Below, piece by piece: positions 1-50,654 of a stretch of DNA of 50,654 bases (position 1 is the first letter of the stretch; each line of letters opens with the position of its first letter). The translations under genes and the position numbers were made by a program. Below the pieces are notes generated by a model. The model was not told the DNA's origin, did no database searches, and saw only the letters and a list, made by a program, of their open reading frames with translations. The stretch comes from Methanobacteriota archaeon (GTDB lineage Archaea; Undinarchaeota; Undinarchaeia; Undinarchaeales; Undinarchaeaceae). The DNA is taken from contig NZBN01000004.1 in the NCBI GenBank assembly GCA_002687935.1, forward strand, positions 1 through 50,654, read 5' to 3'.

Positions 1-52
1 CGCGGCGGAATATGGCATGGACGTATTGGTAGAAGTCCATGATCGCGCATAG

Positions 53-175
53 CAAAAGCTTGAACAAGGACATGAATTTGAAGAATATGCTCATAAATTA
101 TTTCCTGATGCTGTTAATCTTGCAGAATTAGAATTCAATAGAAATTTAGAAAAGACAAAAGAGTTAATATTCTAA
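53..175 (+). pseudogene. Gene fragment resembling the N-terminal part of DUF2779-type proteins
   Basis: Manual translation QKLEQGHEFEEYAHKLFPDAVNLAELEFNRNLEKTKELIF*; no start codon, preceded in frame by TAG at 50-52; resemblance recalled from memory only. Confidence 0.3.
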
Positions 176-182
176 ACGAGTA

Positions 183-533
183 TTGAAAGAAAGCATAACA
201 CAATTTATTGGAACTGATAGAGTTTGTAAAGGATGTGTCACAGTATTTGAACCGGCATCGTGGAACCAATTATATTGTAATAAAATGTGTCGTTTGAATA
301 ATTATTGCCCGCCAACCATAAAATGTAAGGTTTGTGGAAATAAACGAGAGAAATATGGACGCGGGATGTGTAGAAGTTGTTGGAAAAGGAGTTACCTCTT
401 AAAGAAAAATCCAATAAAACAGAAAAAATGTAAAAAATGTAGTAAGACATTTGAAACACGTTTTTCATTTAAGATTTTTTGTTCAAATGAGTGTAAAATT
501 AGATACCATTCGGAAAACCAAAAATCTAAATAA
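183..533 (+). CDS. Cys-rich, basic putative zinc-ribbon protein
   Basis: 116 aa with six CxxC/CxxxC motifs (CKGC, CNKMC, CKVC, CRSC, CKKC, CSNEC); TTG start; AT-rich. Confidence 0.6.
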   Translation: MKESITQFIGTDRVCKGCVTVFEPASWNQLYCNKMCRLNNYCPPTIKCKVCGNKREKYGRGMCRSCWKRSYLLKKNPIKQKKCKKCSKTFETRFSFKIFCSNECKIRYHSENQKSK

Positions 534-606
534 TCCAAGCGCCGAGGATCAGATTCACTTCGTGAATAACCCCTCGTCGCGGGTTAAATAATCCAAGCGC
601 CGAGGA
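527..606 (+). repeat. 22-bp direct repeat of the tRNA-Ser 3' end plus trailer, flanking a 36-bp hairpin insert
   Basis: taaataatccaagcgccgagga at 527-548 and 585-606; insert tcaga-ttcac-ttc-gtgaa-taaccc-ctcgtcgcgggt. Confidence 0.9.
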
Positions 607-681
607 GGGGATTTGAACCCCCAAATCCCGAAGGAAACTGAGTTAGCAACCCAGCGCAATACCAGATTATGCGACCTCGGC
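598..681 (-). tRNA. tRNA-Ser(GCT)
   Basis: Cloverleaf with acceptor GCCGAGG/CCTCGGC, anticodon arm CTGGG-TTGCTAA-CTCAG, long variable arm, TTCAAAT T-loop, G73; CCA not encoded. Confidence 0.95.
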
Positions 682-819
682 TTTGTGTTGACTTCTTCTG
701 AGCCAAGGGTTATGCAGTATCTAATTGCATTGTCTGCATCTGACCTCGGCTTTGTGTTGACTTCTTCTGAGCCGAGGGTTACATAGTAACCAAGTTCAAG
801 GTCTATGTCTGACCTCGGC
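673..819 (-). repeat. Tandem array with 69-bp period upstream of tRNA-Ser: 40-bp repeats separated by 29-bp structured spacers
   Basis: Repeat at 673-712 and 742-781 (one mismatch), partial copy at 811-819; spacers 713-741 and 782-810 are both hairpins with 16-nt loops. Confidence 0.92.
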
Positions 820-885
820 GAACTTATAGCTCTAATCTCTTTCTAAGTTCTAGAAAAAACTAATAGAAAAGCTAGGATATAAAAC

Positions 886-1197
886 TTAAGTTTTGACCTG
901 AATTTCAATATTAACAGCGTCAGGAATTGGTATTCGCATAATTTGCCTCATGACTCTCTCATTCGGCTCGACGTCCATCAGACGCTTGTGAATCCTCATC
1001 TCCCAGCGGTCAAAAGTCGCTGTTCCCTCTCCATCCGTCGACTTGCGAGTGGTGACCTTGAGCTTCTTTGTAGGAAGTGAAATAGGTCCTGAGAACTTTA
1101 CCTTGCTGTCAGAGGCAATGCTCTTTATATTCTCACAAATATCATTAAGAAGGCCTATTTCTCTACCTGTTAGTCTTATTCTTGCTTTTGTCGTCAT
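886..1197 (-). CDS. rps10: 30S ribosomal protein S10 (uS10)
   Basis: [10 protein letters not shown]...WEMRIHKRL motifs; follows tuf. Confidence 0.97.
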
Positions 1198-1259
1198 AAA
1201 AAGAAAGAGTGAGGAGGAAAAGAATTACTCCTTTTCCTCTTCACGATATTTTTATTGGC

Positions 1260-2540
1260 TTAGTCCGACTTCTTAGGTGTTACCTTAGTAACTACACCAG
1301 CACCGACTGTTGCTCCCATATCCCTGATAGCGAATCTACCAAGAGGTGGGAAATCAGCGGCTGTCTCCAGAACAAAAGGCTTAGTTGGTCTAAACCTGAT
1401 GACTGCAGAGTCGCCAGACTTGAGCATTTCCTTGTTTTCAGTTACTTCCTGCCCTGTCTTCGGATCCATCTTCTTGACAATCTCTTCGATTGTGCAAGCT
1501 ACCTGCGCTGTGTGGCAGTGGATTACCGGTGTGTATCCTGCGGTTATTGCGCTTGGGTGCTGTAGAATAACAACCTGTGCCTCGAAAGTCTCTGCGACCT
1601 GAGGTGGATTGCTTACTTCTCCAGCTACGTCTCCGCGCTTTACCGAGCCTTTGTCAAGGCCGCGAACGTTTATTCCGACATTGTCCCCAGGCTCAGCCTG
1701 TGGAAGCTGTTCGTGGTGCATCTCAACAGTCTTAACTTCTCCAGTTGCCCCGCTTGGTTGGAATAGCAGCTTCATGCCTGGCTTGAGAAGTCCTGTCTCA
1801 ACACGGCCAACAGGAACAACACCAACACCAGTAATGCTGTATGCATCCTGGATTGGCATCCTGAGTGGCTTGTCTGTTGCCTTTTCAGGCGGAACTAGCT
1901 CGTCGAAACGCTTGATGAGTGAAGGTCCTTTGTACCATCCCATATTCTCTCCAGCATCTGCTGTCATGTTCTCTCCTGTTACGAAAGCTGCTGTTGGGAT
2001 GAAAGTTACTTCATCTGTCTTTACGCCGACCGGCTTTAGAAGGTCTTCAACAGTCTTCTTGACTTCATTGAATCGCTCTTCCTTCCAGTCTACTTCGTCC
2101 ATCTTGTTGATGGTTACGATTAGCTGGTTAACGCCGAGTGTTTTAAGAAGCCATGCGTGCTCCTTAGTCTGTGGCTGAATTCCCTCTTTGGCCGAGACGA
2201 CCAAAACAGCTGCATCAGCTTGGGAAGCGCCTGTGATCATGTTCTTGACGAAATCCCTGTGACCGGGTGCGTCAATGATCGTAAAGTCGTACTTCTGAGT
2301 CTTGAACTTCTTATGAGCTACATCAATGGTCAGACCTCTTTCTCTCTCTTCCTTTAGCCTGTCCATGACGAAAGCCAATCCGAATGTCTCCTTACCCAGA
2401 GTCTTCGCTTCCTCCTGGATCTTCTTCATTTCCTGCTCAGGGATGTTTCCTGTATCAAACAGTACTCTTCCGACTGAGGTGGACTTTCCGTGGTCCACGT
2501 GGCCAACGAAGACCAGATTCATGTGTGCTTTGTCTGCCAT
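1260..2540 (-). CDS. tuf: Elongation factor 1-alpha
   Basis: [31 protein letters not shown]. Confidence 0.99.
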
Positions 2541-2602
2541 GTTTTTTTCTCCTTGCGAACGATATGGTCATGCCATAATCGCGAGCATTATGATGTTATT
2601 AC

Positions 2603-2616
2603 ACCTATATATAGGT
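2603..2616 (-). promoter_or_regulatory. TATA-like perfect palindrome, possible internal promoter for tuf
   Basis: acctatatataggt (14-bp palindrome) in the fusA-tuf spacer, 63-76 nt upstream of the tuf ATG. Confidence 0.4.
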
Positions 2617-2635
2617 TTATATGTGATTTTCGCCA

Positions 2636-4840
2636 TCAACCGAGCAAGTCGCTCGGAGTCTGTGGATTCTCGCTAAGACCCTTCCTCTGCCTGATTTCAG
2701 AAACGGTTTTTGCCTGCAATTCCTTTGGAATCTTCTCGAAACCAGAAACTTCCGTGCTCCAGAGGACTCTTCCCTCAGTAGCGCTTCTTATTGCGCCTGC
2801 AAATCCAAACATTTCTGCTACAGGGGACTTTGCGACTATTTCCATTTGGTCTCCTTCCTGTTTAATATCAAGTATCTGACCTCGCCTGCTCTGCATTTCC
2901 TTGTTTACAGAACCCATATGAGTTTCAGGAACACGGACGAATACCTTCTGTATAGGCTCTGTTAGGCTTATTCCAGCTGTCAGCATAGCTGCCTTTATTG
3001 CATTCCTTACTGCAGGGATTACCTGTGCAGGTCCCCTGTGAATAGCATCTTCGTGAAGTTTGACATCGTGAAGAACAACTTTTAGTCCAGCACATCGTTC
3101 ATTTGAAAGCGGACCCTTCTTTACAACATCGTCAAATCCATCCATACAGAGTTCCATTACTTCTCCAAGGTGGACTTCTCCCTTGACAACGCTCATGAAG
3201 ATATTATTTCCGTGGATGCTTGAAACTCCCTTTGCAAGCTTGCTGTCCATTCCAAGCTCTGTGAATTTCTTTACAATCTCTTTCTGTGTCTTCTTCTTTA
3301 TTCGGCCCTGGGGAAGCTCTCCCTTAAGAATTGCCTCTGAGATTTCCTCTTCCAGTGGGTGAACACTGATGTAGAATTTGTTGTGCTTGTTCGGGCTCTT
3401 TCCTTCGAGTTGAGGACTCATTGACTCAGTAGTTTCTCTGTAAACTACAATTGGGTCAGATGAGTTGATTGGAATTTTATGGTCATTCTCTATTCTGTAT
3501 TTCCAGATTTCAAGGTGAAGCTCTCCTGTACCAGACATCTTGCACTCTCCGGTTTCTTCGTCGACTTCAATCTGGATTGCAGGGTCTTGTTTTGCGATTC
3601 TGTAAAGAACTTCAACAAGTTTTGGCAGGTCCTTTGTACTTTTTGCCTCTATAGCTTCTGTAACGACCGGCTCAGTCTCCTGAATTCTTTCGAAGGGGTC
3701 AATCAGCTGAGAGGGAATGCATCCGGTTTCTCCTGAGCGGGCTGTCTTCAGACCGCTTACAGCGACAATGTTTCCGACAGGGACTTCCTCAATCTGGACT
3801 CTGTCATTTGTCATGTAGAGAGCCAATTGCTGGATTCTGAAATCCTGATTTGCGTTTATTAAATGAATATCACTTCCTGCTTTGAGAGTTCCTGAGTAAA
3901 GTCTTCCGAGAGCAACGTCTCCTGCGTGGGGGTCAGAATGAATCTTGGTTATCATAAAAGCAACTGGACCATCTTTATCGCAGGCCTTTAGTTTTTCTCG
4001 GACCTCATCATCTTCTCCAGGCCAGATTGCAGGAATTCTGTATTTCTGAGAGTCTACAGGACTTGGGTGGTGCTTGACAACAAGGTCAAGGGCTATTTTT
4101 GAAAGTGGTGCCTTGTCTGCGAGTTCCTTCCACTTGTCGTCTCCTTCACTGTATGCGTTGATTATATCACCGAATGATATGTTGAGCTCCTTCATGTGAG
4201 GAACTGAAAGTGCCCATCGATGGAAACCTGAACCGAACATAACGGAGCCGTCTTCAACTCTGACCTTCCAGTCATGCTCGAAATCATCAGGAAGATTCTT
4301 TGCAATTAGCTGGTTTACCTTTGCGATTATTTTTACAAAGCGCTCCTGCATCTGCTCCGGTGTCAGTTTAAGTTCTCTTATAAGTCTGTCAACTTTGTTT
4401 ATGAAAAGAAGTGGCTTTACTCTTTCTCTGAGAGCCTGTCGTAAAACTGTTTCTGTCTGAGGCATGCAGCCTTCAACAGCATCGACGAGAACTAGTCCGC
4501 CGTCAACAGCACGCATTGCTCTGATGACGTCGCCACCGAAGTCAACGTGACCGGGAGTGTCGATAAGATTTATAAGATAATCTTCTCCTTCAGAATTGTG
4601 GACCAGAGTAACATTTGCCGCATTAATCGTGATTCCACGAGCCTGTTCCTGCTCGTCGAAGTCGAGTGCTCTCTGCTGTCCTGCAAGTTCTTCAGAAATA
4701 AGTCCAGAGTCTGCAAGAAGGCTGTCAGAAAGTGTTGTCTTTCCGTGGTCTATGTGGGCTATAATTCCCATGTTCCTGATTTTATCAGGAGTCTTCATCA
4801 ATTCCTTTATCTGTTCAATTAAATCTTCTCTTCGTCCCAT
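2636..4840 (-). CDS. fusA: Elongation factor 2
   Basis: AHIDHGKTT, DTPGHVDF, NKVD, diphthamide loop DAIHRGPAQ. Confidence 0.99.
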   Translation of the reverse strand: MGRREDLIEQIKELMKTPDKIRNMGIIAHIDHGKTTLSDSLLADSGLISEELAGQQRALDFDEQEQARGITINAANVTLVHNSEGEDYLINLIDTPGHVDFGGDVIRAMRAVDGGLVLVDAVEGCMPQTETVLRQALRERVKPLLFINKVDRLIRELKLTPEQMQERFVKIIAKVNQLIAKNLPDDFEHDWKVRVEDGSVMFGSGFHRWALSVPHMKELNISFGDIINAYSEGDDKWKELADKAPLSKIALDLVVKHHPSPVDSQKYRIPAIWPGEDDEVREKLKACDKDGPVAFMITKIHSDPHAGDVALGRLYSGTLKAGSDIHLINANQDFRIQQLALYMTNDRVQIEEVPVGNIVAVSGLKTARSGETGCIPSQLIDPFERIQETEPVVTEAIEAKSTKDLPKLVEVLYRIAKQDPAIQIEVDEETGECKMSGTGELHLEIWKYRIENDHKIPINSSDPIVVYRETTESMSPQLEGKSPNKHNKFYISVHPLEEEISEAILKGELPQGRIKKKTQKEIVKKFTELGMDSKLAKGVSSIHGNNIFMSVVKGEVHLGEVMELCMDGFDDVVKKGPLSNERCAGLKVVLHDVKLHEDAIHRGPAQVIPAVRNAIKAAMLTAGISLTEPIQKVFVRVPETHMGSVNKEMQSRRGQILDIKQEGDQMEIVAKSPVAEMFGFAGAIRSATEGRVLWSTEVSGFEKIPKELQAKTVSEIRQRKGLSENPQTPSDLLG

Positions 4841-4845
4841 TTTAA

Positions 4846-5448
4846 TTAACGTGCGCTTGCTGCAACCCTCTCAAGTTCATCTCTTTTGCTGACAGCATAG
4901 CACTTCTGGTCACCATTGCCTGCTGCAATAATTTCAGCCGCAAGAGAAGTTTCCACACTCTGCCTAGATTTGAAGGCTCTTGAGCTTGCTCCATGGCTGA
5001 TGAATCTGAGTGCAAGGTCAACTCTCCTGATTGGAGAAACATTAACAGGTCTGTGAGCGATTATTCCACCCTGCCTAATTCTTGTTGTTTCCTCAATTGG
5101 GGCACTGTATTCTACCGCGCGAACGAGGACCTGAAGAGGATTTTCTGATGTCTTTTTTTCTATGATTTCAAGAGCTTTTCTGACTGATGTAAGAGCCTTC
5201 TGCTTCTTTCCTGAGTCACGACCGCTGATTTTCTTGTGAGTTCTGTTATCCTTCAAGTGCCCTGTGACCATCATCTTGTTTGCCAGCCTCTCGACCATTG
5301 AATAGTGAAGGTTACCGAATTTTACCTTTGCATATTTTCCGTAAGAATGTGGGACTATGTTTCCGCCGGTGTTAAGATATGCTTTAAGACCAATGTCTCG
5401 TACCAGAAGACTTGAGGTTTCCCATTTGCCAAAAACTTTGAAATCCAT
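4846..5448 (-). CDS. rps7: 30S ribosomal protein S7 (uS7)
   Basis: NPLQVLVRAV, EETTRI, SPIRRVDLALR, ELERVAASAR. Confidence 0.97.
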   Translation of the reverse strand: MDFKVFGKWETSSLLVRDIGLKAYLNTGGNIVPHSYGKYAKVKFGNLHYSMVERLANKMMVTGHLKDNRTHKKISGRDSGKKQKALTSVRKALEIIEKKTSENPLQVLVRAVEYSAPIEETTRIRQGGIIAHRPVNVSPIRRVDLALRFISHGASSRAFKSRQSVETSLAAEIIAAGNGDQKCYAVSKRDELERVAASAR

Positions 5449-5885
5449 TACTTGAGTGACCTCTCTTTCTTACCTCTGATGAGTTCCGGAAGGGAAACTC
5501 CATTGACTTTAATAACTTTGAATCTGACACCAGGGATGTCCCCTTTTGACTTACCCATTGGTCCACTGATTCCGACAATATCGACTTCGTCGTGCTCATT
5601 TATGAAGCTGATAGCATTATTTCCGGGCATGAAGGCAGTAACCATTTTATTATTCTTTGTAAGCTGAACTCTGACACACTTCCTGATAGCAGAGTTAGGC
5701 TGTTTTGCCTCAAGACCGACCTTTTCAAGAACGATTCCCTTAGCCTGAGGAGAGCCTGCAAGGGGTGAAGAACGGATATTTAGAGCAAGAGCTCGTCTTT
5801 TGTAGAGGCGGTCACTCCATCTAAAGCGCTGCCTTCTTTTCTTCAGCTTTCTTGCTGTAAACAGTCCGGTTGGTTTTCTTGCCAT
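5448..5885 (-). CDS. rps12: 30S ribosomal protein S12 (uS12)
   Basis: [27 protein letters not shown]. Confidence 0.98.
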
Positions 5886-6292
5886 TAGTTTACCTTCACC
5901 TGCAAATTATAGTGTCTTTTTAGTAAGGAACCTAGTATTTTAACCTTTTTGCCACCTTTTCCAATTACTCTTCCCTTGTTGTAGTCGTCTGTGTTTATCA
6001 AGAGAGTGTCGTCTTTAAGCTCAATTGAATACTCCATTCCATTTCCGAGATAATTCCTGACGAAGTTTACAGGATCCTCTGGCATTTCTACGATGCGGAC
6101 ATTTTTTCCTACATCTCTTGTCAGACGCTTTGCATTTTCCCCGTTTTTTCCTATTGCAAGGCGGGCATCGCCTTCCTGTACGATGTAAATGAGCTCGTTT
6201 TCAGAATCAATACACTCAATAACACGGGCATTTGAAATTTTTTCAAGAGCGCTTACAAGTGCAAGGGTATCATTCGTTATAAGGAGCGTCAT
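5885..6292 (-). CDS. nusA: Archaeal NusA (KH domains)
   Basis: AIGKNGEN and [11 protein letters not shown] loops; canonical position in the operon. Confidence 0.93.
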
Positions 6293-7428
6293 TTCTTATC
6301 TACCTTTTTCATTATCAGCTCTGGAACACCGGTTCCAAGGTTTATTACCTGCCCGACAATTATATTCTCAACAACACCGTTTAGAGGGTCGTCTTCATTG
6401 TATGCTGCTGCCTTTAGAAGATGCTTTACAGTTTCTTCGAAGCTTGCTCTTGCGAGGACTGATGCCTTGTCTCCGGAAATTCCGTGCCTTCCGACAGCTT
6501 TAACCCGGCCATCAGCGCACATTGTGTCAGAGACAAGGGTTATGTGCCTGTTGTCAACAGATAGACCTGCATCGTCGAGTGTGAGAATTGTCTCTTCAAC
6601 AAGCATGTTTCTTGCGGCTTCGATTCCGAAGACCTTCTCTGTTTCAAGTATATCATTGCTCTTTGTTCTGGAAGCGTCGACACCAGGAACAATGAGAGTG
6701 TCTTTTAGATTTGTTCCACTTGTGTAAAGTACAAAGTCTCGGTCCTTCTTCTGTACGACGACATAGCTTATTCCGCCAATTCCTGAAAGATGAGTTTCTC
6801 GCAAATCTTCCTTTAACTTCTGTAAGAGTGATGCAATTTTTTTCTCTGTCTTTACTACTACCTTATTTCCGCCTTCAACTGAGACGCGATTTCCATAGAT
6901 TTCTACAAGCTGATTCTCAAGCTTCTTCGGAGTTATGTTTCGCTTCTTCAGCTCCTCTTTGTCCAGAGTTGCAGTAACTGAATATTTTGCGAAGTCAGTT
7001 GACATTTCAGTCATTATGTTCTTTATTCGGGTCTCCTTAAGACGGTGAGCCATTGATTCTGCCTTTTCAATTGTGTTATTAGACTTGTCAAGATAAATTT
7101 CCATCATTGGAGTCTTAGGAGTTCTTCGTGCATCGAAGATTTCAATAAGCCGGGGAAGACCACGAGTAACGTCCATCGCAGTTCCTGCGTAGTGCTTGGT
7201 TCTCATCATCATTTGAGTTCCAGGTTCACCGAGAGACTGGGCGGCTATAACACCGACTCCTTCTCCTGGCTCTACCTTTGCCTTATTATATGTTGAGTTA
7301 ACGAGACTTAGAAAGTCCTCAGACTGCTTCTTATTCTTTACATTGCCTGCAAATGCCTCTGCCTCTTTCTTTAGCTTTGGAGGCAGTTCAAGTTCATTCA
7401 CTTCTGATGTATTTGACTTTTCACTCAT
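6289..7428 (-). CDS. rpoA2: RNA polymerase subunit A'' (Rpo1C)
   Basis: [28 protein letters not shown]. Confidence 0.98.
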
Positions 7429-9986
7429 TTGTTTTCCACGTCCTTCATTGTTTTTTCCAGATTTACGGATTTTCCAAGGTCTGTCTTTGCCGGATCGACT
7501 CCATCTTCACCATAGTTAAATTGTATAATAACTCCACGACCGTCTCTGACAGTCTCATTGTAATCAACAATAATGTCCTGCATAGCATTGATGAGTCTTC
7601 TCTGGAGATAACCTGATTTTGGAGTTCTCATAGCTGTGTCAGTCAGAGACTCTCGACCCCCCATTGCATGGAAGAAGAATTCAATGGGACCCATTCCACT
7701 CTTGTAGCTGGAACTAACGAATCCACGGGATCTTGCACCAAGATCATTTTTAGCGAAGTGAGGAAGAGTCCTCTCCCTATATCCTCTGAGAATTCTCTGA
7801 CCTCTGATAGCCTGCTGACCAATGCATGCAGACATTTGTGTAATGTTAAGCATGCTTCCTCTTGCTCCAGTCTTTGCCATGAGAAGAGCAAAGTTATTCT
7901 CCTCGAGGTGATCTTTTGCGAGAGTTCCTGCCTTGTTCCTTGCATTGTTTAGTTCAATCATGATTAGCTCTTCGAGCGTGTCTATGACACTCTTTCCTTT
8001 GGATGGAACAAGTTTTCCTGCTCTGTATTTTGAAACCAATTCGTCGACCTTCTTCTCTGCGCCAGAGAGAACCTTTGAAATGTCCTCCATTGTCTTTTCA
8101 GGAAGGTCTTCTTCATCAAGTCCTGTTGTGAAACCTCTCTTGTCAAGGTAGGCAATAGCGAGTTTTGTGATAGAGTTTAGGAAGTTCTTTGCCCCTTCAG
8201 GACCGTGCTTTCTCAGAACTTCATCAAGAAGCTTTCCTGCCATAACACCGACAGATTTGTCATCAATTGAACCCTTCTTCAGAATTCCATTTTTTATGAC
8301 AACGAGACCATTATCCTTTGCAGTATATTCCATATTTATGTCATCAGGTATGAAGAGGCTGATAATATCCCGGCCCTGTATTCTTCCTGTGCCAAGTTTG
8401 AATTCTTCTGCATATCCTGCTCTACTTGCCAGTTGGAAAGCCTCTTTTGAATTCAATTCATCCTTGCTTAGAGAATAAAGTCCAGAAATGTGGTCGTGTA
8501 TACATCCGATAATAGGTCCTCCGAATCTTGGAGACCTTATCTGGTTCTGGACTGACATAAGAAGACGTGCCTCAGTTCTTGCTTCCTCAGTCTGTGGAAC
8601 GTGAAGGTTCATTTCGTCTCCGTCGAAGTCAGCGTTATAAGGTGTGCAGACACAGAGATTTAGTCTGAAGGTCTTTCCGGGAAGAATTCTTGCTCTGTGA
8701 GCCATCATTGACATCTTGTGAAGTGAAGGCTGTCTGTTGAAGAGAACTATATCTCCGTCAATAAGATGTCTCTCAACGATGTAGCCAACATCAATTTCTT
8801 CCAATATTTCATCAATACTCTCTGATGTAAGTCTCTTTCTTCGTCCGTCCGGTCTGATTACGTAGTTTGCTCCAGGATATACATCACGATTTTTGACATA
8901 AGTCAGAATTCTTTCTTTGTTAAGTGTGGTAATTCTTTCAGGTATTGTAAGCTCTGTTGCAATTTCATAAGGAATTCCTACCTCATCGATGCTGATATTG
9001 GGGTCAGGAGAAACAACAGTTCTTGCCGAGAAGTCAACACGCTTTCCTGCAAGGCTTGACCTGAATCGACCTTCCTTACCCTTAAGCCTCTGTTTTAGAG
9101 TCTTCAGTGGTCTTCCTGACCTGTGCCTTGCTGTTGGAACTCCAGTTACTTCATTGTCCATCAAAGTGGTTACGTGGTACTGTACAAGCTCCCACTGATC
9201 CTCAACAATTAGGTGAGGAGCACCTGCTTCAATATTTTCACGAAGTCTCTGATTTAGCCTGATTATATCAACAAGTTTGTGAGTAAGATCGTCCTCAGAA
9301 CGCTCTCCTGTTTCAAGCGTAATACTCGGTCTTGTGGTGACAGGTGGAACAGGGACAACAGTCAGTATTGCCCACTCAGGTCTTGAACTCTCAGGTTTTA
9401 GCCCAAAGAGGAAAATATCGTCGTCAGGTATTTTTTCGAACCATTCTTTTATTTCTGTCGGCATGATTCTTGCGCCGTCCTCAGTATAGCCAGTTGGTTT
9501 TTCAAATTTGATTTTGAGTTTTTTCTCAGAACAATGGGCGCATGCCTTTGGTTTTCTTGCTTCTGTTGTGGTTTTCTTGACCATGTCCTCAAACTCTTCA
9601 GCACCAACGGCCTTTGCCTCCCTGAGTTTTATTTTGTAATCATCTATATCGCTCTGAGGAAGAAGAATTCTTCCGCAGGGTCTGCAGGTCCCTCTGAGAA
9701 CATTGTATATTAGCTTTGCAAATCCAACGTGGATAACAGGTCTTGCAAGATCTATAAATCCGAAGTGCCCAGGGCATTCTCCCATCTTGCTTTTGCAAGT
9801 TCTGCACCTGAGTCCTGGATCTATAACTCCGAGACGTGGATCCATAAGACCAGATTTGATAGGATATCCGTCAGTATCGTGTGTGTCAGGAGTGATAATT
9901 TTAGCAACAGACATTCTCTTTATCATTTTAGGAGAGAGCATCCTGAACTCTATGCTGTCAATTTTACTTTTTATGAATTTGTTCAT
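7425..9986 (-). CDS. rpoA1: RNA polymerase subunit A' (Rpo1N)
   Basis: Catalytic [24 protein letters not shown]. Confidence 0.99.
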
Positions 9987-11800
9987 CCTTTATCACCAAC
10001 CAAAAGTCTTGGGTAAATGCAGAGAGACTTCATTTCATCAAGAAGAAGCTTGAATGCGTATGACATCTCAACCATTTTTGCCTCAATGTTTTCGCCGCAA
10101 ACTGTGCAGAAGTACATATCTCGGAATCTGTCGTAGACAGCAACTAATCCACAACCATTGCAGACTGGAACAGTTGTCTTGTCAGACTCGTCGAGAAGTC
10201 TTTCCTTCAGCAATAATGAAGCTCCGTGAGCTACAAAGGTATCCTTTTCCATTTCTCCGACTCGCAGACCACCATCTCGTGCCTTTCCTGCAGTTGGCTG
10301 ACGAGTAAGAATCTGAACAGGCCCTCTTGAGCGGGCTCTTATCTTGTCAACGACCATGTGCTTAAGCTTCTGATAATAGACGACGCCGACGAAAATTTCT
10401 GCCTCGAGTTTTTCTCCAGTAACTCCATTGTACATGACTTCCTTTCCTGTGTTTGTGAAACCGTGCTTTTCAAGCTGGGCTCTCATATCGTCTTCAGACT
10501 CTCCAGTGAAGGGGCTTGCATCAATTCTTCGTCCTTCGATTGAGCCAAGCTTTCCTCCAATTGACTCCAGAAGCTGTCCGATAGTCATTCTTGAAGGAAT
10601 TGCGTGGGGGTTAACTATTAGGTCAGGAATAATTCCAGAAGCTGTGAAAGGTGAATCTTCTTGGGGAAGAACCTGTCCGACAACTCCCTTTTGACCGTGT
10701 CTTGAGGAGAATTTGTCTCCAAGTTCAGGAACTCGTGGGTCACGGAGTTTTACTTTTACCTGTTTGTCTCCCTCAAGGTTTTCTGAAATAAGAATTGTGT
10801 CCGCTATTCCGCCCTCTCCTGTCTTTGCTCCGAGAGAGCTTTCTCTCCTGTTCTTGACAGAGATTCCGAATTCCTCCATTACTTCAAGGAAACGTGGAGG
10901 TGAGGTCTTTCCGATTATGACGTCCTCTTCACCTATAAGAGATTCCGTCTCGGCAATTCCGTCTTCTCCGAGATGTCTGTAGCAAGTCTCTGAACGGTAG
11001 CCTCTTACTTCCTTATCAGGAACTTCTATTGAATCAATCTGACCTCCAGGATATCTCTGCTCCGAGGCTTTGTAAGTTCTGAAGGATACTGTTCTGCCAA
11101 TTCCTCTCTCGATTGAAGCCTTATTCAGTATGATTGCATCCTGCATATTGTAACCGCCCTGTGAAAGGATGGCGACGACAAGGTTTTGTCCTGATGCTCT
11201 CTCGTCGTAGTTTACAAGGTCCATTGGAACTGAACGGACAAGTGGCATCTGAGGATAATTGAGAAGGTGCTTCTGTGTATCAGTTCGAATTGAATAGTTT
11301 GAAGCGTAAAGTCCTGTTCCTTGTTTTGACATGTTTGCCCCGAGGGTTACACGGGTCGCCATGTTGTGGTTCAGGAAGGGGACAAAATTTCCGCAGACTC
11401 CGAATATTGCTGCAGGGTCAATTTCAAGGTGAGTGTGTTCCTCAGTAAGTTCAGAATCGTTTAGAGCTATGAAAGTATTTTCCTCTTCAGAAGCGTCAAG
11501 GTATTCTATAATTCCTCTTCGGACTAGATCTCCCCAAGACATCTCATCATTTTTTACCTTGTTAAGATAGTCTTCAGTTAGAATGGGAACACCCTTTTCA
11601 ACTCTGATTAGCGGTCTTACAACACGACCTTCGTCCGTGTTTATATGAAGCTCATTTTCAGTGTCAATGTATGAGATGCTGACATCAGAGGCTATAACGC
11701 TCTGCCGTCTTAGATTTCTCATCTCATCAGAAAGTTTTAGTGCGTCGTCCGTGTTGCCGACAATTCTTCCATTCAGATATACGTCTGTCGGCCTTTCCAT
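9983..11800 (-). CDS. rpoB1: RNA polymerase subunit B' (Rpo2 C-terminal half)
   Basis: GDKFSSRHGQKG, NPHAIPSRMT, GGLRVGEME, C-terminal zinc ribbon. Confidence 0.98.
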   Translation of the reverse strand: MERPTDVYLNGRIVGNTDDALKLSDEMRNLRRQSVIASDVSISYIDTENELHINTDEGRVVRPLIRVEKGVPILTEDYLNKVKNDEMSWGDLVRRGIIEYLDASEEENTFIALNDSELTEEHTHLEIDPAAIFGVCGNFVPFLNHNMATRVTLGANMSKQGTGLYASNYSIRTDTQKHLLNYPQMPLVRSVPMDLVNYDERASGQNLVVAILSQGGYNMQDAIILNKASIERGIGRTVSFRTYKASEQRYPGGQIDSIEVPDKEVRGYRSETCYRHLGEDGIAETESLIGEEDVIIGKTSPPRFLEVMEEFGISVKNRRESSLGAKTGEGGIADTILISENLEGDKQVKVKLRDPRVPELGDKFSSRHGQKGVVGQVLPQEDSPFTASGIIPDLIVNPHAIPSRMTIGQLLESIGGKLGSIEGRRIDASPFTGESEDDMRAQLEKHGFTNTGKEVMYNGVTGEKLEAEIFVGVVYYQKLKHMVVDKIRARSRGPVQILTRQPTAGKARDGGLRVGEMEKDTFVAHGASLLLKERLLDESDKTTVPVCNGCGLVAVYDRFRDMYFCTVCGENIEAKMVEMSYAFKLLLDEMKSLCIYPRLLVGDKG

Positions 11801-13272
11801 TATTCTAACCTCTTAACTCCCTTCTTTCTCAGAGTTTCTTCAATAAGTGCATCATCTGACTCAGTTGTAAGTTTTGTAGTGAGTGCCAGATTTTTAACAA
11901 GTCCTATGTTTGAACCTTCAGGAGTTTCAGACGGACACAGTCTTCCCCAGTGAGTTGAGTGCAAGTCACGGGCTTCGAAATGCGGCTGTGTGGTGCTGAG
12001 AAGCGACCTGACACGCCTTCTGTGAGAAATTGAGGATATGAAATTCATTCTGTCAAGGTGCTGTGAGACTCCCTGTCTGCTTCCAATCCAGGCTCCGGTT
12101 GCTACAGCGTGCTGAATTCTTTCTGTGAGGAAATTACTGCGAATTGAATTTCTTATTGCGAGTTTCCTATTCCTCTTGTATGCTTTTTCAAGTGAATAAG
12201 TGGTATTGTTGACAAGTGCTCTGAAAGCAACTCTAAAGAGGTCTTCCAGAAGACTTCCTGCAAGTCCAAGTCTCTTGTTTGAATAGTGATCCTTGTCATC
12301 GACATCGACCATGTTGAGATGGAGTCTGATTACTTTGTTTGCCATTCTGCAGAGATAGACAGCCTTGTAAATTCTGTCCTCAGGCATTGTTCCAATATGA
12401 GGAAGAAGGAATGTATCAAGAACTCTTTCTGCCCTCTCCATTCTGGCTTCCTTTTCCTGACCAAAGGCCACCTTCTTTCCGAGAAGGTCGAGTGCATCAT
12501 TTCTGTTCTTTGCTTCTTCTGCTTCTTCAAAGCTGACGTAAAGCTCAGAAGCCAGAGAAGGGTTACTTGCAATTTCCTTTACTATGTCAGAATCCTTTTC
12601 CATTCCAAGTGCTTTTAGAACTGCTATGAAAGGTACTGGTTTTGAGAAAGGTGGCATCTCCATTATAAGACCGCCGTCTTTCTTTCTGCTGACTGAGTTT
12701 CTTCTTCTGTACCAGCCTCCTTCTGAGAAGACACGGGCACTCTCAGTTGTTGGACCGAGTTTGACGTGGCTGACATTCATCAGATTCGGAGCCAGGTCTT
12801 CAACAAGTATAAGAACTCTCTCTGTTCCATTGACAACGAAATATCCTCCGGGATCATTTGGGTCCTCATTAACTCCTATAAGCTCGTCTCTGTCCATTCC
12901 ATAGAGATTGCAAATTTTTGAGCGAAGCATTGTCGGGAGAGAGCCAATTGGAACTTCCATTTTTGGCTGCTCAACTTCATTTTGAATTGGAGTAAGTTCT
13001 AGGATGAGTGGAGATGCATAAGTAAGATCTCTGAGGCGAGCCTCATTAGGGAAAATTTGTCTGACTGCACCGGTTGCTTCCTTGATGGAAGGCTTTCCAA
13101 CTCTGATTCCGTCGAGTCTGACTTCGAAACCCTCGATGTCAGGATTTATGACTCCGATTTCGTCTATGACACTCTGAAGTCCGTTCTCAATAAATGAATT
13201 GTAAGAAGATATATGGTGCTCCACAAGTCCGTTTTCTTCGAAAAATTTGTTAACAAGCGAGCGACGTTCCAT
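11800..13272 (-). CDS. rpoB2: RNA polymerase subunit B'' (Rpo2 N-terminal half)
   Basis: GGYFVVNGTER, DDKDHYSNKRL, CPSETPEG. Confidence 0.98.
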   Translation of the reverse strand: MERRSLVNKFFEENGLVEHHISSYNSFIENGLQSVIDEIGVINPDIEGFEVRLDGIRVGKPSIKEATGAVRQIFPNEARLRDLTYASPLILELTPIQNEVEQPKMEVPIGSLPTMLRSKICNLYGMDRDELIGVNEDPNDPGGYFVVNGTERVLILVEDLAPNLMNVSHVKLGPTTESARVFSEGGWYRRRNSVSRKKDGGLIMEMPPFSKPVPFIAVLKALGMEKDSDIVKEIASNPSLASELYVSFEEAEEAKNRNDALDLLGKKVAFGQEKEARMERAERVLDTFLLPHIGTMPEDRIYKAVYLCRMANKVIRLHLNMVDVDDKDHYSNKRLGLAGSLLEDLFRVAFRALVNNTTYSLEKAYKRNRKLAIRNSIRSNFLTERIQHAVATGAWIGSRQGVSQHLDRMNFISSISHRRRVRSLLSTTQPHFEARDLHSTHWGRLCPSETPEGSNIGLVKNLALTTKLTTESDDALIEETLRKKGVKRLE

Positions 13273-13518
13273 TTAAATCACAACCCTATAATAAAGTGTT
13301 TTGCCAGCCGTCTCACTTTTTCTGGTGATACAGATGACCTGACCCTTTGAAGGCTTCATATGTTTGATAGCCGGATCATTTTTGTTAATCTTTGGAAGCT
13401 GTCTTCGCTCTGCGCCATACTTTGTCAGTACAGCCTCGACATCCTTTTCTTCAAGTATTTCGTGTTTCGGAACAAGTGAATGCGCTGACACATCGAATGT
13501 TTCTTTCTCTTCTACCAT
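13273..13518 (-). CDS. rpoH: RNA polymerase subunit H (Rpo5)
   Basis: HSLVPKHEIL, QLPKI...DPAI, YYRVV. Confidence 0.97.
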   Translation of the reverse strand: MVEEKETFDVSAHSLVPKHEILEEKDVEAVLTKYGAERRQLPKINKNDPAIKHMKPSKGQVICITRKSETAGKTLYYRVVI

Positions 13519-13569
13519 TTATGAATATCCTTCTGCCTTTTAGGCAATCTTCTGTACTATATTGGGCTA

Positions 13570-13643
13570 TGGGCCCGACGGGATTTGAACCCGCGACACC
13601 CTGGTTAAAAGCCAGGCGCTCTCCCAGCCTGAGCTACGGGCCC
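13570..13643 (-). tRNA. tRNA-Lys(TTT)
   Basis: Cloverleaf; anticodon arm CCTGG-CTTTTAA-CCAGG. Confidence 0.96.
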
Positions 13644-13677
13644 AATGAGGCCCTTTTTTGGTGTTGCGTGGGCCAAG

Positions 13678-13750
13678 CGCCCTGACTGGGATTTGAACCC
13701 AGGTCACGACCGTGACAGGGTCGTATGCTAAACCACTACACCATCAGGGC
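13678..13750 (-). tRNA. tRNA-Asp(GTC)
   Basis: Cloverleaf; anticodon arm CGACC-CTGTCAC-GGTCG; G73. Confidence 0.96.
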
Positions 13751-13844
13751 ATTTTGCGAGACTCCCGACTGATATTGTAAGTCTGTTGGGTGGTTTTATA
13801 TTTGGCCTGACATCGGTGATCTCCGCGAACGGATGAGTATGGTG

Positions 13845-13960
<116 letters not shown>

Positions 13961-13983
13961 CTCCATTTATGAGTACCCTGAGG

Positions 13984-13990
13984 TATATAA
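13984..13990 (-). promoter_or_regulatory. TATA box for the 5S-tRNA-Asp-tRNA-Lys unit
   Basis: TTATATA on the minus strand 24-30 nt upstream of the 5S 5' end. Confidence 0.5.
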
Positions 13991-14058
13991 GGCTTGTGGT
14001 AACTTAAACGAGAGGAAGCCCACATAAACTATATATAGCGAGACTCTTTAGAGCGACT

Positions 14059-14286
14059 ATGATTTGGGGATTTGAAGCCATACTGTACTACCTCTTCGTT
14101 TTAGACAGTAGTATATATTTTGTGATGGCTTTTTCGAGGGGAAAGTTACACAAAAAGACAATGCACTGGTATTCAAACTATGCTAAATACTTTTTTAATT
14201 TCCCTATAAATCGTGGTGTTGCAATAATGTATTTGGCACTTATTGTATGGATAGGACTTTCACTATCCCGACTTGGAATTATTTAG
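14059..14286 (+). CDS. Small membrane protein
   Basis: 75 aa, two hydrophobic segments, upstream TATA-like ctatatata. Confidence 0.6.
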   Translation: MIWGFEAILYYLFVLDSSIYFVMAFSRGKLHKKTMHWYSNYAKYFFNFPINRGVAIMYLALIVWIGLSLSRLGII

Positions 14287-14551
14287 AAGATTTCTTTTTG
14301 TAGATAGTTGCAGTAAATCCGACAGTATTTATGAGAGAAGAGTCAGTCCTCTCGGCAAGCTCTTTGAATAAGTCATTTTTATTGTCCTGAATTGCAGTGT
14401 TTAGAAATTTAACCTTGATAAGTTCAGTATTTTCAAGTCGCGCCTTTATTTCAGATATAACTTCTTCAGTAAGACCTGATTTTCCAACTCTGATTGAGGG
14501 AGGTAATTGATTAGCTCTCTTTTTGAGACTTAGAACAGTTTCAGAACTCAT
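14279..14551 (-). CDS. yhbY: YhbY/CRM-family RNA-binding protein
   Basis: IRVGKSGLTEEVISEI...ELIKVKF...INTVG. Confidence 0.88.
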   Translation of the reverse strand: MSSETVLSLKKRANQLPPSIRVGKSGLTEEVISEIKARLENTELIKVKFLNTAIQDNKNDLFKELAERTDSSLINTVGFTATIYKKKSSK

Positions 14552-14793
14552 TTCTTTTTCTTTATTTTTCGCCCAAGTATATCCTTCTTGAAGCGATCCT
14601 TTCTGAAGAGAAATAGATAGGCTATTTCCAACACACCAAGTGTATTAACAACAAGTAAAACAATGAACCATTTCTTTTGCAGATTTCTTGCGGAGTGCCA
14701 CAGAGCAAACCCCTTCCATATAACTGCCCAGATTAATGCAAACCAGAAGAGAAGGTATGACGGGCTTGAAAGCATTGTAAGATAACTTACCAT
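14548..14793 (-). CDS. DUF5652-like small membrane protein
   Basis: WKGFALWHSARN.QK.WFIVLLVVNTLG.LEI.Y motif. Confidence 0.8.
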   Translation of the reverse strand: MVSYLTMLSSPSYLLFWFALIWAVIWKGFALWHSARNLQKKWFIVLLVVNTLGVLEIAYLFLFRKDRFKKDILGRKIKKKK

Positions 14794-14823
14794 AAGCTAA
14801 GTTGTGCTTAGTTCTTTATAAAG

Positions 14824-14925
14824 TTATTTTTTATTTTTCGCGCAATTGCAAGTTCCGGTGCTGTGTCCAACACAACCTATGAGCCAGTGCTTCCTGCATC
14901 CGCAAATTATGCATTTCCTCTTCAT
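14824..14925 (-). CDS. Putative 33-aa Cys/His-rich microprotein (absent from the ORF track)
   Basis: Manual translation MKRKCIICGCRKHWLIGCVGHSTGTCNCAKNKK*; co-oriented 31 nt upstream of the DUF5652-like gene. Confidence 0.45.
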   Translation of the reverse strand: MKRKCIICGCRKHWLIGCVGHSTGTCNCAKNKK

Positions 14926-15078
14926 TGATTGAAACCCTTTACGCGTGTGTACAGAGATAAACCTAAGTCTGCTTTGGAACGCATAAACTACAATTAGAAT
15001 GCTAACTTATTATTCTTTGTGAAGCTCGAAAATAGCTTAAAGCCTAAGCTAATAAAAATCAATTCAGAAAGTCCAGTA

Positions 15079-15102
15079 ATTACTGCATGTACATGAAGTA
15101 AT
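15079..15102. promoter_or_regulatory. 24-bp near-perfect palindrome, candidate operator
   Basis: attactgcatgtacatgaagtaat; 22 of 24 positions symmetric; intergenic, upstream of the pilin gene. Confidence 0.45.
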
Positions 15103-15264
15103 AGACGAGAGCGGCCGCGATAACAACGACGACACCCCCAACCAATAGTTTGTTCATGTGCGATATAAAGTTAAGAGCCTTATAAAGCTTTCTTGATAAC
15201 CCGCAACTACATGGGATTTGTGTTAAATAGATTTCTGTGCCACTTTAAGTGTAGAGGTGAGCTT

Positions 15265-15594
15265 ATGGAAAAGCTGGTGATAAAAATAGGAAAAGTAGTA
15301 GGAACATCTCTTGCAGGGCTTCTTGCACTGTGCAACGCAGCCTATGCAATAATACCACCAAACACAACAGAAGTTCCTGATGAGATACTGCAACCATTTT
15401 GGAATGCTTATGCCCTTATAAAAGGAATAGCAACAGCCGCAGTGGCGGTTGCACTTGCATACAATTTTATGCAATGGTCAGCAGCATCTGGAAATCCTGC
15501 AGAGCGAGAACAGGTGAAGAAGCAGATGCTTGCAGTAATACTTGGCTATGCAGGAATACTGCTTGCAGTTCCAATAATAAATTATTTAGTATAA
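15265..15594 (+). CDS. VirB2/TrbC-like pilin precursor
   Basis: Signal-like leader ending AYA, two hydrophobic helices around SGNPAEREQVKKQM; GAGGTGA RBS before ATG 15265. Confidence 0.7.
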   Translation: MEKLVIKIGKVVGTSLAGLLALCNAAYAIIPPNTTEVPDEILQPFWNAYALIKGIATAAVAVALAYNFMQWSAASGNPAEREQVKKQMLAVILGYAGILLAVPIINYLV

Positions 15595-16554
15595 ATGAAA
15601 AAACTGAGAATTTTTCTTGTAGCGGCAGCTCTGGTATTTGTATTAGGGACTGGTTCAGCGACAGCTGTAGGAGATATAGGAGGAAGTTCAATAGGCCTGA
15701 TAGACTTAAGTCCCATAACTACATCAATAAATCAGCTGAACACAGATATACAGACAAAACTTCCCATAATTATAGCAAATGAAAGCGAAGCAAGAATAGA
15801 CAAGGGTATTGACACATTCAGACAAAAAGTTCTCTTAGAGCCAGGGGAGAAGAGCTATCAGAATTTTATGGAGGTTTACTCCAAGAAACCAGAGCTTGAT
15901 GAGAAAAAAAGTGCGAAGGTTACAGGATTCTTAGTTGCCGCATTTGTCCTTGTGCTTTTCAGCTACAATCTACTTCCTCTTGTTGTTGGAGGGATGGGAA
16001 GTCCCGTCGCAAGAGAAACAATGAAGGGGCAATTGAAAAATCTTGTTTTCATGCTTGCAGGCCTCTATGCTTCATACTACATATACACCTCAGTTTACGA
16101 AATGTCACTTGCGGGCGCAAAATATTTGATATGGAAAGAGAAAGTACAGTTCCTGAATCCTGTAAATGCCAGTGCAGACTTTTTTACAACACTCTATACA
16201 GTAATTGTTGTAAGCATGGCAGAGATTTTCGTAAAAACGAGACTCTTCTTAACAGAATTTGGAGTCTTGATTCTACCCTTTGCTTGGGTTATGTACAATT
16301 CAAGTTGGGAAGAATTTGAAGCACTGGGAGCCAAGGCAATTGCGACACTTACTCTCTTTCTGGCGATGCCAATTGTAGACGCACTTCTTCTTATGACACT
16401 TACAGGAACGACTGACTTTGTTTTTGTCTCTCTTCTAGCCTTTGTTATAATAAATTACTATGTGATAACTGGAACTCTCAAATCCCTTGTAAGCCCAGTG
16501 AAGGATGCAATAGGATCTCTTAGAAGATTTACTGTGGTAGGGGTGATTCGATGA
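15595..16554 (+). CDS. VirB6-like polytopic membrane protein
   Basis: N-terminal hydrophobic leader plus about 6 TM segments; sits between pilin and PrgI-like gene. Confidence 0.6.
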   Translation: MKKLRIFLVAAALVFVLGTGSATAVGDIGGSSIGLIDLSPITTSINQLNTDIQTKLPIIIANESEARIDKGIDTFRQKVLLEPGEKSYQNFMEVYSKKPELDEKKSAKVTGFLVAAFVLVLFSYNLLPLVVGGMGSPVARETMKGQLKNLVFMLAGLYASYYIYTSVYEMSLAGAKYLIWKEKVQFLNPVNASADFFTTLYTVIVVSMAEIFVKTRLFLTEFGVLILPFAWVMYNSSWEEFEALGAKAIATLTLFLAMPIVDALLLMTLTGTTDFVFVSLLAFVIINYYVITGTLKSLVSPVKDAIGSLRRFTVVGVIR

Positions 16555-17423
16555 CTGAAATAAAATCCGGATACGATGTTCCACAGAGTATGCGTTATGA
16601 AGAGAAAGTATTAGGAGCACTAACTTTCAGACAGGTAATCTATCTCCTCCTCGGAGGAATTGTAGCAATCTTCTTCTGGAAACTGCCACTGATAGAGACT
16701 GTAAGAATATCTCTCTCTGCTATTTCACTTATTTTAGGACTTATACTGGGCTTCGCCAAAGTAAAATCAAGGAATGCTGATGAACACCTCTATAGTATCG
16801 CTAGGTATCACCGCAGGCCAAAGCGCTTCGGCTACCTTGATGCTGAAATGGCGAAGCTCATTGGAGTTAGTGGAATAAAAAACGGGGCAGTTCTTATGGA
16901 TAACGGGACAGTTCTCGCGATAGTACAGGCAAGTCCGATAAACTTCACTATGCGTTCTGAAGAAGATAAGGAGGCAATAATAGGACGCTACAGAAGGTTT
17001 CTTGACTCTCTGGATTTCCCCATACAGATACTTGTGAGGACTGTGAAGTTAGATATCGAACCATATTTGAAATCAGTAAAAGAGCGGGCCAATAAGTCAA
17101 AAGGAAAGAAGGCAGGAAAACTCTTCGAACATTTCTGTAAGTATTTTGAGAAGACTATTAAAGAGAGGAATGTGAAAAACCGTCTCTTTTATGTTATAGT
17201 TCCGGCGGGAAAGACGCGAAAGGATCAAAGTGAAATTGATTCAAGAGTTTCTCTTTGTATAGACGGACTATCCGGCTGTGGGATAAAAGCAAGAAGACTA
17301 AACTCAGGAGAACTAGCACCACTTCTGGCCAGTTTTCTTGAAGGCCATATTGAAGAAGATTGGGGCTACATCTCTCCGATTACAGTACTTGGAAATTTCG
17401 AAGGAAGGAAGGAAAATGTTTAA
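16551..17423 (+). CDS. PrgI/VirB3-like membrane protein with soluble C-terminal domain
   Basis: YEEKVLGALTFRQ, two TM helices, then PINF..RSEEDKEAII..Y..FL.SL.FPIQI; immediately upstream of VirB4. Confidence 0.72.
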   Translation: MTEIKSGYDVPQSMRYEEKVLGALTFRQVIYLLLGGIVAIFFWKLPLIETVRISLSAISLILGLILGFAKVKSRNADEHLYSIARYHRRPKRFGYLDAEMAKLIGVSGIKNGAVLMDNGTVLAIVQASPINFTMRSEEDKEAIIGRYRRFLDSLDFPIQILVRTVKLDIEPYLKSVKERANKSKGKKAGKLFEHFCKYFEKTIKERNVKNRLFYVIVPAGKTRKDQSEIDSRVSLCIDGLSGCGIKARRLNSGELAPLLASFLEGHIEEDWGYISPITVLGNFEGRKENV

Positions 17424-19161
17424 TCTGAAAAGAAAGCAGAGTGAGGAAAAGGGAGTACAGGAAATTCTGAAACCCAGCTCAGTTTCTATTGGACAAGATA
17501 AAATAAACATAAATGACAGGTACAATCGAATAGTGATGGCAGCTGGCTGGCCCGGAAGAGTTCAGGAAGGTTTTCTTGACAGAATTATTACAGCAAAGGG
17601 AGAGTTTGACATAAGCCTGCATATCCATCCAATGACAAATGATGACAGTAGAGTTTATCTGGACAATGCCATAAAAAAGATGGATGCAGATAATTTCAGC
17701 CTTAAGAAAACAGGTAGTAGTAGTGCCACTCTGGCAAACAAAATAGCTGACGCTAATTCAACCCTGAAAAGAGTTGAATTCGGAGAAGAGAGACTTTTTG
17801 ACACATCACTCTATGTAAATGTAAAGGCTTATGATGACAGCGAACTGGAAAGGCAAACAAAAAAAGTCGAGTCCATAATGAGCTCAGTAAAAATTATTCC
17901 GAGGAGACCAGGATATAGAATGAGAGAAGGTATTGAAAGCGTTCTCCCCTTTGCTAGAAACAGACTTAGTGTAAAGAGAGCCCTGACGACTTCTGCTCTG
18001 AGTGCACTCTTTCCATTCACCACAAGTTATCTTGAACTCGAAGACGGAGGTGTTTTCCTTGGAGTCAATGAAAAGAACAACATACCTATAATACAGGACA
18101 TCTTCAGATTCAGGAACCCGAATGGAATAGTTGTCGGATCTTCTGGAAGCGGAAAATCCTTCGCGGCGAAACTGCTCGCAACAAGAGTTATGTGGAACGG
18201 TGCAAAGGTAAGAATAATAGATCCTGAAGGAGAGTACGCAGCCCTCGCCTCGGCACTAGGAGGGAAAGTTGTGAAAATTTCAAGGGATTCAAAGACCTGT
18301 ATTAATCTTCTTGACTTTATGGGACAGGATTATAGTGAAAAGCGGGAATCTCTTATGAGCTCCTTCGCCGTTCTTTTTGGAGATATGTCAAGCTATCAGA
18401 AATCCAGACTTGAGAGAGCAATATTGTCCGCCTACAAAATGAAGGGGATTGAAAAAGAAGTCAAAGAAAGTTGGCAAAATTCTCCGCCGATTTTATCTGA
18501 CCTCTATGAGGCACTTTCAGAAGAAATGGGAAAAGCAGAAACACAGAAACAGAAAGATGAGATTTTATCCATTATGTGCAAGATGGATATGTTCATTGAA
18601 GAGGACGGACTTTTTTCTTATCTTAACTCAAGAACTCAGATGGAATTTGAAAATCAATTAGTCGTATTTGATATATCTGAAATGTCTGAGCACGTCCAGC
18701 CCTTAATATTGCATATGATACTGGAATATCTGAACTATGAAATGAGAAGAGACAGGGAAAGAAGCTTCGTCGTAGTTGATGAGGTCTGGAAACTCCTTAG
18801 AGAACCAGCAGTAGTTGACCACATTTTCAAAATGGTTAAGACATCGAGGAAGTGGAATATGTCCCTCATCCTCATTACACAACAGGTAAGAGACCTTACG
18901 AATAGTGAGGCAGGAGAAGCCGTCCTGGCGAACACTAGTTTCAAATATATTTTTGGTCACGAGGCAAGTGATATGAAATACAGCCAACCCTTCTTTGGAC
19001 TGAATACAAGAGAAAAACAAATACTTCTGACAGCGAAACCAGGGGAGGGAGTCTTGATGTTGGGAGACAGTCATTACAATATAAAGATTGAAGCATCTCC
19101 AGAGGAAACTGAAATTATTACAACTGACGCAGATGTTCTCAGAAAAGTGGAAATTGATTAA
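17416..19161 (+). CDS. virB4: VirB4-like (TraE/ConE) ATPase
   Basis: Walker A GSSGSGKS, IIDPEGEY, Walker B VVVDEVW, SRKWN, TQQ; ATG 17416 overlaps the upstream stop. Confidence 0.88.
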   Translation: MFNLKRKQSEEKGVQEILKPSSVSIGQDKININDRYNRIVMAAGWPGRVQEGFLDRIITAKGEFDISLHIHPMTNDDSRVYLDNAIKKMDADNFSLKKTGSSSATLANKIADANSTLKRVEFGEERLFDTSLYVNVKAYDDSELERQTKKVESIMSSVKIIPRRPGYRMREGIESVLPFARNRLSVKRALTTSALSALFPFTTSYLELEDGGVFLGVNEKNNIPIIQDIFRFRNPNGIVVGSSGSGKSFAAKLLATRVMWNGAKVRIIDPEGEYAALASALGGKVVKISRDSKTCINLLDFMGQDYSEKRESLMSSFAVLFGDMSSYQKSRLERAILSAYKMKGIEKEVKESWQNSPPILSDLYEALSEEMGKAETQKQKDEILSIMCKMDMFIEEDGLFSYLNSRTQMEFENQLVVFDISEMSEHVQPLILHMILEYLNYEMRRDRERSFVVVDEVWKLLREPAVVDHIFKMVKTSRKWNMSLILITQQVRDLTNSEAGEAVLANTSFKYIFGHEASDMKYSQPFFGLNTREKQILLTAKPGEGVLMLGDSHYNIKIEASPEETEIITTDADVLRKVEID

Positions 19162-19209
19162 CTTTCCAAGTTAAATCAAATTTATAACTTAAACCACGAA
19201 GTTTCCATC

Positions 19210-19578
19210 ATGGCGATACAAATAAGGGCGATAGAGGAACTTTATGTATATCTGAAGCAATTTGGGCTTACAGATTATCAAGCACAAGGAACAGCTGCTG
19301 TGATGATTCTTGGAAAGGCAACTGCTAGGGAAGTCAGTAAGAATACAAACATACAGATGAAACACGTCCACAGAACTATGCAGGAACTTGGATATTTTGG
19401 GCTGATAGAAACTATAGAGACACGACCAATGTTGTATATCGCAAAGCCAGATGAGGTTCTTGAACGTCTAATAGGCATGAAAGAGGAGAAACTTGAAAAA
19501 CTTCAGAGCAAGAGAGAGGACCTTCTTGGCACAATAGAGGACTACCAGAGCTCAGTGAAGCTGACAATAGAAGTCTGA
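19210..19578 (+). CDS. TrmB-like HTH transcriptional regulator
   Basis: LKQFGLTDYQA...TAREVSK...VHRTMQEL...GLIE..ETRP.LY.A.P. Confidence 0.8.
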   Translation: MAIQIRAIEELYVYLKQFGLTDYQAQGTAAVMILGKATAREVSKNTNIQMKHVHRTMQELGYFGLIETIETRPMLYIAKPDEVLERLIGMKEEKLEKLQSKREDLLGTIEDYQSSVKLTIEV

Positions 19579-19907
19579 TGGAACAACACTTGCTCGACGC
19601 AAAGGCAGAGGCATTCTCTTATTCTGCAAGATTTCCAGAAAAGCGATGGCGACGAATTGAACTGATGCAGAGAGTTGCAAAGGCGATTCAGAGGACAAGA
19701 GATAGTTGGTGTTTTTCTGATATTATTTATGCAATTGAACTTGCATATGGAGAAGAAACAGTAAACGAAAAACTTGTTGAGACACTTGCACTTGAGGGGG
19801 AAGAGTGGATAAACTCTTCTGAGAATATAGAATCATTGGGAGAAGATGGGATCGAAGAAGCCTTTGCTTTCATCTCTAAGACAGAAGACGACGATCTATA
19901 TTTTTGA
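19578..19907 (+). CDS. Hypothetical acidic protein
   Basis: 109 aa; start overlaps the TrmB-like stop. Confidence 0.65.
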   Translation: MEQHLLDAKAEAFSYSARFPEKRWRRIELMQRVAKAIQRTRDSWCFSDIIYAIELAYGEETVNEKLVETLALEGEEWINSSENIESLGEDGIEEAFAFISKTEDDDLYF

Positions 19908-19910
19908 ATT

Positions 19911-20054
19911 CTAGTTCTTTCTGAATCTCTGCGGAATTACACGATTGAAAAATTTCTTGTATTTCTTGACTAGAACGGTTCCAAGAACTGCAAGTACGGC
20001 CAGTTTCACTAGAACGTAGATTCCATATACACCGAGTAGTAATTTTATGGGCAT
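19911..20054 (-). CDS. 47-aa single-helix membrane peptide (absent from the ORF track)
   Basis: MPIKLLLGVYGIYVLVKLAVLAVLGTVLVKKYKKFFNRVIPQRFRKN*; GGAGGT RBS 3 nt before the ATG. Confidence 0.65.
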   Translation of the reverse strand: MPIKLLLGVYGIYVLVKLAVLAVLGTVLVKKYKKFFNRVIPQRFRKN

Positions 20055-20134
20055 GATACCTCCGCTACGAGTATTTTTAACTATAAAAGCATTGTGGAAG
20101 CAACATATTTATATCAACCAAAACTATGTGAGTT

Positions 20135-20656
20135 ATGGCAGATTACAAAGACTCAGATATATACAAAGGATATACTAAACCATTTCAGGCTCTCATTAAC
20201 ACTACGTTTAGAAATAAAAGGCGCGAATGGATTATAGTCCCGATGGGAACTGATGAAGAGCATCACTATAAATGGCTGGCAAGCTCATATTTCATACGAG
20301 ATTTATGCAAAGATGCACCACAGAGCGCCCAGTACGGATTCTATACAGTTCTTCCATACATTACAATAATGTGGGAAGGGAGAGGAATAACCTTGAACCA
20401 GGTCAGAGAAACTATTGATGGACAGAATTGGGCAGTATTGTTCAGGAGTGGAAACACCAGAGATAACACTTCTGCATTGTTTGAACAGATTAAAGGTCAT
20501 TTACAAACTCAATTCGGAGCAAGTTATGAAATCATTGAAGGAGTCGAGATTTCAGGAAATGGTTATAATTTGAACAGAGAGCTTAGAGAGAAGCTTGAGA
20601 AACAAATATCAGATTTCAGGCCAGTAAGAAAAATTGGTGTTTTTAAGAAGAAGTAG
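20135..20656 (+). CDS. Hypothetical protein
   Basis: 173-aa ORF with upstream tttatat; no family recognised. Confidence 0.65.
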   Translation: MADYKDSDIYKGYTKPFQALINTTFRNKRREWIIVPMGTDEEHHYKWLASSYFIRDLCKDAPQSAQYGFYTVLPYITIMWEGRGITLNQVRETIDGQNWAVLFRSGNTRDNTSALFEQIKGHLQTQFGASYEIIEGVEISGNGYNLNRELREKLEKQISDFRPVRKIGVFKKK

Positions 20657-20669
20657 CTAAAGTTCGCTT

Positions 20670-22283
20670 TTATTCTTCCTCTTCAGAAGCTCCACTTTCA
20701 ATCCATTTATTTAGAAATTCTGCTGCAAGAGCTTTTATCCTCATAACTTCTTTGTTGTAGGATTTTCCGTAAGAATACTTTTCTGAATATTCCCCAAAGT
20801 TGTGCTTTGCAGTATCAAAATACTCTGCAATATCGTCAGAACCCATATTTTCAAGGCTATCAATATGAAGTAGCCCCATTGCAGTTCGACGCCAACGCTG
20901 ATACTTTTCTGTGATTTCAGTAGCGTTCATCTCCTTCCATTCCCCTTCTGAAAGGGCGTCCGAAAAATCTTTCCACTCAGAGGGTATGTCCCCCTTCTTT
21001 TTGTAGTCCCTAGTCTTCCCCTCAAAAGGATCGAAAACAGGTGGAATATAACCAAGGGGTAGTAAGCCTGAAAGTATAACAGGTGGCTCAACAAGAAGCT
21101 TCAGAAGAAGCTCTTCAGTAATCCACACATAACCCCCTTCTCCAAAGCCCTTACCCCAACTATTCCTGATTTTGAAAGCCTTGACTCCACCACCTTTGTG
21201 TGGATAGTGTGAGTGGTAACCAACAATCGTCATTGCATGACATTCGTCTTTACCACCTGAAGTTTTTGTATAAAGAGATTTTGTATGATGGTTGAAATTT
21301 CCATAAGTATCCATAGCTATGTATATTGGGTCTCCTTGTTTCAGCCAAGATATCCACTCTGAAGTGTCAGTTCTGGAAAGTTTTAATGACTTCTGTGCAC
21401 CCCTTCGTCTTGCATCGTCTTCTATAATAGTAGCATTTTCAGGTTCCTCTGTAGGATTCTTTTTGAACTTATTTGGCTCATCTGATTCTTGATCCTTGTA
21501 GCTCCACAAAGCCTCGGTGCAAATTCCTTTATATGAAGCACGTGATTCATCTGTAATGCATGAAAAAATATTTTGAGTTAAGCTACCCACATCAGAATTT
21601 TTAGCTTCAACCCCTCTCCCGAAATAGTAAAGGAAGAGAGGAGAAAGTACCTCACTCTTTCCGTCAATATTGTGGTAGTATTCCACCATACAAGAGGCAG
21701 CAAATGCAGCGCAGGAACCTAGCCCCCCTTGTGACCTTACACCCAGAAAATTTTCAGAAAGGTCAATTAAAATTTCTTCAGTATTAATTTCTTCTTTTTC
21801 GGAATCTGATAGCTCATCAGCCTCCTCTATTTCATCGAGGTCTTCGTCGACGTGGAGCTGAGGCTCTTCACGCTTTTCATCCGGCATATCTGGATCACTA
21901 TCTACAGAGTCTGCCAAATCTACCAGACCTTCAGGGTCTATTCCCTCTCGTCGCTCGCCAGCGTCTTCTTCATCCGCAGGCGCAGGAGGAGTAGGTCTTC
22001 TTCTGCCAGGTCCTCCGTCAAAGCCTAATCGACGAAATAAGAAAATAAGTGCCACTACAGCTACCAGGAGGATAATTATTCCAGAGCCGCCCCCTCCGCC
22101 GCCAGTTGCTCCGCCACTGCTTCCGCCACTAACAGCAGAACCTCCACCTCCGCCGAAGGAAATACCACCAAAACTCTCCATTATGCCCAGACCAAGGAGT
22201 CTGTCAGCAAAGAAGAGTGCGCCTATAATTACAATAAGGACTATGAGGATTTTACCAAATTTCCCATACTTTTTCTTAAACAT
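20670..22283 (-). CDS. Membrane-anchored papain-like (C1) cysteine protease
   Basis: Q..GSC (SQGGLGSCAAF), CHAMTIVGY, IRNSWG; two N-terminal TM helices joined by a Gly-rich linker. Confidence 0.88.
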   Translation of the reverse strand: MFKKKYGKFGKILIVLIVIIGALFFADRLLGLGIMESFGGISFGGGGGSAVSGGSSGGATGGGGGGSGIIILLVAVVALIFLFRRLGFDGGPGRRRPTPPAPADEEDAGERREGIDPEGLVDLADSVDSDPDMPDEKREEPQLHVDEDLDEIEEADELSDSEKEEINTEEILIDLSENFLGVRSQGGLGSCAAFAASCMVEYYHNIDGKSEVLSPLFLYYFGRGVEAKNSDVGSLTQNIFSCITDESRASYKGICTEALWSYKDQESDEPNKFKKNPTEEPENATIIEDDARRRGAQKSLKLSRTDTSEWISWLKQGDPIYIAMDTYGNFNHHTKSLYTKTSGGKDECHAMTIVGYHSHYPHKGGGVKAFKIRNSWGKGFGEGGYVWITEELLLKLLVEPPVILSGLLPLGYIPPVFDPFEGKTRDYKKKGDIPSEWKDFSDALSEGEWKEMNATEITEKYQRWRRTAMGLLHIDSLENMGSDDIAEYFDTAKHNFGEYSEKYSYGKSYNKEVMRIKALAAEFLNKWIESGASEEEE

Positions 22284-22344
22284 CGTATAATATTAAGGAA
22301 CTTTATAGCTATAATAGTTTTTCAAATTGAATTTTGAAAAAAAG

Positions 22345-22438
22345 TCCCCCCGGCTGGATTTGAACCTGCAACCTTCCGGTATCAGCACATACTGATGACG
22401 TTCTACAGCCGGACGCTCTGCCATTGAGCTACAGGGGG
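22345..22438 (-). tRNA. tRNA-Tyr(GTA) with 22-nt intron at 37/38 (22381-22402)
   Basis: C1-G72 pair, A73, anticodon arm TCCGG-CTGTAG|A-CCGGA; BHB with one U-U in the central helix. Confidence 0.92.
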
Positions 22439-22674
22439 ATAACATTTTGATGAATGTTTGCTTATTTAAATCTAGTGGGGTGCTTGCTTGTCTCGATGCT
22501 ATTATAGTTTAGTTCTGGCAAAGCTTATTTGGGAAGTATTATACTTATCTTTTTAAGCCTTGAATTATGGAGAAAATATACTTTTTTCATAATCTCCCTT
22601 GCATTATTTAACTGATCTTTAGTAAGACATTATTATATCAGAACGGAGTGAAATGGTTGAAGAGGGGAGTGTAG

Positions 22675-22748
22675 TGGGCCCGACCGGATTTGAACCGGCG
22701 ACCTTTACCATGTGAAGGTAACGTCATACCGAGCTAGACCACAGGCCC
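22675..22748 (-). tRNA. tRNA-Val(CAC)
   Basis: Cloverleaf; anticodon arm TTACC-TTCACAT-GGTAA. Confidence 0.95.
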
Positions 22749-22801
22749 ACAAGTATTCTTTGGGTAGGGGTTACGCGCTTGCGCGTCTGACCACAGGCCC
22801 A
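22737..22801 (-). repeat. 13-bp duplication of the tRNA-Val 5' end flanking a TCAGA...TAACCC hairpin insert
   Basis: gaccacaggccca at 22737-22749 and 22789-22801; minus strand GGGCCTGTGG-TCAGA-CGCGC-AA-GCGCG-TAACCC. Confidence 0.85.
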
Positions 22802-22816
22802 TCTGCATTCAATCGT

Positions 22817-23386
22817 TTAAAGCCAATCACCAGAAGGTCGCTCTTTTGGCTTCTCATCTTCTGCAGACTCTGTAGCTTCGCTTGTCTCTGCTACAGGGGC
22901 TTCATCTGACGATGAACCAGGAAGGTCGAAAAATGCAAAGCTCGAAGGTGACTCTGTAGAAGCAGGCATAGCAGCTCCGCTTTTGACAAGAGCTTCAGGA
23001 TATTTTATTCCAAGCACCCTCAGAGCAAGATAGGCGGCATTTTTTCCATTATCAACGCCGACAGCCGCAACTGGAACTCCGGCAGGCATCTGTACTGTCG
23101 AAAGAAGGCTGTCCAGACCTCCGAGTTTTGCATCTACTGGAACTCCGATAACTGGTTTCGCGGTTATGCTTGCAACAAATCCTGGAAGTGCAGCAGAAAG
23201 ACTGGCCACGCAAATAAAAACATCTGATGCGGAATCCAGCACTATTTCTCGAACTCTGTCAGGATTTTTGTGTGCAGAAGAGACTTCACAAAGATAGGGA
23301 ACTTCGTAGACATCCAGAACTTTTTTTACAGACTCGGCTATATGCATATCTGTTTCCGAGCCGACTAATAGTGTTATGTGCTTCAT
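22817..23386 (-). CDS. purE: PurE (AIR carboxylase / N5-CAIR mutase family) with acidic C-terminal tail
   Basis: GSETD, SSAHK, LPG.VAS....PVIGVP, GGLDSLLSTVQMPAGVPVA; ATG 23386 overlaps the upstream stop. Confidence 0.9.
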   Translation of the reverse strand: MKHITLLVGSETDMHIAESVKKVLDVYEVPYLCEVSSAHKNPDRVREIVLDSASDVFICVASLSAALPGFVASITAKPVIGVPVDAKLGGLDSLLSTVQMPAGVPVAAVGVDNGKNAAYLALRVLGIKYPEALVKSGAAMPASTESPSSFAFFDLPGSSSDEAPVAETSEATESAEDEKPKERPSGDWL

Positions 23387-24297
23387 TCGATTGCCTCTTG
23401 CACGCTTTTTGCGAGCAGCTTCTCCATTGTTGGAAGACCTTCTCTTGCACCCATGTGCTGGATACATAAGGATGCAACTTTGCTTCCCATTTTTCCAGAC
23501 TCAGACAAAGTCCGTCCAGCAAGGATTCCGGCAAGGAATCCTGCGGCGTAGGCATCACCTGAACCTGTGCTGTCCACCACATTTGCAGGATATGTTGGGA
23601 TATTATATGACTCTTTCCTTGATGCGACATAGGAACCTTCCTTGCCACGAGTTACAGCAATTCTTTTGACTCCCAGCTTGAAGAGCCGGCTACACGCGCC
23701 TTCGTAGGACTCGTCCATGAGATATTTTATTTCCTCCTCATTTATGAGAAGGATGTCCGTCTTTTTGAGTATTGGAATTAATTCACTGTAACCGAAATGG
23801 GACATTACCTTGCCAGGAGAAAAACTTAGTTTTGTTTTTCCCAGTTTCTTGACAAGAGCCTTTTGAAGGTCCAGTTTACTGGAATCAACAAAGGAAGACA
23901 TATGAAAATATTTTGCCTTCTTAATTTGCTCAGTATTTATGTCACTTAGCTCGAGCTCTTTTGCCACGCCAGAATCTCTGTAAAAAGTTGAGGCACCAGA
24001 TTTATCAATTATAGCAAGTATTTTAGAAGTCTGCCCTTTTTTCTTTGAAACTCCTGATATTTTGACAGACTCTTTTTTGAGAATTTCCATAATATCCTTT
24101 CCTGCAGAATCAGAACCTACAACACCCAAAGCGGCTGTTTTGAAACCTAATCTTGAAAGTCCGACAAGAGTATTTGCGGCTGAACCGCCTGCCTCTTCTT
24201 TTTGTTCAAGTATACAAGCCTCTCGACCGTATGATGCAGAATCAACCCTATACAGAATATCCGTATTCAGATTTCCGAAGCCGATTACATCAGACAT
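23383..24297 (-). CDS. PfkB/ribokinase-family kinase
   Basis: GGSAANT..GLSRLG, INEEE, DSTGSGDAYAAG. Confidence 0.92.
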   Translation of the reverse strand: MSDVIGFGNLNTDILYRVDSASYGREACILEQKEEAGGSAANTLVGLSRLGFKTAALGVVGSDSAGKDIMEILKKESVKISGVSKKKGQTSKILAIIDKSGASTFYRDSGVAKELELSDINTEQIKKAKYFHMSSFVDSSKLDLQKALVKKLGKTKLSFSPGKVMSHFGYSELIPILKKTDILLINEEEIKYLMDESYEGACSRLFKLGVKRIAVTRGKEGSYVASRKESYNIPTYPANVVDSTGSGDAYAAGFLAGILAGRTLSESGKMGSKVASLCIQHMGAREGLPTMEKLLAKSVQEAIE

Positions 24298-25588
24298 TTT
24301 GAATTTCCTCCATTTTTTTCATAGCTTTCTGAGCAAGTCCTATAGTCCCTATATCCTTTCTATAGAATATGTTTTCGGACTTTACTGCAGAAATAGCGGA
24401 CTCAACTAAATCTTCCGAATCCTCGTGAGAGTCTTCTAAAGCAAGAATCGCGAGTGACCTACCTTCAGAGGTGTATAATTTCCCGTTCTTGATATTGACA
24501 CTATTGTAGTACAGCTCGGCGCCTGCCTTAGATATTTTATCCTCGTCAACACTAAGAGAGACACCAATCTTCGGTTTTTCCGGATAGCCAACAGGAACTA
24601 AATATTTGCAAACAGATGCCTTCTTTTTGAATTCTATGCTTGGCCATAATTTCCCCTCGAGAATGGACATACACAAGTGAGAAAAATCTGTCTTTAGAAG
24701 AGATAAGACATTGAGTGCTTCAGGATCTCCAAAACCGGCAGAAATATCAAGAAGTTTTGGACCCCCTGCAGTCATCACAAAGCGAGCGCAGAGAACCCCC
24801 TTATAGACTGAATTGTGTTCTGATTTCAAAGCTCTTAGAAGTTTTTGGAGAATTGACAAAGAATTTTCTGCATCCTCAGTGCTGATATATGGCAGAAGGT
24901 GGTTTGACTCAGAATAAGTTCCTACATCTTCACTTAAGTGGATTTTGTCATTTTCTGAGATTTTGTAACTCTTTACAAGAGGCATTGGAGAGAGTGTTTC
25001 ACCGTCAGTGAAAACCTGTAAAGTAAATTTTTCCCCTTCTGCTTTTTCCTGGAGAACAACTGAGGTAGAACCGGAAGACTTGTCCCCAATCGATCTGTAA
25101 GCGTATTCCCTGGCAAGGTAGGGGGTTTCAAAGTGATTTTCTGGACTTTCGGAAGTGCTGACAGAAAGAGAAGTTCCAATATCTCTGAATGCATTATTGA
25201 TTTCGTGACGGCTTTCACATGCAGCAAATTTCAGGGAGGCTTCAGAAGCATGATCCTGAATAAAAAATCTGAAGAAGGCAGAGTCCCAATCCAGCCTTGC
25301 TCCGGCTCTGCTTGGAGCCACTACCTGGAAACCGGCTTCTGAAAGAGCATCACCAACGCCGGCGGCGATAACAGTCCCCGGACCAATGAATATGTAATCA
25401 GGGATGACGTGTCTGGCAAAGAGGATTGCTTCATTAGCATCAAGAATATTGCCTACTTTTATTTCAGAAGCGAGGGAAGAAATTCCCGGATTGTCTAAGG
25501 AGACAAAAGCATAAAGCTCGGAACCTTCGACCATCCTTTTTGCTATGGCGTGCTCGCGAGCACCACCACCTATAAGAAGCGACTTCAT
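24290..25588 (-). CDS. purD: PurD-like protein with eroded ATP-grasp motifs
   Basis: GGGAREHA, FGDPE, KYLVPVGYP and GR.L recognisable; K..GL.GGKGV, QDHKR and NTGGMG missing. Confidence 0.8.
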   Translation of the reverse strand: MKSLLIGGGAREHAIAKRMVEGSELYAFVSLDNPGISSLASEIKVGNILDANEAILFARHVIPDYIFIGPGTVIAAGVGDALSEAGFQVVAPSRAGARLDWDSAFFRFFIQDHASEASLKFAACESRHEINNAFRDIGTSLSVSTSESPENHFETPYLAREYAYRSIGDKSSGSTSVVLQEKAEGEKFTLQVFTDGETLSPMPLVKSYKISENDKIHLSEDVGTYSESNHLLPYISTEDAENSLSILQKLLRALKSEHNSVYKGVLCARFVMTAGGPKLLDISAGFGDPEALNVLSLLKTDFSHLCMSILEGKLWPSIEFKKKASVCKYLVPVGYPEKPKIGVSLSVDEDKISKAGAELYYNSVNIKNGKLYTSEGRSLAILALEDSHEDSEDLVESAISAVKSENIFYRKDIGTIGLAQKAMKKMEEIQNV

Positions 25589-25629
25589 CCCAACCTCAAG
25601 ACAAATAAGAAAGGACTCTTATTAAACTT

Positions 25630-26004
25630 TTATCTGGAGGCGATGATGTGGCAGTCTTCAACAGAAACTTCAACAAAGTGTGTCGCCTCTCCATTTATGT
25701 AAGACTCACATTGATTAGACTGATCTCTGTCAACTTCTTCACGCGGATCGTGACCGGAATCACATACCCAGCCTTCAACTATGCTGTTTGAGAGACAGGG
25801 ACCTACACTTAAATCCTGACCTGCAGATTTGGAATCCTGGCAGAGTTTAACGCAAAGACTTTGAGGATTTTCAAGTAAATTACCCCCTACATTTGGAATA
25901 ACGATTTCACTGACACCCTGATAGAGATTTTCCTCAGCACTCGAACCGGCCAGACAGCCTGAAATTAGAAGTGGAAATACCATAATAAGAACTAATTTTT
26001 TCAT
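25630..26004 (-). CDS. Putative lipoprotein with six Cys in the mature part
   Basis: Lipobox-like LLISGC; C..LC, GPCLSN, WVCD, NQC, HFVEV...DC. Confidence 0.75.
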   Translation of the reverse strand: MKKLVLIMVFPLLISGCLAGSSAEENLYQGVSEIVIPNVGGNLLENPQSLCVKLCQDSKSAGQDLSVGPCLSNSIVEGWVCDSGHDPREEVDRDQSNQCESYINGEATHFVEVSVEDCHIIASR

Positions 26005-26028
26005 AAACTGACTATTGTAGAGAACTTT

Positions 26029-26559
26029 TTAAGACTTTGGGAGCCACATTTCAAGGATGATAATATCAGAATATACTCCATCTCTTTTCGAGTGTTTCTT
26101 GCGGGAAGCAACTCTTGAAAATCCAAGTTTTTCGTAGAATTTCAAAGCCCCTTCATTATTGGAGTCGCAGTAAAGTTCTACAAGTTCCAGACCCAAGTCT
26201 TTTGCCGAGTCAAGAGTCTTTTCAAAGAGTAATTTTGCTAAGCCGCTACCGCGCCAATTAACTGAAACACTTATGTCCATAATGGCTACGTGGTCCATAG
26301 CACTTTTCTTCATAAAGTCTCTGTTGATTCCACAGATACCGATAATTTTACCGTCGTGCAGGGCGACAAGGGTCACTCCTCTGTCAGTTTCACGCATTTC
26401 CTGAACGTAGGAAAGAAATTTCTGCTCTTCTTCGAGTGTAAATTTTTCAAGATGGGCTATGTAAGCATCCTCATCAATGAGGCAATTTATGTATTCCATA
26501 CAAATTTCAGCGTCTTCGATAGAGGGCTGCCTGAATTCAACTTCACTGAGATTCATCAA
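26029..26559 (-). CDS. GNAT N-acetyltransferase
   Basis: VSVNWRGSGLAKLL, NEGALKFYEKLGF. Confidence 0.9.
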   Translation of the reverse strand: MMNLSEVEFRQPSIEDAEICMEYINCLIDEDAYIAHLEKFTLEEEQKFLSYVQEMRETDRGVTLVALHDGKIIGICGINRDFMKKSAMDHVAIMDISVSVNWRGSGLAKLLFEKTLDSAKDLGLELVELYCDSNNEGALKFYEKLGFSRVASRKKHSKRDGVYSDIIILEMWLPKS

Positions 26560-26873
26560 TTTCTCCTGAATTGTTCAAGTTGGCGCCTTTCCTCAGCAGG
26601 CATATGCTGCTTCTTTTGGAGTCCCTTGAAGTTGTTCTGAACTCCTTTGAACTTCTGAAGGACTCTTCCAGTGTCAACTTGAGGACCATCAGGGAAGAGA
26701 ACTTTCGAGCACTCTTCTACAAGATCCAAAAGGTCACGAAGAGAGTATGCTATTGCATCCTCAGTGCTCTCTCCTGGATATTTGTTAACCAGCTTAAGGT
26801 TTCTCTGATGGTAGTCAAAAAATTCCTGCAACCACAAGTATGCTTGGGTCCATTCTTCAAATTTGCGTGCCAT
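26556..26873 (-). CDS. Hypothetical protein
   Basis: 105 aa; stop overlaps the GNAT start. Confidence 0.6.
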   Translation of the reverse strand: MARKFEEWTQAYLWLQEFFDYHQRNLKLVNKYPGESTEDAIAYSLRDLLDLVEECSKVLFPDGPQVDTGRVLQKFKGVQNNFKGLQKKQHMPAEERRQLEQFRRN

Positions 26874-26949
26874 ATTTTTCTTTAGGTTTAACAGAATAAA
26901 TACCTTTCATGAAGACAGAAATATATAGGAGAGACAACAAATTCAAGAC

Positions 26950-27276
26950 ATGAGTAAGGAAGATAAGGAACTGGAAGAAAATATCAAGGATATGTGGAAG
27001 AGGCTGAGGATAACTTACAATTCTACAATACAGGAATATATTGAAGCTCTTACAGGACATATAAAAAATCTTGAAAGAAGAAGAGAGTCCCCTCAAGAAA
27101 AATTAAAAGCTGTACAAAAAAGAGTTGATAAGATAAATGAAGAACTACAAGAAATAGATGACGAAATTGTTTTTGCTAAGGGTGAACAAGCAAAATATTT
27201 TACACTAAAACTTGAGAGAGGAGAAAGGACCAAACTAGGAGAGATAAAAATATCTGAGAAAAGAGACAGAAATTAA
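26950..27276 (+). CDS. Hypothetical coiled-coil protein
   Basis: 108 aa, E/K-rich heptad character. Confidence 0.6.
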   Translation: MSKEDKELEENIKDMWKRLRITYNSTIQEYIEALTGHIKNLERRRESPQEKLKAVQKRVDKINEELQEIDDEIVFAKGEQAKYFTLKLERGERTKLGEIKISEKRDRN

Positions 27277-27280
27277 AGAA

Positions 27281-27649
27281 TTATCTGGATTTGGATTTTC
27301 TCCTGTTTCTTTGGCTTCTTCTTCGTTTATCCTTACTGAGGAGAGTTACCCACTGACTGTGAGTTTTACTGTCCATTGAAGGTAAATTATTTACAACCTC
27401 AGAAACACCTTTGAGAAAATCTTCAACTCTTATTTCAGAATCACCAACTGAAGATGACAGAAGCTCGCGATTTTGCTTCCTCCAGTTATCAATTAGTAAA
27501 ATAAGTTTCATTTTTTCATCATCTAGTATATATTCTCTGTTGCTTGTTCTTGTAAAAACAGGAGCAACTAAAGCATTTATTTCTGCAAGACGAGAATCCA
27601 GCTGAAGAAGATGCAGATCATTTATACTTACGCTCTTTTTTGAGGACAT
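27281..27649 (-). CDS. Hypothetical protein with basic tail
   Basis: 122-aa ORF. Confidence 0.55.
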   Translation of the reverse strand: MSSKKSVSINDLHLLQLDSRLAEINALVAPVFTRTSNREYILDDEKMKLILLIDNWRKQNRELLSSSVGDSEIRVEDFLKGVSEVVNNLPSMDSKTHSQWVTLLSKDKRRRSQRNRRKSKSR

Positions 27650-27724
27650 AATTATTGTAATTCCTAGATGTATTTAAAGAATTCGATAAAAGCACAAACT
27701 GGGCGCTGAATTTGATAACTTACA

Positions 27725-27818
27725 CCCCGACTGGGACCCAGAAGCACTTTTTTAGAAAAAAAGTTGCACAAAAAACCCCTCGCTTCGCTCGGGAGTAAAC
27801 CAAGCGCCCCGACTGGGA
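27725..27818 (+). repeat. 12-bp duplication of the tRNA-Glu 3' end flanking a 70-bp hairpin insert
   Basis: ccccgactggga at 27725-27736 and 27807-27818; insert shares CCAGA, AACCCCTCG, CGGG and TAAA blocks with the tRNA-Ser 3' insert. Confidence 0.8.
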
Positions 27819-27879
27819 TTCGAACCCAGGTCACCAGGATGAAAACCTAGTATGATTGGCCGGACTACACCATCGGGGC
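27805..27879 (-). tRNA. tRNA-Glu(TTC)
   Basis: Cloverleaf; anticodon arm CTAGG-TTTTCAT-CCTGG. Confidence 0.93.
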
Positions 27880-27882
27880 ATG

Positions 27883-27985
27883 TGGGCCAGCCGAGATTTG
27901 AACTCGGGACCTCGCGCTTTCTTAAGCGAGTGTACGAAACGACGCCTTATAAGACGCGCGCTCCACCAGGCTAAGCTACTGGCCC
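27883..27985 (-). tRNA. tRNA-Ile(TAT) with 29-nt intron at 37/38 (27919-27947)
   Basis: Anticodon arm CGCGT-CTTATA|A-GCGCG; perfect BHB (CTTA/TAAG central helix, 3-nt bulges, GGCG/CGCT intron helix). Confidence 0.9.
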
Positions 27986-28125
27986 ATGATACGCAAACTT
28001 ACCAGTGCCCCCATCACCATCGAAAAGAGGCACGCGGCTTCGCTGAGATTAGGTTCGTATTATTCCTATCTCAACTGAGCTGTGCATGACAGTATAGGGG
28101 AAATGCTCTCTTAAATAGTTTTCAC

Positions 28126-29412
28126 TTAGTTTTTAATGAGAAGGTAGAACAACAGTCCAATAATTAACACAAAGAAGCCATATAGAAGAATTGTAGACCC
28201 AAGATTGAACAACATCAGAAATGACGTCAGAATTCCGAGTACAGCAGGAAGAGGAATATTTGCCACATTGAATGGGATTCTGAAAATTCTTTTGAGATCT
28301 GGGGATTTGTAACGCAAAATTATAACCGAGCTATTTATTATTATGAAAGTAATGAATATTGAAAAATTTGTGAGGTTCGCAACAGCCTCTATATTTCTGA
28401 GAAGAAGAATTATCACTATTGCCAATGCAGACACAGAAAATGTTGAAACATACGGAGTTTTTAGTTTGCTATGAACTTTGGAAAAGACTTTTGGAAAACT
28501 CCCGTCCTCACTCATTCCATATGAGAGTCGTGAAGCAGAAAGAAGCATAATTAGGACTGTATTTGCTGTTGAAAATAAAGCAATAACAGCGAGAACAGTA
28601 AATGCACTCGGACCAAATCCTATTGCGGCAACGTCAGCCAGAGGAGATGATGAGGTTCCAAGAGATTCCCATCCGACAACTGAAACTATCGCAAGAGAAA
28701 CCAGAATATAGAGAATAGTTGTTACACTAATAGAGATTAGAAGGGCAAGGGGGATATTTTTGGTTGGGTTTTTTGTTTCCTCTGCTAGCTGAACTATTTC
28801 CTCAAAACCAATATATGCAAAAAATATCAGAGCCGCTGCAGCCATGATGCCTGAAAAACCGCTTGGCATTTCAAGATAATTTACAGAGCCAAGATGAGGA
28901 AGCCCAATCCATAGAATAATAAGAAGCCCAACAATTTCCAGTAGAGTACAGCCAATTGCAAACCAAGCTGATTGTTTTATTCCGTAACTTAATATGAGAG
29001 AAACCAAGACAATAAGAATAACTGCAGAAAGGATTATTTCTGTCCCGAAAAGTGCTGAGAAATAGCCAGCAAATCCGAGGGCTACCGCCGCAGAACCTAT
29101 TCCAAGTCCAACTATGAGAAGCCAGCTAACGAGATATGCGACAAAAGAACCAAAAGCATATTTTGCATAATAGTATTCTCCTCCAGCCTTTGGTATGAAG
29201 GAACTTAGCTCTGCGTAGCTTAAACCAGTAAGAGCAGCTACAAAAGCAGCCATTATGAAGGACATCCAAACAGCGTTTCCTCCAAGGGCTGCTGCCTTTC
29301 CTATAAGAGCATAAATGCCCGCTCCAAGAATAACTCCAATCCCCATAAGGGAACATTCAACAAGCCCTAATGAACGTGAAAGTTTGGCAGTCATAATCAG
29401 ACTATGATACAC
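28126..29412 (-). CDS. APC-family amino acid permease
   Basis: GIGVILGAGIY, YAEL, FFAYIGFEE; about 12 TM segments. Confidence 0.93.
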   Translation of the reverse strand: MYHSLIMTAKLSRSLGLVECSLMGIGVILGAGIYALIGKAAALGGNAVWMSFIMAAFVAALTGLSYAELSSFIPKAGGEYYYAKYAFGSFVAYLVSWLLIVGLGIGSAAVALGFAGYFSALFGTEIILSAVILIVLVSLILSYGIKQSAWFAIGCTLLEIVGLLIILWIGLPHLGSVNYLEMPSGFSGIMAAAALIFFAYIGFEEIVQLAEETKNPTKNIPLALLISISVTTILYILVSLAIVSVVGWESLGTSSSPLADVAAIGFGPSAFTVLAVIALFSTANTVLIMLLSASRLSYGMSEDGSFPKVFSKVHSKLKTPYVSTFSVSALAIVIILLLRNIEAVANLTNFSIFITFIIINSSVIILRYKSPDLKRIFRIPFNVANIPLPAVLGILTSFLMLFNLGSTILLYGFFVLIIGLLFYLLIKN

Positions 29413-29422
29413 TAATATTAAT

Positions 29423-30244
29423 CTATTGCACTTCTTCGTTTAAGGCCTCTTCTATATCAAGAATTTCCAGGTCGAACAGAAGTGTTTCTCCTGCCATTGG
29501 ATGATTAAAGTCTGTGTAAATGAATGTGTCGTCAATATCCTCAATATAGCCAAGGCGACCATCTAACTGAATTGGATTACCGACCTTTGCAAGGTTTTCA
29601 ACAATGTAACCATCGTCTGTCACATCAATAACCTTGAGTGAATATGGATAGTTGAAAATGTAATAGAGAGAGCCGTTGACAAGGTGATGTGTTATGTTTA
29701 CAGTATCTCCTGAAATTGAACCAACTGTTGTTTTCCAGTGAGTTCCAGGTAATTTTATATCAACACCATAGCCCAGTGGAGTATCGCCAAGTATTTCTTC
29801 AATATAACTCTTGTCAGCCTCAGTTGTCAGAGGGAGACTGATGTATCTGAACTGTTTGGCAACTAATGAAAGATTTTTCTCTCCGTAACCGTCTTTTGGA
29901 AGAACTCTTATACTAATCTTGTCTCCGACAGAGCTTCCCAAGAGGGCAGATTCGACACCAGGAATTAGCCTGCCACCTCCAAGAACTACTGTAAGGTTTC
30001 CTGACTCAGGAAGACCTCCGTTTGCAGTCTGGACTGAATAAAAGAAAGTGATAGTGTCACCAGATTCAGCACCACCTGAAGGGAAAAATAATGAAAGTGT
30101 AGCTATTACGAGCACTACCATTCCAATAAGAAGAATCTTCTGTGCAGGCGTCCTTGTGCTTAGGAATTTTTTTGCCCTTTTGAAAGTGTCAGATTTCTTG
30201 CGAACTGTGTTTTTCTTTTTGCTTGTACTTTTTTTCTTTGCCAT
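29423..30244 (-). CDS. Membrane-anchored FKBP-type PPIase with large insert
   Basis: G...LIPGVESALLG, PKDGYG, DFNHPMAGETLLFDLEI; N-terminal basic stretch plus TM helix. Confidence 0.85.
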   Translation of the reverse strand: MAKKKSTSKKKNTVRKKSDTFKRAKKFLSTRTPAQKILLIGMVVLVIATLSLFFPSGGAESGDTITFFYSVQTANGGLPESGNLTVVLGGGRLIPGVESALLGSSVGDKISIRVLPKDGYGEKNLSLVAKQFRYISLPLTTEADKSYIEEILGDTPLGYGVDIKLPGTHWKTTVGSISGDTVNITHHLVNGSLYYIFNYPYSLKVIDVTDDGYIVENLAKVGNPIQLDGRLGYIEDIDDTFIYTDFNHPMAGETLLFDLEILDIEEALNEEVQ

Positions 30245-30280
30245 AAGACCACACTAACCTAATCACTGATAAATACTTTT

Positions 30281-31612
30281 CTACATACCAGGGAAGCCTT
30301 TAAAATTCTTCATCATTTTTTTCATAGCTCCTTGGTTCTTTCCGAAGCGCTTCATCATTTTCTTTGTCATTTTATACTGCTTCAACAGAGTTCTCACATT
30401 TTCAACGCTTGTTCCGGCACCACTTGCTATTCTCTCAACCCTACTCTTGTCAAGAAGCTCTGGGTTCTCAAGCTCCATGTTTGTCATAGAATCCATAATA
30501 ACCATGAAAGAATTCATTCTGTCCTGGGACATGTCCATCTGATCCTTAGGAATGTCGGCCCCCATAGGCATCATCTCCATAACTTTCTTGAGAGGTCCCA
30601 TTTTTTTCATGCCCTCTATTTGTTTGTAAAGGTCTTTGAGATTGAAGTCACCCTTGAGCATTGACTGAACTTGATCTTCCTCAACTTCTCCGAAAATTTC
30701 CTGCGTCTTCTTCAGAAGAGATTCCAAATCACCCATACCAAGGAGTTTTCCGACGAATTTATCAGGTTTAAAGGCCTCAAAATCCTCAGAGCGTTCACCC
30801 AGACCTACGAATTTTATCGGAACATCAAGAGCAGAGCAGGCTGAAAGTGCACCTCCACCTTTTGCAGTAGAATCTAGCTTAGTAAGTATTACGCCGTCGA
30901 TTCCTACAAGTTCATTGAAACCTTTTGCAACGGGTTCTGCCTTTTGACCAAGGTCCGCTGGAATGACCAGGAGTTTCTCCTCTGCCTTGAACTCCTTGTC
31001 GAGTTTTTTCAGTTCCTTTGAAAGCTCTTCATCAACAGTATCACGTCCTGCCGAGTCGACTATGACAACGTCAAATCCTTTTGTCTCCTTTAGAGAATTT
31101 TTTAAAACCTTTAGGGCTGACTTCTCCTTGGGATTTCCGAATACAGGAACATCGATTTCCTCACCAATCTGTTTCAGCTGTTCATATGCAGCAGGTCTCC
31201 AAGTGTCAGTAGATATGAGAGCTACTTTTAAACCCTGCTTCTTTAGATGGCGGGCGAGTTTCCCACAAGTTGTTGTCTTTCCTGAACCGAAAAGTCCGAC
31301 CAGCATTATTCTTGAAACTTTTCCAATATCCTTTGCCTCTACCTTGCCCCCGAGAGCGGTGGTTATTTCTTCATAAACTATGTTGAGTATATGCTCGCGT
31401 TTTGAGAGTCCTTCGGGTGGCTTCTCATCCCAGGCACGCGATTTTATATTCTCTGTCATACCAAAAACAAGTTTAACATTAACATCAGCAGACAGCATTG
31501 CCCTCTGAATATCCTTGACAACTTCATCGAGAGTATTTTTGTCGACATAACCAGCTTTCGCTATCCTACGAATTCCGTCTCTCAATGATTTGCCAAGTCC
31601 CTCAAGAACCAT
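30281..31612 (-). CDS. ffh: Signal recognition particle protein SRP54
   Basis: GLFGSGKTTT, DTWRPAA, DSAGR, TKLDSTAKGGG, M domain SMT...RVERIA.G. Confidence 0.97.
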   Translation of the reverse strand: MVLEGLGKSLRDGIRRIAKAGYVDKNTLDEVVKDIQRAMLSADVNVKLVFGMTENIKSRAWDEKPPEGLSKREHILNIVYEEITTALGGKVEAKDIGKVSRIMLVGLFGSGKTTTCGKLARHLKKQGLKVALISTDTWRPAAYEQLKQIGEEIDVPVFGNPKEKSALKVLKNSLKETKGFDVVIVDSAGRDTVDEELSKELKKLDKEFKAEEKLLVIPADLGQKAEPVAKGFNELVGIDGVILTKLDSTAKGGGALSACSALDVPIKFVGLGERSEDFEAFKPDKFVGKLLGMGDLESLLKKTQEIFGEVEEDQVQSMLKGDFNLKDLYKQIEGMKKMGPLKKVMEMMPMGADIPKDQMDMSQDRMNSFMVIMDSMTNMELENPELLDKSRVERIASGAGTSVENVRTLLKQYKMTKKMMKRFGKNQGAMKKMMKNFKGFPGM

Positions 31613-31647
31613 AATACAACAGTAACTGTTCGCTTTTATAACTCTTA

Positions 31648-32934
31648 TTAGTTCATAATACTGCCCATTAACTGCCTTGCTCGGGCTTCAGAATGAGCTT
31701 CTACTGTAATACGCACTTTTTCCTCTGTGCCTGACTTTCTTACAAGTATCCAGGCATCTTCCAATTGAATCCGAATTCCGTCTGTCTCACTTAGTTCTCC
31801 GCCAAGTTTCTTCGCATTTTCAGACAGTTTTTTGAAGGATTTTTCCCTGTCTCCTTCAACGACGCCCCTCAGAATTGGGTAGCTGGGAATCTCGGCAACG
31901 AGTTCTGACATACTTTTTCCAGAAATCTCTATTGTTTCCAGAATTTTCATGGCAGCAAGAAGCCCGTCAGGGCAGAGATGGACTTCCGGAAATATGTAGC
32001 AACCGCTTGCTTCTCCGCCAAATGTTCCTTTTTCTTTTTTGAGAGCCTCAGAAACATAAACGTCACCGACTTTTGTACGAATAACTTTTGCTCCAATTTC
32101 GTCGATTGCCATTGAAGTGTCAACAGGAACTGCTATTGTGGCATTTTTTCCTATTTCAGATTTTGCAAGGATTGCTAGTAGAGTGTCCTGCTTTACGAAG
32201 TCGCCCTGATTATCAATTACAGCGACTCTGTCACCGTCACCGTCGAATGCAAAGCCGACATCCGCTTTAGATGTGATAACTTTTTTCTTGAGCTCTGAAA
32301 GATTTTTCTCAGAGGGTTCTGACAGCCGATTTGGGAACATACCATCTGGCTTGTCAAAAATTGAAACATTGTTAGAAACTCTGCTCAGGATTTCAGGAGC
32401 AGTTAGTGTTGCAGAGCCATTTCCGCAGTCAGAAACTGTTTTCAAGCCACCTTCCAGTGAAAAGGCTGCTGTGATACCCTCCATATATCTCTCAAGAGCC
32501 TCTATTGGACGGGAATTCTGTATATCCTCCCAACCAACACGCTTAACTTTACCAGATTCAATAAGATTTTCTATCTCCTTTTCCATTTCAGGAGAATACG
32601 CAGAACCGTCTGACTGCCACAATTTAACTCCGTTGAATTCAGGAGGATTGTGGGAAGCAGTTATAATGGCGCCTGCAGATGCCTTGAATTTTTTTGTTGC
32701 ATATGCAAGAACAGGTGTAGGGCAGGCACCGGCATCGAGAACTTCGGCACCAGTAGAAAGGAACCCAGAAACCAAGGCTGATTGCAATTGTTTTGAGCTT
32801 GTTCTGAAGTCCCTTCCGACGCAGACGACTCCTTCTGCCTGAGTTCCAAGTGAGAGTCCTATTTTTGTAAAAAGCTCTGCGCTCACAAAATCCGGATAAA
32901 GACCACGTATTCCCGAAGTTCCGAAAAGTTTCAT
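31648..32934 (-). CDS. glmM: Phosphoglucosamine mutase / PMM-PGM family
   Basis: FGTSGIRG, TASHNP, FDGDGDR, GGEASG; substrate specificity not resolvable. Confidence 0.88.
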   Translation of the reverse strand: MKLFGTSGIRGLYPDFVSAELFTKIGLSLGTQAEGVVCVGRDFRTSSKQLQSALVSGFLSTGAEVLDAGACPTPVLAYATKKFKASAGAIITASHNPPEFNGVKLWQSDGSAYSPEMEKEIENLIESGKVKRVGWEDIQNSRPIEALERYMEGITAAFSLEGGLKTVSDCGNGSATLTAPEILSRVSNNVSIFDKPDGMFPNRLSEPSEKNLSELKKKVITSKADVGFAFDGDGDRVAVIDNQGDFVKQDTLLAILAKSEIGKNATIAVPVDTSMAIDEIGAKVIRTKVGDVYVSEALKKEKGTFGGEASGCYIFPEVHLCPDGLLAAMKILETIEISGKSMSELVAEIPSYPILRGVVEGDREKSFKKLSENAKKLGGELSETDGIRIQLEDAWILVRKSGTEEKVRITVEAHSEARARQLMGSIMN

Positions 32935-32991
32935 AACAAATAATAGAACTTAGGCTCATTATAAATAATTCTACGACTATATTTTTTCCCT

Positions 32992-33828
32992 ATGAAGTGT
33001 TCTGCAGTCCTACTATCTCCAGGCTCACAGGAAGGAAGGAATCCGTCCTTCCTTGATGTCTATGGGGAAACAATACTGGAAATAGCTTTCAGAAACGCCA
33101 AGAAGGCTTTCAAGAGAACTCTTGTTGTAGCTGAGGATTACAAAACTCAGAAAGAATACGAAAAAATTGTTGATTGTGATGTTGTAGTAGACATGAGTGA
33201 AGAAAAAAGCGTTCTCAGCCGGCTGAATACCGGACTAAGGGTTTGTGGAACAGATTATGCCTTCATTACAACATCTGCTATGCCCTTAATCGATCAGAAA
33301 GCTGTAGAATTGATGAAGTCTAAAATAGATGGGCAGGAGTATGACTCCGTTGTTCCAAGAATTGGAAATTCTTTGGAACTTCTGCACTCAATTTATCGAG
33401 CAAAGACTGTCTCAAAATCACTAGAAGCCGGAGAAGGGGACCTTTCCTACAATCTTGAGACTGCTCTTACAAAGATGAACACACTTTTTATTCCCGAAAG
33501 TGAATTTTCAGAACTGGATTCAAGTCTTTCAAGCTTTTTCAAAGTGAGGAGTGAAATAGACTATCAAACACTCAAAAATAGATACAGGAAAAAGACTTAT
33601 AGAAACAGGCTGAAAAAAGCCAGTAGGATTTCATCAGAAATAATTGCCGAAATAGAGACTGAAAATACTGCATATTACAGAGTGCCAGGAACAGAAAAGA
33701 GTCATGAAGTAGTACTCAATAAAAGGAAGGATATGTGGAGCTGTGATTGCCGCTATTTCACGATGAGAGGAAACTACTGCTCACATATACTTGCGAGCCA
33801 GAAAAAAAGGGAGAAAGATGCTGAGTAA
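32992..33828 (+). CDS. MobA-like NTP-transferase fold fused to a SWIM zinc finger
   Basis: MobA-like layout (L.TGL, AMPLI, ELLHSIY); C-terminal WSCDC......YCSHILA. Confidence 0.7.
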   Translation: MKCSAVLLSPGSQEGRNPSFLDVYGETILEIAFRNAKKAFKRTLVVAEDYKTQKEYEKIVDCDVVVDMSEEKSVLSRLNTGLRVCGTDYAFITTSAMPLIDQKAVELMKSKIDGQEYDSVVPRIGNSLELLHSIYRAKTVSKSLEAGEGDLSYNLETALTKMNTLFIPESEFSELDSSLSSFFKVRSEIDYQTLKNRYRKKTYRNRLKKASRISSEIIAEIETENTAYYRVPGTEKSHEVVLNKRKDMWSCDCRYFTMRGNYCSHILASQKKREKDAE

Positions 33829-35299
33829 TTTTAAGATAGCAGAAGAAACGCGAAAGGATTTGAAGACTCCGATTGGAGAGCTCATAGAAGAGCTTCCAAG
33901 AAGCGGAGACGGGCTCATAGCAGTCGGAGATATCACAACACTGAGACTACTGAAAGAAGGTATAACTCCAGATATATGTGTTATTGACTATAAAGCAGAG
34001 CGAGAGCCTCTTTCAGAAGAAGATGTAAAAACTCTGAAAGCTTTGGATGTACAGGAAATTAAAGCAGAAAATAATGCCGGAGAAATATCACTTTCAGCTT
34101 GGAAGGCTTTTGAAGACGCTCTCAAAAATACCCCTGCGAAAATTGTGATTGATGGAGAAGATGACCTTCTTGCTCTTGCCGCGCTTTTCCTTGCACCTGA
34201 AGGAAGTAAGGTGATATACGGACAGCCAGATATTGGAACGGCAATGTTTGAAGTGTCGGACAAACTAAGACAGAAATATGTTGAAGTTCTTATTCACGGA
34301 AAAGGCAGAGAATTCCTAAATTCCATACAGGGAAAGGTTGTAATCGTGCACGACAGCGATGCTGACGGAGCCTGTTCTGCAATAGTATTCGCAAAATATC
34401 TCGAGGATAGGAAGGTCGAAGTTGTTCTGATGGAAAGCAGTGACCCGTTGATACACAGTAACACAAAAAAAGAAATTAGAAAGACAGAAGCAGAAAATCT
34501 CATTGTTCTTGACCTTGGAAGCGAAGCTTATGACTCTTTGAAAGAATTAAGTGAGGAAATGCACGTGATGGTTCTTGACCACCACAAGGTAGTTGGAAGT
34601 CCTGATTTTGGGAAAACTCTTGTTCTTAATCCTCATTTGTTTAAACTTCCAGATGAAGTTGTCGGACCAACTTCTTACCTAGCATATGTTATATGCCAAG
34701 AACTTGACTGGGTCGCCATTATAGGAACTATAGCAGACAAAGGTTTCTATCCTGCAGAGGAACTTCTTAGCTCTGTCAAAAAACGATACAAAGTTGACTT
34801 TGAAAGACTGAGTCAGATGTTTGAAGCAGGTGCAGTACTGAGGAAGTTGGCAGAGACTAGAGATGCAGTCAGAAATGCAGAATCGCCTGAAGAAGTGGAA
34901 AAATCTGAAACCTTGATTGGTTTTGAAAAAGAATATTTACAGGAGCTTGAGAGGCTGAAAAAACTTCATGAGACTGATGCTGAGGAACTAGCAGAAGGAA
35001 GAATAATTCTTTTTGATTTCACTTCAGAATACAGAGTACGGGGAATGGTGTCAAATATGCTTCAGTCCATGTATACGGAAAAATCAATAATAGTGGCAGA
35101 AAAGGTCGGACAGCACTACTATTTCAGTATGCGGGCAGGCGGACAAAAAGTTGACTTGGTTAAAATAATAAAATATGCGATTGAAGGACTTGCCGAATCG
35201 AATGGCGGAGGACATACAAAGGCAGCCGGTGCCAGAGTAATGGCAGGAGACCGTGACAAGTTCATAAGCGGCTTTGTTGAAAAGTTCAAAGAAATATAG
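33818..35299 (+). CDS. GTP-dependent dephospho-CoA kinase (DUF359) fused to a DHH/DHHA1 phosphoesterase
   Basis: VGDITT, IDYK..R, N.AG.IS, DGEDDL; then HDSDADG, VLDLG, LDHH, GGGHTKAAG. Confidence 0.85.
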   Translation: MLSNFKIAEETRKDLKTPIGELIEELPRSGDGLIAVGDITTLRLLKEGITPDICVIDYKAEREPLSEEDVKTLKALDVQEIKAENNAGEISLSAWKAFEDALKNTPAKIVIDGEDDLLALAALFLAPEGSKVIYGQPDIGTAMFEVSDKLRQKYVEVLIHGKGREFLNSIQGKVVIVHDSDADGACSAIVFAKYLEDRKVEVVLMESSDPLIHSNTKKEIRKTEAENLIVLDLGSEAYDSLKELSEEMHVMVLDHHKVVGSPDFGKTLVLNPHLFKLPDEVVGPTSYLAYVICQELDWVAIIGTIADKGFYPAEELLSSVKKRYKVDFERLSQMFEAGAVLRKLAETRDAVRNAESPEEVEKSETLIGFEKEYLQELERLKKLHETDAEELAEGRIILFDFTSEYRVRGMVSNMLQSMYTEKSIIVAEKVGQHYYFSMRAGGQKVDLVKIIKYAIEGLAESNGGGHTKAAGARVMAGDRDKFISGFVEKFKEI

Positions 35300-35334
35300 A
35301 AACGTTTATAAGAAGCATTTCATTAACAGCAAAT

Positions 35335-35703
35335 ATGAAAAGGCAAGTCTGGAAAGTTTTCCAGTTCACAGGCTGGTTCGTTGTTCTTCTTGCAATTACG
35401 CTTGGCCTTCTCTACGCAAGCATACTTATTGGAGAGCAGATATACGGAAGCGCATTACTGATTGTAGTTGGAATAATCCTTGTAATATTGGGTGAGCACT
35501 TCATATCAATAAAGTATGCAAAACGCTACCTTCTAGTGTGGCAGGCAGGTTCAATCGCAGGAGCATTTTCAATAACTATTGGAGTAATCTGGTTAGTTAT
35601 ACAATTCCTACAGGAGTACCAGTCATGGTACAGCATACTCATCCTTCTCGCTCTGGGCATAGGACTCATAGTAGTAGGGGAGAACTTTAAACTAGAAAAA
35701 TGA
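35335..35703 (+). CDS. Membrane protein (about 4 TM)
   Basis: Hydrophobic 122-aa ORF. Confidence 0.7.
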   Translation: MKRQVWKVFQFTGWFVVLLAITLGLLYASILIGEQIYGSALLIVVGIILVILGEHFISIKYAKRYLLVWQAGSIAGAFSITIGVIWLVIQFLQEYQSWYSILILLALGIGLIVVGENFKLEK

Positions 35704-35948
35704 AGGAGAAGACCAAGTTTATGCTCGTTGCGACGCTTGTTATAATGCTTGTTTTAAGCGCAGCGATTGAGGCAAGGTCCAGCAGAACTGCTGATGCACC
35801 AGCAAAACAGGATAGTGGCGGTGTTGGTGGTCAGTTTCTTCAGAGTTTCACCTGTATATTCACGCAGTGTGGCTGGCCTGCTATCATAATACTAATACTA
35901 CCTGTTTTCGGAATGTGGGTTTACAAGAAATATTTCAGTCTTTGGTAG
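35700..35948 (+). CDS. Small membrane protein
   Basis: 82 aa with N- and C-terminal hydrophobic helices; start overlaps the upstream stop. Confidence 0.65.
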   Translation: MKEKTKFMLVATLVIMLVLSAAIEARSSRTADAPAKQDSGGVGGQFLQSFTCIFTQCGWPAIIILILPVFGMWVYKKYFSLW

Positions 35949-35988
35949 ACATGGGTAAAATATATAAGGAAAATAATGCACTTAATAG

Positions 35989-36477
35989 GTGATAACAATG
36001 GCTACGGTAGCACCAAAAGTAAAAGAAGAACTTAAAAGAACCCTTCATCGGGTATTTAGACCTCTTGAACCAAGAGTAGAAATTAAACTTTTGAAGGATT
36101 CAGAACCGATAACAAAAGATATCATAGATACTGTTGTAGATATTGTAAGAAATGCTGAGAAAGGAACAGATATTAAGGATTTAACTGAGGAAGTTCACAC
36201 GATAGCTGAAGAAAAAGTCAGATCAGGAAAATGGAACCTCCATTCAGCAATAGTTGCAGTAGGGGATTTGCTTCAAAGTTCAAAATCCCTAAAAGGACTT
36301 GACAACGACCAGCAGGCAAAGGTTAGAATTCTTATCGGAGACGTTATTGGATCATCTATGGCGGAAGTCGTTGAATCTCTTGACAGACTTGAGGGAGCAG
36401 CAGGAATTGAAAGTAGGTCTATCGTTAACAGAGTGAAAAGTGCCTTCTCCAGAAAATGGATAGAACGGGCTCTGTAA
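35989..36477 (+). CDS. Hypothetical protein
   Basis: 162-aa ORF; no family recognised. Confidence 0.65.
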   Translation: MITMATVAPKVKEELKRTLHRVFRPLEPRVEIKLLKDSEPITKDIIDTVVDIVRNAEKGTDIKDLTEEVHTIAEEKVRSGKWNLHSAIVAVGDLLQSSKSLKGLDNDQQAKVRILIGDVIGSSMAEVVESLDRLEGAAGIESRSIVNRVKSAFSRKWIERAL

Positions 36478-36550
36478 TCTCTGAGTTTTAATTGTTTTAA
36501 AAACGTAGTGCGAGCTCAGAATTTAATTATTTTTATTAAATAAAGCGAAC

Positions 36551-37093
36551 TTAAGACTTGGCTCCATCTAGTGTTTCGTGGGCTTCCTTTCCGGCTATTC
36601 GAACCTCGTGACCCCAGAGCCTCCAGGTTTTCTTTCCGGTTTTCTTTGACTCAATCTCAGCCAACTGGCGTATATTCCTTGCAGCCGACATAAGAGGACC
36701 TTCCCCAGTCCAAGTTGTCACTCCGCGCTTGATACTTGTGGAGAAATTAAGGGAAGATAGAATTTTATCAATGTGAACTTTCTCATCTTCAGACGCTGCT
36801 TTCTTTCTCTCAGTGTAATAGGTAATAAGATTGCGAAACATTGAAACTATGGCAAGTGAAATTATGAATATATTCTCATCCTCCCCCTCGTGCGCTTCTG
36901 CAGCCATTTCAGGGTGTTTGAGTTCCTTTTTCAGAGAATGAATCGCTTCCTTCAGATTTGATGCAACATCACGATGCCTTACAGCTATGGGGTGAACAAT
37001 TTTGCCAAGAATTTCTTCCAGAGCCTCAAGCTCTTTTTCTACATCCTCTTCACCTTCAGAAATAACACTTATTTCCTGTATATCATCTACCAT
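36551..37093 (-). CDS. Hypothetical protein
   Basis: 180-aa ORF; no family recognised. Confidence 0.65.
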   Translation of the reverse strand: MVDDIQEISVISEGEEDVEKELEALEEILGKIVHPIAVRHRDVASNLKEAIHSLKKELKHPEMAAEAHEGEDENIFIISLAIVSMFRNLITYYTERKKAASEDEKVHIDKILSSLNFSTSIKRGVTTWTGEGPLMSAARNIRQLAEIESKKTGKKTWRLWGHEVRIAGKEAHETLDGAKS

Positions 37094-37166
37094 AGAGACT
37101 TTTTGTATATTTGCATATAAAACACTTGCGATAAAAACTATTAAATAAGAAAGACTAAAAGATACT

Positions 37167-37835
37167 ATGTCAGACCCTATTATGCTCGGAACTGAGAAAG
37201 AATATACTGATTGTGTCCTGAGACTTATTGATGAAGCAGCTAGTTTTATAGATGATTTAAAATCCAGAAAAATAAAATATTTAACTGCAAGTAGCCGAGG
37301 CAGGATAGACGAACTTATAGAAAATGCCAGTTCCTGTGAAATGCAGAAAGTTAAGTCAATTGCGCCTTCTCTGCAGGCTCTTAATGGTGAACTGTCTACA
37401 CTTCTGAAGAAATTTCATGTGATAAAGAGTGCTTACAGAACTGATGAAAGTTTGAAGAGCTTCTTAGGAGATTACAGTCAAAATCCCTCAAATTCCTGCA
37501 CCAAATTAATAAGTTTTATAGACTCCAGTATAGCTCAGATGGACTCAGTAATAGTAAAGTATTCAGATGTTGACAGGGCAAAAAAACCAGCACACACATG
37601 GATACTAACTATTCTATCCAATCAAACAGGAGATAGTGTTTCAAAAAAGGCTAGGAAAGCCAGAATAGTTCTTGAATCTATCAGAAATTTGATAGGAGAG
37701 TTACAGGGGATGTGTCACTCCTCAAAGCTTGAGCTTCTGAATATACGAAATACTGCAAGTAAGACTCTGTCAAAAACTGGACGACTGAGTTATAAATCTC
37801 CTTTTGATGGAGGCTCCGAACCAGGAGCAGCCTAA
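37167..37835 (+). CDS. Hypothetical helical protein
   Basis: 222-aa ORF; no family recognised. Confidence 0.65.
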   Translation: MSDPIMLGTEKEYTDCVLRLIDEAASFIDDLKSRKIKYLTASSRGRIDELIENASSCEMQKVKSIAPSLQALNGELSTLLKKFHVIKSAYRTDESLKSFLGDYSQNPSNSCTKLISFIDSSIAQMDSVIVKYSDVDRAKKPAHTWILTILSNQTGDSVSKKARKARIVLESIRNLIGELQGMCHSSKLELLNIRNTASKTLSKTGRLSYKSPFDGGSEPGAA

Positions 37836-37867
37836 AAAGTTATAAATCTTTCTGACTATCTGAAAAT

Positions 37868-38527
37868 ATGAGCAAATTTTTCCCTGAAAAAATAACAATT
37901 CTGTCCGCTTCGGAACTGCAGGAACAATTTCACGAAGAATTGATTCTTGAAGATGAGATTCCTGTTAATTTGGAAACAATTGGGGGAGTAACAAGTTATT
38001 CCAGAGGAAGTATAATAAAGGTGGCTATGTCCATTCTGAAAATAAAGGATAATTATTCAAATTTTGAAATTTTGAAACAGGATTTTGTTGAAGACACAAG
38101 CAGAATCCCTGAGCTCCCGACATTCGGAGGGTTCAGAGAAGGACGAGTAATAGCAGACACTATAACGAGTTTTGACATACCAGATATATTGATGATTAAA
38201 GGACATGGACTAAACCACCCAAGAAAGTTTGGAATTGCCTGCCATGTAGGACTCTCAATGAACATAGCAACGATAGCGGTTTCAACTGAGCTTCTTTGCG
38301 GAGAAGTGAAAACTATTGACGGGAAAAATCTGATAATGGACGATGAGGAAATTGTAGGAGAAGTTGTAAAAAAAACAGCAACATCGCCAAGACTTTACGT
38401 AAGCCCTGGTCACAGAGTATCTGTAGAAACTGCTGCAGAAATTGTAAGAAAAACGACTCTTGAAAAAATACCTGAGCCTCTGAGAATTGCAAATGAAGAG
38501 CTCGTAAAGAGAATGAGCCAGAAATGA
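37868..38527 (+). CDS. nfi: Endonuclease V-like protein lacking catalytic aspartates
   Basis: FRE, G.G..HPRKFGIACHVG, LYVSPGH, PEPLR; GVTSY and IKGHG where DxSY and DGxG are expected. Confidence 0.82.
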   Translation: MSKFFPEKITILSASELQEQFHEELILEDEIPVNLETIGGVTSYSRGSIIKVAMSILKIKDNYSNFEILKQDFVEDTSRIPELPTFGGFREGRVIADTITSFDIPDILMIKGHGLNHPRKFGIACHVGLSMNIATIAVSTELLCGEVKTIDGKNLIMDDEEIVGEVVKKTATSPRLYVSPGHRVSVETAAEIVRKTTLEKIPEPLRIANEELVKRMSQK

Positions 38528-38826
38528 TGTATCTGACATACACTCCGGTAAAAACCACAGAGGAAGCGAAGACACTTGGAAGACAATTGCTTGAAGAAAA
38601 ACTTGCTTTCTGTGTAAATATTATTCCTAACTGTAGCTCAATTTATTTAGAAAAGAGTAAAATAAAGGAATCTGACGAAGCCATTCTTATTATGAAAACG
38701 AATGCAGATTTTGAAACACTTAAAAAACGAATAAGTGAACTGCACAGCTACGAAATACCTGCAATATTAAAAATAAATGTTGAAGATGTAAACAAGGAAT
38801 ATCTGGACTGGAATTCTCAGCCGTAA
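38524..38826 (+). CDS. cutA: CutA divalent-cation tolerance protein
   Basis: EKLAFCVNI, SIY, E....MK, ELHSYEIPAI, YLDW. Confidence 0.9.
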   Translation: MMYLTYTPVKTTEEAKTLGRQLLEEKLAFCVNIIPNCSSIYLEKSKIKESDEAILIMKTNADFETLKKRISELHSYEIPAILKINVEDVNKEYLDWNSQP

Positions 38827-39203
38827 AGCCTTTGATACCTTATTCTGTCCATTTCAGTCAATGTTTTTTCAACTGAATAAATTATAGCATCTCTTATATC
38901 CTCAGGAGACTTTTTTGCTAGTTTATCCTGAATCTCGCTGAAAACCTGCTGAATTCCAAAAACAACATCATATTCAGCCCCGTCAAGATCCAAAAGCCAT
39001 TCATCCAAATCCCCGGCTCCCTCTACATCTGACATTTCGCCAAGAACTAACGGGAGTATATTTGTAGCCCAGGATCTTGCATCCGAACAGCCGCTGGACT
39101 GAAGAAGTTCCGTTACACGGGAGATGCATAGTTCAGCCAGCTCAGAGTCGTCTTGTTTGAGTTCTTTCAAAACTAGGCGAACTTTGCTTGGAATTTTAGT
39201 CAT
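38817..39203 (-). CDS. Hypothetical acidic protein
   Basis: 128-aa ORF. Confidence 0.6.
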   Translation of the reverse strand: MTKIPSKVRLVLKELKQDDSELAELCISRVTELLQSSGCSDARSWATNILPLVLGEMSDVEGAGDLDEWLLDLDGAEYDVVFGIQQVFSEIQDKLAKKSPEDIRDAIIYSVEKTLTEMDRIRYQRLYG

Positions 39204-39235
39204 GTTTGTTAAGATGGAGCAGAAATTATTTAAAG

Positions 39236-41083
39236 CTATTCTTGTCTCTCTAGAGGAAGATAAACCCTGACACTTCCCCAGTCTGTGACCTGGTCAAAAG
39301 TCTTCGCAAGATAGTAGTTTTCAGAGAGAGCTTCCATAATTAACGCGCTGTCCTCAAGAGGAATTAGCTCAAAGAACTTGTCTGTTTTTCTCTGACTCAT
39401 TACAACAGCAGAGGCATCTCTGCTTTCCAAATGTTCTGCATAAATTTCAGAGTTCATACCGTTGACAGAACGGGCTTTATCACTATCGAATAAGAAGAAG
39501 CCAAAGTAGCCCCGCTCAAAGCCGTGAATCACCGCACGGTCTGCTTCCAGTGCAATGGGAATTTCGAAGGTTATTATTTTACTTTCTTCTGCTGTGTTAA
39601 GCCTTACAAAATCTGCGACTTCCGAAACTTCATTCACAGGGAAGCGGAGAGAACCGTCCTCACTATAATCGAGGCGGAAACGTGGATACTGGAGAAGAGA
39701 AAATGAAACAGTCAAAATGATGAGAACTCCTGCTATGGCGAGAAGTTTTTCCCGAGGATAATTATGAAGAAGGTGTTTCAAGCCGACTGATGCGACAATT
39801 GCCCCCAGTGGCAGGAATGACAGACTGTAACTGTAGCTAGCAGGAGTTGGAACTAGAGAAGAAACCGCAGTGATTGCAACAAAGACTCCGAAGAGGAGAA
39901 TATACATTTTTCTATCCTCAGACGACCATTTTACCCTTCCTGACCTGAACAGAGCAAATGCAGTTATAGCAATCGTTCCGTAGATAATAAAATTATAGAA
40001 AATAGTGAGAGACAGAACAAAGAGTTTGTCAAAAACCGCGGAGGACAGTGTGCCCTGTGTTATTTCAAAGAGGAAATAATTGACTGTTCTTTCTGCTGGA
40101 AATATAGCACTCCTAGTAAGAGGAGCTCCAGCAAAGCCAAAGAAGGTTTTCTGGAAATCCGCGGCGAAGAAGGGAAGATAAACCACTAGCAAAAATCCTA
40201 TACCTGTTATGAGAGACAGAAGAAGGTTTTTTATTCCGGATTTCAGCTTCCATAAGTACCACAATAAGAAAAGAATTGCAGGAGCCGCAAATGCTCTTGT
40301 AGCAATTGAAGCAGAAAATAAAAGAGTTGATGCAATAGCTTTTTTGGAATTTGGAATTTTCCAGGTCAGAGAATGGAGACCAAATAGAAGGAAGAGTACA
40401 GGAATTGTTGAAGAAGTATCCAGAGTTGCAGTGCTTCCCTGATACATTAAATGGAAGGCCAGCAAGGATGTGGCAAGGACACCATACCATTCACTTTTTG
40501 TCAGACGTTTTGTAACTGAGAAAACCAAATAGAACATAAGCAATTTTATCAGAAGCGCCGCAATACGCCCACCATATAAATCAAAGCCAAGGAACAAAAG
40601 AGGGAAGCCTGCGACATAGGTAAAAAGCGGATCTTTCAGATAAATGAAATCAACATAGGGCATTTGCCCTTCGTACGCAAGTTTTGCGCTGTTTATGTGT
40701 ATACCCTCATCCTGGCCTTCAATTCTCTGAAAGAACAGCAAGAAGGTTCCTATCACAACGACAAGGAACATTACAAGTCCGAATGAGAAAAGAGCCTTCT
40801 TCTTTGAACTCATAGACGAAAACAGTTTTGAAACTCGGTTGAAATTACCTATAATATAGGAAACTGCAAGAAGAATAAAACCTGAAATAAGGAGTTCATA
40901 TGGAAGTGTGGCAACACGGGCCATCTTACGTAGGTAGAGACTATTCGAAGTGTCAGAATTAAGGATAATATATTGAAGAATATCCTGACGATAGAAAATA
41001 GCAAGAACACCAAGAATAGCAAGGACAATTCCGGCAATGAGTGGAAGTAGATAAAGTTGTAGAAGATTCTTGGAGTTTTTCAT
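39236..41083 (-). CDS. GT-C-fold membrane glycosyltransferase (ArnT/PMT-like)
   Basis: DEG.H...A.....G..PYVDF...K.PL luminal loop; many TM segments; soluble C-terminal domain. Confidence 0.8.
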   Translation of the reverse strand: MKNSKNLLQLYLLPLIAGIVLAILGVLAIFYRQDILQYIILNSDTSNSLYLRKMARVATLPYELLISGFILLAVSYIIGNFNRVSKLFSSMSSKKKALFSFGLVMFLVVVIGTFLLFFQRIEGQDEGIHINSAKLAYEGQMPYVDFIYLKDPLFTYVAGFPLLFLGFDLYGGRIAALLIKLLMFYLVFSVTKRLTKSEWYGVLATSLLAFHLMYQGSTATLDTSSTIPVLFLLFGLHSLTWKIPNSKKAIASTLLFSASIATRAFAAPAILFLLWYLWKLKSGIKNLLLSLITGIGFLLVVYLPFFAADFQKTFFGFAGAPLTRSAIFPAERTVNYFLFEITQGTLSSAVFDKLFVLSLTIFYNFIIYGTIAITAFALFRSGRVKWSSEDRKMYILLFGVFVAITAVSSLVPTPASYSYSLSFLPLGAIVASVGLKHLLHNYPREKLLAIAGVLIILTVSFSLLQYPRFRLDYSEDGSLRFPVNEVSEVADFVRLNTAEESKIITFEIPIALEADRAVIHGFERGYFGFFLFDSDKARSVNGMNSEIYAEHLESRDASAVVMSQRKTDKFFELIPLEDSALIMEALSENYYLAKTFDQVTDWGSVRVYLPLERQE

Positions 41084-42093
41084 ATCTTAATGAGCCTCCT
41101 GATGAAACCTATTGCATAGGAAGAATGTTGGACAATAAGAACTGGAATTGCCAAAAGTCCTGAAAGAAATCCTCTCCAGCGGACCGTAAGAAGGGCTGAA
41201 AAGCTGAGGATAGCAAGATAAGCCAGAGCTAAATTTGTAAAAAGATGAAGAGCTAGCGGATTTAGTATAGAATATGTAAGAAGTATGAGAAGAAGGAGAT
41301 AAAAAGCTGAAACAGTAGCACTGTACCAGAATCTTCTGAGACCGCGAAAACCCTGTTTTCTTATAATATCGACAACTGCTGAACCATAGACGCGCATTCT
41401 TTTAGAATATGAAGAAATTGTATCATCACGTTTGTGGTATACTATTGCAGAAGGGATTTGGAGGAATTTCCAGCCCTGTTCTGAAAGTCGTAGGTTAAAC
41501 TCAGCATCCTGACCTTTGATGAAGGACTCATCCTGTTGATTCTCTGTCCAGCACTCACTACGATAAAGCGCATTGCAATTAGGAATGGAAGTGACAAAGC
41601 GCTTCCTTCTCCTTGTAGAAGTCTGAGCACTTATTGAACCCCCTCCCATAAAAGAGCTTTCTGCCCTTGCAATTGCTTTTGGCATAAGTGAACTTTCCTT
41701 TGAGAGATTTATCCCTCCGACACAACCAACACTTGGAGGCTGAGCATCCATTTCGGAAACAAGATTTTCCAGCCAGTCTTTTTTGGCTATACAGTCAGAA
41801 TCAATGAAGGCAAAATAATCCACTTTACCTGCTTTTCGAGTCCCTAGATTTCTGTGAGCCGCAGAACCGCGCTTTTTGTCCTGTATAACTATTACATTTT
41901 TTCGTGATTTGGCAAATTTCTGTGCTGTATTTTTTATTTCTTTTGAGCAGGCAGAATCAAGAATAATGTAAAAATCAAAATTACAGTATGTCTGTGCTGA
42001 AACTGCATTAAGGGCATCCTCAAAGAGCACCGGTTCTTCCCTGTATGCAGGAAGGATTACAGCTACATGGGCTTCTTTTTTCATGTTACGCAT
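41080..42093 (-). CDS. Family 2 glycosyltransferase
   Basis: ILPAY.E, FIDSDC, GQDAEFNLRL; C-terminal TM helices. Confidence 0.9.
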   Translation of the reverse strand: MRNMKKEAHVAVILPAYREEPVLFEDALNAVSAQTYCNFDFYIILDSACSKEIKNTAQKFAKSRKNVIVIQDKKRGSAAHRNLGTRKAGKVDYFAFIDSDCIAKKDWLENLVSEMDAQPPSVGCVGGINLSKESSLMPKAIARAESSFMGGGSISAQTSTRRRKRFVTSIPNCNALYRSECWTENQQDESFIKGQDAEFNLRLSEQGWKFLQIPSAIVYHKRDDTISSYSKRMRVYGSAVVDIIRKQGFRGLRRFWYSATVSAFYLLLLILLTYSILNPLALHLFTNLALAYLAILSFSALLTVRWRGFLSGLLAIPVLIVQHSSYAIGFIRRLIKI

Positions 42094-43748
42094 TAGTCAT
42101 AGATTGGCTCTATTTTAATATTAACGCTGTCGTCTACTTGGATTAAAAACCCGTTCCTTGGGCTTGTTGAAAAGGACGATGCAGAAGATTCGTCAAGAGT
42201 AATTTTGTAAGAAGATGTTGAAACAGCATACCATTCAGGGAAGGCATTCAGCCTTGGATAGTTTTTTTCAAGTCCCATAATATCAGAATGGCGGGGGGTA
42301 TCAAACCTAACACTTACTGTTCTCGGTTCATCAAGAGCGATATGGAGATAAAGTGTATCTCCTTCAATATGGCCGCCTATTCTGGTTCCAGGATTCCAGT
42401 CTTCAATATAGGCACCTTTTGTATGATAAAGTGCATACATCAGACTCGTCCGGATATAATTCCCATCCTTATAGTCGTGCTCAAGACCTATCCTGTTCAT
42501 ATTACCCATCATTTCGTCCATCCATCTGAAAACACTATCCGGCATTTCAATATAGCCTGCCAAATAAAGTGCGCTCTCTACAGTGTCAGCGTAGGCATCC
42601 GTTCGCCCCCAAACCGAATACTTGTGCAAGTTCTCAAGTGAATTGCTAATAACGTCAAGATACTTTTCTTCCCCTGTTAGAAGATAAAACTGGTAGTAAG
42701 CATTCAGTAGATAACCCCAATTGTCATTCAACTTAGTATTTGATATCCAGATGTGATCTTCATTAATACCAATTTCCAGCAAAGAGTCGAGCATAAGCCT
42801 TATAGATTGACTATGTCTGGCGTATGCTTCCGGGTCCTCTGATTTTTCAAGATAGAGAAGTTCCAGCATTCCGGGAACAACCTCATTTCCGTGGTCTCTG
42901 AGATTGAATTCACGAATACAGTTTCCGGAAAGGAAGTCCCAGTCACAAGGAATTCCGTTTCGTCTGTCCAGGATGTCTGAATAAAAATCACCTATATTTT
43001 GTGCGGCTTCAAAATATTTGCTGTCACCAGTAAACAAGTATGCTCGAGTCAAACTCTGCAACATTTCCCCATTAGCCTCAGTACCACTTGAGGGAATTTT
43101 TCCGAACTCAGTATCATAAGGAGCGCTTTCCAGTATCTCATCAAGAATTTCAAGAGCCCTATCAGACCATATACTGTTTCCCTTTAACTCAATAATCGGA
43201 AGCAGACCGTCTTTTACATATTCTGATGCTCCAAATATTTCCGCGTCAAGTGAGCTTAGTGAACTGTCACTCTGGACACGTGTAGGAATTATATTTCCAC
43301 TTCTTATGTCTATATTCTTTGGTAGACCTTCTCCAGAAATTGCTCTTTCCATTTCCATTGCAAACTCTAGGGAGCCAGAGTATGAGGAATTTAGATAGTA
43401 AGAGCCTGTAACGAGGAAGGGATACAAATCAGCCGCACTATTTTCAGTTGTCCAGTGATATGAGTCTTTTTTTAACCACTCACGGGCTACATCGACCGGA
43501 GTATGGACAGGATGCTGAGGGAAGAGCTTCGTACCCTGATTCTGATAATCCATCCATATATTAAGAGCATTATTAGCCTTTGAAAAAGCCCAAGAGGCCT
43601 TATAGCTGTTTGACTCCGCAAGCTCATATGGCCCTGATGGACTCTTAATTGGAGACTCCGGAAGCGCCGACGGAACAAACACTGACACCGCAAGCAAAGC
43701 AGCAAGAAGAGCCAATATTGGAACATATCTTTTCATATTATCAAGCAA
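42093..43748 (-). CDS. Exported protein, possibly a six-hairpin glycosidase-like fold
   Basis: Signal peptide; helical repeats such as LTRAYLFTGDSKY and YYQFYLLTGEEKY. Confidence 0.65.
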   Translation of the reverse strand: MLDNMKRYVPILALLAALLAVSVFVPSALPESPIKSPSGPYELAESNSYKASWAFSKANNALNIWMDYQNQGTKLFPQHPVHTPVDVAREWLKKDSYHWTTENSAADLYPFLVTGSYYLNSSYSGSLEFAMEMERAISGEGLPKNIDIRSGNIIPTRVQSDSSLSSLDAEIFGASEYVKDGLLPIIELKGNSIWSDRALEILDEILESAPYDTEFGKIPSSGTEANGEMLQSLTRAYLFTGDSKYFEAAQNIGDFYSDILDRRNGIPCDWDFLSGNCIREFNLRDHGNEVVPGMLELLYLEKSEDPEAYARHSQSIRLMLDSLLEIGINEDHIWISNTKLNDNWGYLLNAYYQFYLLTGEEKYLDVISNSLENLHKYSVWGRTDAYADTVESALYLAGYIEMPDSVFRWMDEMMGNMNRIGLEHDYKDGNYIRTSLMYALYHTKGAYIEDWNPGTRIGGHIEGDTLYLHIALDEPRTVSVRFDTPRHSDIMGLEKNYPRLNAFPEWYAVSTSSYKITLDESSASSFSTSPRNGFLIQVDDSVNIKIEPIYD

Positions 43749-43823
43749 GAGAGGATTGTTATGCTTAAATATATGTTGAATAGCACTTGAAAACCTTAAA
43801 TTCTAATAAGTATAAGGTAAAAT

Positions 43824-44609
43824 GTGCCAAAAATAAAATTAAACGGAATTGAAACTTATTATGAAGTGCAAGGAACGGGACAGCCACTAGTCTTGGTTCA
43901 TGGAGCTGTCGGAACCCACGACATATGGAAGCCCCAGATTGAGCACTTTTCAAAGAAATACAAAGTAATTACCTATGACCTAAGAGGTCATGGAAAAACT
44001 GAGAAGGGAGAAGGGGAATACAGTATAGGACTTTTCGCTGATGATCTCAATGAACTCCTTAAAAAACTGAATATAGAGAAGCCAATAATCTGCGGTCTTT
44101 CATTAGGAGGAATGATAGCGCAGGCTTACGCTGTAAAACACCCTGACAATGTCAAATCCCTTGTTCTTTCTGACACCTGGGCTTCTTCTTCTCTAACGAT
44201 GAGAGACAAGATAGTGAAGCATGTTCTGCCGGAAACTGTTATGAAGCTTATGATAAGACACTTGAGACCGGAAACTTATTTGAAAATAATTACATTCTTC
44301 TTCAAAAAGAGAGGTGTAAAACTGAAGAAGGGAATGACTGATAGATGGGAAGGTACTGAAAAGGAGGAGATTGTAAAAACGCTGGGCGCAGTTTATAGGT
44401 TTAGCGTACAAGAACTTGAGAAAATCGTTGCACCAACTCTGATAATAGTTGGAGAACTAGAGAGAAAAAACGTCTTCAAGCATGCAAAATATATGAGCAG
44501 GCAAATAGAGAACTCATGGATTGAAACAGTTCCGGGAGCAATACACATATCTAATCTGGAAAATGTGGAGTATTTTGATGAGCTTCTTGAACTAATTGCA
44601 CCTCTTTAG
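43824..44609 (+). CDS. Alpha/beta-fold hydrolase
   Basis: LVHG, YDLRGHG, GLSLGG nucleophile elbow, C-terminal His. Confidence 0.92.
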   Translation: MPKIKLNGIETYYEVQGTGQPLVLVHGAVGTHDIWKPQIEHFSKKYKVITYDLRGHGKTEKGEGEYSIGLFADDLNELLKKLNIEKPIICGLSLGGMIAQAYAVKHPDNVKSLVLSDTWASSSLTMRDKIVKHVLPETVMKLMIRHLRPETYLKIITFFFKKRGVKLKKGMTDRWEGTEKEEIVKTLGAVYRFSVQELEKIVAPTLIIVGELERKNVFKHAKYMSRQIENSWIETVPGAIHISNLENVEYFDELLELIAPL

Positions 44610-44651
44610 AACCTAAAAACATTAAAAACGACATCAACATAATATGTGGCT

Positions 44652-47315
44652 ATGGAGCATCGCAAAATAGAGAAAAAATGGCAGAAACACTGGGAAAGTA
44701 AAGGAGTATTCAAAACCAGAGAGGACTCCTCCAAAGAAAAGTATTACGTTCTTGAGATGTTTCCATATCCGAGCGGCAAGATTCATATGGGTCACGTCCG
44801 GAATTATTCCATAGGAGATTCTTTTTCCAGATACAAGAGAATGCAGGGCTGGGATGTTCTTTACCCAATGGGTTACGACGCTTTCGGACTTCCGGCTGAA
44901 AACGCGGCAATTGCAAAGAAAACGCACCCTTCAGAATGGACAAATAAGATGATGGAAGAGATGACGAAGCAATTAAAGTCCCTTGGACTCAGTTATGACT
45001 GGGACCGCGAAGTTCAGACCTGTAAGCCCGACTATTATAGATGGAATCAGTGGATTTTCTTGAAAATGTTGGAAAGGGGACTGGCTTACAAGAAGGCGGC
45101 TCCTATAAACTGGTGTGATTCCTGTGGAACTGTTTTGGCAAATGAACAGGTAGAGGAAGGGAAATGTTGGCGTTGTAAGAGTCCAGTGTCAATGAAGGAC
45201 CTTGAGCAGTGGTTCTTTAAAATTACGGATTATGCTGAAGAATTACTGGATGATATAAACAAATTGGAAGAGTGGCCTGACAAAGTAAAAATAATGCAGA
45301 AGAACTGGATTGGAAAGTCTGAAGGAACTCTTATAAATTTCAGGATGAAGGAGACAGAGGAAGACATTAAAGTGTTCACAACAAGACCAGACACTATTTA
45401 CGGAGCAACTTATATGGTCTACGCTCCAGAACATCCGAAAGTTGCAGAGCTCGTCAAGGGAACAAAGTATGAAAAAGATGTCAAGAAATTTGTGGACAAG
45501 GTACTTCTTGAAGAAAAATTCTCCCGCTCTGCTGAAGACTACACAAAAGAAGGAATGTTTATCGGAAAATATGCGATAAACCCACTTACCGAAGAAGAGA
45601 TTCCAATATACATAGCAAATTTTGTCCTTATGGACTACGGAACCGGAGTCATAATGGCAGTTCCGGCTCACGATCAGCGAGATTTTGAGTTCGCAAAGAA
45701 ATACAAAATACCAATAAAAGTTGTTATACAGCCTGAACGGGAAAAACTGAAGCCTGAAAAAATGACAGAGGCCTATGTCGATGAGGGAATTATTGCTAAC
45801 TCAGGAAAATTCGACGAGATGGGAAGCCTCGAAGCCATAAAAGCAATATCAAAGTATATTGAAAAGGAAAAATTAGGGAAGAAAGAAGTTCAGTACAAAC
45901 TTAAGGACTGGCTTCTTTCTAGGCAGAGATATTGGGGAACACCGATTCCGGTAGTATATTGTGAAAAGTGTGGGATGCTTCCTGTTCCTGAAAAGAACCT
46001 TCCTGTAGAATTACCACTCGATGTTAAATTTACAGGCAAGGGAAATCCACTCGCTTTGAATGAATCTTTTGTTAAAACAAAGTGTCCAGACTGTAAAGGA
46101 CCTGCAGAAAGAGAAACCGACACAATGGACACTTTTGTAGATTCTTCATGGTACTTCTACAGATATCTTGACCCGCAGAATTCAAAGGAGCCATTCTCCA
46201 AGAAATCCGCAGAGTTTTGGGCACCAGTCGACCAGTACATCGGAGGAATAGAACATGCCATAATGCACCTCCTCTACGCAAGATTCTTCTCAAAGGTCTT
46301 GCGCGATATTGGCTTGGGTGGAACTGACGAACCTTTCAAGCGCCTTCTTTGTCAAGGAATGGTCATAAAAGACGGGGCAAAGATGAGCAAGTCACTTGGA
46401 AATGTTGTTGATCCTGGAGAAATAATAGAAAAATACGGAGCAGATACAGCAAGAACTTTTATGCTTTTTACAGCACTTCCTGAAAAGGAGCTTGACTGGA
46501 GTGATTCGGGAGTCGAGGCAGTGTATAGATTCATAGTAAGAGTTAACTCACTTGTTGAGAAGAACCTGAAAAAGATTAAGAAAGGAAAATATGGAGAACT
46601 GAGCAGCAAGGATATGCACATTCTTGCGAAGACGCACAGGACAATAAAAAAGGTCTCAGAACACATGGAAAAGTTCCAGATGAACCTTGCAATAGGGTCG
46701 CTTATGTCTCTTGTGACAGAATTAAACAAATATGCTGAAAATGCAAATTCAGCTGTTTTTGCTGACTGTATAGAAAATATGCTGAAAATGTTCAGTCTTT
46801 TTGCCCCTCACCTGGCAGAGGAGCTGTGGGAAAAGCTAGGAAAGAAGAAAATACTTTCAGCAGAAAGCTGGCCGGAGGCTTCAGAGGAATATCTTGATGA
46901 AAAAATGGAGCTTGGGGAAAAAGTGTTAAGAAATACTGCAAGCGACATCAGAAAAGTTGTTGAACTTGTTGGAAAAGAGCCGGGAGAAATAACACTTTTC
47001 GTAGCGCCGGCGTGGAAATATCTTGCTTATTCGGAATTTAAGGCAGGAAAAGATATTGGAACCATGATGAAGAATTCTGAATTAAAGAAGTATGCCAAGG
47101 AGCTCGTAAAATATGCTCAGAGACTGCAGAAAAGGAAATTTGAACTTCCAGAGGTCATACTGAACAAAGAAGAGGTCAGAAAGTCTCTTGAAGAGGGTAT
47201 TGGACAGCTAAAAGCAGAGTTTGGATGTGACATTCAGCTTATTGACGCAGAAGAAAGTGAAAATGAAAAAGCCAGTACCGGTGATGTTATGAAACCAGCA
47301 ATATTTGTAGAGTGA
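44652..47315 (+). CDS. leuS: Leucine--tRNA ligase
   Basis: PYPSG..HMGH, CP1 editing FTTRPDT and PAHDQRD, GGIEHA, KMSKS. Confidence 0.97.
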
Positions 47316-48149
47316 TTAAGGTAGTAGTCGCTCGAGCTCTGCAGAGCTCCACAAATGCACTATAATGATAACATTTGGTTCACGTCCGAGCTCCTTTTCA
47401 AGCTCTCTGTATCTTTTGGTGATTTTTGACGCCATAAAACGCTCTCTGAGAACATCCATTTCTCCGAGGATGTAGCCAACCTTGATTGCATCCTTTAACT
47501 CGCGACTCAAGGGCATATGCATAAACAATGGAAGAACAAGCCTCTGAACCCAGCGGTCATATTTCGCTCCGAGTTTTGCCATCTTATTTTCATTTATGTT
47601 ATGTATAAAGGGATTAGTGATTTTTATTGAAGGATTCCTTACCAGCCTCTCGAGGAAGTAGAATGGGTAGTGGAACAAGTCGGCTAATTCCCAGGCAATG
47701 AAGGGCAATCTCTTGGTACTGAAGGCAACTTTTGCCATATTTAGATGCTCTTCTTTTACTTTCTTAGTCAGATATGGGTCAAGCTTGTCCAGAGGAATAT
47801 CTACAGCGTGAAGCTCGGCACCGACTTTCTTTGCAGCTTTCATCACATGGAATTCACGACCTTCAGTCTCAATTGACTCAAGCTCCTCCATCTCCAGCTC
47901 TCCAACAATGAACTTGTCAACAAGATCATGATCTATTTCTTTTTCCTCAATAGAAATTGCGGCAAGAAGTTTCTTTTTTAGTTGAGCGTCAGTGAGTTTT
48001 CCGGAGCTATATGCAGACAGAATTTTTTGGAAAGGAGTTGAGGGAAGCTCGAGGAAAACGGCATCCGGTCTCTTCTTTAGTATTTCCCTCGATTCAAACA
48101 CAGAATGCGCAACATCATGCGCCCCTTCAGCGATAATTTCTATACTCAT
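47316..48149 (-). CDS. Hypothetical protein, weak TraB/GumN-like N-terminus
   Basis: H...S...I....PDAVFLELP; C-terminal VIIIVH. Confidence 0.55.
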   Translation of the reverse strand: MSIEIIAEGAHDVAHSVFESREILKKRPDAVFLELPSTPFQKILSAYSSGKLTDAQLKKKLLAAISIEEKEIDHDLVDKFIVGELEMEELESIETEGREFHVMKAAKKVGAELHAVDIPLDKLDPYLTKKVKEEHLNMAKVAFSTKRLPFIAWELADLFHYPFYFLERLVRNPSIKITNPFIHNINENKMAKLGAKYDRWVQRLVLPLFMHMPLSRELKDAIKVGYILGEMDVLRERFMASKITKRYRELEKELGREPNVIIIVHLWSSAELERLLP

Positions 48150-50654
48150 TTGTACCTCCTGTTTCCATAGCTCCTGTACTGCTGCCGCACATAGCGTGCA
48201 TAGTCAGGATGCCTCTTATAATATTCTGCCCACTCTTTTTTCAGTCCTGCCTGTTTTTCAGGAGACATAGTAGGAGTTGGAACTTCTGGCTTTCTATCAG
48301 GGGCTGCAGGATGTTTAGAAACCTGCTTTCCAAGTGGCTTTCCTGGCTTTAATCTAGTTCTTGGAGACATATCTGCAGGTTTCTTCAGGAAGCCGGCAAG
48401 ATGTAGTTTTTCGAATACTGCCATTGCTTTCTCGGACTTGTATATAGGAATCCAGCCCTCCCTCAAAGAAAGTCCAAGTGCAGCAATCAAGATAAGAACT
48501 CCAAGTCCGGCAAAGAGAGGTGTCAAATTTCTCTTTGTCTTTTTCTTGCTTGACTCTGACTGCATTTGAATCTGCCTTACAATTTCATCAGCACTACTGA
48601 GTTTTGAGTTAATCTGACCTATCAAAGTCTTGACTTGGTCACTTCTTCCTTGTTGAGCTGACTGAGTCACCTGCTGAAGAATTGAGTTAACTTCAGACAT
48701 CATAGTCTCCGCCTCATTGAGTGAAGCTGTCATCTCACCTGAGAGTTTTCCGAGTCCAGCCTGCGCCTTAAGGGTGTCAATTCCTCTTTGTGTAGAAGAG
48801 TATCTCCCCTGAGCTGATGAAACAAGAGAAACTAGATCTTCCTTGACCTCAATTGTTACTGGGATTGAAATTGTCTCGAGAATAGTTCCTTTGTAGGAGA
48901 ATTTGAAGAATATTTTTCCTCTGTAGAGACCTTCAGTATCTGGGGCTGTTAGTGTCGCGGTGACGGACGGAGTTTCGTTTACTCCGCCTATTGATAAAGT
49001 TGATGATGAAAGGCTAATGGCATTTTTGATTGAAGTTTCCAAACTTATAGTTGCAGTAATATCCTTAGTGTCACCGGAAAGAACTGTTGTTGTGAAAATC
49101 TTTGTGTCAGAAGTTCCAGGAGAAACCGTTCCCAAATCCCATGTAGCTGGTGCCACATCCATTTTTGGAGCAGGGGGAGCAGAAGGAACTGTGTAGCTTA
49201 CAGGGAAGGTAGTAGACACACCTGCACTCTTGAAAGTAACTGACTCTGCCTTGAAACCTGCATCAGCATCAGAAGATACTGAAACAGTAACAGACCCTGT
49301 TATTGAGCCGTTTACTGGAATTGATGTAGCACTGAGACTTACTGAGAATTCATTAGGTGCTGTGAAACTAAGACCTGAAACTGCGGCGTTTCCGCCGTTC
49401 ATTATGCTTATATTCTGAGTCATCGACTCCCCGCGTTCTATTGTTCCGAAGGAAATTGAAGGAGGACTGAATGAGAGAGCACCGAGCTGCTTTTTCAGCT
49501 GGTAGGAGACAGGAATTGTTATATTTCCTCCACTGTGTGAAATCGTGACACTCTCTGTATAATTTCCGTCTGCCATGCTACTCGTTGTTAAAAGAGTTAG
49601 TTTCAAGGACTTTGTGGCACTGGGAGCTACATCGAAAGGACCCTCATCATCAATAGACAGCTCAGTTGCGCTTGTGCTGACAGTTATATTTGTAACATTT
49701 GCAAGACCAGAGTTACTCAGGATTATAGTACTTGATTTATTTTCATCCTGTTGTAAGGATCCAAAATCAACATTTGATGGAGAGGCAGAAAAGGCTGACT
49801 GGAAGTTGAACTGAAGTGTGTATATGACAGACTTCAGAGTTCCTGAAGTCGTACCGTTAATTGTTATTACCTCGTTAAAAGAACCATTTATAGCGTCGGA
49901 AGGTGCCGTAACATTTATTGTAAGAATTGTACTTTGATTCACTCCAAGACTTGACTGGCCCAAACTTACGCTAAGGTTTGTGTTATTGGAGTGTGCAGAA
50001 AGACCTGTGAACTGGGCAATACCACTGTTTGTCAGTGTGACATTTCTTATGACAGAAACGCCAGCCGGAACAGAACCCAGATTGGCTGACGACTCACTTA
50101 GAGTGAGGTCACCAAGTGCCCGTTCGAAAGTGAACTCAAAGAGGGCTCCTCCAGAGAGTGGACCAGAATGCATCGCCTCCTGGAAGAGAAGCTCTCCAAC
50201 ATAATGGCAGGTCTGACCCTGAGAACAGTCTGTCGGCTTTGTTACACTGAGGTCAAATGAGCTTGCAGGATTTAGATTGTTGACTGCTCCGACAAGGTTT
50301 AGGCTACCTGAAGAGATTAGACCGCAGTCGCTAACCTTGTAAAGCTGGTAGAAAAGACCACGGTGTTTAGAGATATCTGCATCATGAACTATGCTTGAAT
50401 TTAAGTCTATCTGCTGGAAAATACTATAATTGTTGTCGTTAAATGAACCGAAATTGTGAGGCTCTCCTTTGCCGAAATTTGAGGGACTAGAAACCTTGAG
50501 CGAGCCTCCTAATAGTACACTCGGTCGGCTTTGTTGATTGGATGAACTATCCTTCCAGATCTCAAAGGAGTAGGTGTCAGAACCACTTAAGTTCATTTCC
50601 AGAGTAGAGCCTGAAGAAGACGGGCAGGCATCACTAATTGTTCTTATAGTGTAA
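48146..50654 (-). CDS. Large surface protein with repeated Ig-like domains and a C-terminal TM anchor (N-terminus beyond the window)
   Basis: Repeated S.S...FG...N.G S/T-rich beta modules, coiled coil, TM helix, basic Pro-rich tail; frame is open from 50653 through the listed ATG at 50596. Confidence 0.82.
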   Translation of the reverse strand, partial: YTIRTISDACPSSSGSTLEMNLSGSDTYSFEIWKDSSSNQQSRPSVLLGGSLKVSSPSNFGKGEPHNFGSFNDNNYSIFQQIDLNSSIVHDADISKHRGLFYQLYKVSDCGLISSGSLNLVGAVNNLNPASSFDLSVTKPTDCSQGQTCHYVGELLFQEAMHSGPLSGGALFEFTFERALGDLTLSESSANLGSVPAGVSVIRNVTLTNSGIAQFTGLSAHSNNTNLSVSLGQSSLGVNQSTILTINVTAPSDAINGSFNEVITINGTTSGTLKSVIYTLQFNFQSAFSASPSNVDFGSLQQDENKSSTIILSNSGLANVTNITVSTSATELSIDDEGPFDVAPSATKSLKLTLLTTSSMADGNYTESVTISHSGGNITIPVSYQLKKQLGALSFSPPSISFGTIERGESMTQNISIMNGGNAAVSGLSFTAPNEFSVSLSATSIPVNGSITGSVTVSVSSDADAGFKAESVTFKSAGVSTTFPVSYTVPSAPPAPKMDVAPATWDLGTVSPGTSDTKIFTTTVLSGDTKDITATISLETSIKNAISLSSSTLSIGGVNETPSVTATLTAPDTEGLYRGKIFFKFSYKGTILETISIPVTIEVKEDLVSLVSSAQGRYSSTQRGIDTLKAQAGLGKLSGEMTASLNEAETMMSEVNSILQQVTQSAQQGRSDQVKTLIGQINSKLSSADEIVRQIQMQSESSKKKTKRNLTPLFAGLGVLILIAALGLSLREGWIPIYKSEKAMAVFEKLHLAGFLKKPADMSPRTRLKPGKPLGKQVSKHPAAPDRKPEVPTPTMSPEKQAGLKKEWAEYYKRHPDYARYVRQQYRSYGNRRYK

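Follow-up and report, generated by a model that had tools for sequence, protein, structure and literature searches.

Short cassettes at gene ends in a marine DPANN archaeon of the Undinarchaeota probably represent (we put the probability at about 0.6) a family of tiny, gene-less insertion units of about 35–70 bp that are specific to Undinarchaeales and spread as DNA. The window, the whole stretch of DNA analysed (50,654 nucleotides), belongs to a 666-kb genome (G000), which was compared with two sister species of the same genus (G001 and G002). The wider cassette sample comprises 13 Undinarchaeales genomes, which are incomplete metagenome-assembled genomes (MAGs).

Architecture of the cassettes in the window

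A preliminary description of the window had reported four hairpins in a common frame, and all four were recovered at 549–572 (plus strand), 743–707, 812–776 and 22790–22768 (minus strand), with the stems TTCAC/GTGAA, TGCAG/CTGCA, CATAG/CTATG and CGCGC/GCGCG, respectively. The duplicated tRNA terminus reported at each copy, in either orientation and always alongside an intact tRNA, is likewise seen at tRNA-Ser, tRNA-Val and tRNA-Glu. Specifically, GCCGAGGTC is present twice 5′ of tRNA-Ser(GCT), a 22-nt repeat (527–548 and 585–606) occurs at the 3′ end of the same gene, GGGCCTGTGGTC is located 5′ of tRNA-Val(CAC), and behind tRNA-Glu(TTC) there is a 3′ fragment of 12 nt. The features are as follows.

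527–548, plus strand: outer copy of the 22-nt direct repeat, the displaced old tRNA-Ser(GCT) 3′ end and trailer in reverse complement (100% over 22 nt with 585–606)
549–570, plus strand: core of the 3′ cassette (TCAGA, TTCAC-TTC-GTGAA, TAAC), antisense to the tRNA, from pattern scan and folding
571–584, plus strand: arm CCCTCGTCGC pairing with the old end (8/9 bp), then a GGGT linker; the module recurs in other cassettes
585–596, plus strand: trailer segment of the 22-nt repeat in its inner copy, with the cassette on one side and the working tRNA end on the other, from repeat comparison
597–681, minus strand: intact tRNA-Ser(GCT)
682–701, minus strand: 20-nt type A spacer, from the proximal cassette to tRNA position +1
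702–750, minus strand: proximal 5′ cassette (GCCGAGG, TCAGA, TGCAG, 16-nt loop, CTGCA, TAAC, CCTTGGC)
751–770, minus strand: the 20-nt type A spacer repeated
771–819, minus strand: distal 5′ cassette of the CATAG type, with loop ACCTTGAACTTGGTTA
22674–22748, minus strand: intact tRNA-Val(CAC)
22749–22761, minus strand: 13-nt spacer at tRNA-Val(CAC)
22762–22800, minus strand: Val 5′ cassette (old end GGGCCTGTGG, TCAGA, CGCGC-AA-GCGCG, TAAC, decayed arm CCCTACCC)
27723–27737, minus strand: old 3′ end of tRNA-Glu(TTC), displaced and with slight decay
27738–27803, minus strand: insert behind tRNA-Glu(TTC) with a CGAGGGG module, assigned to a T-rich family that has a (C/T)CAGA end
27804–27879, minus strand: intact tRNA-Glu(TTC)

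The interval 527–548 also contains the last codon and the stop codon (531–533) of a convergent zinc-ribbon-like ORF.

Read from the outside towards the gene, a cassette consists of a displaced old terminus, the core hairpin (framed by TCAGA and TAAC in this genus), an inverse arm, a short spacer and the fresh terminus, and the 5′ and 3′ cassettes of a gene are mirror-symmetric in layout. The arm is the reverse complement of the nucleotides directly before the core. The tRNA gene stays whole because the cassette brings a spare and an inverted copy of the gene end. Breakpoints vary among tRNAs (positions 7–14 counted from the 5′ end), the duplications are variable in length (8–30 nt), and the left junction shows a microhomology of 0–3 nt (TC, TCA, T, CA).

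The bases after TAAC re-pair with the tRNA fragment, as had been proposed, and each of the three Ser copies folds as one long hairpin with an outer stem of 7–9 bp, an internal loop UCAG × AAC and an inner stem of 6 bp (z-scores −3.8 to −5.3). In the Ser copies, the closing helix is exactly the 7-bp acceptor stem; the Val and Trp arms pair with positions 1–10 or 4–10, without the T-arm. The outer stem of the Val copy is weak here (z −0.3) and measures 9 bp in the sister species G002.

The element at 27737–27806, previously taken for a divergent fifth copy, does not have this frame and belongs to another, T-rich cassette family. It is 95% identical over 44 nt to the insert behind tRNA-Val(GAC) on contig C2, and the (T/C)CAGA end is the sole part shared by the two families.

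An exact pattern (CAGA, 5 nt, loop of 2–40, reverse complement, TAAC) matches six times in the whole 666-kb genome, versus 1.07 ± 1.03 matches (maximum 3) in 30 first-order Markov genomes. All six are found no farther than 150 nt from a tRNA end, in agreement with the proposed link to tRNA genes; such zones account for 1.9% of the genome. The two matches beyond the four in the window both flank tRNA-Ser(TGA) on contig C10, and this second tRNA-Ser locus has the same cassette set as tRNA-Ser(GCT).

Filled and empty sites in sister species

The three species of the genus differ at no fewer than 14 orthologous tRNA sites with identical flanks; a comparison of empty and filled sites had been suggested in the preliminary description.

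tRNA-Ser(TGA) 5′: two cassettes in G000, none in G001 and one in G002, the G002 copy having a new inner stem (CACA/TGTG)
tRNA-Ser(CGA) 5′: none in G000, one in G001
tRNA-Ser(GCT) 5′: two versus three cassettes
tRNA-Val(CAC) 5′: filled in G000, empty in G001, filled in G002
tRNA-Thr(TGT) 5′: filled in G000, empty in G001 and G002
tRNA-Val(GAC) 3′: filled in G000, empty in G001

About ten further 3′ sites are filled in G001 only. At tRNA-Val(CAC), the G002 orthologue carries the arm CCACAGCCC, and the G001 site is empty. These sites demonstrate that gain or loss among sister species involves entire cassettes; part of the presence/absence pattern could be due to precise deletion between direct repeats and not to gain. 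The outermost old-end fragment, located next to the native flank and promoter, has decayed, as exemplified by ACCGTGGTC on C10 and by CCCTAGGCGC and CCCGAGGAGC at the 3′ end of tRNA-Ser(TGA). The cassettes stack into tandem arrays in which the oldest, decaying fragment is the outermost.

The preliminary description had offered two readings, a non-autonomous hairpin element or tRNA-mimic RNAs. Since sites are filled or empty between sisters, the former is favoured, although not in its REP/RAYT or IS200-type version, against which stand the enzymes undetected in five genomes, the long variable duplications and the lack of strand bias.

Covariation and distribution of the core

The claimed stem covariation is real: across 7 genomes and 26 distinct copies, pairing holds in 95.6% of cells, versus 26–48% in slid controls, and 13/13 pairs covary. 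The core, with its 16-nt loop RCCTTNNAATTGGTTA, was detected in 10/13 Undinarchaeales genomes and in 0/48 genomes outside the order. The TCAGA/TAAC frame is a lineage-specific detail and the 16-nt loop is the part conserved order-wide.

All cores in this genus lie within 150 nt of a tRNA. In the wider sample, targets include the unrelated Val, His, Trp and Cys tRNAs as well as protein genes (about 8 of 29 copies, at gene ends, with the same old-end, arm and new-end logic as at tRNAs), and the arms differ by target. A single core subtype occurs at tRNAs that are unrelated, each time with an arm fitting its own target, namely CGCGC-AA-GCGCG with GGGCCTGTGG/CCACAGCCC at tRNA-Val and CACGC-AA-GCGTG with GCCCGGA/TCCGG at tRNA-His. 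In G001, a compensatory change from A to C in the arm matches a change from T to G in the fragment and, within the tRNA, from A5-U68 to C5-G68. The core is oriented by the gene end and not by transcription: 9/29 copies are antisense to the tRNA, and in these the TCAGA side still faces outward and the TAAC side and arm still face the gene.

Consistent with the earlier remark that no described family was recognised, Rfam covariance models give no match: only tRNAs and 5S rRNA were matched in the window at the gathering threshold, and only tRNAs and noise in six related loci at E ≤ 1. Our search of the published literature found no description of such cassettes.

Such order-wide loop conservation and compensatory changes would also fit a functional structured RNA, that is, cis-acting modules of pre-tRNAs and some mRNAs. 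These could be processing signals for RNase P and tRNase Z, in the manner of t-elements, or switches in which the arm pairs with the old or the working 5′ end and a factor for the 16-nt loop decides. Strong covariation in both helices, a loop conserved across the families of the order and compensatory changes tying arm to target agree with this; so do the complementarity of the arm to both old and new ends, hence two alternative pairings, and the location of the 5′ copies between native promoter and tRNA, where they must therefore be transcribed. However, orthologous sites within the genus hold anywhere from 0 to 3 copies, outer copies decay, 3′ cassettes frequently come after oligo-T runs, the Val and Trp helix is no acceptor-stem mimic, and an Rfam match is absent. 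In addition, the nine antisense copies keep the DNA polarity, so RNA from them would bear the complement of the loop. We regard a functional RNA as an unlikely explanation. The tRNA-mimic proposal is weakened by the same antisense cores and by the Val and Trp arms, which pair with tRNA positions 1–10 or 4–10 and not with the acceptor 3′ strand. Polarity set by the gene end, with 9/29 copies antisense, therefore argues for gene-less mobile or duplicative DNA and not for a conserved RNA gene.

Comparison with known elements

In E. coli tRNA-linked repeats and Haloferax t-elements, short units beside tRNA or rRNA genes copy a tRNA terminus or mimic the acceptor stem, and tRNA-processing enzymes probably act on them. 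The cassettes differ from both in having no known sequence relation to them, a conserved foreign core, both orientations and insertion polymorphism. By inspection, they are not archaeal bulge-helix-bulge tRNA introns, since they lie outside intact tRNAs and their internal loop is 4 × 3 nt and directly opposed, in place of two 3-nt bulges separated by 4 bp; nor do UCAGA/UAAC form an L7Ae-binding K-turn, as the non-bulged strand UAAC has no GA next to the C stem, and the letters of the loop vary by lineage (AAAA/TTAA, CAAC/GAGC, CAAT/CAAG).

The cassettes share with REP/RAYT and IS200/IS605-derived elements small non-coding hairpins conserved in structure more than in sequence and a short target-complementary element sequence. 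Identity with these groups, which insert without target duplication, was rejected: PF01797 and TnpB are undetected in five genomes of 75–87% completeness, the direct repeats are 8–30 nt with variable breakpoints, orientations are opposite at the two ends of one gene, and there is no fixed tetra- or pentanucleotide target. Like MITEs, the cassettes are miniature, non-autonomous, non-coding, multi-copy and lineage-specific, with presence/absence polymorphism. MITE identity was rejected too: the arms derive from the target (Ser, Val, His, Trp, Cys) and differ per copy, a parent IS and a DDE/rve transposase are undetected in the genomes searched, and duplications are variable (8–30 nt) whereas those of MITEs are fixed at 2–10 nt.

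Nobusato et al. (2000) and Furuta et al. (2010, PMC2853133) described insertions with long, variable target duplications for kb-sized bacterial restriction-modification units, whose repeats measure ≥30 bp. Common to these insertions and the cassettes are the lack of a recognisable mobility gene, variable duplications and whole neighbouring genes; the 22-nt cassette repeat similarly preserves a tRNA end and the stop codon of the neighbour. The cassettes are archaeal hairpins of tens of bases, in contrast to the kb-sized bacterial units.

The classic signature of att integration is an insert bounded by a direct repeat of the tRNA end, the tRNA itself being restored (PMC9897764). The cassettes show it, and they share with att-type tRNA integration the intact tRNA and the occupied and empty sites among relatives. 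They could be passive scars left by larger integrative elements (viruses or plasmids), or minimal derivatives of these that can be mobilised in cis; such elements would enter tRNA genes by a tyrosine or other integrase absent from the binned genomes, and the hairpin would correspond to the inverted repeat of attP to which the integrase binds. Two further points agree with this: other cassette families in G001 begin their duplication in the T-loop (ATC...), a usual integrase crossover site, and MAG bins often lose extrachromosomal elements. However, the insert measures 35–70 bp and contains no gene, the 5′ and 3′ ends serve as sites equally often, the crossover point shifts among tRNAs, and an inverted, target-matched copy beside a conserved hairpin is not known in att. 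Moreover, no kb-sized insert bounded by cassette cores was seen, all cores in the genus lying close to a tRNA, and a pattern scan of viral contigs yielded chance matches only.

Enzyme searches bear on the same point. An HUH, tyrosine recombinase or RT gene, which the preliminary description had suggested looking for, was found in none of the five genomes searched (G000, G001, G002, G004 and G007; completeness 75–87%). The search covered nine Pfam recombinase, transposase and RT families; in these five genomes, Y1/HUH transposase (PF01797) and TnpB, the tyrosine/serine recombinases PF00589, PF16795 and PF00239, and DDE, rve or other transposases, Cas1 and RT were all undetected. We judge derivation from integrative elements improbable.

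A third reading dispenses with mobility: the cassettes would be by-products of replication or repair at tRNA genes, through fork stalling with template switching or fold-back repair, giving short triplications of the gene end in direct-inverted-direct order, which gene conversion would afterwards carry to similar tRNAs. The order of old end, inverted copy and new end resembles template-switching products, and the variable breakpoints, 8–30 nt duplications and 0–3 nt left-junction microhomology also fit, as do the undetected enzyme and the Ser cassettes common to tRNA-Ser paralogues with near-identical ends. Yet the core bears no relation to tRNA sequence, is conserved across the families of the order and occurs at unrelated targets, and a simple fold-back predicts a complementary internal loop (TCAGA opposite TCTGA), where TAAC is kept instead. 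This reading has a small probability. An assembly artefact has a negligible one: MAGs are prone to errors at short tandem repeats and Logan contigs end at the cassette repeats, but unitigs from four independent metagenome runs (four studies) span 675–771 and 697–840 without difference, and ten genomes have the identical architecture.

A proposed model for cassette spread

In the preferred reading, the cassettes would spread as DNA through a mechanism that duplicates 8–30 nt of the target, with an enzyme that an unbinned virus or plasmid provides in trans, or with an activity of the host or of an unrecognised kind. The inner hairpin and loop may be what the mobilising activity recognises. The 5′ copies would be transcribed from the native promoter within the pre-tRNA leader and then removed by RNase P. 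The outer helix may be under selection to sequester the spare terminus and arm, being retained because these would otherwise compete with the tRNA acceptor stem. More tentatively, and with rather low confidence, the cassettes may define a new class of gene-less mobile DNA, in which insertion duplicates 8–30 nt of a gene terminus and writes an inverted copy beside a hairpin, by an unrecognised enzyme that is host-encoded or viral, in genomes where all recombinase families searched for are undetected. On this reading, the target-complementary arm might serve as a guide towards the next gene end, and cassette insertion could contribute to how non-canonical inserts in archaeal tRNAs originate.

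Implications

DPANN archaea stand out for the fragmentation and intron richness of their tRNA genes. The same tRNA sites, empty, single or multiple across three sister species, offer before-and-after pictures, at sequence level, of a gene-sparing insertion. An enzymatic process would mean that these genomes hide a recombination activity of unfamiliar kind, given that nine known families went undetected; a replicative one would make tRNA ends hot spots of templated triplication. Spare termini and hairpins may mislead tRNA annotation and assembly of small-genome archaea.

Framed copies in the genome

The G000 genome, of which the window is contig C4, spans 666 kb in 11 contigs. The window contains seven tRNA genes and one 5S rRNA gene; ARAGORN detects its tRNA-Tyr and tRNA-Ile(TAT) only with introns allowed.

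Features of the window
480-533, +, Cys-rich, CxxC-repeat, zinc-ribbon-like ORF convergent on tRNA-Ser(GCT)
549-572, +, framed copy (TCAGA-stem-loop-stem-TAAC)
743-707, -, framed copy
812-776, -, framed copy
22790-22768, -, framed copy
13569-13960, 5S rRNA/tRNA-Asp/tRNA-Lys cluster without cassettes
22344-22438, tRNA-Tyr with a 22-nt intron
27882-27985, tRNA-Ile(TAT) with a 29-nt intron

All four framed copies are confirmed at the exact positions given in the preliminary description. A strict genome-wide scan of G000 (CAGA, 5 nt, a loop of 2-40, the exact reverse complement, TAAC) returned six matches, versus 1.07 ± 1.03 per genome (maximum 3) in 30 simulated genomes. None of the six is more than 150 nt away from a tRNA end; such positions account for 1.9% of the genome. 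The two matches beyond the window's four flank tRNA-Ser(TGA) on contig C10. This locus has the same arrangement as the window's tRNA-Ser(GCT): one CATAG-type copy and one TGCAG-type copy lie upstream, and oppositely oriented TTCAC-type copies lie downstream. In four independent metagenome runs, unitigs cross the array junctions without difference, so the possibility that the duplications are assembly artefacts is ruled out. Contigs of the four DNA runs break at the repeats, and for this reason show no joints pointing to alternative cassette numbers.

Anatomy of the cassettes

On the sense strand of each copy, the cassette (the gene-less insert at a tRNA end) reads tRNA-terminus copy, TCAGA, 5-bp stem, loop, complementary stem, TAAC, arm (complementary to the copied terminus), a spacer of 12-20 nt, and intact tRNA. 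The layout is mirror-symmetric. Specifically, the core is sense to the tRNA at 5′ ends and antisense at 3′ ends, while at either gene end the TCAGA side is the outer one, with the TAAC side and the arm towards the gene. In the best copies, the fold comprises a 7-9-bp outer helix, the internal loop UCAG x AAC and a 6-bp inner helix, with z-scores of -3.4 to -5.3. A thermodynamic fold of a whole locus (304 nt) lets the arms pair in many alternative ways and yields no clear cloverleaf. Inspection ruled out a bulge-helix-bulge intron, K-turn, loop E, tetraloop receptor, integron attC and C/D-box sRNA, as well as an armless mini-tRNA, the loops being 2-16 nt, not 7.

tRNA-Ser(GCT) has a duplicated 22-nt segment at its 3′ end (527-548 and 585-606), whose outer copy contains the last codon and stop (531-533) of the convergent ORF. 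The insertion duplicated the neighbour's gene end along with the tRNA end; because the duplicate includes that codon and stop, tRNA and ORF both stay whole.

Val and His share a core subtype but not their arms, which are unrelated: Val has CGCGC-AA-GCGCG with GGGCCTGTGG and CCACAGCCC, and His has CACGC-AA-GCGTG with GCCCGGA and TCCGG. At tRNA-Trp of G004, another Undinarchaeales genome, the arm pairs with tRNA positions 4-10, and the helix here simply complements the sequence in front of the core and does not imitate an acceptor stem. Acceptor pair 5:68 of tRNA-Ser(TGA) is C-G in the sister species G001 and A-U in G000, and G001 has matching changes in the arm of its 3′ cassette (A to C) and in the old fragment (T to G).

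In G004 (locus L027, contig C6, past locus position 1565), the stretch GGGGCTATGGTGTAAC resembles the 5′ end of a tRNA-Trp, and unrelated sequence comes after it. ARAGORN and Rfam both report no tRNA at this 5′ end, which possibly belongs to a tRNA with a large non-canonical insert or to a split gene.

Covariation of the stems

Independent copies have different stems that are complementary by eye (TTCAC, TGCAG, CATAG, CGCGC, CACGC, CACA, CACAG, GTGCAG and TGAAAC). A covariance model was built in two rounds. The first, trained on the four long-loop copies, was too specific, matched nothing beyond them, and was superseded by the second, with an alignment of 29 copies (26 distinct) from 7 genomes. 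All 13 pairs have changes on both sides, and standard pairs fill 95.6% of cells (inner helix 99.4%, outer helix 92.1%), versus 26-48% in a control with the 3′ partners slid by 1-3 columns; the alignment is fitted to the model and favours structure. The stem turnover with retained pairing that had been proposed is borne out, and it is plain from the stems themselves without the model. A plain IUPAC pattern search of the sister genomes gave matches as frequent as a reversed control, among which two true copies were spotted.

Distribution

Model matches occur in 10 of 13 Undinarchaeales genomes and in none of 48 genomes of other archaea, four of them from the same phylum. The order-wide constant part is a hairpin with a 16-nt loop, RCCTTNNAATTGGTTA, which the short-loop copies (TTC, AA, TAAC and TTCG) lack. 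The internal-loop letters vary by lineage: TCAGA/TAAC in the genus of G000 and in G007, and AAAA/TTAA, CAAC/GAGC or CAAT/CAAG elsewhere. About 21 of the 29 model matches adjoin tRNA ends; about 8 lie directly past stop codons or between protein genes (G005, G006 and G011), where the arm pairs with a copy of the 5′ region of the next gene. The proposed tie to tRNA ends thus holds for every strict G000 match and most model matches, but not for those at protein genes.

In G005, two copies of a conserved ~150-nt unit (L031, C1:13262; L037, C2:84188), neither adjoining a tRNA, combine a long-loop core with two hairpins, one UUCG-capped and the other a UUCG hairpin of the TTCAC..GTGAA type.

An Rfam search gave no match for the hairpin cassettes and the searched literature no description of such elements, in agreement with the initial impression that no described family has this layout. 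A 14-base loop pattern gave chance matches alone in viral_contigs and genome_contigs, none with a flanking stem. A 2026 survey of archaeal transposons reports Undinarchaeota to be without eukaryote-like repeats (PMC13343696).

Other cassette families

Three other cassette families are found in G001, 3′ of ~10 more tRNAs whose sites are empty in G000.

Further inserts
G001, 3′ of Thr, Val(TAC), Ile, Phe, Pro(TGG) and Arg(GCG): ~95-nt unit (L049, L050, L051, L054, L056, L066)
G001, 3′ of Glu(CTC): minimal 37-nt hairpin insert flanked by a 30-nt direct repeat of tRNA end and trailer (L064)
G001, 3′ of Lys(CTT): T-rich unit (L049)
G000 C2, 2852-2915: T-rich family
Window, 27723-27803: T-rich family

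The ~95-nt insert has a 10-bp stem, CAATGTTTTT/AAAAACATTG, and a loop carrying two pieces resembling tRNA-Ser 3′ ends; every copy closes with a 15-16-nt duplicate beginning in the T-loop. The supposed fifth hairpin copy, behind tRNA-Glu(TTC), was reassigned to the separate T-rich family, to which the tRNA-Val(GAC) insert on C2 also belongs (95% identical to the Glu insert over 44 nt). The T-rich hairpin, GCACTTTTTT/AAAAAAG.TGC, is without a target-complementary arm, and the oligo-T run directly past the restored tRNA end is likely a terminator.

Junctions and mobility enzymes

The duplications are 8-30 nt long with variable breakpoints, and the left junction has 0-3 nt of microhomology with the first letters of the element (TC, TCA, T, CA). 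Among documented systems, 'insertion with long and variable target duplication' comes closest; no mechanism is known for it either (PMC2853133). Snap-back synthesis as the arm source was rejected; it predicts TCTGA opposite TCAGA, where TAAC is found. That the cassettes are template-switch by-products keeps weight.

Six-frame searches of G000, G001, G002, G004 and G007 (MAGs 75-87% complete) with nine families found no tyrosine recombinase (two models), serine recombinase, Y1 transposase, TnpB, DDE_Tnp_1, rve, reverse transcriptase or Cas1. The HUH, tyrosine recombinase or RT gene envisaged beside copies was thus found nowhere in these five MAGs, and, since Phage_integrase-type tyrosine recombinases, which all control genomes yielded, are entirely undetected in them, they also have no recognisable XerA. 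That the cassettes are scars of integrase-borne elements keeps weight as well.

Filled and empty sites

For every tRNA gene of the sister species G001 and G002, we compared the flanks with those in G000. Orthologous sites with identical outer flanks differ in cassette content, and they do so by whole cassettes.

Cassette content of orthologous tRNA sites (slashed values in the order G000/G001/G002)
Ser(TGA) 5′: G000 two, G001 none, G002 one, with a new inner stem
Ser(CGA) 5′: empty / filled
Ser(GCT) 5′: two / three cassettes
Val(CAC) 5′: G000 filled, G001 empty, G002 filled
Thr(TGT) 5′: G000 filled, G001 empty, G002 empty
Val(GAC) 3′: filled / empty

The outermost fragment of filled sites occupies the exact tRNA-end position of the empty genome, beside the native promoter or terminator, and is the most decayed piece. 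Growth is therefore from the gene side, with older units displaced outward.

These and the preceding observations favour a mobile or duplicative element acting at the DNA level over a conserved RNA gene, because whole units are gained and lost, units stack with the outer ones decaying, one core recurs at unrelated targets, polarity tracks the gene end and not transcription, and copies also occur at protein-gene ends. A functional RNA or switch also keeps weight. The sole plausible promoter lies upstream of the old fragment, so the 5′ copies must be transcribed in the leader, and RNA-level insulation of the spare terminus would then plausibly explain selection on the outer helix. For the DNA-level element, the three species provide a clean series of filled and empty states at these tRNA sites.

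Follow-up and report, generated by a model that had tools for sequence, protein, structure and literature searches.

Hairpin modules that copy the adjoining gene end lie at the outer edges of tRNA genes in Undinarchaeales

The DNA analyzed here (the window, a 50,654-nt stretch of an Undinarchaeales genome) carries a tRNA-Ser(GCU) gene preceded by two hairpin units that belong to a family of small modules found at gene edges. Each module repeats the end of the gene that it adjoins and points toward that gene, its units have been gained and lost between sister species, and modules have been copied between unrelated genes. We hold with moderate confidence that the units are protein-less foldback insertion modules, working at the level of DNA along the outer margins of tRNA genes and sometimes of other genes, and that they serve as no more than a passive leader.

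Two hairpin units precede tRNA-Ser(GCU)

The tRNA-Ser(GCU) gene, whose ends are copied in the units, occupies 598..681 of the minus strand and is called by ARAGORN and by Rfam (RF00005, 53.9 bits). Immediately upstream, Pfam identifies genes for EF-2, EF-1alpha and ribosomal protein S10, in agreement with the tuf-rps10-tRNA-Ser context that had been proposed from the sequence. The original prediction also placed two hairpins with a 69-nt period before tRNA-Ser, and these were borne out by the minus-strand sequence, by Tandem Repeats Finder (673-819, period 69, 2.1 copies, score 203) and by pairing compared with shuffles. In a repeat search the two 69-nt copies were 81% identical, with mismatches located in the inner hairpin.

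Unit 1 (type A) is a 49-nt hairpin at 771..819 on the minus strand, recognized from its sequence and scoring 75 bits with a covariance model of the whole unit (R1) and 44 bits with a model of the type A inner hairpin (R2). It starts with a distal copy of tRNA positions 1-9 (GCCGAGGUC), followed by the junction UCAGA and a 6-bp stem; the 16-nt loop forms three further pairs around an 8-nt loop, and UAAC and the inverted copy CCUCGGC complete the unit. A 20-nt linker at 751..770 (minus strand), which opens with UCAGA as the junction does, separates unit 1 from unit 2 (type B), a 49-nt hairpin at 702..750 on the same strand that has the frame of unit 1 and scores 71 bits with R1. The second copy of the linker, at 682..701 (minus strand), lies directly 5′ of the tRNA gene. 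Aligned with the linkers of the orthologous array in the sister species G001, the linker at 751..770 shows identities of 19/20 and 20/20.

Both hairpins combine a closing stem (GCCGAGG/CCTYGGC), an internal loop (UCAG/AAC), a 6-bp inner stem and a 16-nt loop. The inner stems, ACAUAG/CUAUGU in unit 1 versus AUGCAG/CUGCAU in unit 2, differ wholly in sequence with pairing kept, and the two loops, as first described, are of equal length and unlike sequence. Across the invariant 42 nt of the 69-nt units the sole difference is a C-to-T change, which turns the inverted copy of unit 2 into CCUUGGC. The claim that the stem survives this change is correct: the change leaves one G-U pair in unit 2, and related units show compensatory change.

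A further unit lies on the other side of the gene. Read on the plus strand, the downstream unit (type C, 540..579) runs toward tRNA-Ser(GCU) and has the same frame as the upstream units: the tRNA 3′ end copied as its reverse complement (CGCCGAGGA), TCAGA, the stem TTCAC/GTGAA around a 3-nt loop, TAAC and then, at the inner end, an imperfect inverted copy. Beside it, at 527..539 on the minus strand, the opening 13 nt of the tRNA trailer occur again, as the remnant of a 58-nt downstream period; a repeat search matched 527-555 with 585-613 at 90% identity. The type C unit also occurs behind tRNA-Ser(UGA) in the same genome (G000), and twice in G001. On the rps10 side of the array, the segment at 854..884 (minus strand) contains the TATA-like sequence TTTTATAT at 877-884 and a T6 run at 854-859. 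This segment is kept between G000 and G001 and the 30 nt adjoining unit 1 are not; judged by its motifs, it is a candidate promoter or terminator.

The array does not collapse in other assemblies. Contigs from two later seawater runs, made in different studies, cover 697-840 (144 nt, both units) with 0 differences, contigs from two other public marine runs cover 675-771, and all four runs reproduce the junctions without difference. We conclude that the array is real and not an assembly artifact.

Scored over nine related units, the proposed structure has 93% of its cells paired, and five pairs are changed on both sides. The paired fraction and the covariation score were matched by 0/500 shuffles, the count of doubly changed pairs by 21/500, and slid registers of the same nine-unit alignment paired in 29-41% of cells. 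For the type A inner hairpin alone, 98.9% of cells are paired and 6/9 pairs are changed on both sides; its loop is kept across three families of the order and its stem covaries. Between G000 and G001 the units are 92-96% identical (type A 47/49, type B 45/49) and better kept than the adjoining 30 nt of flank. The conservation of the type A loop, together with the retention of the units above their flank, suggests selection on the hairpin itself, whether for a function or for a need of propagation.

Modules copy a gene end and point toward the gene

From the outside toward the gene, a module consists of a direct copy of the gene end (7-16 nt), a junction, a covarying hairpin, usually an inverted copy of the end, and a linker of 12-31 nt. 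The junction is TCAGA in this genus, with CAAT and others elsewhere. Inserts are 38-60 nt long and gene-free, and module sizes range from 47 to 69 nt. Direct repeats measured 7, 8, 9, 10, 12, 14 and 16 nt, and the end copy overlaps the core by 2-3 nt, TC or TCA being common to it and TCAGA, and CAA to it and CAAT. At tRNA-His the repeat seems to reach into the upstream flank, and the same possibly holds for an ATPase gene described below.

Every unit points toward its adjoining gene. The units at all 11 upstream loci are in sense orientation and those at all seven downstream loci are antisense, with 0 exceptions. The ends of a tRNA gene mirror each other, so that one and the same module reads as sense upstream and as antisense downstream. 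The rule treats both sides of the gene alike and takes no account of the direction of transcription, which argues for a process on DNA.

The units had been described as closed by the tRNA-Ser acceptor stem. As to sequence this description stands, since seven base pairs of acceptor-strand sequence close unit 1 (GCCGAGG/CCTCGGC) and, with one G-U pair, unit 2; as to origin it does not, because the 3′ strand repeats the displaced 5′ end in inverted form. The distinction can be made at the tRNA-Val unit of the sister species G002: its inverted arm reads as the reverse complement of positions 1-10, and the base that faces T6 is A there but G67 in the tRNA. What the inner helix arm mirrors is the displaced gene end and not the other acceptor strand of the tRNA, and the inverted repeat, being target sequence, changes with the neighboring gene. 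The helix is a by-product of the direct and inverted duplication of any adjoining gene end, and for this reason is seen at a protein gene too. This foldback design, with direct and inverted end copies around a gene-pointing hairpin, recurs at many different tRNAs.

Occurrence of the family

The genes adjoined by the family are those for tRNA-Ser, Val, His, Thr, Glu, Cys and Leu and one ATPase gene. An element specific to tRNA-Ser or to leaders is not what we see: units also lie behind tRNAs, in the opposite orientation, and at six other tRNA types and one protein gene. In a census of the window's own genome, 7/38 tRNA genes called by ARAGORN have modules, namely Ser(GCU), Ser(UGA), Val(CAC), Val(GAC), His, Thr(UGU) and Glu(UUC). 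Within the window, the member before tRNA-Val(CAC) (22762..22800, minus strand) combines a copy of tRNA positions 1-12 with TCAGA, the stem CGCGC/GCGCG around a 2-nt loop, TAAC and a decayed inverted copy, and the member behind tRNA-Glu(UUC) (27723..27804, plus strand) closes with 14 nt copied from the tRNA 3′ end, one of them mismatched. On another contig, tRNA-Ser(UGA) has two upstream and two downstream units, among them a near-identical copy of unit 2.

With R1 we found units in 8/13 genomes of the order Undinarchaeales, spanning 5/7 genera, and in 0/4 other genomes of the phylum; these counts outside the window's own genome are lower bounds, the models being built on particular inner hairpins. 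The R1 members adjoin tRNA-Ser, tRNA-Cys, tRNA-Leu and one unidentified RNA. In G001, the orthologous tRNA-Ser(GCU) locus has three units and tRNA-Ser(CGA) has one, closed by its own acceptor sequence GCCGCGA; in G002, tRNA-Ser(UGA) has one unit with a 4-nt inner loop. The type A hairpin adjoins Ser, Cys and Leu tRNAs and also the 5′ end of a V-ATPase G/H-like gene (locus L060, 1416-1559, genome G011, contig C2), where two 72-nt tandem units with this hairpin each repeat the first 12 nt of the reading frame and a Shine-Dalgarno-like leader. In other genera R2 also matches between two protein genes, and the hairpin occurs within larger structured RNAs that have UUCG hairpins.

Several of these loci have features of their own. 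At L054 and L061 (G005) and L063 and L066 (G011), one arm of the larger structured RNA is the type A hairpin, framed as CAAT...AAG, and the UUCG-capped hairpins of that RNA covary between copies. The tRNA-Ser genes behind the units at L035 (G007) and L038 (G003), both of family f2, contain long inserts that are probably introns; ARAGORN calls neither gene, and Rfam finds only that of G003 (35 bits). The unit at L040 (1550-1700, G004:C6) has the closing stem GCTATGG/CCACAGC, and the RNA behind it begins with GCTATGG and was given no identity by ARAGORN or Rfam.

A loose descriptor (CAGA-stem-loop-stem-TAA) had 39 matches versus 18 on the reversed sequence, and the full frame was found only in matches less than 100 nt from a tRNA; the pattern TCAGA-N-TAACC showed no enrichment over control in the genus. 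A scan for the type A loop motif was re-scored with R2 for 80/116 viral stretches and for 80 of at least 120 genome stretches. None of these 80 viral stretches has the full hairpin, and among the 80 genome stretches it was kept only by an Undinarchaeota contig, the other matches to the loop motif being mostly chance.

Sister species differ in their units

Upstream of tRNA-Ser(UGA), G001 has 0 units, G002 has one and G000 has two, and at tRNA-Ser(CGA) G000 has 0 units and G001 has one. At the empty sites (upstream of UGA in G001 and at CGA in G000) the two flanks form a clean join at the first tRNA base. At tRNA-Ser(GCU), the two units of G000 equal the three of G001 minus 61 nt between repeated frames. 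The comparison of orthologous loci that had been proposed shows that unit number varies between congeners, and loop types A and B are each kept between G000 and G001.

Modules have also been copied between unrelated genes. Those of tRNA-Glu(UUC) and of tRNA-Val(GAC), which lies on another contig, have a common 54-nt core at 96% identity; the Glu module retains a Ser-type segment beside its hairpin, and the distal copy at tRNA-Val(GAC) is chimeric. The Val(CAC) and His modules are likewise similar to each other. As a separate observation on the serine genes, tRNA-Ser(UGA) (L003, 1404-1488) has the acceptor sequence GCCGAGG, like its GCU paralogue, and its congeners (L024, L027) have GCCGCGG. 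This shared acceptor, together with a near-identical proximal upstream unit, suggests gene conversion between the two Ser loci.

Transcription and a possible small RNA

The array had been predicted to be transcribed, and we consider it a probable part of the tRNA primary transcript. The genome contains an RNase P RNA (146 bits), and at the CGA and UGA loci a TATA-like box lies ~28-31 nt before the distal copy or, at an empty site, before the first base of the tRNA. Taken together, the RNase P RNA and the placement of the box suggest that upstream units are probably transcribed as a leader and then removed; under our preferred reading this leader would be passive, and RNase P would remove it. 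A TATA box within the linkers was considered and rejected, its spacing to the tRNA start being unsuitable. Downstream, the Val/Glu-type module has T6-T7 runs on the sense strand of the tRNA. Runs of this kind resemble archaeal terminators and so speak against a part for this module in the tRNA transcript.

Would the removed hairpin have a function as RNA? RNase P and tRNase Z would then free a stable hairpin of ~50 nt, whose loop ACCUUnnAAUUGGUUA would bind a protein or an RNA. The presence of RNase P RNA, the covarying stems beneath the conserved type A loop, the retention of the units above the neighboring flank, and the reappearance of the type A hairpin in other genera, both between protein genes and as part of larger structured RNAs, all fit such a small RNA, and of the alternatives to a DNA-level module it survives best. 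We nevertheless consider it unlikely. The downstream units are antisense, so that a tRNA transcript would hold the complement of the loop, and the inner hairpins of other units have neither a common loop sequence nor a common length (2-16 nt). Units come and go between sister species, the closing stem mirrors the displaced end instead of the acceptor stem, and the direct repeat is present at the protein gene as well, where tRNA-processing enzymes play no part.

Other structured RNAs were excluded individually. ARAGORN and Rfam call a tRNA only at 598-681, and the units have no 7-nt anticodon loop (16 nt here and 2-4 nt in relatives), which rejects a tRNA or an armless mini-tRNA. A permuted or split tRNA was set aside, as neither a T-arm nor an anticodon half precedes the copy of the 3′ strand. 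On inspection, UCAG faces AAC as an internal loop without the separating 4-bp helix of a bulge-helix-bulge intron, and inspection of the unit frames likewise ruled out a K-turn. An Rfam scan of 300-1300 at E values up to 10 returned no family for the units; for C/D or H/ACA guide sRNAs it gave only chance-level rows, and there is no RUGAUGA box.

Spread of the modules and the missing enzyme

The preferred reading, a foldback module inserted at the level of DNA, calls for a route of spread. We suggest that the host's own replication and repair would suffice, with no dedicated transposase: copy-choice through 2-3 nt of microhomology, or short-homology repair, could use another module as donor. 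The variable repeat length, the microhomology at the junction and the chimeric copy at tRNA-Val(GAC) agree with copy-choice or short-homology repair, and only poorly with a single transposase. Template switching in imperfect palindromes is a known mutational route, and within the imperfect palindrome of a module it may bring the inverted arm into register with the displaced end. Alternatively, selection may match the inverted arm to that end, so that the spare acceptor strand does not compete with the real one; by either path the foldback would prevent such competition. Against a purely neutral insertion module count the conserved type A loop and the retention of the units above their flank, which would allow the hairpin a protein-binding or self-propagating role, and also the extreme reduction of the genome (0.67 Mb), in which neutral DNA is expected to be rare.

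No gene for a tyrosine recombinase (PF00589), Y1 transposase (PF01797), TnpB (PF07282), Cas1 or reverse transcriptase was found in this genome; as the assembly is 86.6% complete, a mobilizing enzyme may lie in its missing part or come from a host or virus. From such sources a dedicated enzyme of the HUH/Y1 type (IS200/IS605 or RAYT) or of the Xer type would act on the modules. Their strict orientation relative to the target and their copying between unrelated loci would suit such an enzyme, and a hairpin core beside a segment complementary to the flanking target recalls, by analogy, the guide-target pairing of IS608. We rate a dedicated enzyme as quite improbable: besides the missing genes, a single enzyme would be expected to make a target duplication of fixed length or none, where we measured repeats of 7-16 nt with junction microhomology, and none of the 80 re-scored viral stretches with the loop motif contained the full hairpin.

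Regulatory and guide readings

Control of the tRNA in cis, in which spare acceptor strands or a leader-trailer duplex would gate its maturation, is very unlikely. It draws on the frames flanking the tRNA, which are exact complements, and on the minimum free energy fold of the whole locus, which joins GCCGAGGUCAGA of unit 2 to UCUGAUCCUCGGC of the trailer and reaches -106.4 versus -93.8 kcal/mol for the sum of locally folded modules. Many loci, however, are one-sided, with units only upstream at Val(CAC), His, Thr and Ser(CGA) and only downstream at Glu, Val(GAC) and Ser(UGA) of G001, and a leader-trailer duplex therefore cannot be general. Moreover, the same tRNA lacks units in sister species, and each spare strand is already neutralized by its own inverted copy.

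The idea that the array encodes guide or antisense RNAs whose 16-nt loops are hypervariable, raised because the two loops of the window differ at equal length, can be dismissed with near certainty: loop types A and B are each conserved between species (type A across the three families), inner loops run from 16 nt down to 4 nt (tRNA-Ser(UGA) of G002), 3 nt (downstream units) and 2 nt (tRNA-Val), which also contradicts the prior expectation of a conserved loop length, and the rest of the genome offers neither loop a complementary site at ≤2 mismatches, shuffled loops doing as well. A 10-nt loop complement at 497-506 was rejected as a target, being at chance level for a 700-nt AT-rich region. A CRISPR array was likewise rejected, as the variable parts are palindromic and conserved between species, no Cas1 gene was found and no CRISPR repeat family matched.

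Relation to known elements

A full-text literature search found no description of modules of this design. They resemble tRNA-integrating elements in inserting at the end of a tRNA gene and rebuilding it, in leaving a direct repeat on the far side and in stacking in tandem; they differ in being 38-60 nt long and gene-free, without an integrase (PF00589), in using both 5′ and 3′ ends, in mirror orientation, and in their variable 7-16-nt repeat and inverted end copy. Casposons employ the Cas1 casposase and make a 14-15-bp duplication at the tRNA 3′ end. No Cas1 gene was found in the present genome, the duplication varies in length and 5′ ends are used too.

With REP, REPIN and BIME sequences and their RAYT enzymes, and with IS200/IS605 elements, the modules have in common that they are short, gene-free hairpin repeats, that the hairpin is apparently a conserved recognition feature and that the segment beside it complements the flanking target. 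Neither a Y1/HUH transposase nor TnpB was found here, and the targets are gene ends instead of a fixed tetranucleotide. IS200/IS605 elements make no target duplication; their complementary segment also differs from the one seen here, which is 7-10 nt long and lies 3′ of the hairpin. Like MITEs, Correia, RPE and ERIC elements, the modules are small, non-coding, strongly folded, multi-copy and variable between close relatives. MITEs, by contrast, have terminal inverted repeats of their own and a duplication of fixed length, whereas the inverted repeat of the modules derives from the target and their duplication varies from 7 to 16 nt.

Two comparisons concern RNA. Non-canonical and possibly mobile tRNA introns are known from Thermoproteales and DPANN archaea. 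Introns and other disrupted forms of archaeal tRNA genes are the subject of a review (PMC4033280). Like bulge-helix-bulge introns, the modules are small and structured and are inserted in the tRNA genes of lineages rich in introns, and in principle excision between the repeat copies would restore the tRNA; unlike introns, the units lie outside the mature tRNA, are antisense when downstream, and occur beside a protein gene. Acceptor-stem minihelices, tRNA-snoRNA (C/D) dicistrons and mascRNA likewise stack a 7-bp acceptor-like helix on a second helix beside a tRNA, and by analogy cleavage by RNase P and tRNase Z is conceivable for the modules too. The modules have no T-arm mimic and no C/D or H/ACA boxes, and an RNA-processing scheme does not account for the orientation rule or for the protein-gene case.

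We regard the units as a variant of small non-autonomous repeat elements, with a substantial chance that they form a class of their own. More tentatively, and with well below even expectation, they may represent a self-propagating class of DNA, in which the hairpin homes from either side to the edges of stable-RNA genes and duplicates the gene end in direct and inverted form, enzyme-free or by means of an unknown enzyme, or the type A hairpin may be a protein-binding RNA module that the cell adds to pre-tRNAs and other transcripts. If the DNA-level reading is right, tRNA gene edges in reduced archaeal genomes would be remodeled by miniature insertions that fit none of the MITE, REP, integrase and casposon families tested. 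The modules would account for odd leaders and trailers, tandem repeats and tRNA-fragment calls near DPANN tRNA genes, and would mark very recent genome change between sister species. They raise the question of how a direct and an inverted copy of the target can be made without a recognizable enzyme, and their mirror placement on the two sides of the gene offers a simple rule to check across genome collections. For annotation, the labels tRNA pseudogene, CRISPR-like array and guide RNA should be avoided for these units.

Neighboring tRNA genes

Several observations on other tRNA genes were made along with this analysis. An intron-containing tRNA at 27883-27985 (minus strand), 3 nt upstream of tRNA-Glu(UUC), is missed by ARAGORN and scores 52.7 bits with the Rfam tRNA model; with the anticodon loop CUUAUA and an insert of ~30 nt after position 37, it is probably tRNA-Ile(UAU). 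The trailers of the Asp GUC (13664-13676), Glu UUC (27800-27804) and Ser GCU (593-597) tRNAs all start with CTTGG right after the discriminator base, and that of Ser UGA on contig C10 has the variant CTTGA. Finally, the leaders of tRNA-Thr(UGU) (L104, G000:C2 ~129070-129105) and tRNA-Asn (G000:C7 ~99625-99650) have a 14-nt motif, GGGCTAAATAGGCA, in common.
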